Shown: piece after piece, positions 1 to 64,000 of the stretch
Layout of the letters: the number at the start of each line of letters is the position of its first letter
Position numbering within the stretch: position 1 is the stretch's first letter
NCBI GenBank assembly: GCA_963820805.1
Contig: CAWGBH010000004.1
Span: 3,367 to 67,366 of the forward strand
Source: an uncultured Alphaproteobacteria bacterium
Lineage (GTDB): Bacteria > Pseudomonadota > Alphaproteobacteria > Rhizobiales > Xanthobacteraceae
Length of the DNA: 64,000 nt
Direction: 5' to 3'
Position numbers and translations under genes: made by a program
The notes under the pieces: model-generated
The model's input: the letters and a program-made list of their open reading frames with translations, nothing else
The model's database searches: none
What the model was told of the DNA's origin: nothing

Positions 1-834
1 GCTGCCGTGAGTATTCGCGTAAGTCTTCGTGAACTCGGCTCCAAGCAGGAAGATCTGCACCGAGTAATAAATCCACAAGAGCAGGACAATGAGACCGCCG
101 GCGGCGCCATAACTGGAAGCGATTGCGCTGCTGCCAATGTACCAGCCGATGAGCGATTTTCCGAGGTTAAACAGGAAAGAGGTGATGAGCGCGCCGACGA
201 TCACATCGTTCCATCGCAGCGTGCGATCAGGCAGAACTTTGTAGATGGATCCGAATAGAAGCGCGAATAGTAACATGGAAACAACAAAATTTACGCAGAA
301 CAGGATCTGATTACCGACCGGCAGCGCATCAAGATAATTCCCAAACGCCGTCAGGCCTGCGCTGACGACGAGTGAAATGATCAGCAGAAATCCCAAGGCC
401 GCCACCAACCCGAGACTAGTGATACGAGCGCGAATAAGACGCGATACTGTCGTGGCTTGGGATCGCGTTTTCCAGATGGTGTTCAAGGCGGCCTGCATCT
501 CGCCGAAGACCCCGGATGCCGTCGCAATCAGCGTTCCGATGCCGAGGACCGTTGCGATAATGCCTGAAGACTTCGTCGATGCGTTGGCCACGACAGACTG
601 CAAAAGGTCCGCCGTCTGCTTGCCCATGAGAGCGCTAAATTGCTCGTTGATGGCGTTTTGCGCGGCATCTTGCCCAAACGCCAGACCGGCGATGGCAATC
701 ACGATCAACAGAACGGGGGCAAGTGAAGTAACCGCATAGAAGGCAATTGCAGCGCCCCTGCTCAAGGCCTCGTCGTCAAGAAAGGACATCCCCGTTTCCG
801 TAAGCATCTTCCAGAAACCCGCTATCGCTCGCAT
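1..834 (-). CDS. YihY/BrkB-family inner-membrane protein (3' end runs off the window)
   Basis: Absent from the ORF track because there is no stop in the window. The reverse strand from ATG (comp. 832-834) reads MRAIAGFWKMLTETGMSFLDDEALSRGAAIAFYAVTSLAPVLLIVIAI... with several TM segments. The frame stays open to position 1. Confidence 0.75.
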   Translation of the reverse strand, partial: MRAIAGFWKMLTETGMSFLDDEALSRGAAIAFYAVTSLAPVLLIVIAIAGLAFGQDAAQNAINEQFSALMGKQTADLLQSVVANASTKSSGIIATVLGIGTLIATASGVFGEMQAALNTIWKTRSQATTVSRLIRARITSLGLVAALGFLLIISLVVSAGLTAFGNYLDALPVGNQILFCVNFVVSMLLFALLFGSIYKVLPDRTLRWNDVIVGALITSFLFNLGKSLIGWYIGSSAIASSYGAAGGLIVLLLWIYYSVQIFLLGAEFTKTYANTHGS

Positions 835-949
835 CACCTATCCTGCTCAAGAAGTTCGGTCTCCCGTCGTGTCATTTGACCTGCGGGCCGCTATCTCAAG
901 CAACTAAATGCAAAGGTGTTAGTTTCAGCGATAGGCGCCCTGTCTAGCG

Positions 950-977
950 ATGTCCGCTAAGTGCCAATAGCGGACAT
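950..977 (+). repeat. REP-like hairpin, module B (single)
   Basis: ATGTCCGCTAagtgccaaTAGCGGACAT, a 10-bp stem immediately 3' of the kinase gene. Confidence 0.8.
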
Positions 978-986
978 CAACCAAAC

Positions 987-1994
987 TTATATTGCGGGGT
1001 CTAGAGATGCGGTCGGCTCATTCACCACTTGCAGGGCCGGCCCGAGTTCGCGCCCGACGAGAGTTGCATTCATTTTGCAGATAAAGCCAGTAGGCTCAAA
1101 AATAGTTTCAACACTGCCGTTAAATTGACCTAGACCAGCGGACAACAATTGAAGCCCAAAACCTCGATGGGTCTGCGGAGCGACGGCGGGGCCCCCGGTT
1201 TCGCGCCATTCAAGTTTCCAAAGATCGTCCGATAACGACCATTGGATCGACAGCGACCCGGTTGGGCGCGACAATGCGCCATATTTCGCAGCATTCGTCG
1301 CCAGCTCATAAATCAACAAAGCCAACGTCATCGCAAACCGTGGGGGAAGAAAAATTTCCGGCCCATCCATCCGAACACGCGAGACCTCATAAGCCCCGAG
1401 CTCAGTTGAGAGGACATCATGGATGCCTGCTCCGCGTCCTTGCGTAGCCATAATCAGGTCGTCGGTCGCCGATAAGGCCACAAGTCGGTCGTTAATATTA
1501 GCTTTGAGTTGAGGCTGACCGCGAAGCTGGTAGCTAATGATGGATTGGATCGTGGCGACTTTATTTTTGAGACGATGCGCAAGTTCCAGAACCGCCAGCT
1601 TGCGCAAACTTTCTTCTTTTTCTAGCCGTTCGGCGAGCCTGCGATAACTGGTTGCGCCCCAAATAATCAAAGATGCCGAAAAGACATAGCCGCCCAGTCT
1701 AGTCGCCGATCCGGCGGCCAGTGGAAACAGATGAAAATACGGAGGCAGATACGCCCACCACCCGATCATGCCTCCAAGAAAAAGGGCAAAACACCCGACC
1801 TCAAGGCCGCCGATATAGGTCGCAAAAAGCACTGCGGGATAGTAAGCAGAAAATACAAAGATGTTTTCACCGATGAGAAAGCCGAACGCCTCGCGCAAGA
1901 CCGTCGCCGCCGCAATAAGACCAAGGGAGGCGAGGTACGCGTTCACGGAACCGCGCCGGAGCCGAAGCCGGCTGACGGGAGGGCTTCGTATCAT
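987..1994 (-). CDS. HWE-family sensor histidine kinase with a membrane (DUF4118-like) N-terminus
   Basis: H-box LAHRLKNKVATIQSI and the HWE signature WKLEWRETGGP are present, with TM segments at the N-terminus. Start moved to MIRSPP (comp. 1992-1994) because the upstream part of ORF 987..2267 only translates a REP element. Confidence 0.75.
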   Translation of the reverse strand: MIRSPPVSRLRLRRGSVNAYLASLGLIAAATVLREAFGFLIGENIFVFSAYYPAVLFATYIGGLEVGCFALFLGGMIGWWAYLPPYFHLFPLAAGSATRLGGYVFSASLIIWGATSYRRLAERLEKEESLRKLAVLELAHRLKNKVATIQSIISYQLRGQPQLKANINDRLVALSATDDLIMATQGRGAGIHDVLSTELGAYEVSRVRMDGPEIFLPPRFAMTLALLIYELATNAAKYGALSRPTGSLSIQWSLSDDLWKLEWRETGGPAVAPQTHRGFGLQLLSAGLGQFNGSVETIFEPTGFICKMNATLVGRELGPALQVVNEPTASLDPAI

Positions 1995-2090
1995 GAATAC
2001 ACCACCCACGAACTGCGCCGATGGACCAAAATAATTGCATGTAACTCGCAAATTGCCAACGGGGGCCGTTAAAAAGCAATGGGATCTCGC

Positions 2091-2163
2091 AAGTCCGCTT
2101 TGGGTCATTAGCAGACATGTGCGGTGCAAAAGTCGATGTCCGCTTTGTGCCATAAGCAGACAT
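2091..2163 (+). repeat. Composite REP/BIME-like element (A-spacer-B)
   Basis: gtccgctttGGGTCAttagcagac + ATGTGCGGTGCA spacer + gtccgctttGTGCCAtaagcagac. Confidence 0.85.
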
Positions 2164-2346
2164 TCAGCCCCTAGTCCTCGTCGCTGTCCGGTGTCGGTGC
2201 GTGAAAAGTACCTTGGTGTTGCAATTGGCGCAGACAAAAATTTCGTACCCGAGTGCGGGATCGTCAAACTCGGATTGCATTACCACCCTGCAAACAGGGC
2301 AAGATCTGATCGATGGTAAACGAGTGCCCATACGGTGCGGGTACAC
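2164..2346 (-). CDS. Small zinc-ribbon-like protein (hypothetical)
   Basis: CPVC...CANC pairs in MYPHRMGTRLPSIRSCPVCRVVMQSEFDDPALGYEIFVCANCNTKV. GTG start is preceded by GGAGA at about 9 nt. The C-terminal tail runs into a REP element, so the true end is uncertain. Confidence 0.35.
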   Translation of the reverse strand: MYPHRMGTRLPSIRSCPVCRVVMQSEFDDPALGYEIFVCANCNTKVLFTHRHRTATRTRG

Positions 2347-2404
2347 CCGATCATTGTCTCCAATCCACTCCGTAAAACACCTTACCTCTGGTGGCGTGCG
2401 CCAA

Positions 2405-2477
2405 ATGTTCGCTTAGGGTCAAAAGCGGACATTTGCGGTGCACTAGGCGATGTCTCCTTTGTGCCAATAGCGGACAT
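2405..2477 (+). repeat. Composite REP/BIME-like element (A-spacer-B, slightly degenerate)
   Basis: atgttcgcttaGGGTCAaaagcggacat + ttgcggtgca + atgtctcctttGTGCCAatagcggacat. Confidence 0.8.
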
Positions 2478-2485
2478 GCTTCGGC

Positions 2486-2521
2486 AAAAATGAAAGGGGG
2501 TGCCTAGATAGACGCCCCCTC
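2486..2521 (-). terminator. Candidate rho-independent terminator of the Bug/monooxygenase operon
   Basis: The reverse strand reads GAGGGGGCG-tctatctagg-CACCCCC followed by TTTCATTTTT. Confidence 0.55.
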
Positions 2522-2592
2522 GGAATCGTGTCGCCAAGGAAATAACACTAGGCCTCTTCGCAAGGGCGTGAGCAGCAAAATCGCCGACAGAT

Positions 2593-3582
2593 CTATAGTT
2601 TTATATTCGCCGTTTTGATCGCCGCGCTCCACTGCGATATGTCGGCAGCTATTGTCTGCTCGAATTCTGCAGAGGTCGAACCAATGGATTCGACGCCGTA
2701 GTTGTCGAGTCGCTGCAAGATTATAGGGTCTTTCAAAGCGTTTTTGACTTCCGCCGTCACTGCATCGACGATCGCTCGTGGCGTTCCCGCTGGCGCAATC
2801 AACCCGTTCCAGGTCTCAGACCTAAAACCCTGATACCCACTCTCGGCAACGGTTGGAACATCCGGCAATTTTACGGCGCGCTTAGTCCCTGATACGGCTA
2901 GAGCGCGAAGGCCGCGACCCGCTTGGGGAAGGGCTTCTGAAAGATTGCCGAAATAAACCGGTATCTGGTTGCCCATAACGTCGGCAATTGCCGGAGCGCC
3001 GCCTTTGTAAGGCACGTGCACCATGTCTAAACCGGCACGTTGCAGAAACAGCACCATAGTAAGGTGACTGACGCTTCCGGTGCCCCCTGAAGCATACGCT
3101 AGTTTCCCGGGTCGGGCCTTCACATACGCTACCAACTCTTGAAGCGTCTTAGGCTCAAACTCAGGGTTCGCAACCAGGCAAAACGGGTTACTCGCGACAT
3201 TGCTGATCGGGGTGAAATCCTTCACCGGGTCGTAGTCGGTCTTCTCAAGAACCGGCAGAATGGCAAGCTGCGGCAGAGCGGCCATCATCATCGTGTAACC
3301 GTCCGGCGCCGAACGCGCCAATGCACTCGCCGCAATGATGCCACCCGCACCAAGACGATTTTCAACGACGAAAGTTTCACCCAGCTTAGCGCCAAGATGC
3401 TGACCGATCAGACGAGCGATGCCATCCGTATTTCCGCCAGGAGCGAACGGCACGATGAGCTTAACTGGCCGCTTGGGCCAATCATTCGCCCATCCGGGGA
3501 CCGGCAGAGCGGTTGCCATCCCGGCTACAAGCATCTGCTTGATAAACTCTCTTCGCGTCGTCATGTATCGCTCCATAGTCAA
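2593..3582 (-). CDS. Bug-family (TctC-like) tripartite tricarboxylate transporter substrate-binding protein
   Basis: Tat-like leader TRREFIKQMLVAGMATALPVPGWA, then the KLIVPFAPGGNTDGIARL...VVENRLGAGG family signature. Confidence 0.9.
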   Translation of the reverse strand: MTMERYMTTRREFIKQMLVAGMATALPVPGWANDWPKRPVKLIVPFAPGGNTDGIARLIGQHLGAKLGETFVVENRLGAGGIIAASALARSAPDGYTMMMAALPQLAILPVLEKTDYDPVKDFTPISNVASNPFCLVANPEFEPKTLQELVAYVKARPGKLAYASGGTGSVSHLTMVLFLQRAGLDMVHVPYKGGAPAIADVMGNQIPVYFGNLSEALPQAGRGLRALAVSGTKRAVKLPDVPTVAESGYQGFRSETWNGLIAPAGTPRAIVDAVTAEVKNALKDPIILQRLDNYGVESIGSTSAEFEQTIAADISQWSAAIKTANIKL

Positions 3583-3630
3583 AGGGCTGGTTTCAAGAGT
3601 TCCGCCTCCCTCAATTTTTTTATTACGTGC

Positions 3631-4824
3631 TCAAGTAACCTTCTCAGCGGCCCATAGGCCTTCAAACATGGCCGTCCGCAAAAGGAAGGTGCGCGCCTTT
3701 GCCGGATCGGCAACAATCTCCCGCATCTCATTCATCCGTTCTTCGCGCTTGCGGGCGTCCTTTTCTTCCAGAATACGCTTGTTCTGAATCGTCATTGCCT
3801 GCAGGAAGGCATTCGCCACATGGCGCCGCTGGCGATCATAAAGATCAAGCAAGCCATCGCCGGCACCACCCAGGACGCGCGTGAGCTTGTCGGCGAGACT
3901 AACGGCGTCATGTATACCAAAGTTCATCCCCATGCCGCCAAGCGGATTATTGACGTGCGCGGCATCGCCCGCGAGCAAGACACGGCCATTGCGGTAGTTC
4001 ACCGCAACACGTTGATGCACCGTGTAAAGGTTGGTGTGGAGGATGGTGTACGGTTGACGGCTGGGAATGAACGCCTGCAAGCGCTGCTCGGCGGTAACGT
4101 GATCGAGCAAATCCTCCGCGGCGATCTCCGGCATGGTCGGAAACACCACGCGCCAGACGCCGGGCGGACCTGCGGCCGGGACCTTGAACAGAGCGCACCA
4201 CTCCGATGGATCGGAGACGTAACAGCTGTAAGCGAAGCCCTGCTGTCCAAAATCGGTCGGCGTCGTGATCACCAGGAAGCGTTCCTGGTAGGTAAAACCG
4301 GCGAATTCAATATCCTGCGACTTGCGAACGACGCTACGGCCACCGTCGGCGCCTATCACATAGGAGCCTTTATACTCGGCGCCCTCCGCAGTTGTCACTT
4401 TTACACCGGACGCCGTCTGCGAAACCGCTTCGACGGTCGCTCCGTAATGGATATCGCAGCCGCTTTGACCGGCCAGCATCTCGCTAAGAATACCCACCAG
4501 CTTGTGCTGTTCGCATTGTAGCCGATAGGGATAAGGCGTCACGTCGGAGAGGATACCGAGATCGAATTCAGCGATCACGCCTTCCTCGCGACCGCGAAAC
4601 TGCCAGCGCGGGCAGAGAATGCCCAAATCGTGGAGCCGCTTGGTGACGCCACTCTCAGCGAACATTTCCATGGTTGGCGGATGAAACGTCGCCGCGCGCG
4701 GATCTTCGTAGATATGCGTACGGCTTTCGAGAACCGTTACCGGCACGCCCCCTTGCGAGAGAAACAGGGCGGCAGTCAGTCCGGTAGGACCAGCACCGCA
4801 GATGATGACGCGCTGGTCCGACAT
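3631..4824 (-). CDS. FAD-dependent aromatic-ring monooxygenase (UbiH/PheA-type)
   Basis: N-terminal Rossmann motif VIICGAGPTGLTAALFL and the later GDAAHVNNPLGGMGMN motif. Confidence 0.85.
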   Translation of the reverse strand: MSDQRVIICGAGPTGLTAALFLSQGGVPVTVLESRTHIYEDPRAATFHPPTMEMFAESGVTKRLHDLGILCPRWQFRGREEGVIAEFDLGILSDVTPYPYRLQCEQHKLVGILSEMLAGQSGCDIHYGATVEAVSQTASGVKVTTAEGAEYKGSYVIGADGGRSVVRKSQDIEFAGFTYQERFLVITTPTDFGQQGFAYSCYVSDPSEWCALFKVPAAGPPGVWRVVFPTMPEIAAEDLLDHVTAEQRLQAFIPSRQPYTILHTNLYTVHQRVAVNYRNGRVLLAGDAAHVNNPLGGMGMNFGIHDAVSLADKLTRVLGGAGDGLLDLYDRQRRHVANAFLQAMTIQNKRILEEKDARKREERMNEMREIVADPAKARTFLLRTAMFEGLWAAEKVT

Positions 4825-4831
4825 TCTCGTT

Positions 4832-5575
4832 CTAAAATTCCTCTAGGACGCGGCCATGCCCATAGACGCGATCCTCGATCCCGCAGCGGCGCAGCGCATC
4901 CCAATACGTCACGACGTTCATCGCCAGCACGGGCTTTTCCAGCCAGCGCTCGGCGTCCGCCGCGACAGCACCGCCCGCAAGATTGGTGCCCACTTGCAGA
5001 ATCGCATCGATGTCGTCGCCATCGATCTCGCGCAACACTTTGCGCAACTGAGCCGGTTGAATTTCCGCTATTGCAAAGGGCGACGCACATTTAAGTCCGA
5101 CAAGACGCACGATCTCGAAACCTGCCTCGGTAAGATAGGTCCCGACGATCTCGTCTCCTTTCGGCTGATGGGGAGTCAGCACGGCGATCCGCTTCGCGCC
5201 AAATTTTCGAAGCGCCGCGGCGCCGGCCGTCGAGCCCATTGAGACCCCGACACCGGCGCGCTCTGAAAGTCCTTTCTGCAAAGCGTCGCCACCGGCAACA
5301 CCCCCGGTGAACGCCTCGATCGCGACACCCATGATCACGTGGTCGGGGGCGCAGGTCATGACCTGATCGATCGCGGGCACTATACCATCGCGCATGCCCT
5401 GCACGTGGGCAAGGTAGCCCTGGTCGCTCGCCTGTATCGGCTGCTGCTTGATCGTCAGGCGCGCGACGTGGTTGGTGACACCGCGCGGCCGAAGGTCCTC
5501 ACACTCAGGACCGACGATGGTATTCGTCGAAGGGACAACGATCCCGATTTTCTTACGAAAGCCAAGAGCATCCAT
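4832..5575 (-). CDS. Asp/Glu-racemase superfamily protein (maleate isomerase / arylmalonate decarboxylase-like)
   Basis: KIGIVVPSTNT N-terminal motif, about 247 aa, and a second half-domain motif reading ILQVGTNL. Confidence 0.7.
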   Translation of the reverse strand: MDALGFRKKIGIVVPSTNTIVGPECEDLRPRGVTNHVARLTIKQQPIQASDQGYLAHVQGMRDGIVPAIDQVMTCAPDHVIMGVAIEAFTGGVAGGDALQKGLSERAGVGVSMGSTAGAAALRKFGAKRIAVLTPHQPKGDEIVGTYLTEAGFEIVRLVGLKCASPFAIAEIQPAQLRKVLREIDGDDIDAILQVGTNLAGGAVAADAERWLEKPVLAMNVVTYWDALRRCGIEDRVYGHGRVLEEF

Positions 5576-5741
5576 CGATGCGCGCCCCTTTCATGACCAG
5601 ACGTCCGACACCTGCAAACATGTTAAGGGCTCCCAGGCACCGGCAAATCTAAATATCATCAAAACAGATTTCGCCATCTACGAAACCGGCAACTGTTCCC
5701 GATTTTTGGGTTCAGGACGATGTCCGGACGGCCCGCATCCA

Positions 5742-5856
5742 GTTCGTTAGGATCAAAAGCGGGCATTCTGCGATGCGATAGTCATGTCCGCTTTGGGTCA
5801 TAAGCGGACATGTGCGGTGCAACTAGGGATGTCCGCTTTGTGCCAATAGCGGACAT
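5742..5856 (+). repeat. Composite REP/BIME-like element (degenerate A + A-spacer-B)
   Basis: Three hairpins. The last two are atgtccgctttGGGTCAtaagcggacat + gtgcggtgca + atgtccgctttGTGCCAatagcggacat. Confidence 0.85.
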
Positions 5857-5952
5857 CGACTTTGACTTGCTTAGCGAACATGCAACCGACATCTTACACT
5901 CAACCACAAAAGCAAGGCCGGCCGGGAGCGTCGGTATCAGGGAGGACCAACC

Positions 5953-6966
5953 GTGACCGACACGCCGCGAACCGCGCTTTCACGTCGTCACCTTCTGGCC
6001 GGCCTTGCGACTGCGCCGGCCTTGGCCGCCACCGCGTATCCCACCGCCGCCCAGACCGCCGGACCGCGCTGGACCCCGCAACAGACACAGGAGGCGCTGA
6101 AGGATGCCAAAGGGACCAAACTTGTGCTGCTCGGCGCGGCAGCGGGTCCGGTTCCGGGTCGATCACGGAACATGACCTCGCATGTAATCCTGAGTAACGG
6201 AACGGCTTACGTACTGGATTGCGGAATGGGTGTTACCGACCAATTTGCCCGTACTGGTATTCCGTTCAACGCGCTAAAGTCGATTTTCATTACGCACCAT
6301 CATGCCGACCACAACATTGAGTACGGCCCACTGCTGATCGTCGGCTGGATCCAGGGCCTGCCGCTCGACGTGCGTGCCTTCGGTCCACCGCCGCTCAAAC
6401 AGATGACCGACGACTTCATGCGCGCCTACAAGCAGACGGTCGACTTCTGGGCTGAGGACTACAAGATGAAGCCGCTCACGTCAGTTAGCGTGCAGGAAGT
6501 CTCGGCTGCGGGTCCGGTCATGCAGGACGACAACGTCAAGGTGTCTGCGATTCTGGTCGAGCATCCGCCGGTCAAGCCTGCGCTCGCCTATCGCTTCGAT
6601 TTTAAGGATCGCTCGATCGCATTTTCCGGCGACACTGTCCCGCTTGAGGCCGTGGCAAAAATGGCAAAGGATGCTGACGTACTGGTTCATGAAATAATGT
6701 ATGTCCCGGCAGTCGAAAAATACATCAAGGATCAGATCGCCAAGGGCAGGCCGGTCAAGTTCGAGCCCTTCATGGCGCACATGAACGCGAGTCATTCACC
6801 ATCGGAAGATGTCGGCCGGATTGCTCAGGAAGCGGGGGTCAAGACCCTTGTGCTGTCACACCTTACGCCGGCGATTGATAGCATCACTGACGACACATGG
6901 CGGGAGCCGGTCGCCAAATACTTCAAAGGCGAGATCATTGTCGGTAAGGATTTGATGGTTGTGTAA
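5953..6966 (+). CDS. Tat-exported MBL-fold metallo-hydrolase
   Basis: SRRHLLAGLATAPALAATA twin-arginine leader and the HHHADH metal motif. GGAGGA lies 7 nt before the GTG start. Confidence 0.85.
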   Translation: MTDTPRTALSRRHLLAGLATAPALAATAYPTAAQTAGPRWTPQQTQEALKDAKGTKLVLLGAAAGPVPGRSRNMTSHVILSNGTAYVLDCGMGVTDQFARTGIPFNALKSIFITHHHADHNIEYGPLLIVGWIQGLPLDVRAFGPPPLKQMTDDFMRAYKQTVDFWAEDYKMKPLTSVSVQEVSAAGPVMQDDNVKVSAILVEHPPVKPALAYRFDFKDRSIAFSGDTVPLEAVAKMAKDADVLVHEIMYVPAVEKYIKDQIAKGRPVKFEPFMAHMNASHSPSEDVGRIAQEAGVKTLVLSHLTPAIDSITDDTWREPVAKYFKGEIIVGKDLMVV

Positions 6967-6976
6967 AGTCAGGCGC

Positions 6977-7049
6977 ATGTCCGCTTTGGGTCAAAAGCAG
7001 ACATGTCCGGTGCAAATCCTTATGTCCGCTAAATGCCAAAAGCGGCCAC
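6977..7049 (+). repeat. Composite REP/BIME-like element (A-spacer-B)
   Basis: atgtccgctttGGGTCAaaagcagacat + gtccggtgca + atgtccgctaaATGCCAaaagcggccac. Confidence 0.8.
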
Positions 7050-7158
7050 TCACCTAAGCGCCATTGGTAGCGGCAGCAGGCGCCGAGGACGGCACGTTCT
7101 AGAAAGGTGTACGCTTGAGATGATCTTCAGGGGGTGACGCACGTTATTGGAGATTGTT

Positions 7159-7467
7159 ATGCGAAGTTTGGCCACACCTATAATTTTCATTGCCATCTTT
7201 GGCCTTAGTGTCTCGTCTTCCGCTCGCGAAGTATCTGTCGGCAAGCACAGCGCCGAGGAGGTCAAAAGCGTCTGCGAGAAAGTTGGTGGGAAATTCTCAC
7301 AAGAAGCGACGGGACACTATTGTGGAACCAATTGTCATGGTGGCCCTGGCACCGATTGCACAGTTGGCTGCAAAACCGGTGAGACATGCATCGCCCAAGT
7401 GATTGGTAGTAGACGCCCCACTACTCTTTTGAATGCGCTGCAGGCTCCATCGGGGAGCCCGCGCTGA
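7159..7467 (+). CDS. Small secreted cysteine-rich protein (hypothetical)
   Basis: Signal peptide MRSLATPIIFIAIFGLSVSSSA and six Cys in the mature part. GGAG lies 7 nt upstream of the ATG. Confidence 0.45.
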   Translation: MRSLATPIIFIAIFGLSVSSSAREVSVGKHSAEEVKSVCEKVGGKFSQEATGHYCGTNCHGGPGTDCTVGCKTGETCIAQVIGSRRPTTLLNALQAPSGSPR

Positions 7468-7490
7468 GTGGGCACTCATATCGAGCCGGC

Positions 7491-7561
7491 GTCCGCTTTT
7501 TCCCCAACAACGGACATGTGCAGTGCACTAGAAGATGTCTGCTAAGTGCCAATAGCGGACT
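7491..7561 (+). repeat. Composite REP/BIME-like element (C-spacer-B)
   Basis: gtccgcttttTCCCCaacaacggacat + gtgcagtgca + atgtctgctaaGTGCCAatagcggac. Confidence 0.8.
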
Positions 7562-7600
7562 CACCCACTTCAGCACTCACGAAGGGGCGTGCTCACGAAC

Positions 7601-8377
7601 TCACTGCATCGACCAACCGTGGCTCACGATCAGCGATTGCCCAGTGAGCGCGTTGGTCTTGAAACCCGCGAAAAATACAGCGGCCTCGGCCACGTCTTCT
7701 ACGGTCGTGAACTCACCATCGACCGTGTCCTTCAGCATGATGCCTTTAATGACTTGCTCTTCGGTGATCCCAAGCGCCTTTGCCTGCTGGGGAATTTGCT
7801 TGTCAACGAGCGGCGTGCGCACGAATCCCGGGCAGATCACGTTTGCGCGCACACCGAACTTGGCGCCTTCCTTTGCAACGACCTTAGCGAGCCCGATAAG
7901 GCCGTGTTTGGCCGTCACGTAGGGTGCCTTCAGCAACGAGGCTTCCTTCGAGTGCACTGAGCCCATGTAAATAATGCTACCACCGGTCCCCTGCTGGCAC
8001 ATCTGCTTCAGCGCCGCCCGCGTGGTGAGGAAGGCGCCGTCCAGGTGAATCGCTAGCATCTGCTTCCATTTTGCAAAGTCAAAGTCCTCCAGTGGTGCCA
8101 CGATCTGGATGCCTGCATTGCTTACGAGCACGTCGATACAACCGAAGCATGACACGGCTTTAGCCATGCCGGCCTCGACTTGTGCTTCGCTCGTCACGTC
8201 CATCGCGATGCCGATCGCAGCATCCCTGCCAAATTCGGCGGCCGCCGCGTCAGCATCGGCCTGATTGAGATCGGCGATCACGACCTTGGCTCCCTCGCGC
8301 CGGTAGGCACGTGCGATCTCCTTGCCGATGCCGCTGGCGCTGCCTGTAACGACTGCAATTTTGCCTAGGAGACGCAT
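7601..8377 (-). CDS. bdhA: 3-hydroxybutyrate dehydrogenase (classical SDR)
   Basis: [22 protein letters not shown]... with YVTAK (YxxxK), 258 aa. GGAGAA lies upstream of ATG comp. 8375-8377. Confidence 0.9.
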
Positions 8378-9148
8378 GCGAGTCTTCTTTCTCCGGCCCG
8401 CGAGGCAGTCGGCTGTAGGTAATCGTGCACGACTTTGCCGAGGCCAAGAGTCTAGATCGGCGACGAAGTGAACGGCAGAGACGACTTCGAGCACCGGCAG
8501 CTCGGCGACAGGCGCCAGCGCGTGCGGATTAAGCTGCAGCGAGCCCGGCCCCTCCCAGGCGCCACGCACCTTGATGCCCTCGAGCCGGTACTCGACGAGT
8601 TCGCAGATGCGCGCGGCGCCATCGACGTGCGGAATGACCTTGATCAGGAAATTCGGCGCACCTAGGACTCCTGCGATCTGCGAAGCATCGAGCGTGCGGT
8701 GCTTGTAACCCATCGTGCCGGTGACCACGCGTACTGGGCCATAGTCAAGCGTGCCGACGAGTGTGTCCTTTTCAACTTTGAGACTCGGGCTCGCAAGCTT
8801 CTTGGGGAAGCCCCAGAGCTCACGCCCGCCCGCGATCGCCGACTCGTCGTCGAGGAACATGCAGTGCGTGTAGTTCCCACGCCGACCGTTGAGTGATACC
8901 GGAATCACCTGGCCGCTCTCAGTGTAGTCGCCGAAGCCCGTGGAGTTTGGCATACGGATGAATTCGTATTTCACTAGAGGTGCGTCGAGCGCCAGTGGTT
9001 GAGGCACGATCCCGCGCAGCCGCTTCGGGTCAGTGCGATAGGTAATGATTAGGTATTCGCGATCGGTGAATCGGTAAGGTCCCGGCGGATAGGCAGGGCT
9101 CGTTAGTGGCATTGCAAATGCGCGCTTCCGGATCTCTTCTTCAGTCAT
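8365..9148 (-). pseudogene. adc: Acetoacetate decarboxylase, frame disrupted near 8451-8453; as written it reads through in frame into bdhA
   Basis: [41 protein letters not shown]... matches the ADC family. The conserved C-terminus (T/A)[11 protein letters not shown] is present only in the +1 frame after ...HFVADL. Confidence 0.8.
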
Positions 9149-9161
9149 AGTATCCTCCGTT

Positions 9162-10352
9162 TTATTCGCGGCCGTCGATGTGTAGGTCGAAAGTGAAGAC
9201 GCCGTCTGGTGTCTTGGGTCGCCTGAGCACCTCCGGATGACGCAAAGTACGCACGGCATCGTGGTAGCCGGCGCGCCAATGCTCCTCCATGCTACGGCGG
9301 GAGAATTCGTAATCTTTCGAGTCGCCCTCATAAGTTTTTGCGCGGTAGATGAGCTGGATAATGTTGTAAGCCTTATGCTCGATCATTGGTTGCAGCACCT
9401 CCATCTCCGGGCTATTGCGCACATGCTCGGGCATGTCGGCGCTCAGCTTAGTCGCTGCATGGCGCATTCGTTGCATTCGCTTAAAGCTGCTCGTGCTGGC
9501 GCGGGTTCGGCTTGAATACATGATCTCCTTTCGGCGCGTCTCGACTTCCGCTAAGTGCCGCGGGAAATCGCCGCGTGCGCTCCACAGATCCACTTGAAAG
9601 GCAAGCGTGTCCTGCCGCGGCACGTTTTCGACAACCCATTCCAGCGGAGTGTTGGAGACGAGGCCACCATCCCAATAATGCTCGCCCTCAATCTCAACGG
9701 GAGGAAAACCGGGCGGCAGCGCGCCGCTGGCCATGACGTGCTCGGGACCGATCCGGTGCGTCTCTGTGTCGAAACAGACCAGATTGCCCGAACGCACATT
9801 GACGGCGCCGACCGTGAAGCGCACCGAGCCCGCATTAATTCGGTCGAAATCGGTGAGGCTTTCGAGAGTGGATCGCAGATTTGTCGTGTCGTAGTAGCTC
9901 GTCGCCCCGGTGCTACCACTCGGAACGAACCATGGCGTCATTGGCCGCGGGGTGAAGAATCCAGGCGCGCCCCAAACTAAAGTCATTGCAGCGTTCGCCT
10001 GGTTCATCCAGCCGCGCAGAGTGTCATTGCCTTTCGACATCGGTGCCAACAAAGCGTCGAGGCCGTGCGGGGCGACCGTGATTAGCTCCCAGAATTTCCG
10101 TAGTTGCTCGACGCGCCGCTCGGGCGCATTGCCCGCGATCAATGCGCCGTTAATCGCGCCGATAGAAATGCCGGTCACCCAATCGGGTTGCAGATCGGCC
10201 TCGACGAGCGCCTCATATACGCCGGCCTGATATGAGCCGAGTGCGCCACCACCTTGCAGCAGCAGGGCAACGCAGTCGAAAGGGGGCCGAGCCGGCGCGC
10301 GGCGTCGCTTTGCGGCCATAGCTGTGATGGCAGAAGAGCGAAGCTGTTCCAT
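9162..10352 (-). CDS. Patatin-like phospholipase
   Basis: Oxyanion motif LQGGGALG, GxSxG as GISIGA, and the catalytic DGG motif (YWDGGLVSN). Confidence 0.85.
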
Positions 10353-10398
10353 AATGATTTTTTCCTTTGTTGACTACGTGGGCGGCAGCGCATGCGCG

Positions 10399-13300
10399 TC
10401 AGCTGTGAGCTAGCGCAGGAACTCCGGTTGAAATAGTCGGCTGCCATTCCGAAATCGGCTTGATCCGGAACCATGCAACGTACAGCGCTGGCAGAAATAC
10501 GAGGGTAAGCAGCGTCGCGACCACGAGCCCGCCCATCACCGCATAGGCCATCGGTCCCCAGAACACAGTGGGCGCGATCGGTATCATGCCCAGAATCGCG
10601 GCGGCAGCGGTCAGCAGGATTGGTCGCAGCCTATGCTGCGTGGCTAAGATTACCGCGTTCCATGGGTGCTGGCCCGCGGTGATTTCGGTATCAATCTGGT
10701 CAATGAGGATCACCGAGTTGCGGATCACCATTCCGATCAACGAGACGACCCCGAGTATCGCAACGAATTCCATAGGTGAGCCCGAGACGAGCAGCGCGGC
10801 GGCGACACCGATGAGAGCCAGCGGCGCGGTGGCGAGCACAAGGAACAGCCGCTGAAAGCTCTGCAACTGCGCCATGAGAATCGTGACCATGATCAGGATC
10901 ATGATCGGGAAGACTGCGAATATGCTGGCCTCCGCTTTGGCACTTTCCTCGACAGTGCCACCTGCGACCACGTCATAACCTGTCGGCAGTTTCGACTTGA
11001 AAGCGGCGAGATCGGAGGAGAGCGCTTTTACAACGGTTGCCGCCTCCAGGTTCGGCGCGGTATCGGCTTGCACCGTGATGGTTGGCAGACGATGGCGGCG
11101 CCAGACGAGCGGCGGTTCGACCCCGTAAGAGAGCTTAGCGACTTGCTCAAGCGGCACCGATCGTCCACCAGGTACGCTGATCATTAAGCTGCGCAGAGTC
11201 TCCAGCTTGGCGCGCTCGTCGGGAATGGCGCGGGCGACAATGTCGATCAAATAGATATCGTCGCGCACCTGGGTGACGGTCGTGCCGGATAAGATGGCAT
11301 TTATGGTCTGACTCAATGCTTGCGAACTGATACCGAGCGCCCGAGCCCGGTCCTGATCCACCTGGACACGGATAACTTTGGACGGCTCGTTCCAATCGAA
11401 GTTAATGTTTCGGGCATTTGGAGTCTTGCGAAGCAGTGAGGCGAAGTTCTGCGCGATCTCACGGACCTTCACGGGATCCGGGCCGCTGACGCGGAATTTG
11501 AGCGGCCACCCGACCGGCGGCCCAAGCTCCAAAGGGCTGACGCGCGGTTGTACCTGTTCGAACTCGGACTGTTGCAAAGCGGCGAGGATCCGCTGTTGCA
11601 CGGCCGGGCGAATCTTGGATCCTTTCGTGACTATGACGCCTTGCGCGAAGAAGTCGTTCGCGAGCTGCTGATCAAGCGGCAGGTAGAAGCGGATAGCGCC
11701 ACTGCCGATGTAAAAGGACCAGCGTTCGATGTCCGGGTCAGTCTTAAGGACTTTCTCGAGGTCATCGACGACCTTGCGTGTTGCATTGATCGTGGAGCCT
11801 TGCGGGAGCGTCAGGTCAACGAGAAGTTCTGGACGGTCGGAGCTCGGGAAGAACTGCTGCTGCACGAACTGCATGCCGCCGAGAGCTGCGACGAACAGCA
11901 AAACGGTGGCGCCGATCACCCAGTGTCTCAGATGCAGCACGCGATCGAGCATGGTGTTGAACGCGCGCGCGAAGCGCGACGGCTCATGGCCATGCCCCTT
12001 TATCTTGTCGGGCAGGATGAAAACGCCTGTCAGGGGAGTGAACAGCACGGCCACGAACCACGATGCGGTCAACGCAATGCCCACGACCGCGAATAGCGTG
12101 AAACAGTACTCGCCGGCGCTACTAGCAGCGAACCCCACCGGGACAAATCCTGCGATGGTGACGAGCGTGCCGGTCAGCATCGGGAAGGCTGTAGATTTAT
12201 AGGCAAATGTTGCGGCCGTAACCTTGTCGCAGCCCTCTTCGAGCTTCTTGATCATCATCTCCACCGCAATCATCGCGTCGTCGACCAGAAGCCCAAGCCC
12301 GATAATGAGTGCGCCGAGCGAGATACGCTGCAGGCTCACTCCGGCAATTTTCATGGCGACGAAGGTGATCGCAAGGACCAGCGGAATCGCAATCGCGACG
12401 ACGACGCCAGGCCGCCAGCCCAGCGCAAGAAAGCTCACAGCCAATACGATAGCGATGGCCTCAATCAAGGTTTTGATGAACTCGCCTACGGCGTCTTCAA
12501 CGACTTCCGGCTGGTTGGCCACCAGATGCGATTCGATGCCCGCCGGTAGATCGGCCGTCACCTTGGCAAGGCGCTCTTTGAGGTGCTCACCGAAGGCCAA
12601 GACGTCGCCGTTCTTTCGCATCGAGACGGCGATGCCAATGGCTGAGCGGCCGTTGTATCGAAACATTGGCTGCTGTGGGTCAGCGTACCCTCGTTGCACT
12701 TTCGCGATGTCGCTCAGCCGAAAGAACCGGCCATTGAAACGGAAATTGATGGCTTGCAGGCTCTCTTCTGACGTGAACTGACCCGAGACGCGAATCGCGA
12801 TCTTTTCTGCATCTGAATCCACCGTCCCGCTCGGCTGAATCGCATTTTGCGCCTGTAGGGTCTGTATCAGCTCGGAAATGTTGAGCCCCATGGCGGCGAG
12901 CTGCTGGGTCGAGAACTCCAGATAAATTTTCTCGTCCTGGGTCCCGAGCAGGTCGATCTTGGCAACGTCGGCAACGCCGAGCAGCTCGGCTCGCACGCGC
13001 TCGGCATAGTCGCGCAGCTCCCGATGGGAGAAACCATCCGAAGTCAGCGCGAAGATGAGGGCATATGTGTCGCCGAACTCGTCGTTGAAGAAGGGACCCT
13101 GCACGCCTTGGGGCAAGGTCTGCTTGATGTCGCCGACCTTTTTTCGGACCTGGTACCAGAGATCGGGCACGTCCGAGGCGCGGGTGGAGTCCTTCAGATT
13201 GACGAACACCACGGACTCGCCGGGCTTGGTGTAACTTTTTTGATAGTCGATGTTCGGCAGCTCTTCGAGCTTCTTCTCGATGCGGTCCGTGACTTGCTGC

Positions 13301-13488
13301 ATCGTTTCCAGCGTGGTGGCGCCAGGCCAAAGCGTCTTCACCACCATGGTCTTGATGGTGAAGGGCGGATCCTCGTCACGGCCGAGCCGGCTATATTCGA
13401 AAATTCCGGCGAGCGCGACGACCAGCATCAGGTAGACGACAAAGCTCTTATGCTCCAGCGCCCAGCGGGAGAGATTGAACGTCTTCAT
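10399..13488 (-). CDS. RND efflux transporter permease (AcrB/HAE1-type, 1029 aa)
   Basis: Length, 12-TM architecture and the typical N-terminus MKTFNLSRWALEHKSFVVYLMLVVALAG...PPFTIKTMVV. Confidence 0.95.
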   Translation of the reverse strand: MKTFNLSRWALEHKSFVVYLMLVVALAGIFEYSRLGRDEDPPFTIKTMVVKTLWPGATTLETMQQVTDRIEKKLEELPNIDYQKSYTKPGESVVFVNLKDSTRASDVPDLWYQVRKKVGDIKQTLPQGVQGPFFNDEFGDTYALIFALTSDGFSHRELRDYAERVRAELLGVADVAKIDLLGTQDEKIYLEFSTQQLAAMGLNISELIQTLQAQNAIQPSGTVDSDAEKIAIRVSGQFTSEESLQAINFRFNGRFFRLSDIAKVQRGYADPQQPMFRYNGRSAIGIAVSMRKNGDVLAFGEHLKERLAKVTADLPAGIESHLVANQPEVVEDAVGEFIKTLIEAIAIVLAVSFLALGWRPGVVVAIAIPLVLAITFVAMKIAGVSLQRISLGALIIGLGLLVDDAMIAVEMMIKKLEEGCDKVTAATFAYKSTAFPMLTGTLVTIAGFVPVGFAASSAGEYCFTLFAVVGIALTASWFVAVLFTPLTGVFILPDKIKGHGHEPSRFARAFNTMLDRVLHLRHWVIGATVLLFVAALGGMQFVQQQFFPSSDRPELLVDLTLPQGSTINATRKVVDDLEKVLKTDPDIERWSFYIGSGAIRFYLPLDQQLANDFFAQGVIVTKGSKIRPAVQQRILAALQQSEFEQVQPRVSPLELGPPVGWPLKFRVSGPDPVKVREIAQNFASLLRKTPNARNINFDWNEPSKVIRVQVDQDRARALGISSQALSQTINAILSGTTVTQVRDDIYLIDIVARAIPDERAKLETLRSLMISVPGGRSVPLEQVAKLSYGVEPPLVWRRHRLPTITVQADTAPNLEAATVVKALSSDLAAFKSKLPTGYDVVAGGTVEESAKAEASIFAVFPIMILIMVTILMAQLQSFQRLFLVLATAPLALIGVAAALLVSGSPMEFVAILGVVSLIGMVIRNSVILIDQIDTEITAGQHPWNAVILATQHRLRPILLTAAAAILGMIPIAPTVFWGPMAYAVMGGLVVATLLTLVFLPALYVAWFRIKPISEWQPTISTGVPALAHS

Positions 13489-14571
13489 TTGCTGTCACTC
13501 CTGGCCAAGTTTGCGTCGGCAAGCCGCACCTTTTGCCCGACCGTCAGCTTATTCACCCCTGCTGTAACGACGATGTCTCCTTGGGCCAGGCCGGCGGCGA
13601 CGATTGCAGTATTTGCCTCATAGCGCGCAACCGTGACGGTCCTCAGACTGAGACTGCTCGATTGCTGATCGAGCACCCAGACTGCCGGTGAACCATTCTT
13701 TTCAAAAAGCGCGGAGAGTGGCAGCGCGACAGCGAGAGCGGCATTTCCCTTCAGACTGGCGCTGACACTCATGCCGAAGCGGAGCTGCGGCGGCGAGTTA
13801 TTCAACGTGACTTTGACCGTGTAGGTACGCGTCACCGGGTCGGCGACAGGAGACATTTCCCGCACCACTCCCTCGACGGTCAGATCTGGGTTTGACAGCG
13901 GCCAAACGATGACCTTGGGATGAAGTCTTGCTGATATCGGTGAGGGCCGTCTCGGCGATGTTGAAGACGCCGTCCTTGTCGTCTGGTCGCGCCAGCTTCA
14001 ACACCATCTGTCCGGCGTTTACATTCTGGCCTGCTTCGGCACCGACGGCAGTAATCACGCCGTCGAAATCGGCCCTGAGCATGGTGTAATTGAGCTGATC
14101 GCGGGTGAGGTTGAGATTGGCCTTGGCAGCTTTGAGCCGCGCTTCCGCAGCTTGCATGTTCTGAAGGGCGGTGTCGTAAGTTGCCTTCGGCGTCCAGCCA
14201 TCCTTCAAAAGCTTGGCTTGGCGCTCCTCCGTCCCCTGCGCATTGACGAGCGCTGCCTCGGCGGAACTAACGTCCGCTTCCGCTGAGCGGAGGTGATTTT
14301 GATAGTCTTGGGTGTCAAGCGTGGCCAGCGTGTCGCCTTGCTTGACCGAAGCTCCGACATCAACAAGCCGGGAAAGCACCTTGCCGGCGACACGGAATGA
14401 CAGATCGCTCTCGTAACGCGGCTTGACTTCGCCGATGGCGTGGCGGTCTTCGGCGATAGATTTGGGATCGACGACGAGTGCGCGGACCAGCTGGAGTGTC
14501 GCCGGCGCGTCTTCTGGCTTGCAGCCGGCAAGCACCAGAAACGCGAGAATAAGGAGAAAGCAGGACCGCAT
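13485..14571 (-). pseudogene. RND periplasmic adaptor (MFP), split by a net +1 frame disruption near 13.92 kb
   Basis: ORFs 13798..14571 (lipoprotein signal LAGC plus coiled-coil hairpin) and 13485..13868 (VREMSPVADPVTRTYTVKV...) are the two halves of one adaptor. PKVIVWPLSNPDLTVEG continues in the +1 frame. Confidence 0.85.
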
Positions 14572-14595
14572 GTTCGTGCTCCAACGGAGTATCTA

Positions 14596-14714
14596 ATGTT
14601 GACGCTGACAACTTCATAAGCTTGGCAAGTTGTCATTGTCAACATTTGGACCGGTTTTCGCGGGGATGGCTGATATGCATAAATGTTGACATCGCCAACT
14701 TCGTCGGCTAAATG
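14596..14714. promoter_or_regulatory. Divergent promoter/operator region: three copies of a 19-bp motif ATGTTGAC-N5-CAACTT plus the tetR promoter
   Basis: Motifs at 14596-14614, 14627-14645 (inverted) and 14683-14701. TTGACA (14686-14691)-N17-TAAATG faces tetR. On the other strand TTGACA-N17-TTATGA faces the pump operon. Confidence 0.6.
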
Positions 14715-14741
14715 TCCCGGAAATGGATGGTTTGACGAGCG

Positions 14742-15425
14742 ATGCCTAAGCACCAACCCCCAGAGCGCCCTTACCACCACGGCGACCTGCGCCGTTCAAT
14801 CGTCAAAGCGGCCCTTGAAATCCTGGGTGAAACGCAAAGTTTTGACTTTTCGCTGCGCGAACTGGCCCGGCGAGCGGGCGTCAGTCACAACGCCCCTTAC
14901 AAGCACTTTGCCGACAAGCGTGAACTATTCGCGGCGGTCTCGGCGGCAGGGTTCGAGATGCTAACGAAGCGCATGGCCCGCGAAATTGCGGGCATCGGCG
15001 ATGCTCGTAAACAGTTGTTCGCGATGCTGCGCGCCTACATTGATCAGGGAGTTGAAAACCCGGCGCTTTATAGCCTGATGTTCGGAGGCTACCTCAGCGG
15101 CCCGGATCGTGGCCGGCCTACCATCGAATTGGCGGAAGCCGAGAAGACCAAGACCATGCTTGCCGACGTTATCATTGCCGGGGGCCTCGGACGCGCCATC
15201 CCGCATATCGCCCGCAACGAACGAAAAATCGCCGGTGCGATTCTGGCGTGCTGGTCCCTCGTGCATGGACTCACGCTGCTGCTGGCGGATGGCCTCGTCG
15301 GCCCGAAGAAAAAATCTGGCGCGCTAGCTGACAGCCTAGTGCAGGGGCTCCTCGACGGACTAGCGGGTGAATTGCCGATGTTACCGCCTGGCACCTGGGT
15401 TGGCCCTCGAGTGCCTACTTCGTAG
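14742..15425 (+). CDS. TetR/AcrR-family transcriptional repressor
   Basis: N-terminal HTH FSLRELARRAGVSHNAPYKHFADKRELF. Divergent from the RND operon. Confidence 0.9.
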   Translation: MPKHQPPERPYHHGDLRRSIVKAALEILGETQSFDFSLRELARRAGVSHNAPYKHFADKRELFAAVSAAGFEMLTKRMAREIAGIGDARKQLFAMLRAYIDQGVENPALYSLMFGGYLSGPDRGRPTIELAEAEKTKTMLADVIIAGGLGRAIPHIARNERKIAGAILACWSLVHGLTLLLADGLVGPKKKSGALADSLVQGLLDGLAGELPMLPPGTWVGPRVPTS

Positions 15426-15509
15426 TCCGCGGTCGCCTTCACTTGCGGCGACCGGGTGTTCGGATCATAGGCCAATGACGGACATGCGCACTGTCGGACA
15501 TTCGCCACT

Positions 15510-16304
15510 TTATTCGACTTGGTGGCCCTGCGCCGGATGAATAGCTGTGAATGCAACTGCGCGGGGACTATTTAGCACAAACAAAGGACGATAGTTACGA
15601 GCGTCCTCAGCGGTGACGATCGCCATTGTCAGATTATCGAGGATGAGCCACTGCTGCTCGTAGAGAACCGCCACGACCGCATGCTCCGTCCGCCGTTTGT
15701 CGTCTTCTACAATGACAAGCCGGAGATCGTCGGCCTGGATGCCCAATGCGCGAAGCGCGGCATATTTCACGATGGCATAGTCCTCGCAATCGCCGCTCCC
15801 ACTGCTGAGCGTTTGAAGCGGAGACGCCCAGTAATCGGCATCACCGTATTGGGCCCAATCGCTAGCGGGCTTGACACTCATGTTGACCGCACGATTGAGC
15901 CATCCCAGCCGGGTGCGCCCCTCATGTTGTCGGCCAAGTTCAACGATCGACAAAAAGCGGCGTTCAGCCTGCGAGCATGTGCTTTCACCAGAGCGGCACG
16001 CCGCGAGCGCCCTCTCGTCAGCGGAAATGCGGGATTCAAGCTCGTTCCACTTCGCCGACATCTCTTCAGTCGGAACGCTCGTTGGATTAAATGCTCGGGG
16101 CGGCAAATTAGCGAAATTAAGTGAAGCGAGCTGTAACGGAGCAAGATCGCCCAGCCTATAGCTCAGAGCCAGGAGGCTACGTGGCGCGCTAATCTGATGC
16201 GTATTGGCGAAGGCAGCGCTGTAGCAACACGCGAAAAAGCAGACATATGCCATCCGGATTAAAGCGAACATGATTGACCACTTCACACGGCGTCGACGAA
16301 GCAA
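15510..16304 (-). CDS. Bacterial transglutaminase-like cysteine proteinase (BTLCP, LapG-like, Peptidase C93)
   Basis: Signal sequence plus Cys-His-Asp triad contexts SGSGDCEDYAIVKYAAL, TEHAVVAVLY and WLILDNL. Confidence 0.8.
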   Translation of the reverse strand: MLRRRRVKWSIMFALIRMAYVCFFACCYSAAFANTHQISAPRSLLALSYRLGDLAPLQLASLNFANLPPRAFNPTSVPTEEMSAKWNELESRISADERALAACRSGESTCSQAERRFLSIVELGRQHEGRTRLGWLNRAVNMSVKPASDWAQYGDADYWASPLQTLSSGSGDCEDYAIVKYAALRALGIQADDLRLVIVEDDKRRTEHAVVAVLYEQQWLILDNLTMAIVTAEDARNYRPLFVLNSPRAVAFTAIHPAQGHQVE

Positions 16305-16328
16305 AATCGGTGAGCCAGGATGAACATG

Positions 16329-16658
16329 TTAGCCTCCTTCAGTGCGATGAGTATTGGGCGGCCAATTGTTGGTGCGCTCGTCGTGCTGCGGTAGCTTCTG
16401 CGACGATGCTTGATCCACCGGCACATGGGGCGCGATGACCGAGTGGCAAGCGGCCGATATCACGTCTTTATTGGCGACAAGACAGCTGAATACCCGGTCA
16501 CGGTTTGGAATTGCACCCGAGCAAAATTGGAACGCATCACCAATACAGGCTTGCTTCTCTTCCAAAGTTTCAGCACTCGCGCTGACAGTGGTGCTCAATA
16601 TCCAGACGGCGCGGAGTAAGATGACGAGCGTGCGCGCAATCTTCGTTCTGGCAGCCAT
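16329..16658 (-). CDS. Small secreted cysteine-rich-repeat protein
   Basis: Signal peptide, then ACIGDAFQFCSGAIPNRDRVFSCLVANKDVISAACHSVI (C-x3-D..C..G..CL..LS..C pattern). GGAGA lies 7 nt before ATG comp. 16656-16658. Sits 24 nt upstream of the BTLCP gene. Confidence 0.55.
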   Translation of the reverse strand: MAARTKIARTLVILLRAVWILSTTVSASAETLEEKQACIGDAFQFCSGAIPNRDRVFSCLVANKDVISAACHSVIAPHVPVDQASSQKLPQHDERTNNWPPNTHRTEGG

Positions 16659-16720
16659 AATCGTATCTCCTGACATCTAGGCCGGACGCCGTGCCCGCAA
16701 CGTGCCGCAGCGAAGGCTGA

Positions 16721-16825
16721 GTGTTGACGTTGACAACTTCAATAGCGCCTAAGTTGGCGATGTCAACATTGTCGCTGGATTGTTGCGAGAATGGCTGATA
16801 TGCATAATGTTGACATCGCCAACAT
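16721..16825. promoter_or_regulatory. Second copy of the TetR-type operator/promoter module
   Basis: Motifs at 16721-16739, 16751-16769 (inverted) and 16807-16825. The 16-nt block ATGGCTGATATGCATA matches region A (14666-14681 vs 16791-16806), and motif spacing matches (31/56 vs 30/56 nt). Confidence 0.6.
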
Positions 16826-16871
16826 CGTTTGGCTAAACATGAATGACTTCAGTGCTTTGCTGGCCCTTCCG

Positions 16872-16944
16872 GGTTCGCTTTGGGTCATTAGCGGACATTG
16901 CGCTCGTCATATCTGATGTCTGCTTTACCCCCAAAAGCGGACAT
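16872..16944 (+). repeat. Composite REP/BIME-like element (A-spacer-C)
   Basis: ggttcgctttGGGTCAttagcggacat ... atgtctgctttACCCCCaaaagcggacat. Confidence 0.8.
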
Positions 16945-16988
16945 TGATCGCTGGATTTCAGTTTTGAGCGGAGAATGTTGCAACGCGT

Positions 16989-17423
16989 CTAATGAATCGT
17001 TGGCCTTGAAGGCTCCGACCCGCCCGTACCCACCGCCCGCGGATTGATCAGGTCGATCAACTCGTCTCTTTCAGTCTCGGCCGCTTTCATCGTTGCTATG
17101 GTTTGCTGGTAGGTAGTCGAATTTGAACCAAGAATGACGACGCCTCCAATAGTGGCTGCAATTGCGCCGGCCATGAGCGTGGGATCAAATCTGAGTGCTC
17201 CGAGGAAATAACCCAAAAGCCAAATGCCTCCGGCAGCGATGGTCACCTTCGAAAGCAGCATGGCCTTACGACAGCCATCTAATGTTTTGGAAAATTGGTC
17301 GATGTCGACTTCGATACGCGAGATTTGATCGCGCAGATCACCATCAACCTCCCTAGGCGTCATGATGCTCAGCGTCTTAGCGCTTGCCCCGCTGACAATG
17401 AAGTTCCAAATGGAACGAGCCAA
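16989..17423 (-). CDS. Hypothetical membrane protein
   Basis: Open frame with two predicted TM helices (VTIAAGGIWLLGYFLGAL, LMAGAIAATIGGVVILG). TTG start is uncertain; an alternative is MTPREV at about comp. 17363. Confidence 0.45.
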   Translation of the reverse strand: MARSIWNFIVSGASAKTLSIMTPREVDGDLRDQISRIEVDIDQFSKTLDGCRKAMLLSKVTIAAGGIWLLGYFLGALRFDPTLMAGAIAATIGGVVILGSNSTTYQQTIATMKAAETERDELIDLINPRAVGTGGSEPSRPTIH

Positions 17424-17545
17424 GATGTAACACTATGATGCCTTTTATGAAAGCTACGTCCGCTTCGTTGCCCTGGTGAGCGATGCCACGCTGGGCGGCG
17501 GACGTTTCGCGGGGCAAAAAGTCACATAAGTGGTGCAGCCCACCA

Positions 17546-17618
17546 ATGTCCGCTTTGGGTCATTAGCGGACATGTGCGATGCAAAAGGTCATGTCCGCAT
17601 TGCCCCCAATAACGGACT
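17546..17618 (+). repeat. Composite REP/BIME-like element (A-spacer-C)
   Basis: atgtccgctttGGGTCAttagcggacat + gtgcgatgca + atgtccgcattGCCCCCaataacggac. Confidence 0.8.
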
Positions 17619-17690
17619 TTCGCTAATCGACCACAGAAGCAGAAAGACCGCCTCGCGGCGGTCTCTCCGAAATCCAATCAGGTGTTTAGA

Positions 17691-18311
17691 TCAAGCTGTT
17701 GCTTGAGCCTTCCGCTTCCTACGCCGTGCAAGCAGGCCCAATGCGCCGAGGCCGGTGGCGAACAGTGGAAGTGCCGCCGGCAGAGGGGTCTGGGAGAGAT
17801 CACCGCCTTCCAGGGCGATACCGGTACCGACGCTTGTTTTGACCCATACATCAAACACGTCCGCGAGTGCGCCGCTGATCAAGAAAGCAAAAGTGCCACC
17901 GCCGTTATCCCATGCGGCAAACAATGCATCTTGCCCCCGCAACGGATTGTTCGAAATTGCGAAGATCAGCCCATTGCCGTCGATCGGGGCGGTCGTATCG
18001 CCACCAAAAATATCCGTACCGTGATTGTCGCGAAATCCTGTTTGACCACCGTAATTTCCATTACCACCGTCGGTCGCCAGAGTAATCAAGGTGAGATCGA
18101 AGATATTGGCACCGAAAGCAATCGTACCTGTTCCGCTAAGCGCCTGGCCTCCAACCACGTCCAGCGATACAGTGGCGGTAAATGCAGGGGGACCAAAATC
18201 GCCGCTGAAATTGTAAATCGAGTTTGCATTGGCAGCGGGGACCTCAAACGCTACGCCAACAATTACGGCAGCCGCAATCGCTAGCCTCTTCGTAAGCCCA
18301 TTAACCTGCAT
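17691..18311 (-). CDS. Secreted protein with a VPLPA-CTERM / PEP-CTERM-type C-terminal sorting signal
   Basis: Signal peptide MQVNGLTKRLAIAAAVIVGVAFEVPAANA and C-terminus TPLPAALPLFATGLGALGLLARRRKRK. The ORF upstream of Met84 only translates REP sequence. Confidence 0.6.
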   Translation of the reverse strand: MQVNGLTKRLAIAAAVIVGVAFEVPAANANSIYNFSGDFGPPAFTATVSLDVVGGQALSGTGTIAFGANIFDLTLITLATDGGNGNYGGQTGFRDNHGTDIFGGDTTAPIDGNGLIFAISNNPLRGQDALFAAWDNGGGTFAFLISGALADVFDVWVKTSVGTGIALEGGDLSQTPLPAALPLFATGLGALGLLARRRKRKAQATA

Positions 18312-18451
18312 AGTCGCTCCAATCGACAAACGCCTGAAATGCCACATTAACTGCTTAGGACGAGTGGACCGGCTCGGTCTTGTGATTTCCCGCCAACGTT
18401 TTGGCAATTGTTCCACGGCGAATGCCTCGCCAGACGCTGGAAACGCGACCG

Positions 18452-18569
18452 ATGTCCGCTTTGAGTCAAAAGCAGACATGTGCAGTGCAAAACGGCGTGT
18501 CCGCTTTAGCCCCGAAAGCGGACATGTGCAGTGCGCTAGGCGATGTCCGCTAAGTGCCAATTGCGGACC
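18452..18569 (+). repeat. Composite REP/BIME-like element (A-spacer-C-spacer-B)
   Basis: Three hairpins, with the spacer GTGCAGTGCA present twice. Confidence 0.85.
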
Positions 18570-18706
18570 TTGGGAAGTCTGCCGCTAGGCAATGACTTTG
18601 CGCCTAATTAATTCAAATTAGACTCAACTTGCCGGACGAACACGAAAACCCCCTTAAGAACGGCGGTGGTATCTGGCTGACACATTGACCCAGAGGAGTC
18701 CTCCAG

Positions 18707-18868
18707 ATGTCCAAAGTTTTCGCATTTCTGAAAAACGAGTCAGGGGCCACCGCCATCGAATACGGCCTGATCGCTGCCGGCATTTCGGTCGTGATCATCG
18801 CCACTGTAAATGCGATCGGAACCAACCTGAATGCGAAGTTCGATTCCATCTCGACCCAACTCAAGTAA
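18707..18868 (+). CDS. flp: Flp/Fap-family type IVb pilin (53 aa, not in the ORF track)
   Basis: MSKVFAFLKNESG|ATAIEYGLIAAGISVVIIATVNAIGTNLNAKFDSISTQLK has the canonical Flp motif G/ATAIEYGLIAA. GAGGAG lies about 9 nt upstream and a terminator follows. Confidence 0.8.
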   Translation: MSKVFAFLKNESGATAIEYGLIAAGISVVIIATVNAIGTNLNAKFDSISTQLK

Positions 18869-18901
18869 TCGACGCAGGTAACACGCATCTCCGCACTTGA
18901 A

Positions 18902-18930
18902 GCCGTCGGTTGCCGACGGTTTCTTTTTTT
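18902..18930 (+). terminator. Rho-independent terminator after flp
   Basis: CCGTCGG-ttg-CCGACGG followed by TTTCTTTTTTT. Confidence 0.6.
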
Positions 18931-18986
18931 GGTCGCGGTGCGGATCGGGTATCGGTCAAAAACAGACGCGACGCTGTTTAATTGCG

Positions 18987-19059
18987 ATCTCCGCTGCTAC
19001 CCCAAGGCGGACATAGGACGGCACGTCCTGAATGTCCGTTAAGTGCCAAAAGCGGGCAT
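18987..19059 (+). repeat. Composite REP/BIME-like element (C-spacer-B)
   Basis: atctccgctgctACCCCaaggcggacat ... atgtccgttaaGTGCCAaaagcgggcat. Confidence 0.75.
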
Positions 19060-19091
19060 CGTCATTTTTCAGAGCGCCGTGGCATGTCGGG

Positions 19092-19496
19092 TCAAGCGAG
19101 AGCCACATGTACCACTAATTGGCCCTCGGGAGGGTGACGGGTAATGTGCCCCTTGCCTGTCGTATCCTCCGCTAGCACAACGCTGCCTGCTGGGAGTCGG
19201 CGGATGTCGCCATCGCTCGTCTCGAATTCGACTTCGCCGGTTAGCCAGAGCACAAGCAGTCGCTGCGGCGGATTGTGCCAATCCGTTTCCCCCGTACCCT
19301 TAGGGACGTAGCAAATATTATACCATGAAGCCGGAAGGTTTTCCGTAAGGCCCAGCGCGGGAGTGTCCTTGAAAAGCTTTTTTGGCTGAAGCGTAATGTC
19401 CATGTCTTCCATGTGAGTTTCGCCGTTGCCGTCGGCAAAAATTCGAAGACATTTCACACGCTCATCGTTAGCCCGTCCACCTGAGATCGCTGCCAT
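19092..19496 (-). CDS. Cupin-domain protein
   Basis: Beta-barrel-type sequence ...WHNPPQRLLVLWLTGEVEFETSDGDIRRLPAGSVVLAEDTTGKGHITR. Start set at MAAISGG. Confidence 0.6.
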   Translation of the reverse strand: MAAISGGRANDERVKCLRIFADGNGETHMEDMDITLQPKKLFKDTPALGLTENLPASWYNICYVPKGTGETDWHNPPQRLLVLWLTGEVEFETSDGDIRRLPAGSVVLAEDTTGKGHITRHPPEGQLVVHVALA

Positions 19497-19631
19497 AATA
19501 CGGCTCCTGCAAGATTGCCAGCGAGACAAATTGACCTTCATTTTTTATCTGCGTGGCGCGATTACCTCCATCAAATAAATGGCCGCTGGACAGCTGCAGG
19601 ATTATCGTTGGCAGCCGCAAGGCAACAACAT

Positions 19632-19705
19632 ATGTCCGCTTTGGGTCAAAAGCAGACATTTGCAGTGCATCAACCCATGTCTGCTTTACCCCCAAAAGCG
19701 GACAC
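19632..19705 (+). repeat. Composite REP/BIME-like element (A-spacer-C)
   Basis: atgtccgctttGGGTCAaaagcagacat + ttgcagtgca + atgtctgctttACCCCCaaaagcggacac. Confidence 0.85.
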
Positions 19706-19749
19706 GGATCGACGGCTCGCCTACGCCTGGCAGTGCTATGATGCGCTGC

Positions 19750-19944
19750 ATGAAAGTCGAAGAGATCGCCGAATCAATCGCCAAGTTACCGCCGGATCAA
19801 CTTGCCCGCTTCCGTCGCTGGTTCACCGCATTCGAGGCGGGCCGCGGCGATCACGCCAAGGAGCTCGACTCCACTGCGACCAAACTTGGCCGCCTCGCTG
19901 GCCGCGCGTTTGCTGAATTGAAAAAGCGCGGGACGGAATCGTGA
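19750..19944 (+). CDS. Small hypothetical protein (64 aa)
   Basis: MKVEEIAESIAKLPPDQLARFRRWFTAFEAG... Only the part downstream of the REP element looks protein-like. No clear RBS. Confidence 0.3.
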   Translation: MKVEEIAESIAKLPPDQLARFRRWFTAFEAGRGDHAKELDSTATKLGRLAGRAFAELKKRGTES

Positions 19945-19964
19945 GCGAGAAAGAGCGCCGCGTG

Positions 19965-20042
19965 ATGTCGCTTATGGGTCATCAGCGGACAAACCATCCC
20001 GGGCCAAAATCTGACTTTCTCCGCTTTGGTCAAAGCGGACAT
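19965..20042 (+). repeat. REP-like element (two A-like hairpins), last forward-oriented copy
   Basis: atgtcgcttatGGGTCAtcagcggaca ... ttctccgctttGGTCAaagcggacat. Confidence 0.7.
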
Positions 20043-20217
20043 TTCAGTGGGACACTCTTGGCAAAAAGCCTAATGATCTCGTGGAAGGACTCAGGGTCCC
20101 ACTTTTTGGCAAGCCATTGATTAGACTACGACGGCTTAGTCCTCTCGGGACCGCCACCCTTAACGACCAGCGTTGAATTTCCGAAAGTTTTTGGCCGAAT
20201 TATCAAACCGGGATGCA

Positions 20218-20291
20218 ATGTCCGCTTTCGGGTGTAAAGCAGACATAGCTTCTGCATCGCAAAATGTCCGCTAATGACCCATAGCGGACAT
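20218..20291 (-). repeat. Composite REP/BIME-like element, first reverse-oriented copy
   Basis: The reverse complement reads atgtccgctatGGGTCAttagcggacat + tttgcgatgca + atgtctgctttACACCCgaaagcggacat. Confidence 0.85.
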
Positions 20292-20361
20292 AGGCTCCAT
20301 TTAGGTCTAACGATATTTCCGTGTAGTCTTTTTCGGACCATACGTAGATAAGGCGGAGGCG

Positions 20362-21414
20362 ATGAACAATTACACGCCAACTCACGTGCATCTTGTCGGC
20401 AGCATCGGCCTGGATACTGTGGAGGAGGTGTTTAGTACCGTAGGACCTCTTCTCGGCCGACGGTTACGACGCATTCCTGACGGTGAGCCGGGCCCGCGCC
20501 GGCTCTGGGTGAGCTTCCAATACCCACTGTTGCGCTCCAGCCCCTTTCTACGTCCCGATCCAAGTGGCGCGTTGCGCAAGACATCAGGTTTTCCGCTTCT
20601 TTGCCTCGCGGAGGGGGTAGCGGCGGATGATGTCAGTTTTGGAGAATTAGGGTATGCGCGCGAGGCTCGCGGGTCCTATCTCGACTTCACCGCTGCCCGG
20701 ACGCGTGGAGACATTGCACCCGAAACGCGGTTTCAGGTCTGCCTTCCGACGCCAATGAGTGTCATTTACGCGTTCTGTACAGCGCGTGACGTCTCGGCAA
20801 TTGAAAAAGCCTACGAAAAAGCAATGGCGCGCGAGATTGAAGCCATTTGCCGGCACATTCCGCACAAGGATTTATGCATCCAGTGGGATGTCTGCCACGA
20901 CATGATCTTGTGGGATGGACAGCCGCAAGATCAGTTTCCGCTCATTAATGCTTCTCAAGAGGAAATCACTAACCGCTTCGCTCGCATCTGCGAGGCGGTG
21001 CCCGATGATGTCGAACTCGGCTTTCATCTTTGCTACGGCGACTTTGGCGGTAAGCACTTTTTCGATCCTGTGACAGCACGTCATCTAGTCGATGTTGCGA
21101 ACGCGATTGCACGAATCGTCAAACATAAAATTGCTTATATCCATTTGCCTGTGCCGGCGCCGCGCGCGACCGATGACTTCTTCGCGCCAATGCGCGATTT
21201 TAAATTGGCGCCGACAACGGAGATCTATCTGGGCCTGATCCACGCCGCAGACGGCGTTGAGGGCGCGAAACAGCGTATCTCATTGGCAACAAAATTCGTT
21301 CCTCGCTTTGGGATTGCAACCGAATGCGGCTTCGCCCGCGCCCGCAAAAGGGATCTAGTACGTACGCTACTCGATATTCATGCTGGAGCGGCAGCGGAGC
21401 CGCCTGCCAACTAG
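20362..21414 (+). CDS. Hypothetical protein, possibly a cobalamin-independent methionine-synthase-like (MetE C-terminal/UROD-fold) Zn enzyme
   Basis: Strong RBS GGAGG. HLCYGDFGG and ATECGFAR resemble the His-x-Cys and Cys Zn-ligand motifs of the MetE-like family. The family assignment is tentative. Confidence 0.55.
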   Translation: MNNYTPTHVHLVGSIGLDTVEEVFSTVGPLLGRRLRRIPDGEPGPRRLWVSFQYPLLRSSPFLRPDPSGALRKTSGFPLLCLAEGVAADDVSFGELGYAREARGSYLDFTAARTRGDIAPETRFQVCLPTPMSVIYAFCTARDVSAIEKAYEKAMAREIEAICRHIPHKDLCIQWDVCHDMILWDGQPQDQFPLINASQEEITNRFARICEAVPDDVELGFHLCYGDFGGKHFFDPVTARHLVDVANAIARIVKHKIAYIHLPVPAPRATDDFFAPMRDFKLAPTTEIYLGLIHAADGVEGAKQRISLATKFVPRFGIATECGFARARKRDLVRTLLDIHAGAAAEPPAN

Positions 21415-21442
21415 AACTCCGCTAGCGCTATTTTTTTTCGGA

Positions 21443-21514
21443 CGTCCGCTATTGGCACTTAGCGGACATCGCCTGGTACACCGCACGTGTCCGCTTTCGG
21501 GGTAAAACGGACAT
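21443..21514 (-). repeat. Composite REP/BIME-like element (reverse orientation)
   Basis: The plus strand shows tatTGGCACtta and tttcGGGGTaaaa loops, the complements of B and C. Confidence 0.8.
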
Positions 21515-21658
21515 CGCTCCCGCCGTATGTTGGCAATTAATTTTGCCCCGCAGCGGCAAGCCACTGCGCATCAGGGTGGCCTTGCAGGCCCGGACGAATT
21601 ACCGTCCCATCACGGTTTGATCGACCGAGTGTGCACTTAGGCCGGGTTCGAGAACATC

Positions 21659-23383
21659 ATGTTGACGACCGACGATATTGCGACAATTCCCATATTCTCC
21701 ACCCTTGCGCCGATCGAACTCGAACGGCTTGCTCGGACTTCTGCCGACATACAACTCAATCCCGGCGAGTTCGCCGTTCACGAGGGCGGAGAGCGTGCAC
21801 TCTTCGCCGTTTTGAGCGGCAAAATCGAGGTGATCAAGACGTTTGACGGAGTTGAACGCCGACTGGGCTGGCGCAATCCCGGCGCTATTTTCGGCGAAGT
21901 GCCGATTGCCCTTGGAACGGCATTTCCGGGAGGTTATCGCGCCGCAGAACCGTCACGCGTGATGCGGATCGATGTCCAGGAATACTATGCGGTTGCCGCA
22001 ACATCGAAGGACTTCTCCGAAAAAGTTGGCGCGCTGGCGCGCGAGCGGCTAGGAGGACTCCAGAGCCTCGCCGCCGAGCCGAACAAGCCGTGCGTTACGT
22101 TGATCTGTCATCGCCACGATGCTGCGTGCGGTGTCTTGCGACGATTTCTGACGCGCAACCAGATTTCTTTCAATTGGCTCGCCCCCGACGCACCGGAGCT
22201 TTCGACGCTCTTGCCCAGCTCTAGGCAGCCGGATGGCGACGGCCCGGTGCTGCTGCTTGCGGACGGACAGGTGGTCGCTCAACCGAACGTACGCGACGTT
22301 GCAAATCGGCTTGGTCTTCAGACGAGCGCACGTTCCGAAGATTATGATGTTGCAATCATCGGCGGTGGGCCAGCTGGCCTTGCCGCTGCGGTCTATGGGG
22401 CATCAGAGGGACTGCAAACTATCGTCATTGAGCGTGAGGCGCCGGGCGGGCAGGCTGGCACTTCGTCGCGGATCGAGAACTACCTCGGATTCCCGAACGG
22501 TGTCTCAGGGGACGAACTTGCCAGCCGCGCGTTTCAACAAGCCAGACGGCTCGGCGCAGAGATCCTCGTCACGCGTTCGGTCGAGCGGGTCGATCCCACA
22601 GCGCGGCAGATCGGTTTGGATAGCGGCGATGTCGTGAAAGCCAGGACGCTTATTCTCGCAACGGGGGTGACCTGGCGTCGTCTCGCCATTGAGGGCTTTG
22701 ATCGGCTGATCGGCAAGGGCATCTATTATGGGGCCGCTCGCAGTGAAATTGGCGCCACTCACGGACTCGATATCCATCTCGTCGGTGCCGGAAATTCCGC
22801 TGGTCAGGCCGCGTTATTCTTTGCGACCCATGCCCGTACGGTGACGTTGATTGTCCGTGGCGATTCTTTGGAAAAGAGCATGTCTCAATATTTAATTGAA
22901 CAGCTCAACGGAAAAGCAAATATCGAAGTTCAGTTGCGCTCGGAAATTCACGCAGTTTACGGTGATACTCATCTGACGGGAGTCGAAATTCGCGATTCCG
23001 AAAGCAACGAGGTCCGCCGCCTCGAGTCTGGCGCTCTTTTCATTTTTATTGGCGCCGATGCGGAAACGGAGTGGCTGCCGGCAGAAATCGCGCGGGATGC
23101 GCGCGGTTACGTGCTGACCGGCGACGATCTCAAGAAGGCCGGACGCTGGTCGCTCAGCCGCGATCCATATCTCCTCGAAACGAGTGCGCCCGGCGTCTTC
23201 GCATGCGGCGACGTCCGGCTGAGCCCGGTCAAGCGCGTTGCATCCGCTGTCGGCGAAGGAAGCATGGCGATAGCATTCGTCCATCAATATCTGGCGTATA
23301 GCGGACAGACGCGGCGGCGACGGACTTTGATGGCAATCAAGACGCTGCTGCGCTCGGCGCGGCCATCGTTTAATCGGGCGTAG
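21659..23383 (+). CDS. Cyclic-nucleotide-binding domain fused to a thioredoxin-reductase-like flavoprotein
   Basis: N-terminal cNMP-binding beta-roll (...GEFAVHEGGERALFAVLSGKIEV...IFGEVPIALG), a thioredoxin-fold-like linker, then the FAD motif DVAIIGGGPAGLAAA, NAD(P) motif HLVGAGNSAGQAA and GVFACGDV. Confidence 0.85.
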   Translation: MLTTDDIATIPIFSTLAPIELERLARTSADIQLNPGEFAVHEGGERALFAVLSGKIEVIKTFDGVERRLGWRNPGAIFGEVPIALGTAFPGGYRAAEPSRVMRIDVQEYYAVAATSKDFSEKVGALARERLGGLQSLAAEPNKPCVTLICHRHDAACGVLRRFLTRNQISFNWLAPDAPELSTLLPSSRQPDGDGPVLLLADGQVVAQPNVRDVANRLGLQTSARSEDYDVAIIGGGPAGLAAAVYGASEGLQTIVIEREAPGGQAGTSSRIENYLGFPNGVSGDELASRAFQQARRLGAEILVTRSVERVDPTARQIGLDSGDVVKARTLILATGVTWRRLAIEGFDRLIGKGIYYGAARSEIGATHGLDIHLVGAGNSAGQAALFFATHARTVTLIVRGDSLEKSMSQYLIEQLNGKANIEVQLRSEIHAVYGDTHLTGVEIRDSESNEVRRLESGALFIFIGADAETEWLPAEIARDARGYVLTGDDLKKAGRWSLSRDPYLLETSAPGVFACGDVRLSPVKRVASAVGEGSMAIAFVHQYLAYSGQTRRRRTLMAIKTLLRSARPSFNRA

Positions 23384-23411
23384 ATCGTCCGCCGCTTATT
23401 CCTTCAGCGCA

Positions 23412-23484
23412 ATTGTCCGCTTTCGCGGCAAAACGGCAGGACGTTTTACACTGCAAATTTCTGCTTTTAACCCAGAGCGGACAT
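23412..23484 (-). repeat. Composite REP/BIME-like element (reverse, degenerate)
   Basis: The reverse complement gives atgtccgctctGGGTTAaaagcagaa + tttgcagtgta spacer + a C-like hairpin. Confidence 0.7.
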
Positions 23485-23559
23485 GACCCGCGTCGTTCGG
23501 TCCCTTCCAACTACCCAATTTGAGCCATACGATGCTTTTTTCCGGGGTTGGGGGAACTA

Positions 23560-24540
23560 ATGAGACGACGCGACTTCATGAAAGTCATTGGTGGCGGAGC
23601 CGCTGCGTGGCCGTTTGCCGCGTGGGCGCAGCAGCCATCGCTGCCGGTGATCGGGTATCTCGCCGCTGGTTCATCAAAGGCCGAGGCACAACTCGTTGCA
23701 GTGTTTGTCAAAGCGCTGGGCGAAGCTGGTTACGAAGATGGCAAAAACGTTCGGATCGAATACCAGTGGGCCGAAAATCAGTACGACCGACTACCATCGA
23801 TGGCAGCCGACCTGGTTCGCCGACAAGTGGCAGTGATCGCAGCTACGACCACGCCGGCAGCACGTGCGGCAAAAATGGCGACTGCGGCAATTCCCATTGT
23901 TTTCACTACTATCGCTGATCCGGTACAGATCGGGTTCGTCGCGAGCCTAAATCGCCCGGGTGGGAATGCGACGGGCGTCACCATGTTGAACGTAGAGCTA
24001 GGACCAAAACAGCTGGAAACACTGCACGAGGTTGTGCCATCGGCGACTGGGATCGCTCTGCTCGTCAACCCCACCAACCCTAACGCCGACACACAGTTGA
24101 AAAATACGCAGGAAGCCGCCCTGAGGCTCGGTCTGCGAGTTCATGTCCTGAACGCCAGTACCGAACGCGATTTCGATGCAGTCTTTGCAAAGTTGCAAGA
24201 ACTGCAGACAGGTGCGTTGATTATTGGCCAAGATGTACTTTTCAATAACCAGAGTGAGCAACTCGGCGCACTCACCGTCCGCCACGCGATACCTGCGATC
24301 TACCCGCTGCGAGAGTTCGCAGTGGGTGGCGGCCTTATCAGCTATGGTGCCAGCCGAAGCGACGCGTGGCGTCAAGCAGGTATCTACATCGGACGCATCC
24401 TCAAAGGCGAGAAACCTGCCGAACTGCCAGTTATTCAGCCAACGAGATTCGAGTTCACGATCAATCTTAAGACAGCCAAGGCGCTCGGCCTCACCGTGCC
24501 TTCATCCCTTCTTACCAGCGCCGACGAAGTGATCGAATGA
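23560..24540 (+). CDS. ABC-transporter substrate-binding protein (ABC_sub_bind / PF04392-like)
   Basis: MRRRDFMKVIGGGAAAWPFAAWAQQPSLPVIGYL... and C-terminal ...GEKPAELPVIQPTRFEFTINLKTAKALGLTVPSSLLTSADEVIE, typical of this family. Confidence 0.85.
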   Translation: MRRRDFMKVIGGGAAAWPFAAWAQQPSLPVIGYLAAGSSKAEAQLVAVFVKALGEAGYEDGKNVRIEYQWAENQYDRLPSMAADLVRRQVAVIAATTTPAARAAKMATAAIPIVFTTIADPVQIGFVASLNRPGGNATGVTMLNVELGPKQLETLHEVVPSATGIALLVNPTNPNADTQLKNTQEAALRLGLRVHVLNASTERDFDAVFAKLQELQTGALIIGQDVLFNNQSEQLGALTVRHAIPAIYPLREFAVGGGLISYGASRSDAWRQAGIYIGRILKGEKPAELPVIQPTRFEFTINLKTAKALGLTVPSSLLTSADEVIE

Positions 24541-24550
24541 GAGGGTCGCG

Positions 24551-24578
24551 ATGTCCGCTATTGGCACAAAACGGACAT
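24551..24578 (-). repeat. REP-like hairpin, module B (single, reverse)
   Basis: ATGTCCGCTAttggcacaaAACGGACAT. Confidence 0.75.
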
Positions 24579-24691
24579 GACATTGTACAACATCAGCTTG
24601 TAGCATCAGCGCTCTTTGGAACGTTTTTGATTTGGCTCAATGCCGAAGTTTTCAAACGGCGTCTGGATGGCGAGCGGTTGAGGGGGCGAAA

Positions 24692-25438
24692 ATGAATGTG
24701 CTTCTCGTTGCGTTGGGTCTAATCGCCGGAGTTGCTGCCGCTCACGAGATTGGTTTTTGGCTAGGTTCACTGACCCGCTCGACCGATGAGCCTTTCGACC
24801 GGCAAGTAGCTTTGATTCGAACATCAACAGCCGCTCTGGTTGCGTTCTTAATCGGATTTGCATTTTCAGGGGCAGCATCGCGCTTTATCGATCGGGTGGA
24901 TATCATTGTGAAGGAGGCAAACGCACTCGGTACTGCCTACTTGAGAGCCGATACCATCGCCGAACCGCAACGCGGCGAACTGAAGGCCGCGCTAAAAGAG
25001 TACACTGCCGACCGGGTTACATTGCTGAGTCGAGAAGGCCGCGATCAGATTGGTCCTTTGCTTGCCAAGGTGAGTGGCTTGCACGAACGAATGTGGAGGT
25101 CGGCGATCAAGGCCACTCAGAACAACGCTCCATTGATGGCGGTAGTTCTGCCGCCGATCAACGAGGTCATCGATCTGCATTCGGTGCACCTCTCTATGGC
25201 GAGACGACATCTGCCCCTTCCGATCATGGCGGTGCTTTTGGGAACGGCAGCGATCGGCTTTGGTATAGTGGGCTTCGGCAATGGGCGTGTGGGCCGCCGG
25301 TTTTCGATACTCGATTCGGTTTACGGGATTGTTCTTGCGGTCGCTTTGTGGATGACTATCGATCTGGATTATCCGGGGATCGGCTTGATTAGGGTGAACA
25401 ATCTTCCGGTCGTGGAAACCTTGGCTGCAATGAATTGA
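24692..25438 (+). CDS. Membrane protein (DUF4239/bestrophin-like, tentative)
   Basis: TM helices at both ends with a soluble helical middle. Start set at MNVLLVALGLIAG, preceded by GGGGG. Confidence 0.55.
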   Translation: MNVLLVALGLIAGVAAAHEIGFWLGSLTRSTDEPFDRQVALIRTSTAALVAFLIGFAFSGAASRFIDRVDIIVKEANALGTAYLRADTIAEPQRGELKAALKEYTADRVTLLSREGRDQIGPLLAKVSGLHERMWRSAIKATQNNAPLMAVVLPPINEVIDLHSVHLSMARRHLPLPIMAVLLGTAAIGFGIVGFGNGRVGRRFSILDSVYGIVLAVALWMTIDLDYPGIGLIRVNNLPVVETLAAMN

Positions 25439-25577
25439 GTATCGCTAGCGCGGCGCGGGCGCTAACCAAACTACGAAGTTTCGATCAACCCCCGGCGACG
25501 ATGGACGCGGAAGCCCTAACCAAAAGGCTGGGGCTTCCGTTTCGTGCACTGAACTCAGAGCAGATCGAAATTCAGTA

Positions 25578-25805
25578 CTACTCCCAAGCAGCGCAAGTGC
25601 TGCCATTCCACCGCAAGCATCTGCGAGCTTGACGCTTTTGGTGTCTGGAAACGCACACACCGTTAATTCGTGTCATGCCTACTCCGCATGCAGCAGCAGC
25701 TTGCGTGATGATGCTGTCCGGTTCATGAACCGGAGCAACAGGTGTTGCCAGCGCTGGTATTGCGGTGACCGACGCGAAGATAACAATAGCAATAAACCTA
25801 AACAT
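25578..25805 (-). CDS. Small secreted cysteine-containing protein (hypothetical, 75 aa)
   Basis: GGGAGG RBS 5 nt upstream of the ATG. Signal peptide MFRFIAIVIFASVTAIPALA and five Cys in the mature part. Confidence 0.45.
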   Translation of the reverse strand: MFRFIAIVIFASVTAIPALATPVAPVHEPDSIITQAAAACGVGMTRINGVCVSRHQKRQARRCLRWNGSTCAAWE

Positions 25806-26091
25806 CTGTTCCTCCCATGGGGCTGCTTGCCCGATAAGGCGAATGGCACCTCGTCGCAGCGGGTTTCAATTCAGTTTTTGGTCATTGCTCAACCTTCCTC
25901 CCTTTCGCCTACGAGGCGGAAATTGAGACATGCAATTCTACCAGAAGGTGCCCCAACCTGGCTGCCTCCAAGCCGTCAATCACGCAGTTGTGGTCGGTAT
26001 CATTATGCTGATCAAAAAAGGGCTTGTAGACGCCGCTTCGGTATCAAGCGATCCTTTCTCTTGCCTTAGACCTTGGCGAGAGGAGGCCTCA

Positions 26092-26316
26092 ATGCGCTGG
26101 TTTTACTTGGCCGTGATCATTGTCTTTGCTGCGGCTACGTTGCTTTTTATTCTGCAAAATGGCGACCTCGTTACAATGTCCTTTCTTGGGCTCAGTTTTC
26201 GCGTACCTTTCTCAATCCTAATTGCAATTGCCTACGTTCTTGGAGCTGCGACGGGTGGCAGCCTATTTGCGCTGCTGCGCCGTTCCTACCAAGGCTCGCA
26301 GCGCCTTCCGTCATAG
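26092..26316 (+). CDS. LapA-domain/DUF1049-like small inner-membrane protein
   Basis: AGGAGG RBS. MRWFYLAVIIVFAAATLLFILQN...PFSILIAIAYVLGAATGGSLFALLRR is a two-TM hairpin typical of the family. Confidence 0.6.
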   Translation: MRWFYLAVIIVFAAATLLFILQNGDLVTMSFLGLSFRVPFSILIAIAYVLGAATGGSLFALLRRSYQGSQRLPS

Positions 26317-26321
26317 GCAAA

Positions 26322-26392
26322 ATGTCCGCTTGGCACTTAGCGGGCATAGGCTTGTGCACTGCACATGTTTGGTTTTGACTTAAAGCGGACAT
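26322..26392 (-). repeat. Composite REP/BIME-like element (reverse)
   Basis: The reverse complement reads atgtccgctttaaGTCAaaaccaaacat + gtgcagtgca + atgcccgctaaGTGCCAagcggacat. Confidence 0.8.
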
Positions 26393-26484
26393 ACCGCGCT
26401 GTGCGGTAGCGACGATCGCTCTCGATCGCATAAGCGGAAAAGTGCCGTCGTTGGGTCAAGCCTTTCAGGCCGTTGTCCTGACAT

Positions 26485-26498
26485 TTGATCCAGGTCAA
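26485..26498. promoter_or_regulatory. Candidate FNR/FixK-type box TTGAT-N4-GTCAA
   Basis: TTGATccagGTCAA lies about 65-75 nt upstream of the first HdeA-like gene and matches the established Crp/Fnr-family half-sites. Confidence 0.35.
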
Positions 26499-26561
26499 TG
26501 CGCGCAGGATCTGGGTCGCCTCGTATGCTAAACTGCGCGGCATATGGAAAGGACGAGCAAA

Positions 26562-26858
26562 ATGAAGCATCGATTGATCACTATAGTATTTGCAATTTCG
26601 CTTCTTCCGGCAGCTGCAAATGCGCAGGTCATTATCGATATGGGCGCATTCACCTGCGGCCAATATTTGACAATGTCGCCCTCAATGTCCCGTGATTTCT
26701 CTGCGTGGATGAGCGGATGGTTTAGTTATCAGACCCGCCGGACGGTGGTGGATGTGCTTGTGCATGAGAAAAATATCGCGAATGTGAAATCTTGGTGCCA
26801 ATACCATCCGCAAGCAAGCGTGATGAGCGCCTTGCAGAACTCGATCGGCCCACAGTGA
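26562..26858 (+). CDS. HdeA/HdeB-like periplasmic protein (paralog 1)
   Basis: Signal peptide MKHRLITIVFAISLLPAAANA, then IDMGAFTCGQYL...WMSGWFSY...VKSWC (two conserved Cys). Confidence 0.5.
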   Translation: MKHRLITIVFAISLLPAAANAQVIIDMGAFTCGQYLTMSPSMSRDFSAWMSGWFSYQTRRTVVDVLVHEKNIANVKSWCQYHPQASVMSALQNSIGPQ

Positions 26859-26884
26859 TATCTTGGACCCACCGGAGAAAAGCC

Positions 26885-27184
26885 ATGAGACGGAATGTTC
26901 TTTTCGTAGCAGCGACTTTGCTGTTGGCCGCTTCACAGCCAAGTGCTGCTCAGATCAGCGTCGATATGAATCAGATCACTTGCGGAGGCTGGCTCGGATA
27001 CAGTCCAGAGCAACGAGATTTCGTCCGCTTTTGGATGAGCGGTTACTACAATGCGGCGGCGAACAGCAACATCTTGAACTACGACCGTTTTCAAAAGAAT
27101 TCCGCAAAGATCACAACCTACTGCAAGAAAAATAAGTCCAAAACGCTGCCGACGGCGATTAAGAACGTCGGCTTGTCGCAGTGA
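26885..27184 (+). CDS. HdeA/HdeB-like periplasmic protein (paralog 2)
   Basis: MRRNVLFVAATLLLAASQPSAA, then VDMNQITCGGWL...WMSGYYN...ITTYC, the same architecture as the upstream gene. Confidence 0.5.
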   Translation: MRRNVLFVAATLLLAASQPSAAQISVDMNQITCGGWLGYSPEQRDFVRFWMSGYYNAAANSNILNYDRFQKNSAKITTYCKKNKSKTLPTAIKNVGLSQ

Positions 27185-27200
27185 GATTGGCTCTAATTGC

Positions 27201-27328
27201 ATCCGCTCATGGGACTTAGCCGATAATGTTCGCCTTTGGCGTAAGACAGACATCAATGCCCGCTTATGGCACTGAGCTGACATGCGTGGGTGCACTGCAC
27301 ATGTCTACTTATGACTCAAAGCGGACAT
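27201..27328 (-). repeat. Composite REP/BIME-like element (reverse, about four hairpins)
   Basis: The reverse complement begins atgtccgctttGAGTCAtaagtagacat + gtgcagtgca + a B hairpin + two degenerate hairpins. Confidence 0.75.
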
Positions 27329-27498
27329 GGCATTCCGATTACTACTTCCACTGATTAGGGCATCTTGCTGATGTGTTCTTATCGAGTGGGATAAAGGCCA
27401 CGTAAATTTTTACCGCGGGTCGTACACTCTGAGTTGGATTAAAATCATGGCCGTGGTGTCCTATCGAGGCCGATCATCGGCACTCAGAGGGGAACACT

Positions 27499-27885
27499 AT
27501 GAAAACTCGATACACAGTAGCGTTGTCGTTACTTGCAGGCGCGGCACTCGGTGCCGCGGCAATCCAGGGACTTCATGCGCAAGCCAAGCCGCTTGGCTAT
27601 GTCGTTGCCGAAATCGACGTGACCAATCAAGAGGCCTTTCTCAAAGAGTTTACCCCACTTGCGGTGAAGGCGCTTGCCGATAGTGGCAACAAAGCCCTTG
27701 CCCGCGGCGGCAAGGTTGTAGCTATCGAGGGCACGCCACCCAAGTCGCGCATTGTCATCAACAGCTTCCCGAGCTTCGACGCGGCCGTGGCAGCGTATAA
27801 TTCACCGGCCTACAAAGAAGCGAGAACGATTGGAAATAAATATGGAACGTTCCGTCTCTATGCCGTCGAGGGCCTGCCGCAATAG
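27499..27885 (+). CDS. DUF1330-domain protein with signal peptide
   Basis: MKTRYTVALSLLAGAALGAAAIQGLHA, then GYVVAEIDVTNQEAF...INSFPSFDAAVAAYNSPAYKEA, typical of DUF1330. Confidence 0.75.
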   Translation: MKTRYTVALSLLAGAALGAAAIQGLHAQAKPLGYVVAEIDVTNQEAFLKEFTPLAVKALADSGNKALARGGKVVAIEGTPPKSRIVINSFPSFDAAVAAYNSPAYKEARTIGNKYGTFRLYAVEGLPQ

Positions 27886-27907
27886 CCCAAGTGTTTCTCG
27901 AAGCTTC

Positions 27908-27941
27908 AGAGGCCGCCTCATTTAGCGGCCTCTTTTATTTT
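27908..27941 (+). terminator. Rho-independent terminator
   Basis: AGAGGCCGC-ctcattta-GCGGCCTCT followed by TTTTATTTT. Confidence 0.65.
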
Positions 27942-27954
27942 AAACCAAGCTGCA

Positions 27955-27979
27955 ATGTCGGCTATTGGCACAACGGCAT
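27955..27979 (-). repeat. Degenerate REP-like hairpin (B, reverse)
   Basis: atgtcggctaTTGGCACaacggcat. Confidence 0.5.
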
Positions 27980-27989
27980 CTGGACAGAC

Positions 27990-28178
27990 ATGAACCCAAA
28001 ATCAAATTTTCAGTGCAAAGACGAGGCCCAAAACGAAATTTCGGGCGATTACATTATTGATGGCGCCGCGATCGTGGTGACCGCTCTCGATGGTCGCCAA
28101 CTAAGAACCCAACTCGGCAATACCTCGGCTGATACCATGGCAAAAATTCTGCTCCGCGAGTTGGCGCGGTTAAAATAA
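27990..28178 (+). CDS. Small hypothetical protein (62 aa)
   Basis: Open frame MNPKSNFQCKDEAQNEISGDYIIDGAAIVVTALDGRQLRTQLG... No convincing RBS, and local GC is lower. Confidence 0.25.
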   Translation: MNPKSNFQCKDEAQNEISGDYIIDGAAIVVTALDGRQLRTQLGNTSADTMAKILLRELARLK

Positions 28179-28375
28179 CAGTACGCCTAGATCCGCTCAT
28201 CGCCCAAAGCCGACGCACCTCGACTGAGCCTGACAGCCGTCCAACCCCCGAGAGGGCGGTATAGTATATATGTAGCAAGGCGACGCTTCGACGCTCCAAA
28301 ATTTGTTAACGATGAGCGCCAGCATTGCGCCAAGTTGGCGCCGCATTGCCGAGCACGCTGGCCGCCTGATAGCAG

Positions 28376-28456
28376 GTCCGCTATTGGCAAAAAGCAGACA
28401 TCGGTGCTGCGGGGACCCATGAAAGCTGATGCCCGCCTGCCCGCGAAAGCGGACAT
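28376..28456 (-). repeat. Composite REP/BIME-like element (reverse), last copy in the window
   Basis: ggtccgctaTTGGCAaaaagcagacat ... atgcccgcctgcccgcgaaagcggacat. Confidence 0.7.
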
Positions 28457-28619
28457 CAGCATTTGTGATCATAAAAGCGGCGAGGGGAAATAGGGTCCGA
28501 TAAGGGGGCTTATCGGAGGTAATTGGTGCGCCGTCGCGCGTATTGCAAAATGGCGCTAAAGTCTGGCACAAACGCGTATCCGATAAATAATCGCCATTTT
28601 ATTTGATCAGAGGATCGTC

Positions 28620-29219
28620 ATGACCATATCGATGACGCGCGTTCGCGGCGTTATTGCCGTTGCATTTCTTGGGCTCACGGTTGCCGGCTGTGGGTACAAC
28701 ACTATTCCGACGTACGAAGAGCAGGCCAAGGCGAAATGGGCAGACGTGCAAAACAATTACCAGCGCCGCGCTGATCTTATCCCTAATCTCGTCGCAACCG
28801 TTCAGGGCTACGCCAAGCAGGAAAGAGAGGTGCTGACTGCGGTTGTGGAGGCGCGGGCCAAAGCCACACAAGTGAAGTTGGATGTTTCGCAGCTGACTGA
28901 CCCCGAAAAGGTCAAACAATTCCAGGATGCCCAAAACCAGCTTTCAGGCGCTCTTGGTCGATTGCTGGCGGTTAGCGAGAACTACCCCGACCTAAAGTCC
29001 AATCAGAATTTCCTGGCGCTCCAGTCGCAGCTCGAGGGCACAGAGAATCGCATTGCGGTCGCCCGACGCGACTACATCGAAGCAGTACGCGCCTACAACA
29101 CCGAACTGCGGACATTTCCCGGTGTGATCTGGGCTGCGACCTTCTTCCGGTCCAATAAACCAATGGCAGAATTTACGGCTAGCGAAGACGCAGCCAAGCC
29201 ACCACAAGTAAAATTCTGA
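28620..29219 (+). CDS. LemA-family protein
   Basis: Lipoprotein-like LTVAGCGYN, then YEEQAKAKWADVQNNYQRRADLIPNLV...ENYPDLKSNQNFLALQSQLEGTENRIAVARRDY. Confidence 0.9.
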   Translation: MTISMTRVRGVIAVAFLGLTVAGCGYNTIPTYEEQAKAKWADVQNNYQRRADLIPNLVATVQGYAKQEREVLTAVVEARAKATQVKLDVSQLTDPEKVKQFQDAQNQLSGALGRLLAVSENYPDLKSNQNFLALQSQLEGTENRIAVARRDYIEAVRAYNTELRTFPGVIWAATFFRSNKPMAEFTASEDAAKPPQVKF

Positions 29220-29247
29220 GACGTCGCCTTTACGTAAAGGCACCGAA

Positions 29248-30030
29248 ATGAACCCGGGCCGCGTCCATTCTCCTTTTGGTAGAGGGGGATGGCGCCTGAC
29301 GATTGCTCTTGCGGCGTTGCTTTGCACGCTCGCCATAGCGTTTGCCCTTTCTTTTCCCTCCCTCTCGGGCCGTGTCGTCGATCAGGCAAATATTATTGCG
29401 CCCACGACCCGGACTACCATCGAGCAGAAGCTTGCCGAACTTGAAGCAAAATCGGGCATTCAACTCGTTGTTGCCACCATCACTTCGTTGGAAGGTCAGG
29501 AGATTGAGCCATACGCGAACCAACTATTTAGAAACTGGAAGCTTGGTGAGAAGGCGAAGAACAACGGCGTTCTGCTGCTTGTCGCGCCGAATGAGCGGCG
29601 AGTTCGCATAGAAGTCGGCTACGGTCTTGAAGGCACGCTGACTGACGCGCTCTCAAAAGTAATCATCACTAATGCCATTACGCCGCGTTTCAAAGCGGGC
29701 GATTTTAGTGGCGGCATATCGCGCGGCGTCGATGATATCATCACTGTCCTAACCACCGATGCGTCTGAATGGCAGCAGCGCCCGGCGCTACGGCTCGACG
29801 CTCAACAAACGGTCGACCCCGGAAGTTGGGCGCTGATCATTGGGCTCATAATTCTTGTTGCCTTGCTCATCGTCTCCCCCGGGTTTCGCTGGTTCTTCTT
29901 CAATGTTGCGCTGAATATCCTTTTGAGTTCAGGAGGATCCAGCAGCAGTAGCGGCGGGTTTTCCAGCGGAGGAGGGTTTTCGGGCGGTGGGGGTTCGTCC
30001 GGTGGCGGCGGCGCTTCGGGGAGTTGGTGA
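29248..30030 (+). CDS. TPM-domain protein (YgcG-like) with a Gly/Ser-rich C-terminus
   Basis: VVDQANIIAPTTRTTIEQKLAELEAKSGIQLVVATI...RIEVGYGLEG, one TM, then a GGSSSSSGGFSSGGGFSGGGGSSGGGG tail. Confidence 0.85.
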   Translation: MNPGRVHSPFGRGGWRLTIALAALLCTLAIAFALSFPSLSGRVVDQANIIAPTTRTTIEQKLAELEAKSGIQLVVATITSLEGQEIEPYANQLFRNWKLGEKAKNNGVLLLVAPNERRVRIEVGYGLEGTLTDALSKVIITNAITPRFKAGDFSGGISRGVDDIITVLTTDASEWQQRPALRLDAQQTVDPGSWALIIGLIILVALLIVSPGFRWFFFNVALNILLSSGGSSSSSGGFSSGGGFSGGGGSSGGGGASGSW

Positions 30031-30641
30031 TGAGCATATCGAACGAAGACCGTGAGCGAATTGGAATTGCCATTCGCTCTGCCGAAGCCAAAACGTCGGG
30101 CGAAATCGTTTGCGTGCTAGCCCGGACATCGACCCATGCCACCGCATTGCCAGTTATTCTCGCTGCGGCAGCCGCGCTAGCAACGCCCTGGTTGCTTATG
30201 GCCTTTACCGCGATGACGGTTCAGCGAATTCTCTCGGTTCAGGTCATCGTATTTTTGGTAATTTTAATACTTCTATCTTTGCCCAGCCTGCGGGTTGCTC
30301 TGATGCCGCGTAAGATGTGCCGGGCCATCGCCCATCAGATGGCTATGGAGCAGTTCATCACCCGTGGGATAGCGGGGAACAAAGACCGCGCCGGGATTTT
30401 GATTTTCGTTTCGCTTGCCGAGCGTTATGCGCGCATCATTGCCGATGATGAAATTGCCTCGCGTGTGCCTCAGTCGGCGTGGCAGGGTGCGGTCGATGCC
30501 CTAATTTCACACATGCGTGACGGCCGCATCGCCGATGGGTTCATTGTTGCGATTGATGCGTGCGGAGACGAATTGGCGATGCACTTTCCTCGAGCGGCTG
30601 GAAGTCACAATGTATGGCCAGATCGAATTTACGTAATCTGA
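30030..30641 (+). CDS. TPM-domain membrane protein (second TPM gene of the LemA operon)
   Basis: The ATG overlaps the upstream stop (TGATG). IAIRSAEAKTSGEIVCVLA...ILIFVSLAERYARIIAD. Confidence 0.8.
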   Translation: MSISNEDRERIGIAIRSAEAKTSGEIVCVLARTSTHATALPVILAAAAALATPWLLMAFTAMTVQRILSVQVIVFLVILILLSLPSLRVALMPRKMCRAIAHQMAMEQFITRGIAGNKDRAGILIFVSLAERYARIIADDEIASRVPQSAWQGAVDALISHMRDGRIADGFIVAIDACGDELAMHFPRAAGSHNVWPDRIYVI

Positions 30642-30741
30642 TATTTACGCGCGGTTATATTCACAACGCGCTCTAATATTGGCACACTACCAAACCTATG
30701 CTTGCGAATTGAAAAAAACGATATCCAAATTGGAGTCGTCT

Positions 30742-31197
30742 ATGAACCCAGTACAAGCCGAACCGAAAAGCTATCAGATGCCACCGCAGGATGGGTTTAC
30801 CGTCGCACATTTTCTCACTGTCGCCGACATCGAACGATCGGCTCGATTTTACGAAACAGTCTTCGGAGGTCGTATTCTGAGCAGAGGCGACAGCAGTGGC
30901 GCGCCGGGGTACATCCAGATCGCGAACACGTGGCTCATTGTCAACGTCGGGGGCGGTCCAACACCCGACAAACCTTCGGTAACGCTCAGCGTTCCCGCCG
31001 ACCCAGATTCGGTCAGTAGCTTTATGAATATCCGAGTTGCCGATATTCAAGCGTGCTATGAACTATGGAAAAATCGAGGAGCCAATTTCATCACGGAGCC
31101 AAAGGAAAAGTACGGCGAGACGCGCTGCTACATTCGCGATCCTGACGGCTACATTATAGAGGTTGGGCAAAGTAAGCCGGGCATCGCCTACGGTTGA
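30742..31197 (+). CDS. VOC/glyoxalase-family protein
   Basis: HFLTVADIERSARFYETVFGG...RCYIRDPDGYIIEVGQ. Confidence 0.8.
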   Translation: MNPVQAEPKSYQMPPQDGFTVAHFLTVADIERSARFYETVFGGRILSRGDSSGAPGYIQIANTWLIVNVGGGPTPDKPSVTLSVPADPDSVSSFMNIRVADIQACYELWKNRGANFITEPKEKYGETRCYIRDPDGYIIEVGQSKPGIAYG

Positions 31198-31371
31198 ACG
31201 GCACGACCCGAAGCTTCACGCTCCTCACTCGCATCCATCAAGGACCCAAAGCGGAGAGGGGTGCAGATTCACTCTTGGCTGGCTCCATCTTTATCAACCA
31301 AAGTTGAGGACCGCAGAGCGGAGCCTGCGTTAAATTGCGCCTTACGCCCAATGTCGCCGTAGGAGGGCACG

Positions 31372-32946
31372 ATGCGCCCCGAACTTGGTCTTAAACTCGC
31401 AGCGGTCCTCGCATTTTTATTGTCCGGAATCGCAAATGCGGAGCCCGGAGCAATGGCCAGCCCACCACTCGCCCAGTTCGATTCCGGTTCGGTTCGCGGC
31501 GAGGGTGCAAACGGCGTCATCAGCTTCAAGGGAATTCCCTATGCGAAGCCGCCAGTCGGTGAGTTGCGGTGGCGGCCGCCGCAGCCTCCCAAACATTGGC
31601 GCGGCGTGCGTGATGCGACCAAGTTCGGGCCGGAATGCATGCAACCCGACGATGTGCCGAAATCGGAGGACTGCCTTACCCTGAATGTGTGGCGGCCCGC
31701 CGACGCCAAAGGCCCGCTGCCGGTCATGGTCTGGATTTACGGCGGCGCACTGGTGCACGGCCAAACGTCTCTTTATCCCGCGGACAACCTGGCGAGACAG
31801 GGTGTTGTCGTCGTCAGCATGAACTACCGTATGGGCCGGCTCGGCTTCTTCGCGCATCCGGCGTTGCTGTCCGAAAGACGCAGAGAACTGCACGGTAATT
31901 ACGGCTATATGGACCAACGCACCGCGCTGCAATGGGTCCAGCGCAACATCGCGGCTTTCGGTGGCAATCCGAGGGCGGTGACGATCGTCGGCAAGTCGGC
32001 GGGTGGTGGCTCCGTGTTCATCCATCTCACGTCGCCGTTGTCGCGCGGTCTGTTCGTGCGCGCAGTCCTGCAGTCGCCCGGCATACCAACCCCGCGTCAG
32101 AAAGTCGTTGGCTTGACCGATTTTTCCGTCGCACAGCGAATGGCTATCGACTACGCGCGTTCGATCGGCGTGAACGGTAGCGACCGTGGGGCGCTGAACG
32201 CGTTGCGTGCGCTTCCTGCCGAGAAACTGACCGAAGGAACCGACGCGAAAGCCGAGGTCGCAGCGCTGTCGGAGGGCAAGCCGATCATAGGCGTCGCCGG
32301 CTCGATGATTGATGGCAAGTTGGTCGTCGAGGCGCCAGAAGCCGCTATCGCGGCGGGGCATTGGGCGAAAATACCGATTATCATCGGGGCCAACAATCGG
32401 GACCTTCCGGTTGGTGTGGCGAACAACAAGGACGAGTTGTTTGCGATCTTCGGCTCTTACGTCGACGAGGCACGCAGGCTTTACGATCCGAATGGGACCG
32501 AAACGCTTGACGAGTTGAAGCAGCAGGTATTCGCCGATAAGACGATGACGGAGCCCGCGCGCCATCTCGCCAATCTTGTGGCTCGTTCCGGCCGGCCGGT
32601 TTGGCTTTACCGGTTCTCATACGTAGCGGAGGCCCTGCGCAGCAACTCCGCCTGGAAAGGCACGCTGCACGGCTTCGAGATTCCCTACACCTTCGATCTT
32701 CCAGCGGCCGTTGTGAAGGACAAGGTGACCGCCGACGACAAAAAGATGGGCGATACGGCAAGCGCCTATTGGGTCGCGTTTGGTCGGACCGGCGATCCGA
32801 ATGGCGGCGGCCGGACCCAATGGCCGCTTCATAAGCCCGGCGTGGACGCGATTATCAATTTCACCAATGACGGCGTCGTCATGGGGCCCGATCCGCTGAA
32901 GCCGCGGCTCGATCTTTGGCAGAAAGTTTGGGCCGCGAACAAATAG
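31372..32946 (+). CDS. Secreted type-B carboxylesterase/lipase
   Basis: GIPYAKPPVGELRWRPPQ, EDCLTLNVWRP, VWIYGGAL, and the nucleophile elbow written GKSAGG. Confidence 0.9.
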   Translation: MRPELGLKLAAVLAFLLSGIANAEPGAMASPPLAQFDSGSVRGEGANGVISFKGIPYAKPPVGELRWRPPQPPKHWRGVRDATKFGPECMQPDDVPKSEDCLTLNVWRPADAKGPLPVMVWIYGGALVHGQTSLYPADNLARQGVVVVSMNYRMGRLGFFAHPALLSERRRELHGNYGYMDQRTALQWVQRNIAAFGGNPRAVTIVGKSAGGGSVFIHLTSPLSRGLFVRAVLQSPGIPTPRQKVVGLTDFSVAQRMAIDYARSIGVNGSDRGALNALRALPAEKLTEGTDAKAEVAALSEGKPIIGVAGSMIDGKLVVEAPEAAIAAGHWAKIPIIIGANNRDLPVGVANNKDELFAIFGSYVDEARRLYDPNGTETLDELKQQVFADKTMTEPARHLANLVARSGRPVWLYRFSYVAEALRSNSAWKGTLHGFEIPYTFDLPAAVVKDKVTADDKKMGDTASAYWVAFGRTGDPNGGGRTQWPLHKPGVDAIINFTNDGVVMGPDPLKPRLDLWQKVWAANK

Positions 32947-33324
32947 GGTGTGCAGCAACCGCACCGGCTGCAGCCATTGCGAAAAGAAACCCTGAATTGC
33001 CGGCCGGTCACGGCTGGAATTAACCGTTCGGCTCTACCGGCCAGGGAGAGAGATTCCTGACGGGGAATTGGAAATTCCCCGAGGCACATGCCGCAAATTA
33101 GTCGCCGTCGGGGCCTGTTTTTGGACTTAGCGGCCATGGAACCCGTTCAGCCGACAAAATGCAGACAGTAAGCGGCATCCCGCGGAATTGGACCTAGGGC
33201 CAACTCGATTTTCAGCCCACAAGGTCCAACAATGACGTTGTGAAAGTAATCAGAATCCGCACGCCTGCAACACCGCTTCGAGGAAACGCGGTCGCCGTGG
33301 CGTCAATCTAGAAGGATATTCGTT

Positions 33325-35045
33325 ATGCGCGCTGCAAGAGCGATCTGGTTCGGTATCTCAGCATTGGCATTCGCAATCGTCTCGGTTATTTCGCCGGCAT
33401 CCGCGCAACAAGGAGCAAAACCTAACATCGTTTTCATCATGGGTGACGACATCGGATGGATGCAACCGAGCATCTATCATCGCGGTTTGATGGTTGGAGA
33501 GACGCCGAACATCGACAAGATCGGTAATGACGGCGCGCTCTTCACCGACTACTACGCAGAACAGAGCTGCACCGCAGGGCGCAACGCTTTCTTCACTGGC
33601 ATGCATCCGCTGCGAACCGGCATGATCCCGCCGCAGCTTCCGGGCAGTCCGTCTTATCTGAAGCCTAGTACGCCAGCGATCGCCAAGGTGCTGATGGATC
33701 TGGGGTACACCACTGGCGAGTTTGGCAAGAATCATCTGGGCGATCACACCGATGCGCTGCCGACCGCGCACGGATTCCAGGAATTTTGGGGCTATTTATA
33801 TCACCTGGATGCGATGCAAGGCGTGAGCTTCCCCGACATCAACAAAACTCCAACGCAGCAGACCGTCGCGCCACCGTGCAAGAACACGCCGGTCCCTGGC
33901 CTGGCGGAGGTGCCGGGAGCCGTTGATCCCAAAACCACGATCTGCTTGATGCCGCCACGGCCGGTCCTGTGGTGCAAATCCTCGGACGGCAGCTCCAAGA
34001 ACCAGACTTGCCAGGACCAGGGTCCGCTAACACTGGAGCGCTCGAAGACCGTGGACGAGGAAATCTCCGCCAAGGTCGTCGACTTTCTCGATCGCAACGA
34101 CCCGAAAAAGACCAACAAGCCATTCTTCGTCTGGTACAACCCGGCCCGCATGCATATCACTACCGTATTGCCGGACAAATACCTGGCGATGGTGGGTGAG
34201 CCGGGCGGTAAGGACTGGGGCGTCAACGAAGCCGGCATGAAACAGATGGACGACAATATCGGCGTCGTTCTGAAGAAGCTCGACGACATGGGCCAGACCA
34301 ACAACACCATCGTCGTTTTCACCACCGACAACGGCGCCGAGACCATCACCTTCCCGGATGGCGGCACCACGCCTTTCAAAGGCGGCAAGCTGACCACCTG
34401 GGAAGGGGGCATGCGCGCCCCGATGGTGATTCGTTGGCCTGGCGTCATCAAGCCCGGCACTGTCAAAAACGACATGTTCGCCTCTCTCGATTGGATGCCC
34501 ACCCTGGCCGATATTGCTGGCGGCCCGAAGGGCGACGGACTGAAGAAGCAGATAGAAGCCGGCCAATATCCCGGCTTTGTGAAAACGACACTTGATGGAG
34601 TTCGACCAACGCGATTTCCTGGAAGGTAAGTCACAGAAGTCGGCACGCGATGTGTTCTTCTACTATTCCGGCAAGGACCCTTCAGCGGTCCGATACAAGA
34701 ACTGGAAGATGTATTTCGCGATGGTGTCCGACGCGCCGGCGGGTTTCATTGCGGGTGTGCTCCCGTACCACTGGACCCAGGTCGTCAACGTGAAACGTGA
34801 TCCGTTCGAGATTTCCATCGGCCAGCAATACAAGACTTCTCTTTGGTATGGGCGGGGCGATTGCTTCACCGTCCACCGCCTATGTCTATGACTGGAACAT
34901 GCTGCCCATCGGCCAAGCACTGTGGCTGAAGGAGCTCGAGAGCTACATCCCGTTCCCACCGCTGCAAAATCCGGCAAGCTACAATCTTGAACAGGTCATG
35001 CAGCAAGTCCGGGACATGAAGACGTCAAGTCACGCAGGCGAATAA
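33325..35045 (+). pseudogene. Arylsulfatase (formylglycine-type), broken by two net +1 frame disruptions
   Basis: Signal peptide, NIVFIMGDDIGW, and the CTAGR (C-x-A-x-R) modification motif. The protein continues across ORFs 33325..34629, 34592..34891 and 34797..35045, with junctions near 34600-34604 and 34831-34845. Confidence 0.85.
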
Positions 35046-35295
35046 TAATGGCTAGAGCATTTCGGGCGCCCAGCAATGGGCGCCCGTATTGCAATGGTTG
35101 CGCATGGAATTCGGTCGGACTGATCGGGGCACGATTTGCTGGAGGGAAGGCCGGATTCAAAGTGCTTTTTTCCGATCCTTTTAATTGCGCTATCGCGGAG
35201 AAGGGGCAACCCGGCCCTCTGCTCGAAGTCCGCTGTTACCTCGTCTAAACTCCAAGCGTTTGGCCGCCACCATCGGACGGCACAGGGAGGGGTGC

Positions 35296-35697
35296 ATGGT
35301 TATCGCTAGGGCGTCGATTGTCGCTGCCGCTGTTGTTGCTTTTGTCAACTTGGCGTGGGCGCAGGACAGCCTGAGCCCGAAAAGTCGGCAGGAGTTGAAG
35401 CGAGCCGATGTAACGGGAACAAATATGGAGATCATAATCTCCGTCGTCGAAAATCAGCCTGGCGAGACGATTCCGCGTCACATTCATCACGGCGAGGAAG
35501 CATTCTACGTGCTCCAGGGGGCTACGCTCGAAACACCAGACGGGAAGCAGATTAAATTGCCGACCGGGGCAGCGGCCACCAATGCCCGCGACGTTCCACA
35601 TGCCGGAGTTAAAGTCGTTGGTGACACGTCCTTTAAGTACTTAGCTGTCCACGTCGTGGATAAGGGGGCTACGCTCTACGACGCCCCTCCGAAATAG
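35296..35697 (+). CDS. Secreted cupin-domain protein
   Basis: Signal peptide MVIARASIVAAAVVAFVNLAWA and the cupin motif GETIPRHIHHGEEAFYVLQG. Confidence 0.7.
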   Translation: MVIARASIVAAAVVAFVNLAWAQDSLSPKSRQELKRADVTGTNMEIIISVVENQPGETIPRHIHHGEEAFYVLQGATLETPDGKQIKLPTGAAATNARDVPHAGVKVVGDTSFKYLAVHVVDKGATLYDAPPK

Positions 35698-35830
35698 TTT
35701 GTCTTCAACTCGGCCGGGATTTGCAGAAGTTGGTTTTGGGAAGGCTTCTCGGGATCGCCACGCGCAATACGTGGAGCGCTCCTGATAAACTGCACGCCGT
35801 TGGCATGTCCTTTTCGGATGGGAGAGTAAA

Positions 35831-36994
35831 ATGAAAACGCCAAGGAATGGAGTGACGGGCCTCGCGCTCGCGCTATTGTTGGTAATTGGAGTCACATCGA
35901 TGTCAGCGGCAAAGACGTTCGTCTACGTTTCGAACGCGCAAGACGGAAATATCGACTCATATGTCATGGACGTAAGCACGGGTGCGCTGACGCCGATCGG
36001 GAAGGTCGAGGCCGCAAAAATGGTCATGCCGATGGCGGTCAGTCCGAATAAAAAGCAACTCTATGCGGTCGTACGCTCCCAGCCGTTGCGTGTATTCACC
36101 TATGCCATTGACCCTGCAACCGGGGCGCTCGTGCAGAAAGCATCTGCGCCGCTACCCGACAGCATGGCCTACGTCTCGACCGATCGCAGCGGGCGTTTCC
36201 TCTTCACCGCGTCCTATGGCGGAGACAAGCTCGCAGTCAGTCCGATTGGCGAAAACGGGACGGTCGAAGCGGATGCGATTCAGGTCGTTCCCACCGGCCG
36301 GAACGCGCATTCAATTTTGCCCGATCGCAGCAACAAGTATGTCTACGCCGCGACGCTCGGCGCCAATCAGGTGTTGCAGTTCACCTTCGACAGTTCGACT
36401 GGCAAACTCACGGCCAACGAGCCCGCAACAGTTAGTCCTGAACCGGGTCACGGGCCGCGTCACATGGCTTTCTCGGCGGACAACAAAAATCTTTATGTGC
36501 TCAATGAATTGTCGGGACACGTCACGCAATACGCGATCAATGCCGGCAAAGGTACCTTGACGCTCGTCGACAGCATCAGCTCGGTTCCGGCGGGGGCTGG
36601 CCTGGTCTGGGGGGCACCGCAGGCGCCAGTCGGCGCCGCACCGGGGCCTGCCGGAGCGGTGAAAGACGACAAGCCAAAAGTGTGGGCGGCGGATATCCAA
36701 ATCACGCCTAACGGCAAATTCCTCTATGCGACTGAGCGGACCACGAGCAAAATCGCACTGTTCACGGTGGCGCCCGAAACAGGCAAACTTGCGTACATCG
36801 CGAATTATGCGACCGAGGCGCAGCCGCGCGGTATCAGGATCGATCCGAACGGCCAGTATCTCATTGCCTCAGGCGAAAAGTCCGATCGTCTGTCGGTCTA
36901 CAAGATCGACCAGACCACGGGAAAACTCGGTGAGCCCAATCGCTATCCCGTAGGGAACGGCGCAAATTGGGTGGAAATCGTCGAGGTGCAATGA
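35831..36994 (+). CDS. Beta-propeller lactonase-family protein (6-phosphogluconolactonase / carboxy-muconate cycloisomerase-like)
   Basis: FVYVSNAQDGNIDSYVMD..., repeated blade pattern, ...PRHMAFSADNKNLYVLNELSGHVTQY... Confidence 0.85.
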   Translation: MKTPRNGVTGLALALLLVIGVTSMSAAKTFVYVSNAQDGNIDSYVMDVSTGALTPIGKVEAAKMVMPMAVSPNKKQLYAVVRSQPLRVFTYAIDPATGALVQKASAPLPDSMAYVSTDRSGRFLFTASYGGDKLAVSPIGENGTVEADAIQVVPTGRNAHSILPDRSNKYVYAATLGANQVLQFTFDSSTGKLTANEPATVSPEPGHGPRHMAFSADNKNLYVLNELSGHVTQYAINAGKGTLTLVDSISSVPAGAGLVWGAPQAPVGAAPGPAGAVKDDKPKVWAADIQITPNGKFLYATERTTSKIALFTVAPETGKLAYIANYATEAQPRGIRIDPNGQYLIASGEKSDRLSVYKIDQTTGKLGEPNRYPVGNGANWVEIVEVQ

Positions 36995-37116
36995 TCGAAC
37001 GGCGTCAGCTCGAAGTCCTCCTCACTGCCAATGGCTGATGTTCAAGCGGTAGGATCCGTTTACCCGGTCGAGCATTCCTGATTTGATGGCCGCGTATATT
37101 TGCCGTGGGGGCTAGT

Positions 37117-37320
37117 ATGCGTAGGCGTGATGTGCAGATCGACCGATTGGTCGGTCTCGTTTTAGCCGTGGTATTATTTTTCGCGTTTCCCGCTTTTGTC
37201 ATTTTCGGCGCCCAAAATTGTGCCGATAGAAAGTCGGGTATTGCATGCGCGACAGTCAAGTTCATGTTCAATGACGGACCTTCGACCGCGCGGTTCGCTA
37301 AAGCAAAGCTTGCGCAATAG
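37117..37320 (+). CDS. Small single-TM hypothetical protein
   Basis: MRRRDVQIDRLVGLVLAVVLFFAFPAFVIFGAQNCADRKSGIAC... Weak support only. Confidence 0.3.
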   Translation: MRRRDVQIDRLVGLVLAVVLFFAFPAFVIFGAQNCADRKSGIACATVKFMFNDGPSTARFAKAKLAQ

Positions 37321-37505
37321 ACGGTTTAACGCGCTAATATCTCGCTGGCCTCCCGCAATAAACTCATCAATAAATACGTTTTAAGCAGCCACTTCACGCC
37401 CTCGCCGGAATTCCCGTCGGGCGGACACGCCTTGTTAATTCCGCACGGCGATGGAACACTCTTCGGCAAGAATCCGCGGTGGGGCAAAGCATTGGGGGAA
37501 ATTTG

Positions 37506-38480
37506 ATGTCGCGTTGTCGCGTCTTGAGGGCCGTTCTCTTGGCCCTGGCATTTTCCATTTTGTTGGCGGTGCCGGCCAGCGCTCAGGCTTATCCAAGCCG
37601 AAACATCACGCTCGTTGTCGGTTTCGCTGCCGGAGGAGTCGCTGACAGCATCGGTCGCCTCGTTGGCCAGAAGCTTGGCGAGCGGTTGGGCCAGACGGTT
37701 GTTGTCGAGAACCACGGCGGAGCGGGTGGGAACATCGCCGCCAAAAGCGTGGCCGGATTGGCAGCTGACGGCTACACCATCCTGGTGACGACGACCGCGC
37801 TCGCGATCAACGAGACGCTGCATAAAAACAAGGGCTTCTCCGCGGGCGATTTCAAGTGCGTCGCGATCGCCGCCTCAAGCCCAGAATCGCTCTCCGTGCC
37901 GGCCACCATGCAAGTCAGCAACATCGGCGAATTCCTTAAGGCGATGCAGGGAAAGCCAATCAATTTCGGCAGTGCCGGGGCGGGTAGCGGCTCGCACATT
38001 GCGGCCGAGTATTTCTTGAAGGAACTCGCGAAAGTATCTGCGACCCATGTGCCGTTTCAGGGTGGCGCCCCAGCCATGAATGCGGCGATTGCGGGCCACA
38101 TCGACCTCCTCGCGGCGACCGTCGGCGGCGGCGTCGCGGCGCAGATCAATGCGGGAAGGCTTAAAGGGGTTGCTATGGCTAGCGAGAAGCGAATCGCAGT
38201 TACCCCTGACGTGCCGACCTTTGCCGAGGGTGGTTTTCCCAACTTCACGGCTGCCTCTTGGGTCGGCTTCTTCGTGCCGGCGAAGACCTCTCCCGAGGTA
38301 ATCGCTAAGCTCCATGACGCGATTGATGCGATCGTCAGGCAGGCTGACATCCAGCAGCGGCTCGCATCTCTGGGCTTTGATCCGGTTACGGGCACGCAGA
38401 GTGAAGCGCAGACGATGTTCACGTCCGAGGTTGCGAAGTGGGGAAAGATGGTCACGGCGCTCGGGCTAGCAGTAAATTGA
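37506..38480 (+). CDS. Bug-family (TctC-like) substrate-binding protein
   Basis: Signal peptide, then YPSRNITLVVGFAAGGVADSIGRL...VVENHGGAGG. Confidence 0.9.
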   Translation: MSRCRVLRAVLLALAFSILLAVPASAQAYPSRNITLVVGFAAGGVADSIGRLVGQKLGERLGQTVVVENHGGAGGNIAAKSVAGLAADGYTILVTTTALAINETLHKNKGFSAGDFKCVAIAASSPESLSVPATMQVSNIGEFLKAMQGKPINFGSAGAGSGSHIAAEYFLKELAKVSATHVPFQGGAPAMNAAIAGHIDLLAATVGGGVAAQINAGRLKGVAMASEKRIAVTPDVPTFAEGGFPNFTAASWVGFFVPAKTSPEVIAKLHDAIDAIVRQADIQQRLASLGFDPVTGTQSEAQTMFTSEVAKWGKMVTALGLAVN

Positions 38481-38492
38481 GCGGGATGAGTT

Positions 38493-39218
38493 ATGGGCAA
38501 TATGGAGAACGAAGATCCCTGGTCCTGGATGCAGCCCTATGACGTGCGCCGGTTCGGCGAGGTCATCATGGATACGAAGGAGCAGGAGCGCTGGTGTCGC
38601 GCGGTACTGCTCGGTGGCCTACCTTTTATGTGGCGCAAGGCCGAGGTCGCGCGCAACCTGATTTACGACCGCCTCGAATTACGCGAAGGCGACAAGGTGC
38701 TCATCATCGGCGAATGCATCGAATCCTGTGGCTTCATCGACGACGTTCGCGGTCGGATCGGGCCGCGTGGCGAAATCAAGGTATTCGACATAACTGACGA
38801 GGCACGGGACAACTATATCGCCAAGAGGCGTGGCCGTCGTGGCCAGCTCGCGACGTGGGAATGGACCTACACGCGCGAAATCCCAGACGGCAACTTCGAC
38901 TGCGCGGTCTGTCTGCAGGGTGTGCAGCACACCGACGACTGGCGCGAGACCGGCGCGGAAATGCTGCGTGTCATGAAGCGCGGCCGTAATATCGTGTTGG
39001 CCGAGATCGCTTATAGCCCGGAGACGCGGATGAAAATCGGGCTCGACATGCACATCGAGTACGTCTTCGACAAATTACTCGCGAGGGTTGGCTGGAAGTT
39101 GGAGGAGTTCCCCTATTACAGCCCGCAAGACCTGGCATCGGCTTTCAAAGGCCAGGTCGTCGATCCGGACTACTTCGTCTGGAAAGGAATTGAGATTTTC
39201 TGGGGCCGCAAGCCGTAG
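38493..39218 (+). CDS. Hypothetical protein with a class-I methyltransferase-like fold (degenerate Gly loop)
   Basis: GDKVLIIGECIESCGF / EIKVFDI / FDCAVCLQGVQH follow the beta1-beta2-beta4 pattern of SAM-MTases, but no GxGxG is present. Confidence 0.5.
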   Translation: MGNMENEDPWSWMQPYDVRRFGEVIMDTKEQERWCRAVLLGGLPFMWRKAEVARNLIYDRLELREGDKVLIIGECIESCGFIDDVRGRIGPRGEIKVFDITDEARDNYIAKRRGRRGQLATWEWTYTREIPDGNFDCAVCLQGVQHTDDWRETGAEMLRVMKRGRNIVLAEIAYSPETRMKIGLDMHIEYVFDKLLARVGWKLEEFPYYSPQDLASAFKGQVVDPDYFVWKGIEIFWGRKP

Positions 39219-39224
39219 CCATTG

Positions 39225-39650
39225 TCACATAATAAGCTTGCCACGAATATCGATCGCCTTATCGATCTTAATGAGGACGCCAATGCCGGCCTCCGCGCCG
39301 GCATGGGTCTGCTCGCGCGGCAACAGGCTGGCAAAAATAGCTTCACGCACTGAGCCGCTCTCGTGCAGTTCAACGCTGCCAAAGAACCGCAGGAAACCAC
39401 TCTCCAGTACACCATCGCGCTGCGCTTTGAAGTTGGCGTACATCACGCACACACGCTTGTCGTGCGACAGGTTTTCCAGCACGGTGCGCTTGGAGCGCTC
39501 CCACCATGCCAAGTGGGTGTCGTCGAACACGATCATGCTGCCCTTGGGCGTGATGTTTGGTCCTTGCGGCCCGTGCGTTGCGAGCAAACAAGGATAGCCG
39601 TCATCCCAGGCATTACGGATCAGCGTCTTGATAGTGTCAGAGAGCGGCAT
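39225..39650 (-). CDS. Pyridoxamine-5'-phosphate-oxidase-like FMN-binding split-barrel protein
   Basis: MPLSDTIKTLIRNAWDDGYPCLLATHGPQGPNITPKGSMIVFDD... Confidence 0.7.
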   Translation of the reverse strand: MPLSDTIKTLIRNAWDDGYPCLLATHGPQGPNITPKGSMIVFDDTHLAWWERSKRTVLENLSHDKRVCVMYANFKAQRDGVLESGFLRFFGSVELHESGSVREAIFASLLPREQTHAGAEAGIGVLIKIDKAIDIRGKLIM

Positions 39651-39829
39651 AGAGGTGACCTTTGGTTTCCGGACGTAGCGGTATCGCACTGTTTAAGTCT
39701 ATTTTCTAGAAGGGGCGCTCTCGCAAAATGTGTGTTTCGTGAGCACGCTAACGATCAAAGTTATTCAAACGACTGCACTGTGATACAGCTTTCGGGACAG
39801 CCTCGCGGGAACCGGCTCGGAGCAGATTT

Positions 39830-40819
39830 ATGCCGATCTTGTCAGTTCGGATTTGGACGCGCTTTTTAGCAGCCGCTGCAGTCTTTCTTGCAATCATTGT
39901 TCCCGCGGGCGCGGCTGAATATCCGAATCGGCCGATTACGCTCGTGGTGGCATTCCCGCCCGGTGGGCCCAGCGATGTACTTGCTCGTATCGTCGGCAAG
40001 AAGATGGAGCAATTGTTGGGCGCACCGTTTGTGATTGAGAATCGTCCTGGTGCAGGCGGCAACCTTGCAGCCGAGACTGTCGCCCGCGCTACGCCGGATG
40101 GCTACACGCTTTTGATGGGCAACAACAGTATCCTGGCGACCAACGAGAGCTTGTACAAACATCTCAATTTCAGCCCTACGAAGGACTTCTCCCCAATTAC
40201 GCTCATCGGAACGCAGGCGAATATTCTCGTTGTCAATCCCGATGTGCCGGCGCACTCGCTGAAAGAGCTGATCGCGCTAGCGCAGAAAAATCCGGGTAAA
40301 ATCAATTTTGCGTCGTCCGGTTATGGCGCGGCTGCGCATCTCGCGGGCGAACTGTTCAAGTCGGAGGCAAAAATCAACATCGTGCATGTGCCTTACAAGG
40401 GCGCTGCGCCCGCATTACAGGATGTCATTGCCGGACATGACCAGATGATGTTTGCGACTGCCGCCTCGGTAGTAGGGCATATCGAAGGTGGACGTGTGCG
40501 TGCACTTGCTGTGACAACGCTCACGCGCACCCAGATCCTGCCCGACATTCCGACCATGGACGAAGCAGGCCTTAAAGGTTTCGACGCAAGCACGTGGCAT
40601 GGATTGGTCGCGCCCGCCGGCACACCGCCGCAAGTGATCGCGACTCTGCACGATACAGCGATCAAGGCGCTGCACGATCCGGGCGTACAGGCGTCGCTCG
40701 GCAAGCTTGGAGTTGACCTTGTCGGCGATACCCCGAAGGAATTTCAGGCTTATATTGATAGCGAAATTCCGAAATGGACGGCGATTGTCAAAGCCTCTGG
40801 CGCCACGCTGGATCAGTAG
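39830..40819 (+). CDS. Bug-family (TctC-like) substrate-binding protein
   Basis: YPNRPITLVVAFPPGGPSDVLARI...VIENRPGAGGN. Confidence 0.9.
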   Translation: MPILSVRIWTRFLAAAAVFLAIIVPAGAAEYPNRPITLVVAFPPGGPSDVLARIVGKKMEQLLGAPFVIENRPGAGGNLAAETVARATPDGYTLLMGNNSILATNESLYKHLNFSPTKDFSPITLIGTQANILVVNPDVPAHSLKELIALAQKNPGKINFASSGYGAAAHLAGELFKSEAKINIVHVPYKGAAPALQDVIAGHDQMMFATAASVVGHIEGGRVRALAVTTLTRTQILPDIPTMDEAGLKGFDASTWHGLVAPAGTPPQVIATLHDTAIKALHDPGVQASLGKLGVDLVGDTPKEFQAYIDSEIPKWTAIVKASGATLDQ

Positions 40820-40822
40820 CGG

Positions 40823-42151
40823 ATGACCGTAGAGCGACCAAACGGCGCGCTGGCGCGCAATGTGCGGCGGATTGGCCATCTCGATCTCCCAGGGGCGGGG
40901 CAAGTCACCGTCGCGGGCAACTATGCCTATGTTGGACACATCCCGAACAAGGACAATCTCGGAACGTCAGTCGTCGATATTTCGGATCCGAAAAATCCGC
41001 GGTTGGTGGCGGCGATCACGCTCGACGATCCCACCTCCCACAGCCACAAAGTGCGGGTCGCCGGCAATTTGATGGTGGTGAACCACGAGCGCAATCCGAC
41101 GCCGGTCGGCAGACGTGCCGAGCAATTGCCGGGAGTGCGGCGGGAGTTGCGCGAAGCGCTCAACCGTGAGCCAAACCGTGCCGAACTCGCACAAAAGCTT
41201 AGCGTCAGCGAGGCGGATCTTGCTGCCGTTGAGGCGGCCGAGAAGCAGCCTTATCGCAATGGAGGCTTCCGAATTTATGACGTCGGCAATCCTGCTGCGC
41301 CCAAGTTCATTCACCATCAATTGACAGGCGGTATCGGCGTGCACCGCTTCGATATGGACGAGCGTTACGCCTATATCTCAACCGAGATGGATGGCTTCAT
41401 CGGCAATATCCTTGTTATCTACGATCTGCGTAATCCCAAAAGGCCTGATGAAATCTCGCGCTGGTGGATGCCGGGACAAAACCTGGCCGCCGGCGAAAAG
41501 CCTTCATGGTCCGGCAAGCGTCACCGCCTGCATCACGCACTGCGTTTTGGCGACGAAATGTGGGCGAGCTGCTGGCACGGCGGCTTTCGCATCGTCGAGG
41601 TTACCGATCTGAAAAAGCCGAAAACGGTCGCGTCGTATAATTATCATCCGCCCTTTCCGGAGCCGACCCACACCGTCATGCCAGTGCCCGTCAAACTTGG
41701 CGGGCGGCGGATTGCGATTGCCATCGACGAAGAGGATCAAGCGCAAAGTGCTAACGAGGAGCAAGCGCGGCGCGGCAGGCCGCACGCGGGCATGGCGATA
41801 TTCGACGTCAGCGACTACGCAAATGTAAAAGCATTGTCGTTATTCGAGGTCAGCGAACTCGACTCGCCTTTCGCGCGGACACCGGGCGCGCGTTTTGGTG
41901 CGCATCAATTCCACGAACGTATGGCGGGAACACTGGTATTTGCGGTGTGGTTTAGCGCCGGTTTGCGCGTTGTCGATGTCGCTGACCCATCATCACCGCG
42001 AGAGGTCGGCTATTTTATTCCAGAGCCAGTGAGCGGCCGGTCGGCCCCGCAGAGCAACGATGTGATGTTGGATCAGCGCGGGTTGATTTACGTCGTTGAC
42101 CGACACGTCGGCTTCGATGTACTCGAGTTCGATGGCGGTCGCGTGGCCTGA
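40823..42151 (+). CDS. LVIVD-repeat-like beta-propeller protein (hypothetical)
   Basis: Repeated (Y/F)AY(V/I)..., VVDISDPKNPR, RIYDVGNPAAP, VIYDLRNPKRP, RVVDVADPSSP blade signatures. Starts 4 nt after the Bug gene. Confidence 0.6.
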   Translation: MTVERPNGALARNVRRIGHLDLPGAGQVTVAGNYAYVGHIPNKDNLGTSVVDISDPKNPRLVAAITLDDPTSHSHKVRVAGNLMVVNHERNPTPVGRRAEQLPGVRRELREALNREPNRAELAQKLSVSEADLAAVEAAEKQPYRNGGFRIYDVGNPAAPKFIHHQLTGGIGVHRFDMDERYAYISTEMDGFIGNILVIYDLRNPKRPDEISRWWMPGQNLAAGEKPSWSGKRHRLHHALRFGDEMWASCWHGGFRIVEVTDLKKPKTVASYNYHPPFPEPTHTVMPVPVKLGGRRIAIAIDEEDQAQSANEEQARRGRPHAGMAIFDVSDYANVKALSLFEVSELDSPFARTPGARFGAHQFHERMAGTLVFAVWFSAGLRVVDVADPSSPREVGYFIPEPVSGRSAPQSNDVMLDQRGLIYVVDRHVGFDVLEFDGGRVA

Positions 42152-42156
42152 CGCAA

Positions 42157-43671
42157 TTATTCGGGCACGCGGTAAAACGCGGCTGCATCGGCGGTAAAGG
42201 CCTTGCGCGATTCCGGATCGAGATAAAGCATGTGGCCGCCGCGATAGAGCTTGAGTTGCGCCCGCCCCGGCGGATCGAACGCCGGCATGTGATCAAGAAT
42301 ATACCGCGTCATGGCGTAGGGCGTGATCATGTCGGAATAGCCGTGCGCGACCAGCAAACGGAATGACGGGCCGTATGCGAGCAGCACGCGCAGATCCTCT
42401 TCGGTGCCTGCCTGCTGGCGGCCTCCCTGCCAATCCCAGTGGTTCGTTGCTTCACCGGAGAGCAACGCATAGGTCATCTCGGTTTTAAAACCGAGCTCGT
42501 TGCGTGCGTAGGAGCTCATGGCGCCGCCATAGGCGCGCGAGACGGCATCAAGAATTGGGTCGGGTGCGCGGGACGAGCGCCGCTCAGGATAGGGGTCATC
42601 GACAGCGAAGGTCGCATCGTAACGGCTGACGATCTTTCCGTCGGCCCCACGTAGCGTTTTCACATAGGCATTTGCAGCGAACCCGCGCGCTTGCGCCACT
42701 GCGTCGACCGGCACGCCGGATACCTTCGCAACGCGCTCGTAAAACGCGGTAGCTTCTTCGCCCTTAGGGCGCGGACCGGCCAGTGTCACCAAATAGTCTG
42801 TCATTGCAAACTTCTCGGCCGCGGCGAGAGCGTCGAGGCTGAAGGCGTGCTTGCGTTCAAGTTCGGCTGCCGCCAGAGATGGTAACTGTAGCGCCGCCTG
42901 CAGCGCGGATTGGTCATCTCCAAAAGTCAGCCAGCCTTCCAGCAGCGGCGACAGCATGATAATTCCGGACGTTGTGATGCCCTGGTCGCTTTGCAGCGCG
43001 CGTGCCACCTTGGCGGCGCGGAACCCGCCGTAGCTTTCGCCAAAAAGATATTTTGGCGAACCGGCGCGATTATTTTTGGCAACGTAGAGCGCGATTGCCT
43101 TGGCCATCGCGTCGGTGTCGCCGCGGACGCTCCAGAAATGTTTGGCATCGTCCGATTTTGCCGCGCGACTCCATCCGGTTCCGACCGGATCGATCAATAC
43201 AAGGTCCGTGAAATTGAGCCACGTATCCGGATTGTCGCGTAACACCGCACGGGTAGCATCATGAGCATCCGAGCCGAAATCGAGGATGCGCGGGCCGACG
43301 AGACCCAGGTGCAGAAATGCCGAAGCCGCGCCGGGGCCGCCGTTAAATACGAAAGTCAGCGGCCGGTTTGCTTGCTCGTTTTTGGCGATATAGGAGGTGT
43401 AGAAAACCGACGCGCTTTGATCGCCGGATTGGTCGTAAAAAGCCAGCGTGCCGGCAGTTGCCGTATAAGCAAGTTTGCCGGACCGCGTATCAATTGAGTG
43501 CTCGGTGATGGCATCTGTGGGCAGTAGCCGCAGCACGCCTTTGTTCGGCTCGCGACGCTCGGCCGCGTTCGGCTGTGCGCGCTCCTTAGCGGCGTCTTGG
43601 GCGCTCGCAATGGTGAGAGTGCTGGCGAGCGTGATCGCCAGCGCAACACGCAAAATAGAATATCTGCTCAT
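42157..43671 (-). CDS. Secreted S10-family serine carboxypeptidase
   Basis: Signal peptide, FVFNGGPGAASAFLHLGLVGP, and nucleophile motif GESYGG. Confidence 0.8.
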   Translation of the reverse strand: MSRYSILRVALAITLASTLTIASAQDAAKERAQPNAAERREPNKGVLRLLPTDAITEHSIDTRSGKLAYTATAGTLAFYDQSGDQSASVFYTSYIAKNEQANRPLTFVFNGGPGAASAFLHLGLVGPRILDFGSDAHDATRAVLRDNPDTWLNFTDLVLIDPVGTGWSRAAKSDDAKHFWSVRGDTDAMAKAIALYVAKNNRAGSPKYLFGESYGGFRAAKVARALQSDQGITTSGIIMLSPLLEGWLTFGDDQSALQAALQLPSLAAAELERKHAFSLDALAAAEKFAMTDYLVTLAGPRPKGEEATAFYERVAKVSGVPVDAVAQARGFAANAYVKTLRGADGKIVSRYDATFAVDDPYPERRSSRAPDPILDAVSRAYGGAMSSYARNELGFKTEMTYALLSGEATNHWDWQGGRQQAGTEEDLRVLLAYGPSFRLLVAHGYSDMITPYAMTRYILDHMPAFDPPGRAQLKLYRGGHMLYLDPESRKAFTADAAAFYRVPE

Positions 43672-43742
43672 GATGCGTTCGGGACTCCACTAATGCACGC
43701 GCCCCCAAACGTCTGCCCCGGCTCGACCGGCCGGGTAACTCA

Positions 43743-44015
43743 TCAACGGCGGCGGAAGTTCGGCCGGCGCTGCTGCGGAGACGGAGACGGAGCATCGCCC
43801 TTGTGGCGGAAACTGATACGCCCCCGCTGCAGGTCGTAGGGCGACATTTCTACGATCACGCGGTCGCCAACGCCCGTTCGGATACGAAATTTGCGCATCT
43901 TGCCCGCAGTGTAGGCGAGGACTTCATGTTCGTTGTCGAGTTTCACCCGGAAATTGCCGTCCGGAAGAACCTCGGTCACCGTACCGTCGAACTCCAGCAG
44001 TTCTTCTTTCGCCAT
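43743..44015 (-). CDS. infA: Translation initiation factor IF-1 with a basic C-terminal extension (90 aa)
   Basis: [72 protein letters not shown] matches the IF-1 S1 fold, followed by the tail [18 protein letters not shown]. Confidence 0.85.
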
Positions 44016-44034
44016 CCAGTCGTCTCCAGTTGCC

Positions 44035-45453
44035 TCAGCGTGGGCGGTGGCCAGCATTGCGGCGCGGCTCGCCCGGACGCTGCATAAATGTAACATTTTC
44101 GATGCCGTTTGGCTCCCCCGCTGCAGCCTGCTGGCTGTGCGCGGTATGACCGTTATTGCTTGGGCGGCCTTTGCCGGCATTGTGAGAGCGGTGGCCATTA
44201 TGGCCGGGACGGCCGTGACCGCCGCCATGTCCGCCACCATGTCCACGCGGGCGCTTGCCGCGATGCGGCCGGCCGCCGTGGCGGCCCTCCGCCAATTGCG
44301 GTGCGGCATGTGTCACCGGCTTGCCGGTGCGACGGTCCGTCGCCGGAATCGTCATGCGGATCAGCCGTTCAATATCGCGAAGATAGGCGCGCTCCTCGTG
44401 GTCGCAGAACGAAATCGCTACGCCGTCAGCGCCTGCACGTGCGGTGCGGCCGATACGGTGAACGTAGCTCTCGGGGATATTCGGCAGGTCGTAGTTGACC
44501 ACGTGACTTACGCCATCGACGTCAATGCCACGAGCGGCGATATCCGTTGCAATGAGAGTGCGCAACTTACCGTCACGGAATGCCGCGAGCACACGTTCGC
44601 GCTGATTTTGCGATTTGTTGCCGTGGATTGCTTCGGCGGCGTGGCCGGCTTTTTGCAGGCCGCGAACGACTTTATCGGCGCCGTGCTTGGTGCGAGTGAA
44701 CACCAGGACCCGGTTGGTCTTTTCGGTCTTGAGGACCTCGACCAGTAACGACGGTTTCGAAGCCTTCTCGGTAAGGATGACGCGTTGCTCGATGCGATCG
44801 ACGGTCGAGGCTTGCGGAGTTACCGCCACGCGGGCCGGATCGCGAAGCATCGCATCGGCGAGCCGGGTGATTTCCTGCGGCATGGTGGCCGAGAAGAAAA
44901 GCGTCTGCCGCGCTTTCGGAAGCATGGCGACGATCTTCTTGATGTCGTGGATGAAACCCATATCGAGCATGCGATCGGCTTCGTCGAGTACCAGCACTTC
45001 AATCTGGTCGAGGCGCAGCGCGCGTTGATGAACCAAATCGAGCAGGCGACCCGGCGTTGCGACCAAAACCTCGACGCCGCGGGCAAGGGCACGAACCTGC
45101 CGGTTGATCGGTACACCTCCAATGGCCAATGCTATCTCGAGCGGGCGGAGGTGCCGGCCATAGACGCGGAAGCTATCGGCGATCTGGCTGGACAATTCGC
45201 GCGTCGGCGAAAGTACCAGCACGCGACAGGATTTCTGCGCGGGACGCTGACGCTTCTTGAAAAGGTGGTTCAGGATCGGTAGCGCGAAGGCTGCGGTCTT
45301 ACCGGTTCCCGTCTGCGCGATGCCAATGACATCGCGGCCTTGGACAGCAATCGGAATAGTCTGATCTTGAATGGGCGTGGGGGTGACGTATTTCTCTTCG
45401 GCGAGGGCGCGAAGGATCGGCTCTGCGAGGCCGAAGTCGTTGAATGAAGTCAA
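44035..45453 (-). CDS. DEAD-box ATP-dependent RNA helicase (RhlE-like) with a His/Gly/Arg-rich tail
   Basis: Q motif [40 protein letters not shown]. Tail is ...[22 protein letters not shown]... Confidence 0.9.
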
Positions 45454-45827
45454 AGAGTTCTCTTTCTTATACGGCGAAGCGGCCGTGCTGCCTATTGCAG
45501 CCGGCGGAATCGCGGGGTTTTTAAAGACATCCCGCGTGGCCAGGGTTGTCGGCTTGTTGGAGAAACGGAAGAGGCGGGGCGAAATTCGTTTTAAAGAGTT
45601 TCGTGCACGCAGCCCGCAAACCCGAGACCGGGTTTTTCATCCGCTGGGGATCATATGACAGCCTCGGATGTCCTTTTCAAGGCATCATCACCCCCTTATT
45701 CCGCCGAATGATGAATAAAGTGGTCGCAGGCATGCCGTTGTCCCCAATGGACAACGCGTGGGAGATCGGGGAATGTCGGCCCGAAAATCCTGTTCTGGGG
45801 CGTATTAGACAGTTTGGAGCCTTCGAA

Positions 45828-47021
45828 ATGACGTTTCCCAGGGCCTCCCAGGCCCTTTCCCGTTTTACCGTCCTCGATCTCACCCGCGTCCGGTCGGGAC
45901 CGACATGCGTACGTCAGCTCGGCGATTGGGGTGCCAATGTCATCAAAATTGAAACGCCGCCGCATCTGGAAAAAGGCGAGGGACCGGGGGGCCCACGGAG
46001 TGGCTCGGATTTCCAGAACCTGCATCGCAATAAGCGAAGTATCACTCTCGACTTGAAATCGCCGCAGGGTCTCGCGGCATTCAAACGCATGGTCGAAAAA
46101 GCCGATGTCGTGGTGGAAAATTTTCGTCCCGACGTGAAGGATCGGCTTGGCATCGACTATGAATCGTTGCGGAAGGTCAACAAGCGCATCATTCTGGCCA
46201 GCATTTCAGGCTTCGGACAGGACGGTCCCTATCGCAGCAGGCCGGGCTTCGATCAGATCGCACAAGGCATGGGCGGGCTGATGTCGATCACTGGCCTCCC
46301 GGGGCAAGGCCCCGTGCGCGTCGGCATTCCGATCGCTGATCTTTCGGCCGGTCTGTTTTGTGCGTTGGGTATCATGGTCGCGCTGCTGGAGCGCGAAGTA
46401 TCCGGCGAGGGCCAGTGGGTCAACACCTCGCTGCTGCAGGCTCAGATCTTCATGCTCGATTTCCAGGCGGCGCGCTGGCTGCAGGATCACGACGTGCCAA
46501 AGCAGGCGGGCAACAATCATCCGACAAGCATTCCGACCGGCGTGTTCAAGACCAAGGACGGCCATATCAACATCGCTTCCACCGGTCAGAAGATGTGGGA
46601 GCGTACCTGCGAATCCATCGCTGCGCCGGAACTCATCAACCATCCTGACTACAAAAGCGGCGCGTTGCGTTCAAAGAACCGAGATGCGCTCAATGCGGCG
46701 ATCGAGGCCAAGACCGTCGGTAAGCCGAGCGCGGAATGGATCGACATCTTCAACAAGGCCGGTGTGCCATGCGGGCCTATCTACTCGGTCGATCAAATGT
46801 TTGCGGATGAGCAGGTCAAACACATCGGCATCGCTCAGAGTGCTCGGCGTCCGGATGGAAGCGAGCAAGTTTTCGTCGGTCAGCCGGTGAATTTGTCTCG
46901 CACCCCAAGTAAGATCGTGGCGACGCCACCGGACCAGGGCCAGCACACCGACGAGGTGCTCAGGGAGTTCGGCTTCGCCGACAAAGATATCGCCGAGCTG
47001 CATGCAGCCAAAGCGGTTTAA
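45828..47021 (+). CDS. Family III (CaiB/BaiF) CoA-transferase
   Basis: LSRFTVLDLTRVRSGPTCVRQLGDWGANVIKIE...NKRSITLDLK... Start set at MTFPRAS, preceded by TGGAG. Confidence 0.9.
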   Translation: MTFPRASQALSRFTVLDLTRVRSGPTCVRQLGDWGANVIKIETPPHLEKGEGPGGPRSGSDFQNLHRNKRSITLDLKSPQGLAAFKRMVEKADVVVENFRPDVKDRLGIDYESLRKVNKRIILASISGFGQDGPYRSRPGFDQIAQGMGGLMSITGLPGQGPVRVGIPIADLSAGLFCALGIMVALLEREVSGEGQWVNTSLLQAQIFMLDFQAARWLQDHDVPKQAGNNHPTSIPTGVFKTKDGHINIASTGQKMWERTCESIAAPELINHPDYKSGALRSKNRDALNAAIEAKTVGKPSAEWIDIFNKAGVPCGPIYSVDQMFADEQVKHIGIAQSARRPDGSEQVFVGQPVNLSRTPSKIVATPPDQGQHTDEVLREFGFADKDIAELHAAKAV

Positions 47022-47033
47022 GGAGTGTAGGGA

Positions 47034-47825
47034 ATGTCGCAAACCGACAAAATGCTGTCGCGCAAGGAAGGCAAGGTCGGCTATCTGACCTTCAATAATC
47101 CGGAACGTCACAACGCCGTCTCACTTGAAATGTGGGAAGCGGCGTCGGGTTTTCTCGAAGATTTCAAGAACGACAAGAACATTCGGGTGGTCGTTGTCAC
47201 CGGAGCCGGCGGCAAGGCTTTTATTTCTGGCGCCGATATATCCAAGTTCGAGAAGGAGCGCTCGACCCAGGAAGGCGTCGATCGCTATAACGCTGCGGTC
47301 GATCACGCAAACAACGCCTTCTATACATTTCCGAAGCCGACCATCGCTATGATCCGCGGGTATTGTATCGGCGGCGGCGTCGGGCTGGCTTTGTGCTGCG
47401 ATATGCGCATTTGCACTGAAGGTTCAAAGTTTGCCGTGCCGGCCGCAAAGCTCGGCCTCGGTTACCGCTATGACGGCCTTAAGAAGCTCGTTGATCTGGT
47501 TGGTCCCTCCTTCGCCAAGGAGATTTTCTTTACCGCACGACAGTTCACGGCGGCTGAAGCGCAGATGATGGGGCTGGTCAATCGTGTGGTGCCGGATTCC
47601 GAACTTGAGAACTACGTCAAGGAATATGCCGAGACGATCGCGGTCAACGCGCCGCTGACGGTCGACTCCGTAAAATTTATTGTTGGCCAAGCCGTTACCG
47701 ATGAAAGCAAGCGCAACCTGAAGAAATGCGACGAGTTGGTGCAAGCCTGCTTCGCCAGCAATGATTATAAGGAAGGCCGCAAGGCATTCATGGAGAAACG
47801 AAAGCCGGCGTTCACCGGCGCATAA
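47034..47825 (+). CDS. Enoyl-CoA hydratase/isomerase (crotonase) family protein
   Basis: VGYLTFNNPERHNAVS...VVVTGAGGKAFISGADI...IRGYCIGGGVGLALCCDMR. Confidence 0.9.
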   Translation: MSQTDKMLSRKEGKVGYLTFNNPERHNAVSLEMWEAASGFLEDFKNDKNIRVVVVTGAGGKAFISGADISKFEKERSTQEGVDRYNAAVDHANNAFYTFPKPTIAMIRGYCIGGGVGLALCCDMRICTEGSKFAVPAAKLGLGYRYDGLKKLVDLVGPSFAKEIFFTARQFTAAEAQMMGLVNRVVPDSELENYVKEYAETIAVNAPLTVDSVKFIVGQAVTDESKRNLKKCDELVQACFASNDYKEGRKAFMEKRKPAFTGA

Positions 47826-47875
47826 GCCATACAAAATACAGCCGCGCCAAGCGGCGGGTTCAGGGAGGAAAGCGC

Positions 47876-48935
47876 GTGGCGTCCGTTGAGTTACGAGGTT
47901 TGACCAAGCGATATGGTCACGTCGCGGTGGTCGATGATGTTTCCCTCACCATCGAGCATGGCCATCTGGTCTGTTTGCTGGGTCCTTCGGGTTGCGGCAA
48001 GACGACGACGCTGCGGCTGATCGCCGGTTTCGTCGAACCGGATGAAGGCGAAATTCGCGTCGGCGACAAACTTGTATCCTCGCCGACCGGCACCTTACCG
48101 CCTGAACGGCGTAATATGTCGATGATCTTCCAGAGTTATGCGTTGTGGCCGCATATGACGGTGGCCGAGAACATTATCTACGGCCTGAAGTTACGAAAGT
48201 TGGATCGCGATACTATTGCCAAAAAGCTGAATGCCATTCTGTCAACGACACAACTCGCGGCTGCTGGCACAGCGCTACCCTGGTGAATTGTCGGGTGGTC
48301 AGCAGCAGCGCGTGGCGCTCGCCCGAGCGTTGATCGTCGAGCCGGAGACGCTATTACTCGATGAGCCACTTTCCAATCTCGATGCCAATTTGCGTGAGGA
48401 AATGCGGTTCGAGGTGCGGCGCTTACACGATACGTATCGCTATACGACGGTTTATGTCACTCACGACCAATCAGAGGCGATGACGACCGCCGATCTCATA
48501 TGCGTGATGAATGCGGGGAAAATCGAGCAATCGGGCAGTCCCGAGGAAATCTATGACCGGCCACGTTCGGAATTCGTCGCGCGCTTTATCGGATCGAGTA
48601 ATGTAATTAAAGGCAAAGGCTTGGATGCTTCCCGCGTCGACTTTGCGGGTACTCCGTTGCGATGCGTCGGAGAGAAGATCAAATCTGGCGCGCCAACGCC
48701 GATTTCCGTACGTCCGCACGATATCGTCATTTCCGCATCTCAACGACAAGGCGAAAACATCGTGTCGGCGACAGTGGTGCGGCAGGTCTTTCTCGGGAGC
48801 GGGCGGGATTATATGGTTGAGGCCAAGGACGGCACGCAACTGCGCGTGCTCACGACTGCGGGTGAGAATATTCCGCAAGGTAGCGCCGTCTGGCTGCACT
48901 TACCGCCTGAGCGTTGCCGCGCGCTAAGCGCGTAA
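47876..48935 (+). pseudogene. ABC-transporter ATP-binding protein (PotA/FbpC-type), net +1 frame disruption near 48257-48260
   Basis: Walker A GPSGCGKTT lies in ORF 47876..48286. The signature LSGGQQQRVALARAL, Walker B LLLDEP and the C-terminal OB/TOBE-like part lie in ORF 48231..48935. Confidence 0.85.
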
Positions 48936-48983
48936 AGAATTCGTGGGGGCGAAACAACAAAGAAGTGTATGGAGGATACGTAA

Positions 48984-50051
48984 ATGAAGGGTCCAAGGTT
49001 TTCACGTCGCGACCTGCTCATTGGGTCAAGCGCACTTGCTGTAGGTGCCGGTTTTTCGACCAAGGTGATGTCGGCTGCACCGCCACCGAGCACCATCACG
49101 CCGGCGCTTGTGGAGGCAGCCAAGAAAGAGGGCAAGGTCGTCTGGTACACGTCGGTCGATCTGCCGCTTGCCGAAAAGATCGCCAAATCGTTCGAAGCCA
49201 AATTTCCAGGTGTCGCGGTGCGCGTCGAGCGTTCCGGTGCCGAACGAGTGTTCCAGCGGATCGGTCAGGAGTATGGCAGCAACATCCATGCTTGCGACGT
49301 CGTCAATTCATCGGACGCGGCGCACTCGATCGTCTGGAAGAAGGGCGGATTGCTGGAAGCCTTTGTGCCGGAGGACGTCGCCAAGTTTTATCCGGCCGAA
49401 CACAAAGACGCGGACGGGATGTTCGCGAGCTTCCGGGTCTGGGTGTCAATCATCGCATACAACACCGATTTGGTGAAAAAAGAAGACGCGCCGAAAAGCT
49501 TTGCCGATCTGCTTGATCCGAAGTGGAAAGGCAAGATCGTCAAGGCGCATCCGGGTTATAGCGGCACCATCATGACCGCGACCTATCAGATGCAGCGCGA
49601 TCTCGGGTGGGAGTTCTTCGAGAAGCTTGCTGCGCAGAATATCATGCAGGTCCAGTCATCAGCCGATCCGCCGAAGCGTCTGGCGCTCGGCGAGCGGGCG
49701 GTGATGGCCGATGGCAACGAGTACAATATTTTCCAGATCAGCGAGAAGGGCGGACCGGTTGCGCCGGTCTATGCCACCGAGGGCTCGCCGTTAATCATCG
49801 GCCCCACCGGCATGTTCAAGGCCGCGCCAAATCCGAACGCCGCCAAGCTGTTTACGGCTTACAGTTTCACGCCGGAATGCCAGCAGTTGATCATCGATGT
49901 TGGGGGCTTGCGGTCCATGCACCCACAAACCAAGGAAAAGCCCGGCCGCACCCCGTTTAAGGACATCAAGGTGATGAAGGATGATCCTGCCGCGGTCGAA
50001 AAGATGAGCGACGAGATCAAGCAGCGTTACGTCAAAATCTTCCACGTCTAG
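48984..50051 (+). CDS. ABC-transporter periplasmic substrate-binding protein (family-1 / Fe3+-type fold)
   Basis: Tat-like leader FSRRDLLIGSSALAVGAGFS, then the KVVWYTSVDLPLAEKIAKSFEAKFPGV pattern. Confidence 0.85.
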   Translation: MKGPRFSRRDLLIGSSALAVGAGFSTKVMSAAPPPSTITPALVEAAKKEGKVVWYTSVDLPLAEKIAKSFEAKFPGVAVRVERSGAERVFQRIGQEYGSNIHACDVVNSSDAAHSIVWKKGGLLEAFVPEDVAKFYPAEHKDADGMFASFRVWVSIIAYNTDLVKKEDAPKSFADLLDPKWKGKIVKAHPGYSGTIMTATYQMQRDLGWEFFEKLAAQNIMQVQSSADPPKRLALGERAVMADGNEYNIFQISEKGGPVAPVYATEGSPLIIGPTGMFKAAPNPNAAKLFTAYSFTPECQQLIIDVGGLRSMHPQTKEKPGRTPFKDIKVMKDDPAAVEKMSDEIKQRYVKIFHV

Positions 50052-50101
50052 TCGAGTCATTACGACAGTTGGACGCGGCGGTATGAGCTGCCGCGTCCAC
50101 A

Positions 50102-51829
50102 GTGAAATCTGATGCCATGACCATCGCCTTGCCTGCGCGCGCGGAACGTCGCTTCGGGGTCGACCTCTCGAAGCCCGTACTCTATTCGTTTGCGGTTATT
50201 TTGTGCGCGCTGATCGTGCTGCCGATGTCATGGCTGCTGCTCTACAGCCTGACTGACGCCAAAGGCGCTTTCACGCTCGCTAATTTTTATCGGCTGTTCA
50301 CCGAGTCGTCATTTATCGATCCGCTGATCACCACCTTTATCCTCGCTACGTCATCGGCTGTCATATGTTGCGCTGTAGCGGCCCCGATGGGGTGGCTGGT
50401 AGCGCGCACCGACCTGCCGTTCAGTGGCCTGATCCGCGCCCTGGTCACGGCATCATTCGTGACGCCGCCATTTCTCGGCGCAATTGCCTGGGAGTTGCTG
50501 GCGGCGCCCAATAGCGGTCTCTTGAACAAGCTCGCGCGCGAGTGGTTTGGCATGGCGCCGGATGAGCATCTGTTCAATATCTACACTTTGACCGGCATCA
50601 TCTTCGTCATCTCCTGCTACACGTTTCCATACGTGTTTGTGCTGGTCGCCAATTCACTCGATCGCACGCCAGGTGAACTTGAAGACGCCTCTTCAATTCT
50701 CGGCGGAGGGCGCTGGTACACCGCGCGACGCGTTACTATTCCGCTGGTGATGCCGGCATTGCTTGCCGGTGCGCTGGTGGCCTTCTTGCAGGCAATGACG
50801 TTGTTCGGTTCGCCGGCGATTTTGGCGCTGCCAGCGGGTTTTCACACCATGACCACTAAAATCTGGAGCCTGTTCCAGTTTCCGCCCAAGCCCGAGCTTG
50901 CGGCCGCTGCTTCGCTTCCGCTCCTCGTGCTTACTGTCATTCTTCTGCGCGCTGAGAATATGATTCTTGGGCGCCGCGGCTATTCGGTTGTCGGTGGAAA
51001 ATATGGCGCGCCGCGATTGATCCCGCTGCACCGATGGCGCTGGCCGGCTTTTGCGTTGTGCCTCGTCGTGTTGCTCAACCCGGTATTTTTGCCATATGCC
51101 GCACTGTTCAATGCCGCATTCTCGCCGGTCGCCAGCACCTTATTGACCATCCACAATTTCACGCTGCAGAACATCAATTTCGTTTTGTTTGAATTGTCGG
51201 CAGCATCGCTCGCGCTCAAGAATACTGTGATCCTCGGCACTGCGACGGCCACAATCGGGACTGCAATTGCGCTTGTGATCGCTTATGTCACCGCGCGTCG
51301 GGCGGTTGCAGGCTGGCGCGTCCTCGGCTTCCTCGCCACTGCACCGATTGCCATTCCGGGGATTGTGCTCGGGGTAGGCCTATTTCTGAGCTATACGCGG
51401 CCGCCATTCGTCCTCTATGGCACTTTGTGGATTCTGCTGATCGCGTTCGTAACGATCGCGCTACCGTCGGCCTATCAGCAACTGCAAGCGGCGTTCCGCA
51501 CAATCCATCCGGAACTGGAGGACGCGAGCCGTATTCTCGGAGCTACGCGGCTGCGGTCCCTATGGCAGATCACCGCGCCGCTCTTACGCACCGGTGTGAT
51601 CGCAACATGGTGCTTCGTATTTGTCGGGGTGATGCGCGAATTGTCGGCGGCGATCATTCTCTTTACCTCGGAAACCAAGGTAGTCTCGGTGTTGATCTAC
51701 GATCTCAATGAAAGTGGCGATCTCGGCGCTATTGCGGTAATCGGGCTTGGCATGTTGTTGATCACGTTCGCAGTCGTGATCGCCGTCAATCGAATTCCCG
51801 GCTTCGGAACCGTGCGCTTTCGCACCTGA
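50102..51829 (+). CDS. Fused two-domain ABC-transporter permease
   Basis: 575 aa, about 12 TM, with two EAA-type loops (...LEDASSILGG..., ...LEDASRILGATR...). The start codon is uncertain (GTG 50102 or ATG 50117). Confidence 0.9.
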   Translation: MKSDAMTIALPARAERRFGVDLSKPVLYSFAVILCALIVLPMSWLLLYSLTDAKGAFTLANFYRLFTESSFIDPLITTFILATSSAVICCAVAAPMGWLVARTDLPFSGLIRALVTASFVTPPFLGAIAWELLAAPNSGLLNKLAREWFGMAPDEHLFNIYTLTGIIFVISCYTFPYVFVLVANSLDRTPGELEDASSILGGGRWYTARRVTIPLVMPALLAGALVAFLQAMTLFGSPAILALPAGFHTMTTKIWSLFQFPPKPELAAAASLPLLVLTVILLRAENMILGRRGYSVVGGKYGAPRLIPLHRWRWPAFALCLVVLLNPVFLPYAALFNAAFSPVASTLLTIHNFTLQNINFVLFELSAASLALKNTVILGTATATIGTAIALVIAYVTARRAVAGWRVLGFLATAPIAIPGIVLGVGLFLSYTRPPFVLYGTLWILLIAFVTIALPSAYQQLQAAFRTIHPELEDASRILGATRLRSLWQITAPLLRTGVIATWCFVFVGVMRELSAAIILFTSETKVVSVLIYDLNESGDLGAIAVIGLGMLLITFAVVIAVNRIPGFGTVRFRT

Positions 51830-53208
51830 TGTCCATGACAGCAAAACTTCCCGTCACTGCGGTTGCCGAGGCCCTCGCCGGGCGTATCGCGACGCTTCAT
51901 GCAGACAAGCTGCCACCGGCGGTACGTCAAAAATGCGAGGATCTGCTTATCGACGTTGTCGGGCTCTGCGTCACTGCGCGCAACGAGAACTATATCAAAA
52001 GCGCGCTTGGCGGCTGTGATGACGAGGGCGCCTGCACCGCGATAGGCCATGCGCGCACGTTCAGCGCAGCAAGCGCCGCATTTATCAATGGCACTGCCGC
52101 ACATGGCGAGGATTTCGACGACACCTTTGAGGGCGGTCCGGTTCATGCGGGTGCGGTCATCATCCCGGCCGTGCTGGCGGCCTGCGAACGCCATAAGCCA
52201 GACGGCGGTGCTGCAGTCTTGGGCATTGCGGTTGGCACTGAAGTCATGTGCCGACTTAGTACCGTTACGCCGAAGGCCGTGCATAAGGCCGGTTTCCATC
52301 CGACCGCCATTTTCGGCGTCATGGGGGCGGCGGCCGGCGTCGGCGCTGCATTGGGTCTCAACGCCAAACAGATCGTCGATGCGCTCGGCAATGCGGGAAG
52401 CTTTGCCGGCGGCATCATCGAGTATCTGGCCGAGGGCGCGTGGACGAAGCGACTGCATCCGGGATGGGCTGCACAGTCCGGTATCCGGGCCGCGCTTCTT
52501 GCGCGAGCCGGCTTTCTTGGCCCCCGCACGGTCTTTGAAGGCGTGCATGGGCTGTTCCACGGTTTCGCACACACGACCCAAGGCGACTTCGATGCGCTCA
52601 CTGGTGACTTCGGCGAGCGCTGGGTGATCGAAACGCTGGCGTTCAAACCCTATCCCTGCGGGACCATGGCGCATCCTTACATCGACTGCGCCAAACGGTT
52701 AGCCGCGCGCGGTATCAAACCGGACGATATAAAAGAGCTGATCTGCGAAGTCGGGGAAGGGACTGTTCACCGGCTGTGGGAGCCGCTCGCAGACAAGCAG
52801 CGCCCCCCGAACGGCTATGCGGCGAAATTCTCGACCCCATTTTTACTTGCCACTGGTTTTGTACATGGCGGTGTCGGCCTCGATGCCTTTACGGAAGCCG
52901 CTGTGCACGACAAGACCGTGCTCGCACTGTCGTCAAAGGTCCGTTATGTGATCGACCCTGACAACCCGTATCCCAACAATTTCACCGGCCACATCCGCGC
53001 GGTGCTCAATGACGGCCGTGTCGTCGAAGAGCGCCAACCACATTTCCGCGGCGGTGCGCACGAACCACTTACGCAGGCCGATATCGAGGAAAAATTCTTG
53101 CTCAACGTCCGCCACGGCGGTTGGGATGGAAAACGCGGCGCCGAGGCTCTTAAACGACTAGCGAAACTTTATGACGCAAAGATCGATCTAGCGTTCTTAC
53201 GGGGATAA
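51829..53208 (+). CDS. MmgE/PrpD-family protein
   Basis: The start overlaps the permease stop (TGATG). ...NGTAAHGEDFDDTFEGGPVHAGAVIIPAVLA... is typical of the PrpD fold. Confidence 0.9.
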   Translation: MSMTAKLPVTAVAEALAGRIATLHADKLPPAVRQKCEDLLIDVVGLCVTARNENYIKSALGGCDDEGACTAIGHARTFSAASAAFINGTAAHGEDFDDTFEGGPVHAGAVIIPAVLAACERHKPDGGAAVLGIAVGTEVMCRLSTVTPKAVHKAGFHPTAIFGVMGAAAGVGAALGLNAKQIVDALGNAGSFAGGIIEYLAEGAWTKRLHPGWAAQSGIRAALLARAGFLGPRTVFEGVHGLFHGFAHTTQGDFDALTGDFGERWVIETLAFKPYPCGTMAHPYIDCAKRLAARGIKPDDIKELICEVGEGTVHRLWEPLADKQRPPNGYAAKFSTPFLLATGFVHGGVGLDAFTEAAVHDKTVLALSSKVRYVIDPDNPYPNNFTGHIRAVLNDGRVVEERQPHFRGGAHEPLTQADIEEKFLLNVRHGGWDGKRGAEALKRLAKLYDAKIDLAFLRG

Positions 53209-53217
53209 TTTGGGATC

Positions 53218-53973
53218 ATGGCCGACAGCAAGGAACTTACCGGCAAGGTAGCCATCGTCACAGGCGCGGGGCGCAATATTGGACGGGCAATCGCGCTGAC
53301 ACTCGCGCAGGCGGGCGCCGCTGTCGTCATCAACGTCCGCTCGAACAAGGCGGAGGCTGACGGCGTTGTTCGAGAGATTGAAACGGCCGGCGGCAAGGCT
53401 GTTGCCGTTCTGGGGGATATCGGCGATGAGACGACTTCTGTGGCGCTCGCCGATGCTGCCCTTAAGCACTTTGGCCGAATTGATTTCCTCGTCAACAATG
53501 CGGCGCTCCGTCGTGAAAAGCCAATCGACCAAATGAGCTTCGCCGAATGGCGCGAGGTCATGAGTGTCATTCTGGACGGAACGTTCCGTTGCGTGCATGC
53601 GTGTTTGCCGGCGATGAAGAAGAATGGCGGCGCCATCATCAATATCGGTGGGATGAGCGCACACATCGGCTCAAAAGACCGGGCGCATGTGATCACCGCA
53701 AAGTCCGCACTGGTCGGCTTTTCTCGTGCGCTTGCCCATGATCTTGCCGCCGAAAAGATCACCGCCAATTGTGTGGTGCCGGGGGCAATCGATACAACGC
53801 GGCCTGCTTCGTCGCAAAACCCTGCGCATCACCTGACTCACGGCACGATCACCGGCGAGCGCGGCAAGCCGCAGGACGTGGCGGCAATGGTGCGCTATTT
53901 GTGCGGTCCCGGGGGGCGATACGTCACCGGGCAGACCATTCACATCAGCGGTGGCGCGTATCTCGGTTCATAG
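53218..53973 (+). CDS. SDR-family oxidoreductase (FabG-like)
   Basis: VAIVTGAGRNIGRAIA, NNAA, PGAIDT. The usual YxxxK reads HVITAK, so the catalytic Tyr is not obvious. Confidence 0.85.
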   Translation: MADSKELTGKVAIVTGAGRNIGRAIALTLAQAGAAVVINVRSNKAEADGVVREIETAGGKAVAVLGDIGDETTSVALADAALKHFGRIDFLVNNAALRREKPIDQMSFAEWREVMSVILDGTFRCVHACLPAMKKNGGAIINIGGMSAHIGSKDRAHVITAKSALVGFSRALAHDLAAEKITANCVVPGAIDTTRPASSQNPAHHLTHGTITGERGKPQDVAAMVRYLCGPGGRYVTGQTIHISGGAYLGS

Positions 53974-54060
53974 CGTGCGCGCGGCGGGGCAGGGTGGCCG
54001 CGCCAGCGCTTAAGTGCTAATCCATCGTCCACGACCGTTCCGGGTAACAATGAGGTTCCT

Positions 54061-55488
54061 ATGTATTCCGAGCTAGGTCTTTACATTGACGGCAAATGGC
54101 TCAACGGCGAAGGCCGCAAGGGCGAAGACGTAATTAATCCGGCGACTGGCAAGGTGCTGGCGCATCTGCCGCATGCCAGCAAGAGCGATCTCGATGCCGC
54201 TCTGAGCGCAGCCGAAAAGGGTTTTGCGCTATGGAAGGCAACCTCGGCTTATGACCGCGCCAAGATCATGCGCAAGGCGGCCGAGCTATTGCGCGAGCGC
54301 CACGAACACGTCTCCAAAGTAATGACTCAGGAACAGGGCAAGGTCTATCCGGAGTCTCGCGCTGAGGTGCTTACCAGCGCGGACATCATCGATTGGTACG
54401 CTGAGGAAGGCCGCAGAGCCTACGGCCGCATCGTCCCGGGCCGGCAGAAAGGCGTTCGCCAGATTGTATTGCAGGAACCGGTCGGTGTCGTTGCGGCCTT
54501 CACGCCGTGGAATTTCCCGACGCTGACACCGGTGCGCAAGATCGCGGGTGCTCTCGCCGCGGGGTGTTCGATCATCATCAAGGCTTCGGAAGAAACGCCG
54601 GGCGGCTGCGTCGAGCTTGTCAGGTGCTTTGCCGACGCTGGCTTGCCGGCAGGTGTACTCAATCTCGTGTTCGGAGTGCCTGCCACCGTTTCCGAGCATT
54701 TGATTCCGGCCAAGGCCGTAAAGAAAATTTCATTTACCGGCTCGATTCCGGTGGGCAAACATCTTGCAGCCCTGGCGGCGAAAGGAATGAAGAAAGCGAC
54801 GATGGAGCTCGGCGGCCATTCGCCGGTCGTCGTCTTCGCCGACGCTGACCCTGAAAAGGCGGCCGATACCATTGCGGCGTTCAAATATCGCAACGCCGGG
54901 CAAGTTTGCATTTCGCCGACGCGCTTCTACGTGCAGGAGCAGTCCTACAGCAAATTTCTCGCGCGCTTCACCGAATACGCCAAGGGCATCAAGATGGGCG
55001 ATGGCCTCGAAAAGGGCATGACCATGGGACCCCTCGCCAATCCACGCCGGCTCGACGCCATGGAGTCGTTCGTAAATGACGCGAAAAGTCGCGGCGGCAA
55101 GATTGCGACCGGCGGCTCGCGCCACGGCAATCAAGGCTTCTTCTTTCAGCCGACGGTGATTACCGACGTTCCCGATGATGCCAAGATCATGACAGAAGAG
55201 CCGTTTGGCCCTGTCGCACCGATTGTGCCGTTCAAGACCTTCGACGAAGTGGTTGAGCGCGCGAACTCGCTACCCTTTGGGCTCGCGGCTTATGCGTTCA
55301 CTTCATCGGGCGCAACGGCAACTGCGATCGGGGACTCGATCCAGTCCGGCATGGTTGGCGTGAATAGCATTGCCATCTCCACGCCCGAGACGCCATTCGG
55401 CGGCATCAAGGAATCAGGGTACGGCTCCGAAGGTGGAATGGAAGGTCTGCAGGCCTATCTGAACACGAAGTTCATCTCTCAAGCCTGA
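54061..55488 (+). CDS. NAD(P)-dependent aldehyde dehydrogenase (succinate-semialdehyde-DH-like)
   Basis: FTPWNFP, ELGGHSP, and the catalytic Cys context NAGQVCISPTR. Confidence 0.9.
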   Translation: MYSELGLYIDGKWLNGEGRKGEDVINPATGKVLAHLPHASKSDLDAALSAAEKGFALWKATSAYDRAKIMRKAAELLRERHEHVSKVMTQEQGKVYPESRAEVLTSADIIDWYAEEGRRAYGRIVPGRQKGVRQIVLQEPVGVVAAFTPWNFPTLTPVRKIAGALAAGCSIIIKASEETPGGCVELVRCFADAGLPAGVLNLVFGVPATVSEHLIPAKAVKKISFTGSIPVGKHLAALAAKGMKKATMELGGHSPVVVFADADPEKAADTIAAFKYRNAGQVCISPTRFYVQEQSYSKFLARFTEYAKGIKMGDGLEKGMTMGPLANPRRLDAMESFVNDAKSRGGKIATGGSRHGNQGFFFQPTVITDVPDDAKIMTEEPFGPVAPIVPFKTFDEVVERANSLPFGLAAYAFTSSGATATAIGDSIQSGMVGVNSIAISTPETPFGGIKESGYGSEGGMEGLQAYLNTKFISQA

Positions 55489-55499
55489 GAGAATCTCCG

Positions 55500-57819
55500 T
55501 TACTTTGCGGCCACTGCCTTCTGGCAAGCCTCCCACACCTTCGCGGGCGTGGCTGGCATGTCCATGTGATCGGCCGCACCATTGGGAATTGCATTTGAGA
55601 TTGCGTTCATCACGGCCGCGATTGCGGCCGTGGTCCCGGCCTCGCCGGTGCCTTTGACACCGAGCGGATTGCTCTTGGCCGGCGCCGGGCGCAACGCTTC
55701 GCGCAGTTCGATTGGCATCGTGTGCGCGTGCGGCATGCCGTAATCCATGAAGGATCCGCTCACCAGCTGACCGCTGGTGGAATCATAGATCGCGTTTTCG
55801 ACCAGCGCTTGGCCGAGGCCCTGCGCGAGAGAGCCATGCACCTGTCCCTCGACGATCGTCGTGTCGAGCGGATTGCCGCAATCATCCACCGCCGTGTAGG
55901 TGACGAGATCGACTTGGCCGGTATCGGGATCGATCTCGACTTCGGCGATATGACAGCCGTTGGGGAACGTGAGAGGCGTTTCGGCCTTGTCCTTGGTGTC
56001 AAGACTTCTCGCCCAGTTCTTTGGCCCTCTGCGCAGTCTCGAACAGCGAAATCTTGCGGTCAGTGCCGACCACTTCGAATTGCCCGTTGCGATACTGAAT
56101 ATCCTGCTCGGACGCCTCTAGCAGCGCTGACGCGACCTTCCTGCCCTTGGCCAGCATCACGTCGGCCGTGTGTACGATGGCGTTGCCCGCGCACATCGCG
56201 GAGCGTGAGCCGACCGACGCGTTGCCGGTTAACCCCAGCGCGGTATCGCCGTGCCGGTGCTCGATTTTGGCGGCGTCGATACCGAGTTTGTTTGCGAGCA
56301 GTCGCCCGAACACGGTGGCGTGGCTCTGTCCCGTCGATTGGACGTTGCAGCCGAGGATAAGCTTCTCACCGTCAGGAAATGCCACCGACGCCATCTCCAT
56401 CGGCGTTGCACCGGAATGCTCCAACATGCAGGAGATCCCGATGCCGCGGAATTTTTTACGGCGCGCTGCCTCACGCTTACGTTTGTTGAAATTGGCGTAA
56501 TCGGATAGCTCCAGGGCCTGTTCAACAATGCCGGGGAAATCGCCGCTGTCGTAGGTGTTGATCGGTGTTTTGAACGGCATGGCCGATGTCGGAATGAGGT
56601 TTTTCTTGCGCAACCGCAACGGGTCGATGCCGGTCACGCGCGCGGCTTCCTCGACTACCCGCTCCAGTGCGTAATTCGCTTCAGGCCGCCCCGCGCCGCG
56701 ATAGGGCGCAATGGGAACCCGGTTGCTGAAATAGCACGCGACCGACACGGCGACTTTGGGAATTCGGTACATTCCGGGCAGACAGCGTGCGAAATTGTTG
56801 GTGTTGATGTTGACGCCGGCGTTGGCGACATAGGCGCCCTGATTGCACATATGTCGCACGCGCAACGCGATAAATTTGCCCTTATCGTCGAGGGCTAATT
56901 CGGCCTCGGTAATTGTGTCGCGTGCTTGCGCGTCGCTAATGAAAGCCTCCGATCGCGTCGATTGCCAGTGCACTGGCCGGCTAGTTTTGCGCGCGGCCAC
57001 CAGCAGCGCAACGTATTCGGGATAGACCGTTGTCTTCATTCCGAAGCCGCCGCCAACATCGTCGGTGATGACTCGCAGTTTTTCGTTCGGCACGCCCATG
57101 ATGGAAGCCGCCTGGCTGCGCAAGGCATCGGCGCTCTGGGAACAGGCACGCAGCGTGTAGCTCTCCGTTGCGGGGTCGTACTGGCCGGTGGCGCCGCGCG
57201 TCTCAAGCGAGGCCACCACCATGCGCTGGTTTACGACGCGAACGCGTGCGACGTGCGGCGCATCCTTGATGATCTGTGCGACCTCGCGCTCGTTCTCTTC
57301 GCTCGGCACCGGCCCCGGCCAGTCGACGCAGAGATTGCCGGGCGCATCGGGAAATAACTGTGTTGCAGCCTTCATCGCCGTGTCGAGATCGACGACCGGC
57401 GTCAACTCCTCGTACTCGACCTGGATGAGGTCAACGGCATCCTGAGCTGCGCCGTTAGTCTCGGCGACCACCATCGCGACCAGGTCACCGACATGCATAG
57501 TCGTCTCGGCGAGCACCGGGCGGAAAGGCATGGCCATCTTGGCACCACCGCGTCCGCCGACTGGTGGATGGCGTGCGATGCTGCCAATGCCGGCTGCCTT
57601 GATGTCCTCGGCGGTGAGCACCGTCAGCACGCCTTTGGCTTTGCGCGCATGATCCGCGTTGACTGATACGACCCGCGCATGTGCGTGCGGCGAGCGCACA
57701 AAGGCGGCGTAGGCGGTGTTAGGCAAGCGCGGGTCGTCCATGAAACGGCCGCCGCCGCGTACGAGTGCATCGTCTTCGACGCGTAGCGTGTGCTTTGGGC
57801 GGGTAAGGCTGGCTGTCAT
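55500..57819 (-). pseudogene. Molybdopterin-binding large subunit of the xanthine-DH/CO-DH (CoxL-like) family, net +1 frame disruption near 56000-56008
   Basis: ORF 55999..57921 carries the N-terminal and Mo-pterin domains. LDTKDKAETPLTFPNGCHIAEVEIDPDTGQVDLV..DDCGNPLDTTIVEGQVHG continues in the frame of ORF 55500..55889. No small or medium subunit genes are adjacent. Confidence 0.85.
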
Positions 57820-57960
57820 TGGGAGATCCGAAAATGCGCCTGCGGGGCCCTGTTTATAGCCGAAACGGGAGTTCCCGACAGGGGCTTGCGTCAACGCGTC
57901 CGCTGCGGCAGGGAAACGCACCTTCCGCGCTTCTCAACAGTGTTTCTTTCAGAGGACGAA

Positions 57961-58959
57961 ATGGCAACGTCGCGCACCATCGATACCCATACCCACATCT
58001 TGACCCAGGAAACCGCCGCGCTGCTGACCAAAGCCGGGGTCAAGGTCACCATCACCCCTGAGAACGCGGAGAATGCGGTGTTCGATGTCAATGGTGTGGT
58101 CTACCGCCCCTTTCCGACCGGTGGGTTCGATATTCCACGCCGGTTGCGCGACATGGATGCGGCCGGTGTCGACGTGCACGTGCTCTCTGCCACGCCCCAG
58201 ACTTATCTCTACAACCAGGAGCCCGCGCTCGGCGCCACGCTCGCGGCCATTCAGAACGATCAGATGGCCAAGCACATCGCCGCCCATCCCGACCGTTTCA
58301 TGGGGATTGCCACGCTGCCGCTGCAGGATCCCAAACGCGCCGCCGACGAACTGCGGCGCGCGATGACGAAGCTCGGGTTGAAGGGCTCGATGTTTGCATC
58401 CAACATCATGGGCAAAAATCTCGACGATCCGAGCTTCGAACCGGTTTGGGCGACAGCCGAGGAGCTTGGTGCATTCATGTTCGTGCACCCGAATAACGTT
58501 GCCGGTGCCGATCGCCTCAAGTCGTATTATCTGCAAAATCTTATCGGCAATCCGCTCGACACCACGATCGCCGCTGCGTGTCTCTATTTCGGCGGCATGC
58601 TCGACCGCCATCCGAAGCTAACGTTCATGCTTGCGCATGGCGGTGGCTTCACGCCCTATCAGGCGGCGCGCTGGGAGCATGGCTGGGCGGTGCGGCCGGA
58701 GCCGAAGAAGACAATTTCCACGCAGCCAGAGGCCATTGCCAAACGCTTCTACTACGACACCATCCTGCATTCGGCGCCTGTGCTGGAGTTCATGATCGGG
58801 CACGTTGGAGCTGATCGTGTCATGCTTGGCAGCGACTACCCTTACGACATGGGGATGATGGACTGCGTGAATCACGTGCGCTCACTCAAGATTTCCGACG
58901 CCGACAAAGTGACCATTCTGGGAACGCGCGCTGCGACATTGCTGGCGGGAAAATCATGA
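57961..58959 (+). CDS. Amidohydrolase-2 (ACMSD-like decarboxylase/hydratase) family protein
   Basis: MATSRTIDTHTHIL..., ...MLAHGGG..., ...MLGSDYPYDMG metal-ligand pattern. Confidence 0.85.
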   Translation: MATSRTIDTHTHILTQETAALLTKAGVKVTITPENAENAVFDVNGVVYRPFPTGGFDIPRRLRDMDAAGVDVHVLSATPQTYLYNQEPALGATLAAIQNDQMAKHIAAHPDRFMGIATLPLQDPKRAADELRRAMTKLGLKGSMFASNIMGKNLDDPSFEPVWATAEELGAFMFVHPNNVAGADRLKSYYLQNLIGNPLDTTIAAACLYFGGMLDRHPKLTFMLAHGGGFTPYQAARWEHGWAVRPEPKKTISTQPEAIAKRFYYDTILHSAPVLEFMIGHVGADRVMLGSDYPYDMGMMDCVNHVRSLKISDADKVTILGTRAATLLAGKS

Positions 58960-60032
58960 ACGTACAGGCCGCCAAAACCAACCGGATTCCTACGGCCGCT
59001 GTAACCGCGCTGATCATCGATGCGATGATCGAGGCCGGCGTACCGGAGAGTGACGCCGCAAAAATTGCGGATTTGATGTTGGAGGCCGACCTTATAGGTG
59101 CCGATGCACATGGTGTGTTTCGTCTGACACAATATGTGCAACGGCTAAAGCTCGGTTCGACCAATCCGCGTCCGGATATCAAGGTCAAACGTACTGCGCC
59201 CGCGACCGCCTTGGTCGATGGCGACAATGGGATGGGCCATTTGGTGGTGGCACGTGCCGCAGAAACGGCCATCGAACTCGCGCGCGAATGCGGGGTTGCC
59301 TGGGTCGGCTGCCGCATGTCGGGACATGCTGGTGCTGCCGGTGTCTATGCAGCCCTGCCGTTGAAGGCCGACATGGTCGGACTTTATTCGGCAGTTGCGA
59401 ACGCCAATCATATGCCGCTCGCCGGCGGGGCCGATCCGGTGCTCGGCACCAACCCGTTGGCGATCGCAATACCCGCCGGCAAAGAGCCGCCAGTGGTGCT
59501 CGATATTGCGACCTCAATCGTTTCCTACGGCACGATCAAAAACCACCGTCTGCAAAACAAACCGTTGCAAAACGGCTGGATGATCGATCCGAAAACAGGC
59601 GAAGCAGTGCTCGATCCACACAAGAGCGCTGAAGCGCTGCTGTTGCCAATGGCTGGTTATAAGGGCGCGGGACTTGCGCTTACATTTGGGTTGCTCGCCG
59701 GCACACTCAATGGTGCGCTGTTTGGTCGCGACTGTGTCGACTTCAACGCCGAACCGGACAAGGTCACCAATACGGGGCAGTTCGTGATCGCGCTGGACCC
59801 AAGCCGCTTCCAGCCAATCGATCATTTTAAAGCGGAGGTCGATCGGCACATTCGGGAGCTTCGCAGCACGAAACCCCTGCCCGGACAGAGCGTTCGGCTA
59901 CCGGGAGAGCAGCGGGCGCAGCGCCGCGACGACCGCCTGCGCAACGGAATACCGATCGCGCCGGAGTTACTGTCACAGCTCGACAAACTCGCTGCTGAAT
60001 TGTCGATCAAGCCGCTGCGTGAGCGTGCGTAG
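58956..60032 (+). CDS. Ldh_2-family (malate/L-lactate/ureidoglycolate dehydrogenase type 2) oxidoreductase
   Basis: ...ADLIGADAHGVFRL..YV...GMGHLV...GTNPLAIAIPA...SIVSYGTI. The start overlaps the previous stop. Confidence 0.85.
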   Translation: MNVQAAKTNRIPTAAVTALIIDAMIEAGVPESDAAKIADLMLEADLIGADAHGVFRLTQYVQRLKLGSTNPRPDIKVKRTAPATALVDGDNGMGHLVVARAAETAIELARECGVAWVGCRMSGHAGAAGVYAALPLKADMVGLYSAVANANHMPLAGGADPVLGTNPLAIAIPAGKEPPVVLDIATSIVSYGTIKNHRLQNKPLQNGWMIDPKTGEAVLDPHKSAEALLLPMAGYKGAGLALTFGLLAGTLNGALFGRDCVDFNAEPDKVTNTGQFVIALDPSRFQPIDHFKAEVDRHIRELRSTKPLPGQSVRLPGEQRAQRRDDRLRNGIPIAPELLSQLDKLAAELSIKPLRERA

Positions 60033-60177
60033 GGGACCCCCGGCATCACATAACTGCCGTATTTTTGGCGCCCAAGGGGGCATATCGAATAAATCGCCTT
60101 TCATCATACCGATCGCTGCCCGTTAGCAGGAGTCCGTCGGTGGCGGTTTGGTGCATATCAATTGTCGAAATAAAACG

Positions 60178-60690
60178 ATGAAGCTGATGGACACGAACAA
60201 GCTTTCAGCTTGGGCAAAAAGAAAATTGTCCCATCTCGGAATTATTTTGGCGTGCGGTGCGATGTTGTCCGCAGCACCTATTTACGGCGTGTCGAGCGAA
60301 AATTCGTTTGATCGAATCCAGGCCGGCGAGTGGGTTGTCGCGTCGATGTATTGGGAAGACAAGCTGGTTTCGACCGGCAAGAGCTTCAATCCGATCGGAT
60401 GGCATGCCGCACATAAGACATTGCCGATCGGCACGTTGATCCGTGTATCCAATCCCAAGAACCATCGGTCGATCAATGTAACGATCAACGACAGGGGGCC
60501 GTTTGCACCGAACCGGGACCTGGATTTAAGCCTCGGTGCCGGCGCATTGCTGGGACTACAAGGGTTGGGCACCGTCTACATGGAAGTCCTGTCGATACCG
60601 CCGATCAACAATATGCGACGGCCGGTCGTCGAAAGCTTGTTTGCGGTCAATGACACCAACGCCAACTGCGTGGGTGTATCGGCTTGTTAG
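60178..60690 (+). CDS. RlpA-like (DPBB-domain) septal-ring lytic transglycosylase-family protein
   Basis: ASMYWEDKLVSTGKSFNPIGWHAAHKTLPIGTLIRVSNPKNHRSINVTINDRGPF. Confidence 0.75.
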   Translation: MKLMDTNKLSAWAKRKLSHLGIILACGAMLSAAPIYGVSSENSFDRIQAGEWVVASMYWEDKLVSTGKSFNPIGWHAAHKTLPIGTLIRVSNPKNHRSINVTINDRGPFAPNRDLDLSLGAGALLGLQGLGTVYMEVLSIPPINNMRRPVVESLFAVNDTNANCVGVSAC

Positions 60691-60754
60691 GAGCCGTGGC
60701 TGCGATGGAGCCGCCAGCTCTGCAAAAATGCCCAGTAATGGCGACAAAACATGG

Positions 60755-60770
60755 TTAATCGTGCATTAAC
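60755..60770. promoter_or_regulatory. Candidate CtrA box TTAA-N7-TTAAC
   Basis: TTAAtcgtgcaTTAAC, also part of the palindrome GGTTAAT-cgtgc-ATTAACC, in an AT-rich gap 234 nt upstream of the mla operon. Confidence 0.3.
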
Positions 60771-61003
60771 CTAAAAAGGTAAACGGCGTTTAAGGAATAC
60801 TACCAATTTGTTAACTATTATCGGTATTTAGGGCGGGGCGTGATTGCGCTCAGTGCGGCCCTCGAGTTGCGGCCATCGTCTGCCGATCGGCCGGTGGCGA
60901 ATCCGCAAAATCCCGCCGCAACGCATCCAGTCCTGTCTAGGCTCGCTCGTTTGCGGGGTTCACGCGCAGACGCGCGTCGCTGTTTCGTCGATGAAGGAGT
61001 GGC

Positions 61004-62140
61004 TTGGTGACGGCAGGAATTTTGATCAGCGGCCAGGCGCGGGGCGATTGGGTCGAGTTTAACGCGGCCGGCTCGTGGACGGCCGAATACGCCGGCGCAA
61101 TCGAGCCGCAGGTCGACGCTGCCACGCGTACCGTCACCGCGCGCAACATCGCGATCAACATGAATCGCATTGAATATCTCGATACGTACGGCGCATGGCT
61201 GATCGAGCGCGCCCTACGCAATTGGACGGACCAGGGGCGCGACGCTCGTCTCGTCGGTCTGCGCGAAGACTACCGCGGCCTGTTTGAAAAAGTGCAGGCC
61301 GGCACGCAAACGTTGACGCCGGCGCCACGCGGACCCAACAGCATTATAGCGACCCTGGAAAGCGTTGGCATGACCATGGCGGCGGTGGGCGCCGATCTTG
61401 TTCTGCTCGCGCAAATGCTCGGCTCGCTCATGACCGCCATGGGGCGCGTGTTTCTCCGGCCGACGACCTTTCGCTTTACCTCGATGATCAATCAGCTCGA
61501 ACGTGTCGGCTGGCGAGCGGTGCCGATCATTCTGCTAATAACCGTATTGATCGGCGCCATTCTCGCGCAGCAAGGAATTTTCCATTTCCGAAAGTTCGGC
61601 GCCGACATTTATGTCATCGACATGGTTGGGGTGCTGGTGCTGCGCGAAGTCGGCGTGCTGATTGTTTGCATCATGGTGGCCGGGCGATCCGGCAGCTCCT
61701 ATACGGCGGAGCTCGGAGCCATGCGTATGCGCGAGGAAGTGGACGCGTTGCGCACCATGGGCTTCGATCCAGTGGAGGTGCTGATTCTTCCACGCATCAT
61801 CGCCCTCGTCATTGCGGTCCCAATCCTGACTTTTCTCGGATCGATGGCGGCGCTCTACGGTGGCGGCCTGGTGTCCTGGCTGTACGGGGGCATTCAGCCC
61901 GAAGTGTTTTTGACGCGGCTGCAGGAGGCAGTCTCGCTTAGCACGTTCGAGGTGGGCATGATCAAAGCGCCGTTCATGGCATTGGTCATCGGCATAGTCG
62001 CCTGCGTCGAAGGCTTGCAGGTGCAGGGCAGCGCAGAATCGCTCGGCGAACAAACCACCAATTCCGTGGTCAAATCGATCTTCCTGGTCATCGTGCTCGA
62101 CGGCATTTTCGCGATGTTTTTCGCGTCGATCGGGATGTGA
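61004..62140 (+). CDS. mlaE: MlaE-family ABC permease with an N-terminal STAS-like extension
   Basis: C-terminal 260 aa show the typical MlaE TM pattern (...ELGAMRMREEVDALRTMGFDP...). The start codon is TTG. Confidence 0.85.
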   Translation: MVTAGILISGQARGDWVEFNAAGSWTAEYAGAIEPQVDAATRTVTARNIAINMNRIEYLDTYGAWLIERALRNWTDQGRDARLVGLREDYRGLFEKVQAGTQTLTPAPRGPNSIIATLESVGMTMAAVGADLVLLAQMLGSLMTAMGRVFLRPTTFRFTSMINQLERVGWRAVPIILLITVLIGAILAQQGIFHFRKFGADIYVIDMVGVLVLREVGVLIVCIMVAGRSGSSYTAELGAMRMREEVDALRTMGFDPVEVLILPRIIALVIAVPILTFLGSMAALYGGGLVSWLYGGIQPEVFLTRLQEAVSLSTFEVGMIKAPFMALVIGIVACVEGLQVQGSAESLGEQTTNSVVKSIFLVIVLDGIFAMFFASIGM

Positions 62141-62141
62141 C

Positions 62142-62927
62142 ATGGCAAAAGATCGTACAGCTCCTGTTATCGAAGTGCGCGATCTGGTTGTTGATCTAAA
62201 AGGCAACCGGGTCCTCAATGGTGTCACGCTCGATGTTTACCGCGGCGAGATTTTAGGATTCGTCGGTGCTTCGGGCGCCGGCAAGTCGGTCCTTACGCGC
62301 ACCATCCTCGGCCTTTTGCCGAAGCAGGAAGGGCGGATCGACGTTTTTGGCGTCAATCTCGATCAAGCCGGTGAGGTCCAGCGTCAGGAGATTGAGCGGC
62401 GCTGGGGGATTCTGTTCCAGCAGGGCGCGCTGTTCTCCTCGCTGAGTGTCGGCGAAAACGTTGAATTTCCGATACGCGAATATCTCGACATTTCGGACAA
62501 GCTCATGACCGAAATCGCCATCACCAAACTGGAAATGGTCGGTCTGAAGCCGGACGTCTATCGTAAATTCCCCTCGGAGCTCTCGGGGGGTATGATCAAA
62601 CGCGTCGCGCTTGCGCGGGCGCTGGCGCTCGATCCGGAAATACTCTTTCTCGATGAGCCGACCTCAGGCCTTGATCCGATCAGCGCCGGCGATTTCGATC
62701 AGCTGATCCTGACGTTGCAGCGGACGTCAGCGATGGCGGTTTTTATGGTCACGCATGATCTTGATAGTCTGCATACCATCTGTGACCGCATCGCCGTTCT
62801 CGGCGACGGCAAGATTATCGAAGCCGGGACAATGGATACGATGCTGGCATCGCAGCATCCCTGGTTGAAGGCCTACTTCCATGGCGTACGCGCGCGAGCA
62901 GGCTTGCAAGCCGCAGCGAGGAACTAA
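62142..62927 (+). CDS. mlaF: MlaF-type ABC ATP-binding protein
   Basis: Walker A GASGAGKS, signature LSGGMIKRVALARAL, Walker B LFLDEP. Confidence 0.9.
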   Translation: MAKDRTAPVIEVRDLVVDLKGNRVLNGVTLDVYRGEILGFVGASGAGKSVLTRTILGLLPKQEGRIDVFGVNLDQAGEVQRQEIERRWGILFQQGALFSSLSVGENVEFPIREYLDISDKLMTEIAITKLEMVGLKPDVYRKFPSELSGGMIKRVALARALALDPEILFLDEPTSGLDPISAGDFDQLILTLQRTSAMAVFMVTHDLDSLHTICDRIAVLGDGKIIEAGTMDTMLASQHPWLKAYFHGVRARAGLQAAARN

Positions 62928-62939
62928 CGGAGTGGAGTG

Positions 62940-63743
62940 ATGGAAAGAAAAGCGCACTACGCATTGATCGGGTTGTTCACGTTCGCCGTGGTCGCGGGCG
63001 CGTTTGGGTTCATTTTCTGGCTGCACCACTCCTCCGGTAAGAAACAAGCCGTCGCCTATCGCGTGATTTTCGACAGTTCGGTGTCAGGGTTGCAGGTGGG
63101 AGGCAACGTACTTTTCAACGGCATTCGCGTCGGTGAAGTGACCAATCTGCGGCTTGATCCCGACAAGCCTTCGCAGGTTGTGGCGATGCTGGCGGTCAAC
63201 AAATCGACTCCGATCCGATCCGATACCCGGGTCGGGCTCGAGTTCGCTGGCCTCACCGGTGTCGCCTCGGTATCCCTCAAAGGTGTCTCGGCGACCACGC
63301 CCCTCATCGAGAGAGAAGAAGGTGAACCGCCGACCTTGAAGGCCGATCCCAGCGCGAGTCAGGATATGATGCAGGCCGCGCGAGAAGTGCTCAACAAAGC
63401 GGAAGAAGTCATCGCGGCCAATCAGGAAGCGCTTCATCAGGCGATTACCGATATTGCCTCGTTTAGTGCCTCGCTCGCGCGTAACACCAACAATGTCGAT
63501 TCAATTATGAATAACGCGCGCGAGACTGCGAGTAACGCCAAGGAAGCGACAGCTACGGCCCGCATATTTATTGAAAATCTCGACAAACGCACGGACGAAA
63601 TTACAATTGGCGTGAACAGGTTGACCAGCACCGCGACGAAGCAGGTCGAACTTGCCGGAAAGGCAATCACCGATCTCGCTCACAATCCGCAGCGATTTCT
63701 GTTCGGGGGTAGCGGCACGCCCTCCGGCAAGCCGGCACAGTAG
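62940..63743 (+). CDS. mlaD: MlaD/MCE-family periplasmic protein
   Basis: N-terminal TM, then the MCE domain ...VSGLQVGGNVLFNGIRVGEVTNLRLD... Confidence 0.85.
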   Translation: MERKAHYALIGLFTFAVVAGAFGFIFWLHHSSGKKQAVAYRVIFDSSVSGLQVGGNVLFNGIRVGEVTNLRLDPDKPSQVVAMLAVNKSTPIRSDTRVGLEFAGLTGVASVSLKGVSATTPLIEREEGEPPTLKADPSASQDMMQAAREVLNKAEEVIAANQEALHQAITDIASFSASLARNTNNVDSIMNNARETASNAKEATATARIFIENLDKRTDEITIGVNRLTSTATKQVELAGKAITDLAHNPQRFLFGGSGTPSGKPAQ

Positions 63744-63749
63744 TTCCGG

Positions 63750-64000
63750 CTAGGCCGCCGCGCGCACGTCGTCGGGATCGAGCGGGAGCTTGACCGGCTG
63801 TTTGCGCTTAGCCGACAAATCGAGCGCTTTCGTCAACATCAGGTTGCGATGTGCTTCTTCGACCGTAGCCGCGGCGGTCGGTAATCCCAGCGCAACGCGG
63901 TTAAGCCACGAATCGGTCTCTTCCGCCATCGGTCCGCGCAATTCGCCCAGCGCCATATCGCCAGGCGGATAGCTCCCCATGAAATCGACGAGACGCGTAG
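63750..64000 (-). CDS. C-terminal fragment of an unidentified protein (gene continues beyond the window)
   Basis: The frame is open to position 64000 (...TRLVDFMGSYPPGDMALGELRGPMAEETDSWLNRVALG...). No family recognised. Confidence 0.4.
   Translation of the reverse strand, partial: TRLVDFMGSYPPGDMALGELRGPMAEETDSWLNRVALGLPTAAATVEEAHRNLMLTKALDLSAKRKQPVKLPLDPDDVRAAA

Follow-up and report, generated by a model that had tools for sequence, protein, structure and literature searches.

Single-base insertions, mostly at GANTC sites and most probably nanopore sequencing errors, break five genes in a Xanthobacteraceae metagenome contig

The stretch of DNA analysed here in full (64 kb, hereafter "the window") carries five genes with interrupted reading frames, namely those encoding acetoacetate decarboxylase (adc), an RND membrane-fusion protein, an arylsulfatase, an ABC transporter ATPase and a CoxL-like molybdopterin dehydrogenase. 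The original prediction listed six +1 breaks in these five genes, and we found all of them where it had placed them, the protein continuing each time after a +1 shift. A seventh insertion of the same type, absent from that list, lies in non-coding DNA, so that the window holds six coding insertions and one non-coding. The genes and break sites are as follows, with the extra base in brackets:

8365..9148, minus strand: adc, repaired extent
8448..8453: adc break; the plus strand carries an extra T (8453) after GAGTC, CT[A]GACTC on the coding minus strand
13485..14571, minus strand: RND membrane-fusion (adaptor) gene, present as two ORFs, 13798..14571 and 13485..13868
13922..13927: RND adaptor break; GA[A]GTC on the plus strand and GACT[T]C in the coding direction (minus strand), with 13923 or 13924 as the extra base
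33325..35045, plus strand: arylsulfatase gene, split into three ORFs; 572 aa when repaired
34598..34603: sulfatase break 1, GAGT[T]C; the extra T is 34601 or 34602
34834..34839: sulfatase break 2, GACT[T]C within CAAGACTTC; the extra T is 34837 or 34838
45455..45460: seventh insertion, an extra T at 45458 (GAGT[T]C), in the conserved leader of a DEAD-box helicase gene
47876..48935, plus strand: ABC transporter ATPase gene, present as two ORFs, 47876..48286 and 48231..48935
48254..48263: ABC ATPase break, CTCGC[G]GCTG; the extra G is 48259 or 48260; not a GANTC site
55500..57921, minus strand: CoxL-like molybdopterin dehydrogenase large-subunit gene, interrupted at 56006
56003..56008: CoxL-like break; within CAAGACTTC the plus strand reads GACT[T]C; the extra T is 56006 or 56007

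Three of the breaks share an identical 9-mer, CAAGACTTC, which occurs exactly three times in the window (13922-13930 on the minus strand, 34831-34839 and 56000-56008 on the plus strand), against 0.31 copies expected and with three or more copies in none of 100 shuffled sequences. The accompanying statement that the window contains no further AAGACTT or AAGTCTT 7-mer proved wrong: two more are present at 21-27 and 567-573, both inside an unbroken 278-codon YihY-like frame. The breaks do lie outside homopolymers, as had been claimed (none of the seven events falls in a run longer than two bases), yet five of the six coding insertions duplicate a neighbouring base.

In the assembly as it stands, the final 28 codons of adc are off-frame and its ORF runs on into the adjacent SDR gene (7601-8377), forming a fusion ORF of 576 aa (7601..9331 in the ORF listing). 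After repair the product is a 260-aa acetoacetate decarboxylase of the same length as in the related locus L001. The repaired RND adaptor has 361 aa, as in its relatives, and the repaired arylsulfatase shows 92% identity and 100% coverage to homologues of 571-572 aa. The part of the ABC ATPase 3' of the break is 98.7% identical to that of the related locus L002, and the 168 aa of the CoxL-like protein downstream of its break are 99.4% identical to the same relative. Overall, the repaired proteins are full-length, match their relatives in length and are ~92-99% identical to them. No decay is seen 3' of the breaks, the downstream identity (94-99%) being equal to or higher than the upstream identity, and none of the coding lesions is shared with any relative whose DNA was aligned at these sites.

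The identity of the extra base was established from the relatives' DNA. At the adc site L001 (94% nucleotide identity) reads GATCT-GACTC, hence the extra base is not the inner A of AGACT, as had been suggested, but the A of CT[A]GACTC (CTGACTC in L001), immediately 5' of GACTC. At the RND adaptor site the relatives read AAG ACG CAG (L082), ACG ACG CAA (L083-L086) or GAC TCT CAT (L001); since a Thr/Ser codon is conserved here, the window is expected to read AAG ACT CAT (K-T-H) rather than K-L-H. At sulfatase break 1 the relatives have GGC G-TC GAC, within a D-G-V-D-Q segment conserved in 36 of 40 homologues, and at break 2 AAG AC-G CTC TTT (K-T-L-F), with K-T-L retained in 39 of 40 and, counted over sequences, in 40 of 41. 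The CoxL-like site reads GTCAAGAC-TCTCGCCC in L002, and the extra base is missing from all 25 aligned relatives. The extra T of the helicase leader, whose GAGT[T]C lies 2-7 nt 5' of the TTG start of the gene (44035..45453, minus strand), is likewise missing from 29 of 31 aligned loci and is common only to the window, L017 and L023. At the ABC ATPase site, which reads TTQLALLAQRYPGELSGGQQQR when repaired, the extra G is absent from all 25 relatives listed out of the 34 aligned. Together, the DNA of close relatives (92-94% identical) and the conserved residues show that at four coding sites the surplus base belongs to the TT pair, as its second T (GACT[T]C or GAGT[T]C), and these alignments indicate that the parent sequence at the four sites and in adc is GANTC (GACTC or GAGTC).

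This result bears directly on the proposal that the breaks stem from AAGCTT (or AGCT), into which a methylation- or context-dependent error, or site-specific mutagenesis, would have inserted one central base, which would imply a HindIII/AluI-like methylation. Deletion of the central A/T does restore the frame and create AAGCTT at all three copies of the 9-mer; the protein, however, is not restored, because the relatives keep the Thr codon at the sulfatase (AAG ACG CTC) and adaptor (AAG ACG) sites and L002 reads CAAGAC-TCTC in the CoxL-like gene, which makes the Thr codon genuine and a T the surplus base. Moreover, the adc parent is CTGACTC rather than AGCT, no AAGCTT-like parent exists at sulfatase break 1 or at the leader site, and none of the 19 AAGCTT sites of the window is disrupted, although five of them have the same CAAGCTTC/GAAGCTTG context. 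Judged by the relatives' sequences, the AAGCTT model is already refuted, and we regard it as extremely unlikely.

In Alphaproteobacteria GANTC is targeted by CcrM, a cell-cycle N6-adenine methyltransferase. Among the six coding breaks, four fall within GANTC and a fifth (adc) directly adjoins it, to which the non-coding leader case is added. Only 1.8% of the window positions would yield GANTC upon deletion, and the probability of at least four such cases among six is ~2e-5; for the association as a whole P is ~2e-5 to 1e-6. In five of the six GANTC-associated events the insertion doubles the T opposite the GANTC adenine, adc being the exception; GANT[T]C reads G[A]ANTC on the opposite strand. 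The errors are concentrated in AAGANTC, with five among 14 such sites compared with one among the 116 GANTC sites in other contexts (Fisher p = 4e-5), and it is because the error favours the AAG-GANTC context that the 9-mer CAAGACTTC recurs. It is nevertheless far from deterministic, since 125 GANTC sites are intact, including one CAAGACTC (reverse complement at 11421). These 125 sites compare with 290 +/- 15 expected, a 2.3-fold depletion of the kind described generally for Alphaproteobacteria, most of which encode CcrM (PMC3973325). The motif is probably methylated in the source organism, as suggested by its Pseudolabrys/Xanthobacteraceae relatives, the conservation of CcrM (PMC3973325) and the depletion itself; no ccrM gene was found within the window.

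To place the window among related genomes, we compared it with 80 related loci obtained from a scan of genome contigs, assigned each locus to a nanopore or an Illumina class by its record title, and tallied frameshifts by frame-change detection in tblastn together with local multiple alignments. A blastn indel tally was dropped, as it missed the CoxL-like and ABC sites owing to gap placement in divergent alignments, and a stricter tally of isolated gaps was too insensitive. In the loci named like Microflora Danica (MFD) nanopore MAGs, 420 kb of coding sequence could be aligned and contain 31 frameshifts, of which 28 are +1, whereas the Illumina and isolate loci contain three in 358 kb; with classes taken from titles, the odds ratio is 8.8 (p = 6e-6). 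The window's own rate (six breaks in 64 kb) matches that of the nanopore class. On the same title-based assignment, deletion of the extra base restores GANTC in five nanopore events (N = A, C or G) and in no Illumina event in 358 kb. As GANTC accounts for only five of the 28 +1 events in the related nanopore MAGs, the source contig is unusually dominated by this motif. The leader insertion recurs in L017 and L023, both nanopore MAGs; it is absent from their nearest relatives and from the Illumina loci shown, and the window, L017 and L023 represent non-sister lineages, none of them being mutually nearest relatives. Conversely, L002, also a nanopore MAG, has G[A]ACTC where the window keeps GACTC. 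MAG quality is very uneven, with zero to nine frameshifts per 21-kb locus. A k-mer ratio test of GANTTC versus GANTC between nanopore and Illumina loci (odds ratio 1.18) was set aside, because the GANTTC excess is too large for errors alone and is thus confounded by taxon composition.

Several other regions and signals of the window were considered. The cluster of small ORFs at 23.5-29.2 kb, a candidate for hidden frameshifts, resolves by Pfam into separate small genes (two HdeA, DUF1330, LemA and others), and an apparent -1 break near the end of the gene at 50102..51829 is an insertion in L002, not an error of the window. A GC3 frame plot was too weak at this G+C content for detecting further breaks, an Rfam scan of the whole window gave no match, and a query with a five-segment chimeric protein was dominated by sulfatase matches and revealed nothing new.

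We conclude that the six gene breaks are almost certainly not real, being an artefact of assembly rather than biology, since five of the extra bases lie at GANTC, a motif miscalled in nanopore-only assemblies. They are very probably single-base insertion errors in a long-read MAG of a Pseudolabrys-like member of Xanthobacteraceae, with Oxford Nanopore as the most probable sole platform. A nanopore origin of the contig is suggested by its two nearest relatives, which carry names of the MFD long-read/Flye style, and by the frameshift rate and +1 bias, which match the nanopore class and not Illumina. The MFD MAGs were produced from R10.4.1 data with Guppy 6.x sup basecalling, Flye and one round of Medaka, used "to reduce indel errors", with no short-read polishing (PMC12313526). 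GANTC-linked errors have been reported in nanopore assemblies of agrobacteria and Brucella (PMC12710330, PMC12392509). Mechanistically, m6A would shift the pore current of k-mers that contain the modified base, and a basecaller untrained on m6A may sometimes add a base, most readily where AAG precedes on the 5' side; with modest coverage of the metagenome and one polishing round, the insertion could then be retained in the consensus. A miscall with such a preference, once retained, would produce the identical CAAGACT[T]C three times. The ABC ATPase break (extra G in GC[G]GC) has no link to GANTC and is taken to be an ordinary insertion of this assembly.

The strong association with GANTC would also be expected if the insertions were real and GANTC acted as a +1 hot spot in vivo in this lineage, leaving recent pseudogenes or phase-variable frameshifts, and the same leader site struck in three lineages is what a hot spot would predict. 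We consider this very unlikely, as the recurrences and the +1 excess are confined to nanopore-named MAGs, the Illumina assemblies of this clade lacking them, one 1.7-kb gene is struck twice, and frequent frameshifting at a regulatory motif that is 2-fold depleted would be strongly deleterious. We know of no insertion hot-spot mechanism at CcrM sites. The lack of decay downstream of the breaks also speaks against it: neither relaxed constraint nor a lesion common to relatives, the marks of genuine pseudogenes, is apparent in the aligned genes, with which very recent lesions would be compatible. A more elaborate version, in which CcrM-methylated GANTC, especially AAGANTC, is a genuine hot spot of single-base insertion in Xanthobacteraceae, causing real and possibly heterogeneous or reversible inactivation that short-read assemblies miss by collapsing to the majority allele, is in our view highly improbable.

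Programmed +1 recoding, by ribosomal frameshifting or transcriptional slippage at a common signal, would account for the uniform direction of all six breaks and for the 9-mer common to three of them, but we give it practically no credence. The 9-mer of the CoxL-like gene is on the non-coding strand, the instance at 45458 is 5' of a start codon, no homopolymer or slippery run is present, in adc only the final 28 codons are affected, and the shift occurs in none of the 25-40 orthologues examined per site. The prfB-type programmed +1 frameshift differs in the same respects, as the window sites are unshifted in orthologues and not consistently on the mRNA strand. A basecalling or polishing error that depends on k-mer context and not on methylation, with GANTC incidental to a k-mer of the AAGAC/AGAGT type, is unlikely, though it would explain the strong 5' AAG preference and the many intact GANTC sites, and methylation is itself only a probable property of this genome. 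Against it, G-A-N-T-C is invariant across events while N (C, G or A) and the flanks vary (ATGGAGT[T]CGA, CCGAAT[T]CGT, ACGAGT[T]CGG); the doubled base pairs with the presumably methylated A in five of the six GANTC events of the window and in the clearly resolved events of relatives; and in other Alphaproteobacteria nanopore errors linked to GANTC are on record and become fewer with methylation-aware models (PMC12710330). Our analysis supports the original prediction in rejecting ribosomal recoding and in favouring a sequencing-level cause, probably a methylation-dependent basecalling or assembly error.

In practical terms, all five genes (adc, the RND adaptor, the sulfatase, the ABC ATPase and the CoxL-like gene) are best regarded as intact; the breaks carry little biological weight but are of use in curation. 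Alphaproteobacterial genomes in catalogues of nanopore-only MAGs are expected to carry pseudo-frameshifts specific to the GANTC motif, which split or fuse genes (here adc with the downstream SDR gene), raise the number of apparent pseudogenes and bias the statistics of pangenomes and protein families. A reading frame broken at GANT[T]C or G[A]ANTC is a simple signature, open to automatic screening and correction, and such insertions could be removed by re-basecalling with methylation-aware models.

The classical cause of indels in long-read metagenomes is the miscalling of homopolymer length. The events described here are different, as all seven lie in runs of at most two bases and the events in relatives are mainly insertions (28 of 31) rather than mixed. 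In splitting genes at ~7-10 per 100 kb, the window resembles low-coverage long-read metagenomes, for which indel frameshifts are an acknowledged limit of long-read-only approaches (PMC13543314). The closest parallel is with modification-mediated nanopore errors (Dam GATC, Dcm CCWGG, restriction-modification motifs and GANTC), which recur at a short methylated motif, survive consensus polishing and do not appear in short-read assemblies; the error-associated motifs named for Alphaproteobacteria explicitly include GANTC, the motif at most of the window breaks (PMC12710330, PMC12392509, PMC10687267). The published cases are, however, mainly substitutions in high-coverage isolates, whereas the window has single-base insertions that double the T opposite a probable m6A, a marked 5' AAG preference, a MAG context and split genes. 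With the CcrM/GANTC system of Alphaproteobacteria the window shares the motif at its breaks and the 2.3-fold depletion, but our result has no bearing on the biology of CcrM, the motif being relevant here only through methylation that would disturb basecalling.

Three-frame translation bore out the six breaks predicted in adc, the RND adaptor, the sulfatase (breaks 1 and 2), the ABC ATPase and the CoxL-like gene, the protein going on in the +1 frame at 6/6. The 9-mer CAAGACTTC is indeed present in three copies, against an expectation of 0.31, and three copies were reached in 0/100 dinucleotide-preserving shuffles:

13922-13930, minus strand, CAAGACTTC
34831-34839, plus strand, CAAGACTTC
56000-56008, plus strand, CAAGACTTC

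The original prediction derived this 9-mer from AAGCTT with one added central base (A or T) and listed no further AAGACTT/AAGTCTT 7-mer in the window; two others, at 21-27 and 567-573, sit within an uninterrupted YihY-like frame of 278 codons. All 19 AAGCTT sites in the window are intact, including five in exactly the CAAGCTTC/GAAGCTTG context proposed as the parent.

Comparison with orthologues, which the prediction had proposed, revealed that the DNA of relatives lacks the extra base at the broken sites, but also that the extra base is not the central A/T. The repaired sulfatase (i.e. with the extra bases deleted) matches intact arylsulfatases of 571-572 aa, found in soil metagenomes and in Pseudolabrys MAGs, with 92% identity over its full length. 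At break 2 its homologues have K-T-L-F in 39/40 sequences and the DNA of relatives reads AAG ACG CTC TTT, so the window's AAG ACT TCT CTT is AAG ACT CTC TT plus one T; AAG CTT plus an extra A is ruled out by the same codons. At break 1 the relatives' GGC GTC GAC identifies the window's GGA GTT CGA C as GGA GTC GAC plus T. For adc and the adaptor we used L001, a related locus reached via its RND pump of 97% identity, with 94% DNA identity across window positions 7491-16289. Its adaptor (361 aa) and acetoacetate decarboxylase (ADC, 260 aa) genes are both intact, and the two claimed sites are the only coding single-base differences from the window. At adc the window has GATCT[A]GACTC (square brackets denote the extra base) and L001 has GATCTGACTC; at the adaptor a Thr codon is kept in five further loci, L082-L086 (AAG ACG or ACG ACG), so the window reads AAG ACT [T]CA T. 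A scan of genome contigs provided L002 (MFD05521.bin.1.214), with 92.6% identity across 41827-63201, which has GTCAAGAC-TCTCGCCC at the CoxL site, where the extra base is absent in 25/25 aligned relatives. Of the 34 relatives aligned at the ABC site, CTCGC[G]GCTG, the 25 displayed all have one G fewer.

Without the extra base, the sites contain GACTC (adaptor, sulfatase break 2, CoxL), GAGTC (sulfatase break 1) or, in adc, CT|GACTC, where the insertion lies directly 5' of GACTC and not inside it. The break in the ABC gene is unrelated to the others, though an insertion of the same assembly. GANTC is the target of CcrM, an N6-adenine methyltransferase conserved in most Alphaproteobacteria (PMC3973325), and wherever a base is doubled inside the motif it is the position-4 T, the partner of the opposite-strand, predicted methylated adenine. 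Positions that give GANTC on deletion make up just 1.8% of the window, and at least 4/6 breaks at GANTC would be expected with P ~2e-5, two equivalent positions being allowed per event. GANTC itself is depleted 2.3-fold (125 observed vs 290 +/- 15 expected), in agreement with the depletion reported generally in Alphaproteobacteria, most of which encode CcrM (PMC3973325). Since the majority of the window's GANTC sites are unaffected, the error is probabilistic; it favours a 5' AAG (5/14 AAGANTC sites affected vs 1/116 other GANTC sites, Fisher p = 4e-5), which explains why the same 9-mer recurs three times.

Alignment with L002 revealed a seventh insertion, outside the coding regions:

45455-45460, AAAGAGT[T]CTC, 2-7 nt before the TTG start codon of the DEAD-box helicase gene
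45455-45640, minus strand, leader of the helicase gene (44035..45453)

The same T is found in L017 and L023, two loci titled like Microflora Danica (MFD) long-read MAGs. Neither their closest relatives, L008, L010 and L020 (~88.5% identity to L017), nor those of the window, L002 and L004, have it, and it was not found in any short-read assembly of the alignment. This distribution makes the insertion homoplasic. The opposite case is GTCG[A]ACTC in L002, at a place where GACTC is intact in the window (47664). The leader is nearly invariant among ~30 Xanthobacteraceae loci that are otherwise 75-90% identical, and carries a conserved GANTC 2-7 nt ahead of the TTG start. No Rfam family matched anywhere in the window, leader included. 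The leader could have a regulatory role as yet uncharacterised, perhaps of the cold-shock type or methylation-sensitive.

The broken genes exhibit no sign of real decay. Repaired lengths equal those of relatives exactly (ADC 260 aa, adaptor 361 aa, sulfatase 572 aa), and identity to the nearest relative after each break is at least as high as before it.

Identity to the nearest relative on either side of the breaks
ADC: 93.1% upstream, 96.4% downstream
RND adaptor: 95.3% upstream, 95.9% downstream
Sulfatase: 91.3% upstream, 96.2% downstream, then 94.1% past break 2
ABC ATPase: 96.9% upstream, 98.7% downstream
CoxL-like: 97.6% upstream, 99.4% downstream

Frameshifts in related loci were scored by tblastn of the window proteins (repaired where needed) against 80 loci, as neighbouring matches in different frames; nanopore and short-read classes were inferred from record titles and contig-naming conventions.

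Frameshifts by class of record (assigned by title)
MFD long-read MAG type: 31 frameshifts in 420 kb of aligned coding sequence, 28 net +1
Short-read MAGs and isolates: 3 frameshifts in 358 kb of aligned coding sequence, 2 net +1

With classes so assigned, the long-read load is higher with an odds ratio of 8.8 (p = 6e-6), and the +1 bias is significant (sign test p = 5e-6). Five nanopore +1 events restore GANTC on deletion (G[A]ACTC, GAAT[T]C twice, GAGT[T]C and GAGTC[C]), as do 0 of the 3 short-read frameshifts in 358 kb. The window's own load (6 breaks per 64 kb, all +1) fits the nanopore class. Load is very uneven among nanopore loci (9 in L012, 4 each in L045 and L057, 0 in many), presumably tracking coverage or basecaller version. 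Several +1 frameshifts lie at CGATCG/GATC, not GANTC (L020 ~6790 and 13497, L012 ~4005, L045 ~17520, L039 ~3770), which hints at another class of methylation-motif error, specific to particular MAGs. L002, the closest GTDB relative, has non-GANTC insertions of its own, GGCGGC[A]GCC in an SDR gene (L002 11804-11808, window 53631) and one added base, A or C, within GGCAACCGTG (L002 9979, window 51807), near the end of the homologue of 50102..51829; in both the window sides with the majority.

The breaks are very probably no real biological feature but one more case of an artefact type already known. Their source is very probably insertion miscalling at m6A GANTC in a nanopore-only MAG, kept by polishing: the modified motif would lead the basecaller to insert a base, and such miscalls may survive polishing at metagenomic coverage. 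A k-mer error independent of methylation, a variant nested within the artefact explanation, is unlikely. Real mutations at a hot spot, for which the clustering at one motif might speak, are less likely still; to explain the breaks as six independent inactivations of extremely recent date, with five sharing one motif and two hitting the same gene, is not credible unless a dedicated mechanism exists. The AAGCTT model is refuted by the DNA of relatives, and the strand and position of the sites, along with their non-conservation, contradict programmed frameshifting. The original prediction was right to favour a sequencing-level cause over recoding, while the relatives' DNA proved both its motif and its inserted base wrong.

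The artefact also accounts for a false adc-SDR fusion: the last 28 codons of adc alone are out of frame, so the assembled ORF reads through into the SDR gene (576 aa, 7601..9331). These genes belong to a conserved cluster (7601-10352, minus strand) of a patatin-like lipase, acetoacetate decarboxylase and a 3-hydroxybutyrate-dehydrogenase-like SDR, in which the adc stop and SDR start overlap by 13 nt (8365-8377), identically in L001. Downstream of SDR, the intergenic CACTT[A]GCAG (7543) and a C run longer by one base (7587) differ from L001; at 94% identity, errors and real indels cannot be told apart. The comparison set offered no close relative for 1-7.5 kb, 16.8-33 kb and 35-41.8 kb, where further errors, especially substitutions and non-coding indels, would go unseen. 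The small ORFs clustered at 23.5-29.2 kb were considered as frameshift debris and rejected, being separate complete genes according to Pfam. At 26544-27184 (plus strand) two tandem genes of the HdeA/HdeB family of periplasmic acid-stress chaperones lie beside DUF1330 and LemA genes.

The case is of little interest for biology and of modest interest for curating genomes. Its signature, GANT[T]C at a frame break, is tidy and easy to screen for in alphaproteobacterial long-read MAGs. MFD MAGs were sequenced on R10.4.1 flow cells, basecalled by Guppy 6.2-6.5 in super-accurate mode, assembled with Flye and polished once with Medaka, no short reads being used (PMC12313526). For agrobacteria and Brucella, GANTC is on record as a motif linked to errors in nanopore assemblies, and the errors fall with methylation-aware models (PMC12710330, PMC12392509). 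The published errors are mainly substitutions, whereas those of the window are insertions.

Follow-up and report, generated by a model that had tools for sequence, protein, structure and literature searches.

Gene content of the locus

Within the window (the whole 64-kb stretch of DNA that was analysed), a tetR gene lies between two leftward operons. One encodes an RND pump together with metabolic enzymes, and the other encodes a small secreted cysteine-rich (Cys-rich) protein and a BTLCP.

7601-9331, minus strand: acetoacetate decarboxylase (ADC) and 3-hydroxybutyrate dehydrogenase (BDH), a single ORF here
9162-10352, minus strand: patatin-like hydrolase (Patatin and DUF3734), downstream in the pump operon
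10399-13488, minus strand: RND permease (ACR_tran, PF00873; 1029 aa)
13485-14571, minus strand: membrane-fusion protein (MFP) gene, two ORFs with one extra base near 13927
14742-15425, plus strand: tetR (TetR_N and TetR_C_33), with orthologues in 80 loci
15510-16271, minus strand: BTLCP cysteine protease/transglutaminase homologue (Peptidase_C93); mechanical ORF to 16304
16329-16658, minus strand: small secreted Cys-rich protein, first of the two genes of its operon; mechanical ORF to 16676

The tetR product matches PF00440 with 36.6 bits (cut-off 24) and PF13305 (TetR_C_33) with 39.1 bits (cut-off 26.8), and the 64-kb window contains no second TetR paralogue. A PDB search with the protein returned structural-genomics entries only, the nearest solved structure being 3on2. 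No study of this TetR, of its operator or of a link between TetR, RND and BTLCP turned up in the literature searches, nor did binding or expression experiments on this TetR subfamily.

The permease matches PF00873 with 559.7 bits over residues 7-1004 and falls below the NCBIfam subfamily cut-offs (470 vs 1250). MFP domains were detected in the adjoining gene, whose extra base near 13927 was judged against the related locus L100; the resulting frameshift may leave the pump inactive here, or may be an indel error of the assembly. ADC and BDH are likewise fused into one ORF because of an extra base near 8453, the two being separate genes in L100, and the true start of this ORF is probably near 9150, as the called start overlaps the patatin gene. 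The patatin gene is syntenic in many loci. The pump operon continues from the RND gene into patatin and ADC/BDH and holds no outer-membrane factor gene, which could be encoded elsewhere.

The BTLCP, a predicted periplasmic protein with a putative signal peptide (MFALIRMAYVCFFACCYSAAFA), matches PF06035 with 70.4 bits against a gathering cut-off of 27. Its Cys-His-Asp triad (in GDCEDYA, EHAVV and ILDNL) aligns with the LapG residues (4u65; also 4fgo). A preliminary description of this DNA had called it a LapG-like protease. Membership of the BTLCP family stands, but the protein is not a LapG orthologue (NF045674, 85 bits vs a cut-off of 320), and the 64-kb window contains no LapD-like GGDEF/EAL receptor, T1SS or giant adhesin (LapA). 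The largest ORF of the window is the 1029-aa RND gene, and the mid-size ORFs that were scanned encode metabolic enzymes or transport proteins.

The Cys-rich protein has four invariant cysteines and appears to consist of one divergent unit of the 'cysteine rich repeat'. It has no direct Pfam match, PF00839 included; a profile built from its 18 relatives reached 3,438 representatives, among which are many multi-repeat proteins with strong PF00839 scores.

Two control regions with three candidate operators each

Two intergenic regions of about 120 bp, here called modules A and B, lie in direct orientation 2,125 bp apart.

14594-14714: module A, divergent promoter/operator region (pump operon leftward, tetR rightward)
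14596-14614, plus strand: operator A1, ATGTTGACGCTGACAACTT, 0 mismatches
14627-14645, minus strand: operator A2, ATGTTGACAATGACAACTT, 0 mismatches
14667-14682: block ATGGCTGATATGCATA, copy A, 5′ of operator 3 at constant spacing
14683-14701, plus strand: operator A3, ATGTTGACATCGCCAACTT, 0 mismatches
16719-16839: module B, promoter/operator region before the Cys-rich and BTLCP genes, repeating module A in direct orientation
16721-16739, plus strand: operator B1, GTGTTGACGTTGACAACTT, 1 mismatch
16751-16769, minus strand: operator B2, ATGTTGACATCGCCAACTT, 0 mismatches
16792-16807: block ATGGCTGATATGCATA, copy B, identical to copy A
16807-16825, plus strand: operator B3, ATGTTGACATCGCCAACAT, 1 mismatch

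The motif ATGTTGAC-N5-CAACTT occurs in six copies with 0-1 mismatch each, against a chance expectation of 0.21 and a maximum of 2 in 100 shuffled sequences. When up to two mismatches are allowed, the 64-kb window yields 7 matches, every one within the six sites. The scan reproduced the six positions given in the preliminary description, along with their spacings (31/56 nt in module A, 30/56 nt in module B), the identity of the 16-nt block between the modules, and the inverted repeat formed by motifs 2 and 3 of module B (18 nt, 100% complementary). Operators A3 and B2 are identical in sequence, and the operators of both modules conform to one consensus. Built from 123 distinct sites, this consensus has as its core the 15-bp palindrome GTTGNCR-N-YGNCAAC, flanked by conserved (A)ATG...CTT. 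The N5 stretch, although unconstrained in the motif, has G at position 12 in 99% of sites and a purine at position 9; these conserved positions complete the 15-bp dyad, which has the form typical of TetR dimer sites.

In module A, the predicted -35 box of the pump promoter (TTGACA, 14642-14637, minus strand) lies inside A2, and A1, 25 nt from the MFP ATG at 14571, overlaps a -10-like TATGAA (14618-14613, minus strand) and probably the point where the pump transcript begins. A1 is invariant among all aligned leftward promoters. On the other strand, the predicted -35 box of the tetR promoter (TTGACA, 14686-14691) lies inside A3, with a -10-like CTAAAT at 14708-14713. The arrangement in module B is similar: the TTGACA in B2 (16766-16761, minus strand) faces the Cys-rich gene, and B1 lies over a -10-like TATTGA/ATTGAA (16744-16738, minus strand), its core invariant in 7 of 7 sequences. 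B3 carries a rightward TTGACA followed by a -10-like CTAAAC and then a REP-like repeat, with no obvious target gene downstream. Outward-facing TTGACA hexamers, which had been ascribed to the motifs of both regions, are found for motif 2 (minus strand) and motif 3 (plus strand) but not for motif 1, which lies across -10/+1 of the leftward promoter. Strict scans of 14500-17100 gave no terminator and, the -10 boxes (TATGAA/TATTGA, CTAAAT/CTAAAC) being weak, no E. coli-type sigma-70 promoter; promoters were therefore assigned from TTGACA, the weak -10 boxes and conservation.

Overall, 98 of 125 positions (78%) are identical between A and B, with the right half (block, motif 3 and a -10-like GCTAAA; 43/49) more similar than the left (55/76). 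The module is indeed present twice, as direct repeats, but module B is an old, conserved promoter region whose spacers and leaders have diverged across genomes, not the product of a fresh duplication.

The block is conserved as ATGGCTG.(T/C)ATGC in about 28 loci and is kept upstream of the Cys-rich genes in L082, L084, L109 and L111. It is absent in Rhizobium, where the spacing between motifs 2 and 3 is only 32 nt. Three identities for the block were rejected: a sigma-54 site (GG-to-GC spacing of 9, not 12), a -10 box (relatives do not share the -10-like TATCAG) and a mini-ORF (the frame differs between A and B).

Conservation of the predicted operator array upstream of tetR

Orthologues of tetR were found in 80 loci at 59-89% identity, and 63 of the 78 usable loci have at least two sites within 220 nt upstream of the tetR start. 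Across 883 kb of related loci, 168 sites lie near tetR against 19 elsewhere; the 168 (of 187) are directly upstream of the gene in fixed order and orientation, and most of the 19 remote sites fall in second modules. The array of plus, minus and plus sites occurs in nearly all of the 80 loci, whose TetR identities run from 89% to 59%, and ranges over two alphaproteobacterial families, from Xanthobacteraceae to Rhizobium, Ensifer included. Module A itself can be aligned with the tetR-upstream regions of 28 Xanthobacteraceae loci. Phylogenetic footprinting finds the operators, the -35 box, the TA of the -10 box and the block conserved, whereas the spacers differ in both sequence and length. The gene divergent from tetR also differs among loci, being a pump gene, a patatin gene or a gene for a DUF2092 periplasmic protein. 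Together these comparisons mark the array as the predicted operator array of this TetR subfamily. In L045, L047 and L049, where modules are paired, the small ORFs lying between them gave no Pfam match.

No synteny was found rightward of module B or leftward of the BDH gene, either in the 80 TetR loci or in L100 and L101, and collinearity with the latter two stops at 16823, the edge of module B.

The Cys-rich/BTLCP gene pair in other genomes

Sites of the array are conserved not only near tetR but also before orthologues of the Cys-rich/BTLCP operon. The block, motif 2 and motif 1 precede this operon in at least three other arrangements (adjoining tetR, 3′ of the pump-patatin-ADC-BDH operon, or unlinked), and the Cys-rich orthologues behind them share 69-86% amino-acid identity. 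In L100 and L101 the gene order is that of the window, with three sites in each module. In L082, L084, L109 and L111 the BDH stop codon is followed by block, motif 2 and motif 1, and then by the Cys-rich and BTLCP genes. In L102 the module and gene pair are unlinked to tetR and pump, with an SDR remnant upstream and no tetR within 10 kb. Motif 3 is lost in L082, L084, L102, L109 and L111, which keep motifs 2 and 1 and the gene pair, and L087 retains motif 1 alone. In an alignment of seven sequences, the operator 1 core is invariant, and the leaders range from 14 to about 80 nt.

The operator motif is absent at the Cys-rich/BTLCP loci L081, L103 and L110. In L103 and L110 a different operator precedes the same gene pair, and the divergent TetR of L110 is a different one (TetR_C_7). 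Membership of the regulon is therefore lineage-specific. In other lineages, the pair forms the first part of a pump operon under a different TetR. In L103, Cys-rich, BTLCP, patatin, MFP, MFP and RND genes follow one another on a single strand.

Further links between BTLCP and permease, which do not depend on the motif, were found. In L028 the orthologous RND gene is followed after 73 nt by a BTLCP gene. A fusion is present in L029, L037 and P0031 (two genomes), where the orthologous RND permease continues in frame at its C-terminus into a paralogous BTLCP domain, an extra hydrophobic segment joining the two. Close stand-alone relatives of the fused domain (P0032, P0033 and P0035) occur in unrelated contexts, one adjoining a giant Big_13 protein, and the fusion is therefore a rare event rather than a family-wide rule. 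The coupling of pump and protease had been described as unusual, which is apt for the gene set; it is not a one-off, since it recurs in the clade.

Discussion

We consider it probable that the TetR encoded at 14742-15425 co-represses the pump and BTLCP operons through two like control regions, as the preliminary description had proposed; the array in 63 of 78 loci, the dyad and the conservation of module B all argue for it. Dyad-symmetric sites stand at conserved positions relative to tetR and before the Cys-rich/BTLCP pair, and from these comparisons we infer that this TetR rather than another protein is the binder, that binding represses, and which promoter elements are used. The two control regions would follow one design, in which three 15-bp dyads are placed so that operator 2 covers the leftward -35 TTGACA, operator 1 its -10/+1 region, and operator 3 the rightward -35 TTGACA. 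The leftward promoter of module A would drive MFP, RND, patatin, acetoacetate decarboxylase and 3-hydroxybutyrate dehydrogenase, so that the predicted regulon also holds the three enzymes; its rightward promoter would drive tetR, as autoregulation, and the leftward promoter of module B would drive the Cys-rich secreted protein and the periplasmic BTLCP. TetR dimers bound at the operators would block RNA polymerase until a small-molecule ligand, probably a pump substrate or inducer, frees the repressor and turns on both operons and tetR together. Because the pairing is kept in about 100 related loci, both operons are very likely switched on together.

Several other readings of the repeats were weighed. 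Module B might be a scar without function, left when a recent segmental duplication or rearrangement relocated tetR or the BTLCP operon; the repeats would then resemble each other only through their youth. It has features that would suit such an origin: direct repeats 2.1 kb apart with 43 of 49 identical positions in their right halves, a rightward promoter facing no gene, and collinearity with the nearest relatives that stops exactly at its edge. The block and motifs 2 and 1 are nevertheless kept before Cys-rich orthologues of 69-86% identity in three gene orders, spacers and leader lengths have diverged across genomes, and A and B are only 78% identical overall, with the operators preferentially conserved. 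Judged by this cross-genome footprint, a scar is very unlikely and appears largely refuted. To read the motif as a mobile or REP-like element, dispersed and intergenic by accident, is hardly credible. The window does have an abundant intergenic family, with 21 copies of the ...AAAGCGGACAT type, which also flanks the cluster, but that family differs in sequence from the operator motif. The latter has only six copies in 64 kb, lies immediately 5′ of tetR at 168 of 187 sites in 883 kb of related loci, and overlaps -35 boxes at conserved distances from the start codon.

It is unlikely, though less far-fetched, that real operators are bound by a different regulator, such as another TetR paralogue or a global factor encoded elsewhere, or that A and B are read by different proteins, in which case the pump and BTLCP operons would not be under strict common control. 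A conserved extra block (ATGGCTGATATGCA) without an assigned factor is present in both modules, L102 retains the module with no tetR within 10 kb, and the same genes stand under a different TetR in other lineages. Against this, the motif tracks the tetR orthologue group in two families despite a changing divergent partner, A and B share a consensus (with B2 equal to A3), and the 15-bp dyad suits a TetR dimer in a window that has no other TetR. The main role of module B could also lie on its right side, where the B3 promoter (TTGACA/CTAAAC) would drive a small RNA, a 26-codon ORF (ATG 16839) or RNA antisense to the ORF at 16989-17423. The right half is the part best conserved relative to A, and B3 is retained in L100 and L101. 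However, a scan of 14000-19000 found no Rfam family (a single chance miRNA match, E 0.1), the sequence beyond 16823 is not conserved in L100 and L101 and runs directly into the REP-like element, and the five loci that lost motif 3 kept the rest. Such a role is improbable in our view; it is compatible with, and not exclusive of, co-repression by TetR.

Co-repression of this kind can be set beside known systems. One group consists of TetR/tetO and the local TetR-family efflux repressors of AcrR-acrAB, TtgR-ttgABC, SmeT-smeDEF and QacR-qacA. As in these, a regulator with a TetR_N helix-turn-helix is divergent from an efflux operon, and, as in tetO, a palindromic 15-bp core with an odd centre lies over the predicted -35/-10 boxes of both divergent promoters; autoregulation and derepression by a ligand would be expected as well. 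The present locus differs in that each control region has three operators and a further conserved block, a second full control region stands before a non-transporter operon, and the regulator is of the TetR_C_33 group. CmeR of Campylobacter jejuni represses both cmeABC and Cj0561c, a gene for a periplasmic protein; MtrR of Neisseria is another pump repressor with extra targets. The candidate regulon resembles these in that a pump repressor would reach a periplasmic or envelope gene through a second operator copy. Unlike them, its second target is a Cys-rich/BTLCP pair, the whole three-operator module is reused, and the association persists across gene orders and a change of regulator.

The BTLCP shares with LapG (4u65, 4fgo) the fold signature and the aligned Cys-His-Asp triad, but candidate control by a TetR operator contrasts with the c-di-GMP sequestration of the LapG/LapD/LapA system. 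Another comparison is HvyA of Caulobacter crescentus, a BTLCP that blocks capsulation, belongs to a capsule locus and is under CtrA/MucR and cell-cycle control (PMC4241560); BTLCPs are often encoded near trans-envelope transport systems (PMC4241560). Both are alphaproteobacterial, Sec-exported, stand-alone BTLCPs outside the Lap system, whereas the one described here has a Cys-rich repeat protein as its partner and is linked to an RND pump/TetR regulon.

A more tentative idea, which we hold to be possible but rather doubtful, is that the Cys-rich/BTLCP pair works in the periplasm as a dedicated accessory of this RND pump family and is more than a co-regulated bystander. The protease/transglutaminase would then act on a pump component, on its Cys-rich partner or on the envelope upon pump induction. 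This reading fits because BTLCP genes have been recruited repeatedly to the pump cluster, in at least four gene orders; because the association outlasts a swap of the TetR; because in a sister lineage the domain is fused to the permease, where the hydrophobic segment would put it in the periplasm; and because patatin, ADC and BDH are in the operon. The last three enzymes hint that a lipid-like or 3-hydroxybutyrate-ester-like compound elicits the response.

The regulatory logic is of an ordinary, known kind, and the content of the regulon is moderately novel. The analysis provides a testable operator consensus and regulon for a TetR subfamily that is widely distributed among soil Alphaproteobacteria (Xanthobacteraceae to Rhizobium and Ensifer). 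Two protein types also gain a functional context, stand-alone, non-Lap BTLCPs and single-repeat bacterial 'cysteine rich repeat' proteins, both of which are tied here to an RND pump and a patatin/ADC/BDH set. If the link between pump and BTLCP is merely regulatory, the locus would be a clean, ordinary case of a local repressor with two targets; if it is physical, as the fusions suggest, the BTLCP would be a new kind of pump accessory.

Two probable operator modules in the window

The whole 64-kb window was searched for ATGTTGAC-N5-CAACTT with up to 2 mismatches and compared with shuffled sequence. All six motif copies of the preliminary description were recovered, starting at 14596 (+), 14627 (−), 14683 (+), 16721 (+), 16751 (−), and 16807 (+) with 0 or 1 mismatch apiece, and no further copy was found in the window even with 2 mismatches allowed (shuffle mean 0.21). 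They fall into module A (14594-14714, operators A1-A3) and module B (16719-16839, operators B1-B3), two ~120-bp direct repeats 2,125 bp apart that were recovered by a repeat finder and by pairwise alignment, in which 98/125 positions are identical. This comparison bore out the near-identical motif spacing (31/56 nt in A, 30/56 nt in B) and the shared 16-nt block (ATGGCTGATATGCATA; 14667-14682 and 16792-16807), and the inverted repeat described between B2 and B3 is perfect over 18 nt. Gene identities around the modules were assigned with Pfam and NCBIfam:

7601-9331, − strand: acetoacetate decarboxylase (ADC) and 3-hydroxybutyrate dehydrogenase (BDH), left of module A
9162-10352, − strand: patatin-like hydrolase, left of module A
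10399-13488, − strand: RND permease, left of module A
13485-14571, − strand: membrane-fusion protein (MFP), left of module A
14742-15425: TetR_N/TetR_C_33 regulator (tetR), right of module A
15510-16271: BTLCP cysteine protease homologue, convergent with tetR, read from module B
16329-16658: 109-aa secreted protein with four invariant cysteines (Cys-rich), convergent with tetR, read from module B

Relative to the nearest relative, locus L100 (94-96% nucleotide identity), the window carries single-base insertions at 13927 and 8453, one of which breaks the MFP gene into two ORFs while the other joins ADC and BDH as one 576-aa ORF; these may be genuine mutations or indels of a long-read assembly. 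Homologue searches returned only 30 close homologues of the Cys-rich protein, all unnamed, and a profile search connected it with 3,438 representatives, among which are multi-repeat PF00839 "cysteine rich repeat" proteins. Directly 3′ of the tetR stop, in the gap to the convergent BTLCP gene, lies a G+C-rich hairpin (GGTCGCC...GGCGACC, 15431-15453) that is terminator-like but lacks a T tract. Beyond module B, a 289-aa ORF (17691-18560, − strand) has a borderline match to the VPLPA-CTERM sorting domain (24.6 bits vs. a 25.35-bit cut-off), and its first ~36 residues resemble sequence immediately 5′ of BTLCP genes in L086, L089, and L097.

The motif is conserved upstream of tetR orthologues

Relatives of the TetR protein were sought in one genome per GTDB species, and were found encoded at 80 loci (59-89% identity), mostly from Xanthobacteraceae/Pseudolabrys-like MAGs with the remainder from Rhizobium or Ensifer isolates. 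Three sites in +/−/+ order lie immediately 5′ of tetR in nearly all 80 loci, and at least 2 sites with at most 1 mismatch occur within 220 nt of the tetR start in 63/78 usable loci. Across the 883 kb scanned, 168 sites lie near tetR (≤220 nt) vs. 19 elsewhere, most of the latter held by second modules. A footprint alignment of 28 tetR-upstream regions with modules A and B retains the operators, the TTGACA boxes, a TA within every −10 region, and the block ATGGCTG.(T/C)ATGC; spacer sequence is variable and falls into two length classes that differ by a 12-nt indel. A frequency matrix of 123 distinct sites has G at position 12 in 99% of them and a purine at position 9. Because such positions, left free in the search, prove conserved, the true site is a 15-bp dyad, GTTGNCR-N-YGNCAAC, with the geometry of a TetR-dimer site. 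Strong comparative evidence supports the motif as the operator of this TetR subfamily, to which we infer that TetR itself binds. In ~28 Xanthobacteraceae loci the block stands 5′ of operator 3 at a constant distance; it is also kept 5′ of Cys-rich genes that lost operator 3, and is absent from the Rhizobium loci. The 12-nt length classes of the spacer beside it suggest helical phasing.

What lies divergently from the tetR orthologue differs among genomes: most Xanthobacteraceae have MFP-RND(-patatin-ADC-BDH), Ensifer has MFP-MFP-RND, Rhizobium leguminosarum and relatives have patatin-ADC-BDH, and L069 has a DUF2092 periplasmic protein. At about ten loci near tetR orthologues (L022, L032, L035, L043, L045, L047, L049, L067, L069, and L072), a second module precedes a further gene, including small ORFs without a Pfam match, another TetR gene, and DUF2092/Pro-rich secreted proteins. 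Module reuse is a habit of this TetR subfamily, so that the second module of the window is unsurprising in kind.

Module B is maintained across gene orders

BTLCP was found directly after tetR in none of the 80 TetR loci, and the search was therefore run from the BTLCP side, covering BTLCP relatives in metagenome contigs and Cys-rich homologues with their encoding contigs. L100 and L101 are 94% identical to the window across the cluster, share its gene order, and carry three operators in both modules. In L082, L084, L109, and L111, the Cys-rich/BTLCP pair follows the pump-patatin-ADC-BDH operon in the same orientation, and the BDH stop is followed by the block, operator 2, operator 1, and the Cys-rich start codon. 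L102 encodes the pair without tetR or a pump within 10 kb, and a degenerate block, operator 2, and operator 1 persist there, preceded by what is left of the 3′ end of BDH. L087 retains operator 1 alone. When seven Cys-rich upstream regions were aligned, all of them (7/7) shared the operator 1 core unchanged and 6/7 had operator 2, with leader lengths from 14 to about 80 nt. Given this retention across gene orders, module B is most likely the long-standing promoter/operator of the Cys-rich/BTLCP operon and not a recent duplicate.

The window is collinear with L100/L101 from BDH to module B (7491-16823) with unrelated flanks on either side, and homology breaks off at 16823, precisely where operator B3 ends. 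The differing genomic contexts of the cluster among close relatives point to transfer or rearrangement. A REP-like intergenic repeat family with ...AAAGCGGACAT has 21 matches in the window vs. 0.6 expected; copies, including 7502-7517, 15478-15510, 16880-16944, 17546-17619, and 18510-18525, border the 9.3-kb cluster on its flanks and lie between tetR and the BTLCP gene.

The protease homologue is a BTLCP recurrently associated with pumps

The product of 15510-16271 had been described as a LapG-like protease. Its Cys-His-Asp triad aligns with LapG structures, but it scores 85 bits vs. the 320-bit cut-off of the NCBIfam LapG equivalog, and no LapD-like receptor, T1SS, or giant adhesin was found in the 64-kb window; it is a BTLCP, not LapG. 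In biology it comes nearest to alphaproteobacterial BTLCPs that stand alone, HvyA being one example; the HvyA paper remarks that BTLCPs are frequently encoded close to trans-envelope transport systems (PMC4241560).

The pairing of pump and BTLCP, first described as an unusual coupling, recurs in several related lineages. L103 encodes Cys-rich, BTLCP, a small ORF, patatin, MFP, MFP, and RND on one strand. A different repeated palindromic operator, of type AACGGTACCGTATCGTT, lies 5′ of the Cys-rich gene in L103 (1-157) and L110 (955-1073), and L110 encodes a divergent 298-aa TetR_C_7 regulator. In these lineages the repressor has been swapped (non-orthologous replacement), with co-control of the same genes retained.

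The association extends to adjacency and fusion. In L028, a BTLCP gene begins 73 nt past an orthologous RND gene (91% identical to that of the window), and in L029 (847-4758, −) and L037 (861-4760, −) the RND ORF extends ~270 codons in frame into a BTLCP domain, yielding ACR_tran + Peptidase_C93 proteins of 1303 and 1299 aa whose RND part is ~91% identical to the permease of the window. P0031, an 11-member JGI protein cluster, has the same junction. The permease of the window ends ...GVPALAHS*, and the fused proteins run on as ...GVPALGYTVVVAFLVVFLTAFSGGTNAFA-ANA...; this stretch is hydrophobic and would place the fused BTLCP domain in the periplasm. The domain is a paralogue of the BTLCP of the window (45% identity), and its close stand-alone relatives lie in unrelated gene contexts. 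The fusion is rare and supports an association of pump and BTLCP, not a rule. To our knowledge, no RND-protease fusion has been described.

Proposed promoters and regulatory mechanism

Each module would comprise two outward-facing promoters:

Leftward −35, TTGACA: A 14642-14637 and B 16766-16761, − strand, within operator 2
Leftward −10: TATGAA (A) and TATTGA (B), 16-18 nt after the −35, overlapping operator 1
Rightward −35, TTGACA: A 14686-14691, within operator 3
Rightward −10: CTAAAT (A) and CTAAAC (B), 16-17 nt after TTGACA

Because the −10 boxes would count as weak in E. coli and a strict promoter scan of the module region detected no promoter, we infer these assignments from the sequence read together with the conservation pattern. 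With operators 1 and 2 occupied, TetR would shut off the pump promoter of module A and, in module B, the promoter of Cys-rich/BTLCP; on operator 3 of module A it would do the same to the promoter of tetR itself. A ligand that releases TetR would then induce the pump, Cys-rich/BTLCP, and tetR together. No target was found for the rightward promoter of module B, where sequence from 16823 onward is non-homologous to L100/L101 and enters a REP-like element, and operator 3 is lost in relatives with other gene orders. Just past this promoter-like element lies a 26-codon ORF (MNDFSALLALPGSLWVISGHCARHI; 16839-16919, +) that is not conserved in L100/L101.

Comparison with known TetR systems

Comparative genomics supports the proposal that one TetR represses both the pump and the protease operon, with three amendments: module B is long established, the BTLCP is no LapG, and pump and BTLCP are coupled repeatedly in related lineages. 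The regulatory logic resembles that of TetR/tetO and of the local pump repressors AcrR, TtgR, and QacR. Some pump repressors of the TetR family also act on a gene for a periplasmic protein, as CmeR does on Cj0561c. Neither this TetR, nor its operator, nor a link of TetR, RND, and BTLCP turned up in a literature search. As judged from sequence comparison, the regulatory mechanism appears ordinary; the content of the regulon, the RND-BTLCP fusions above all, would be moderately novel.
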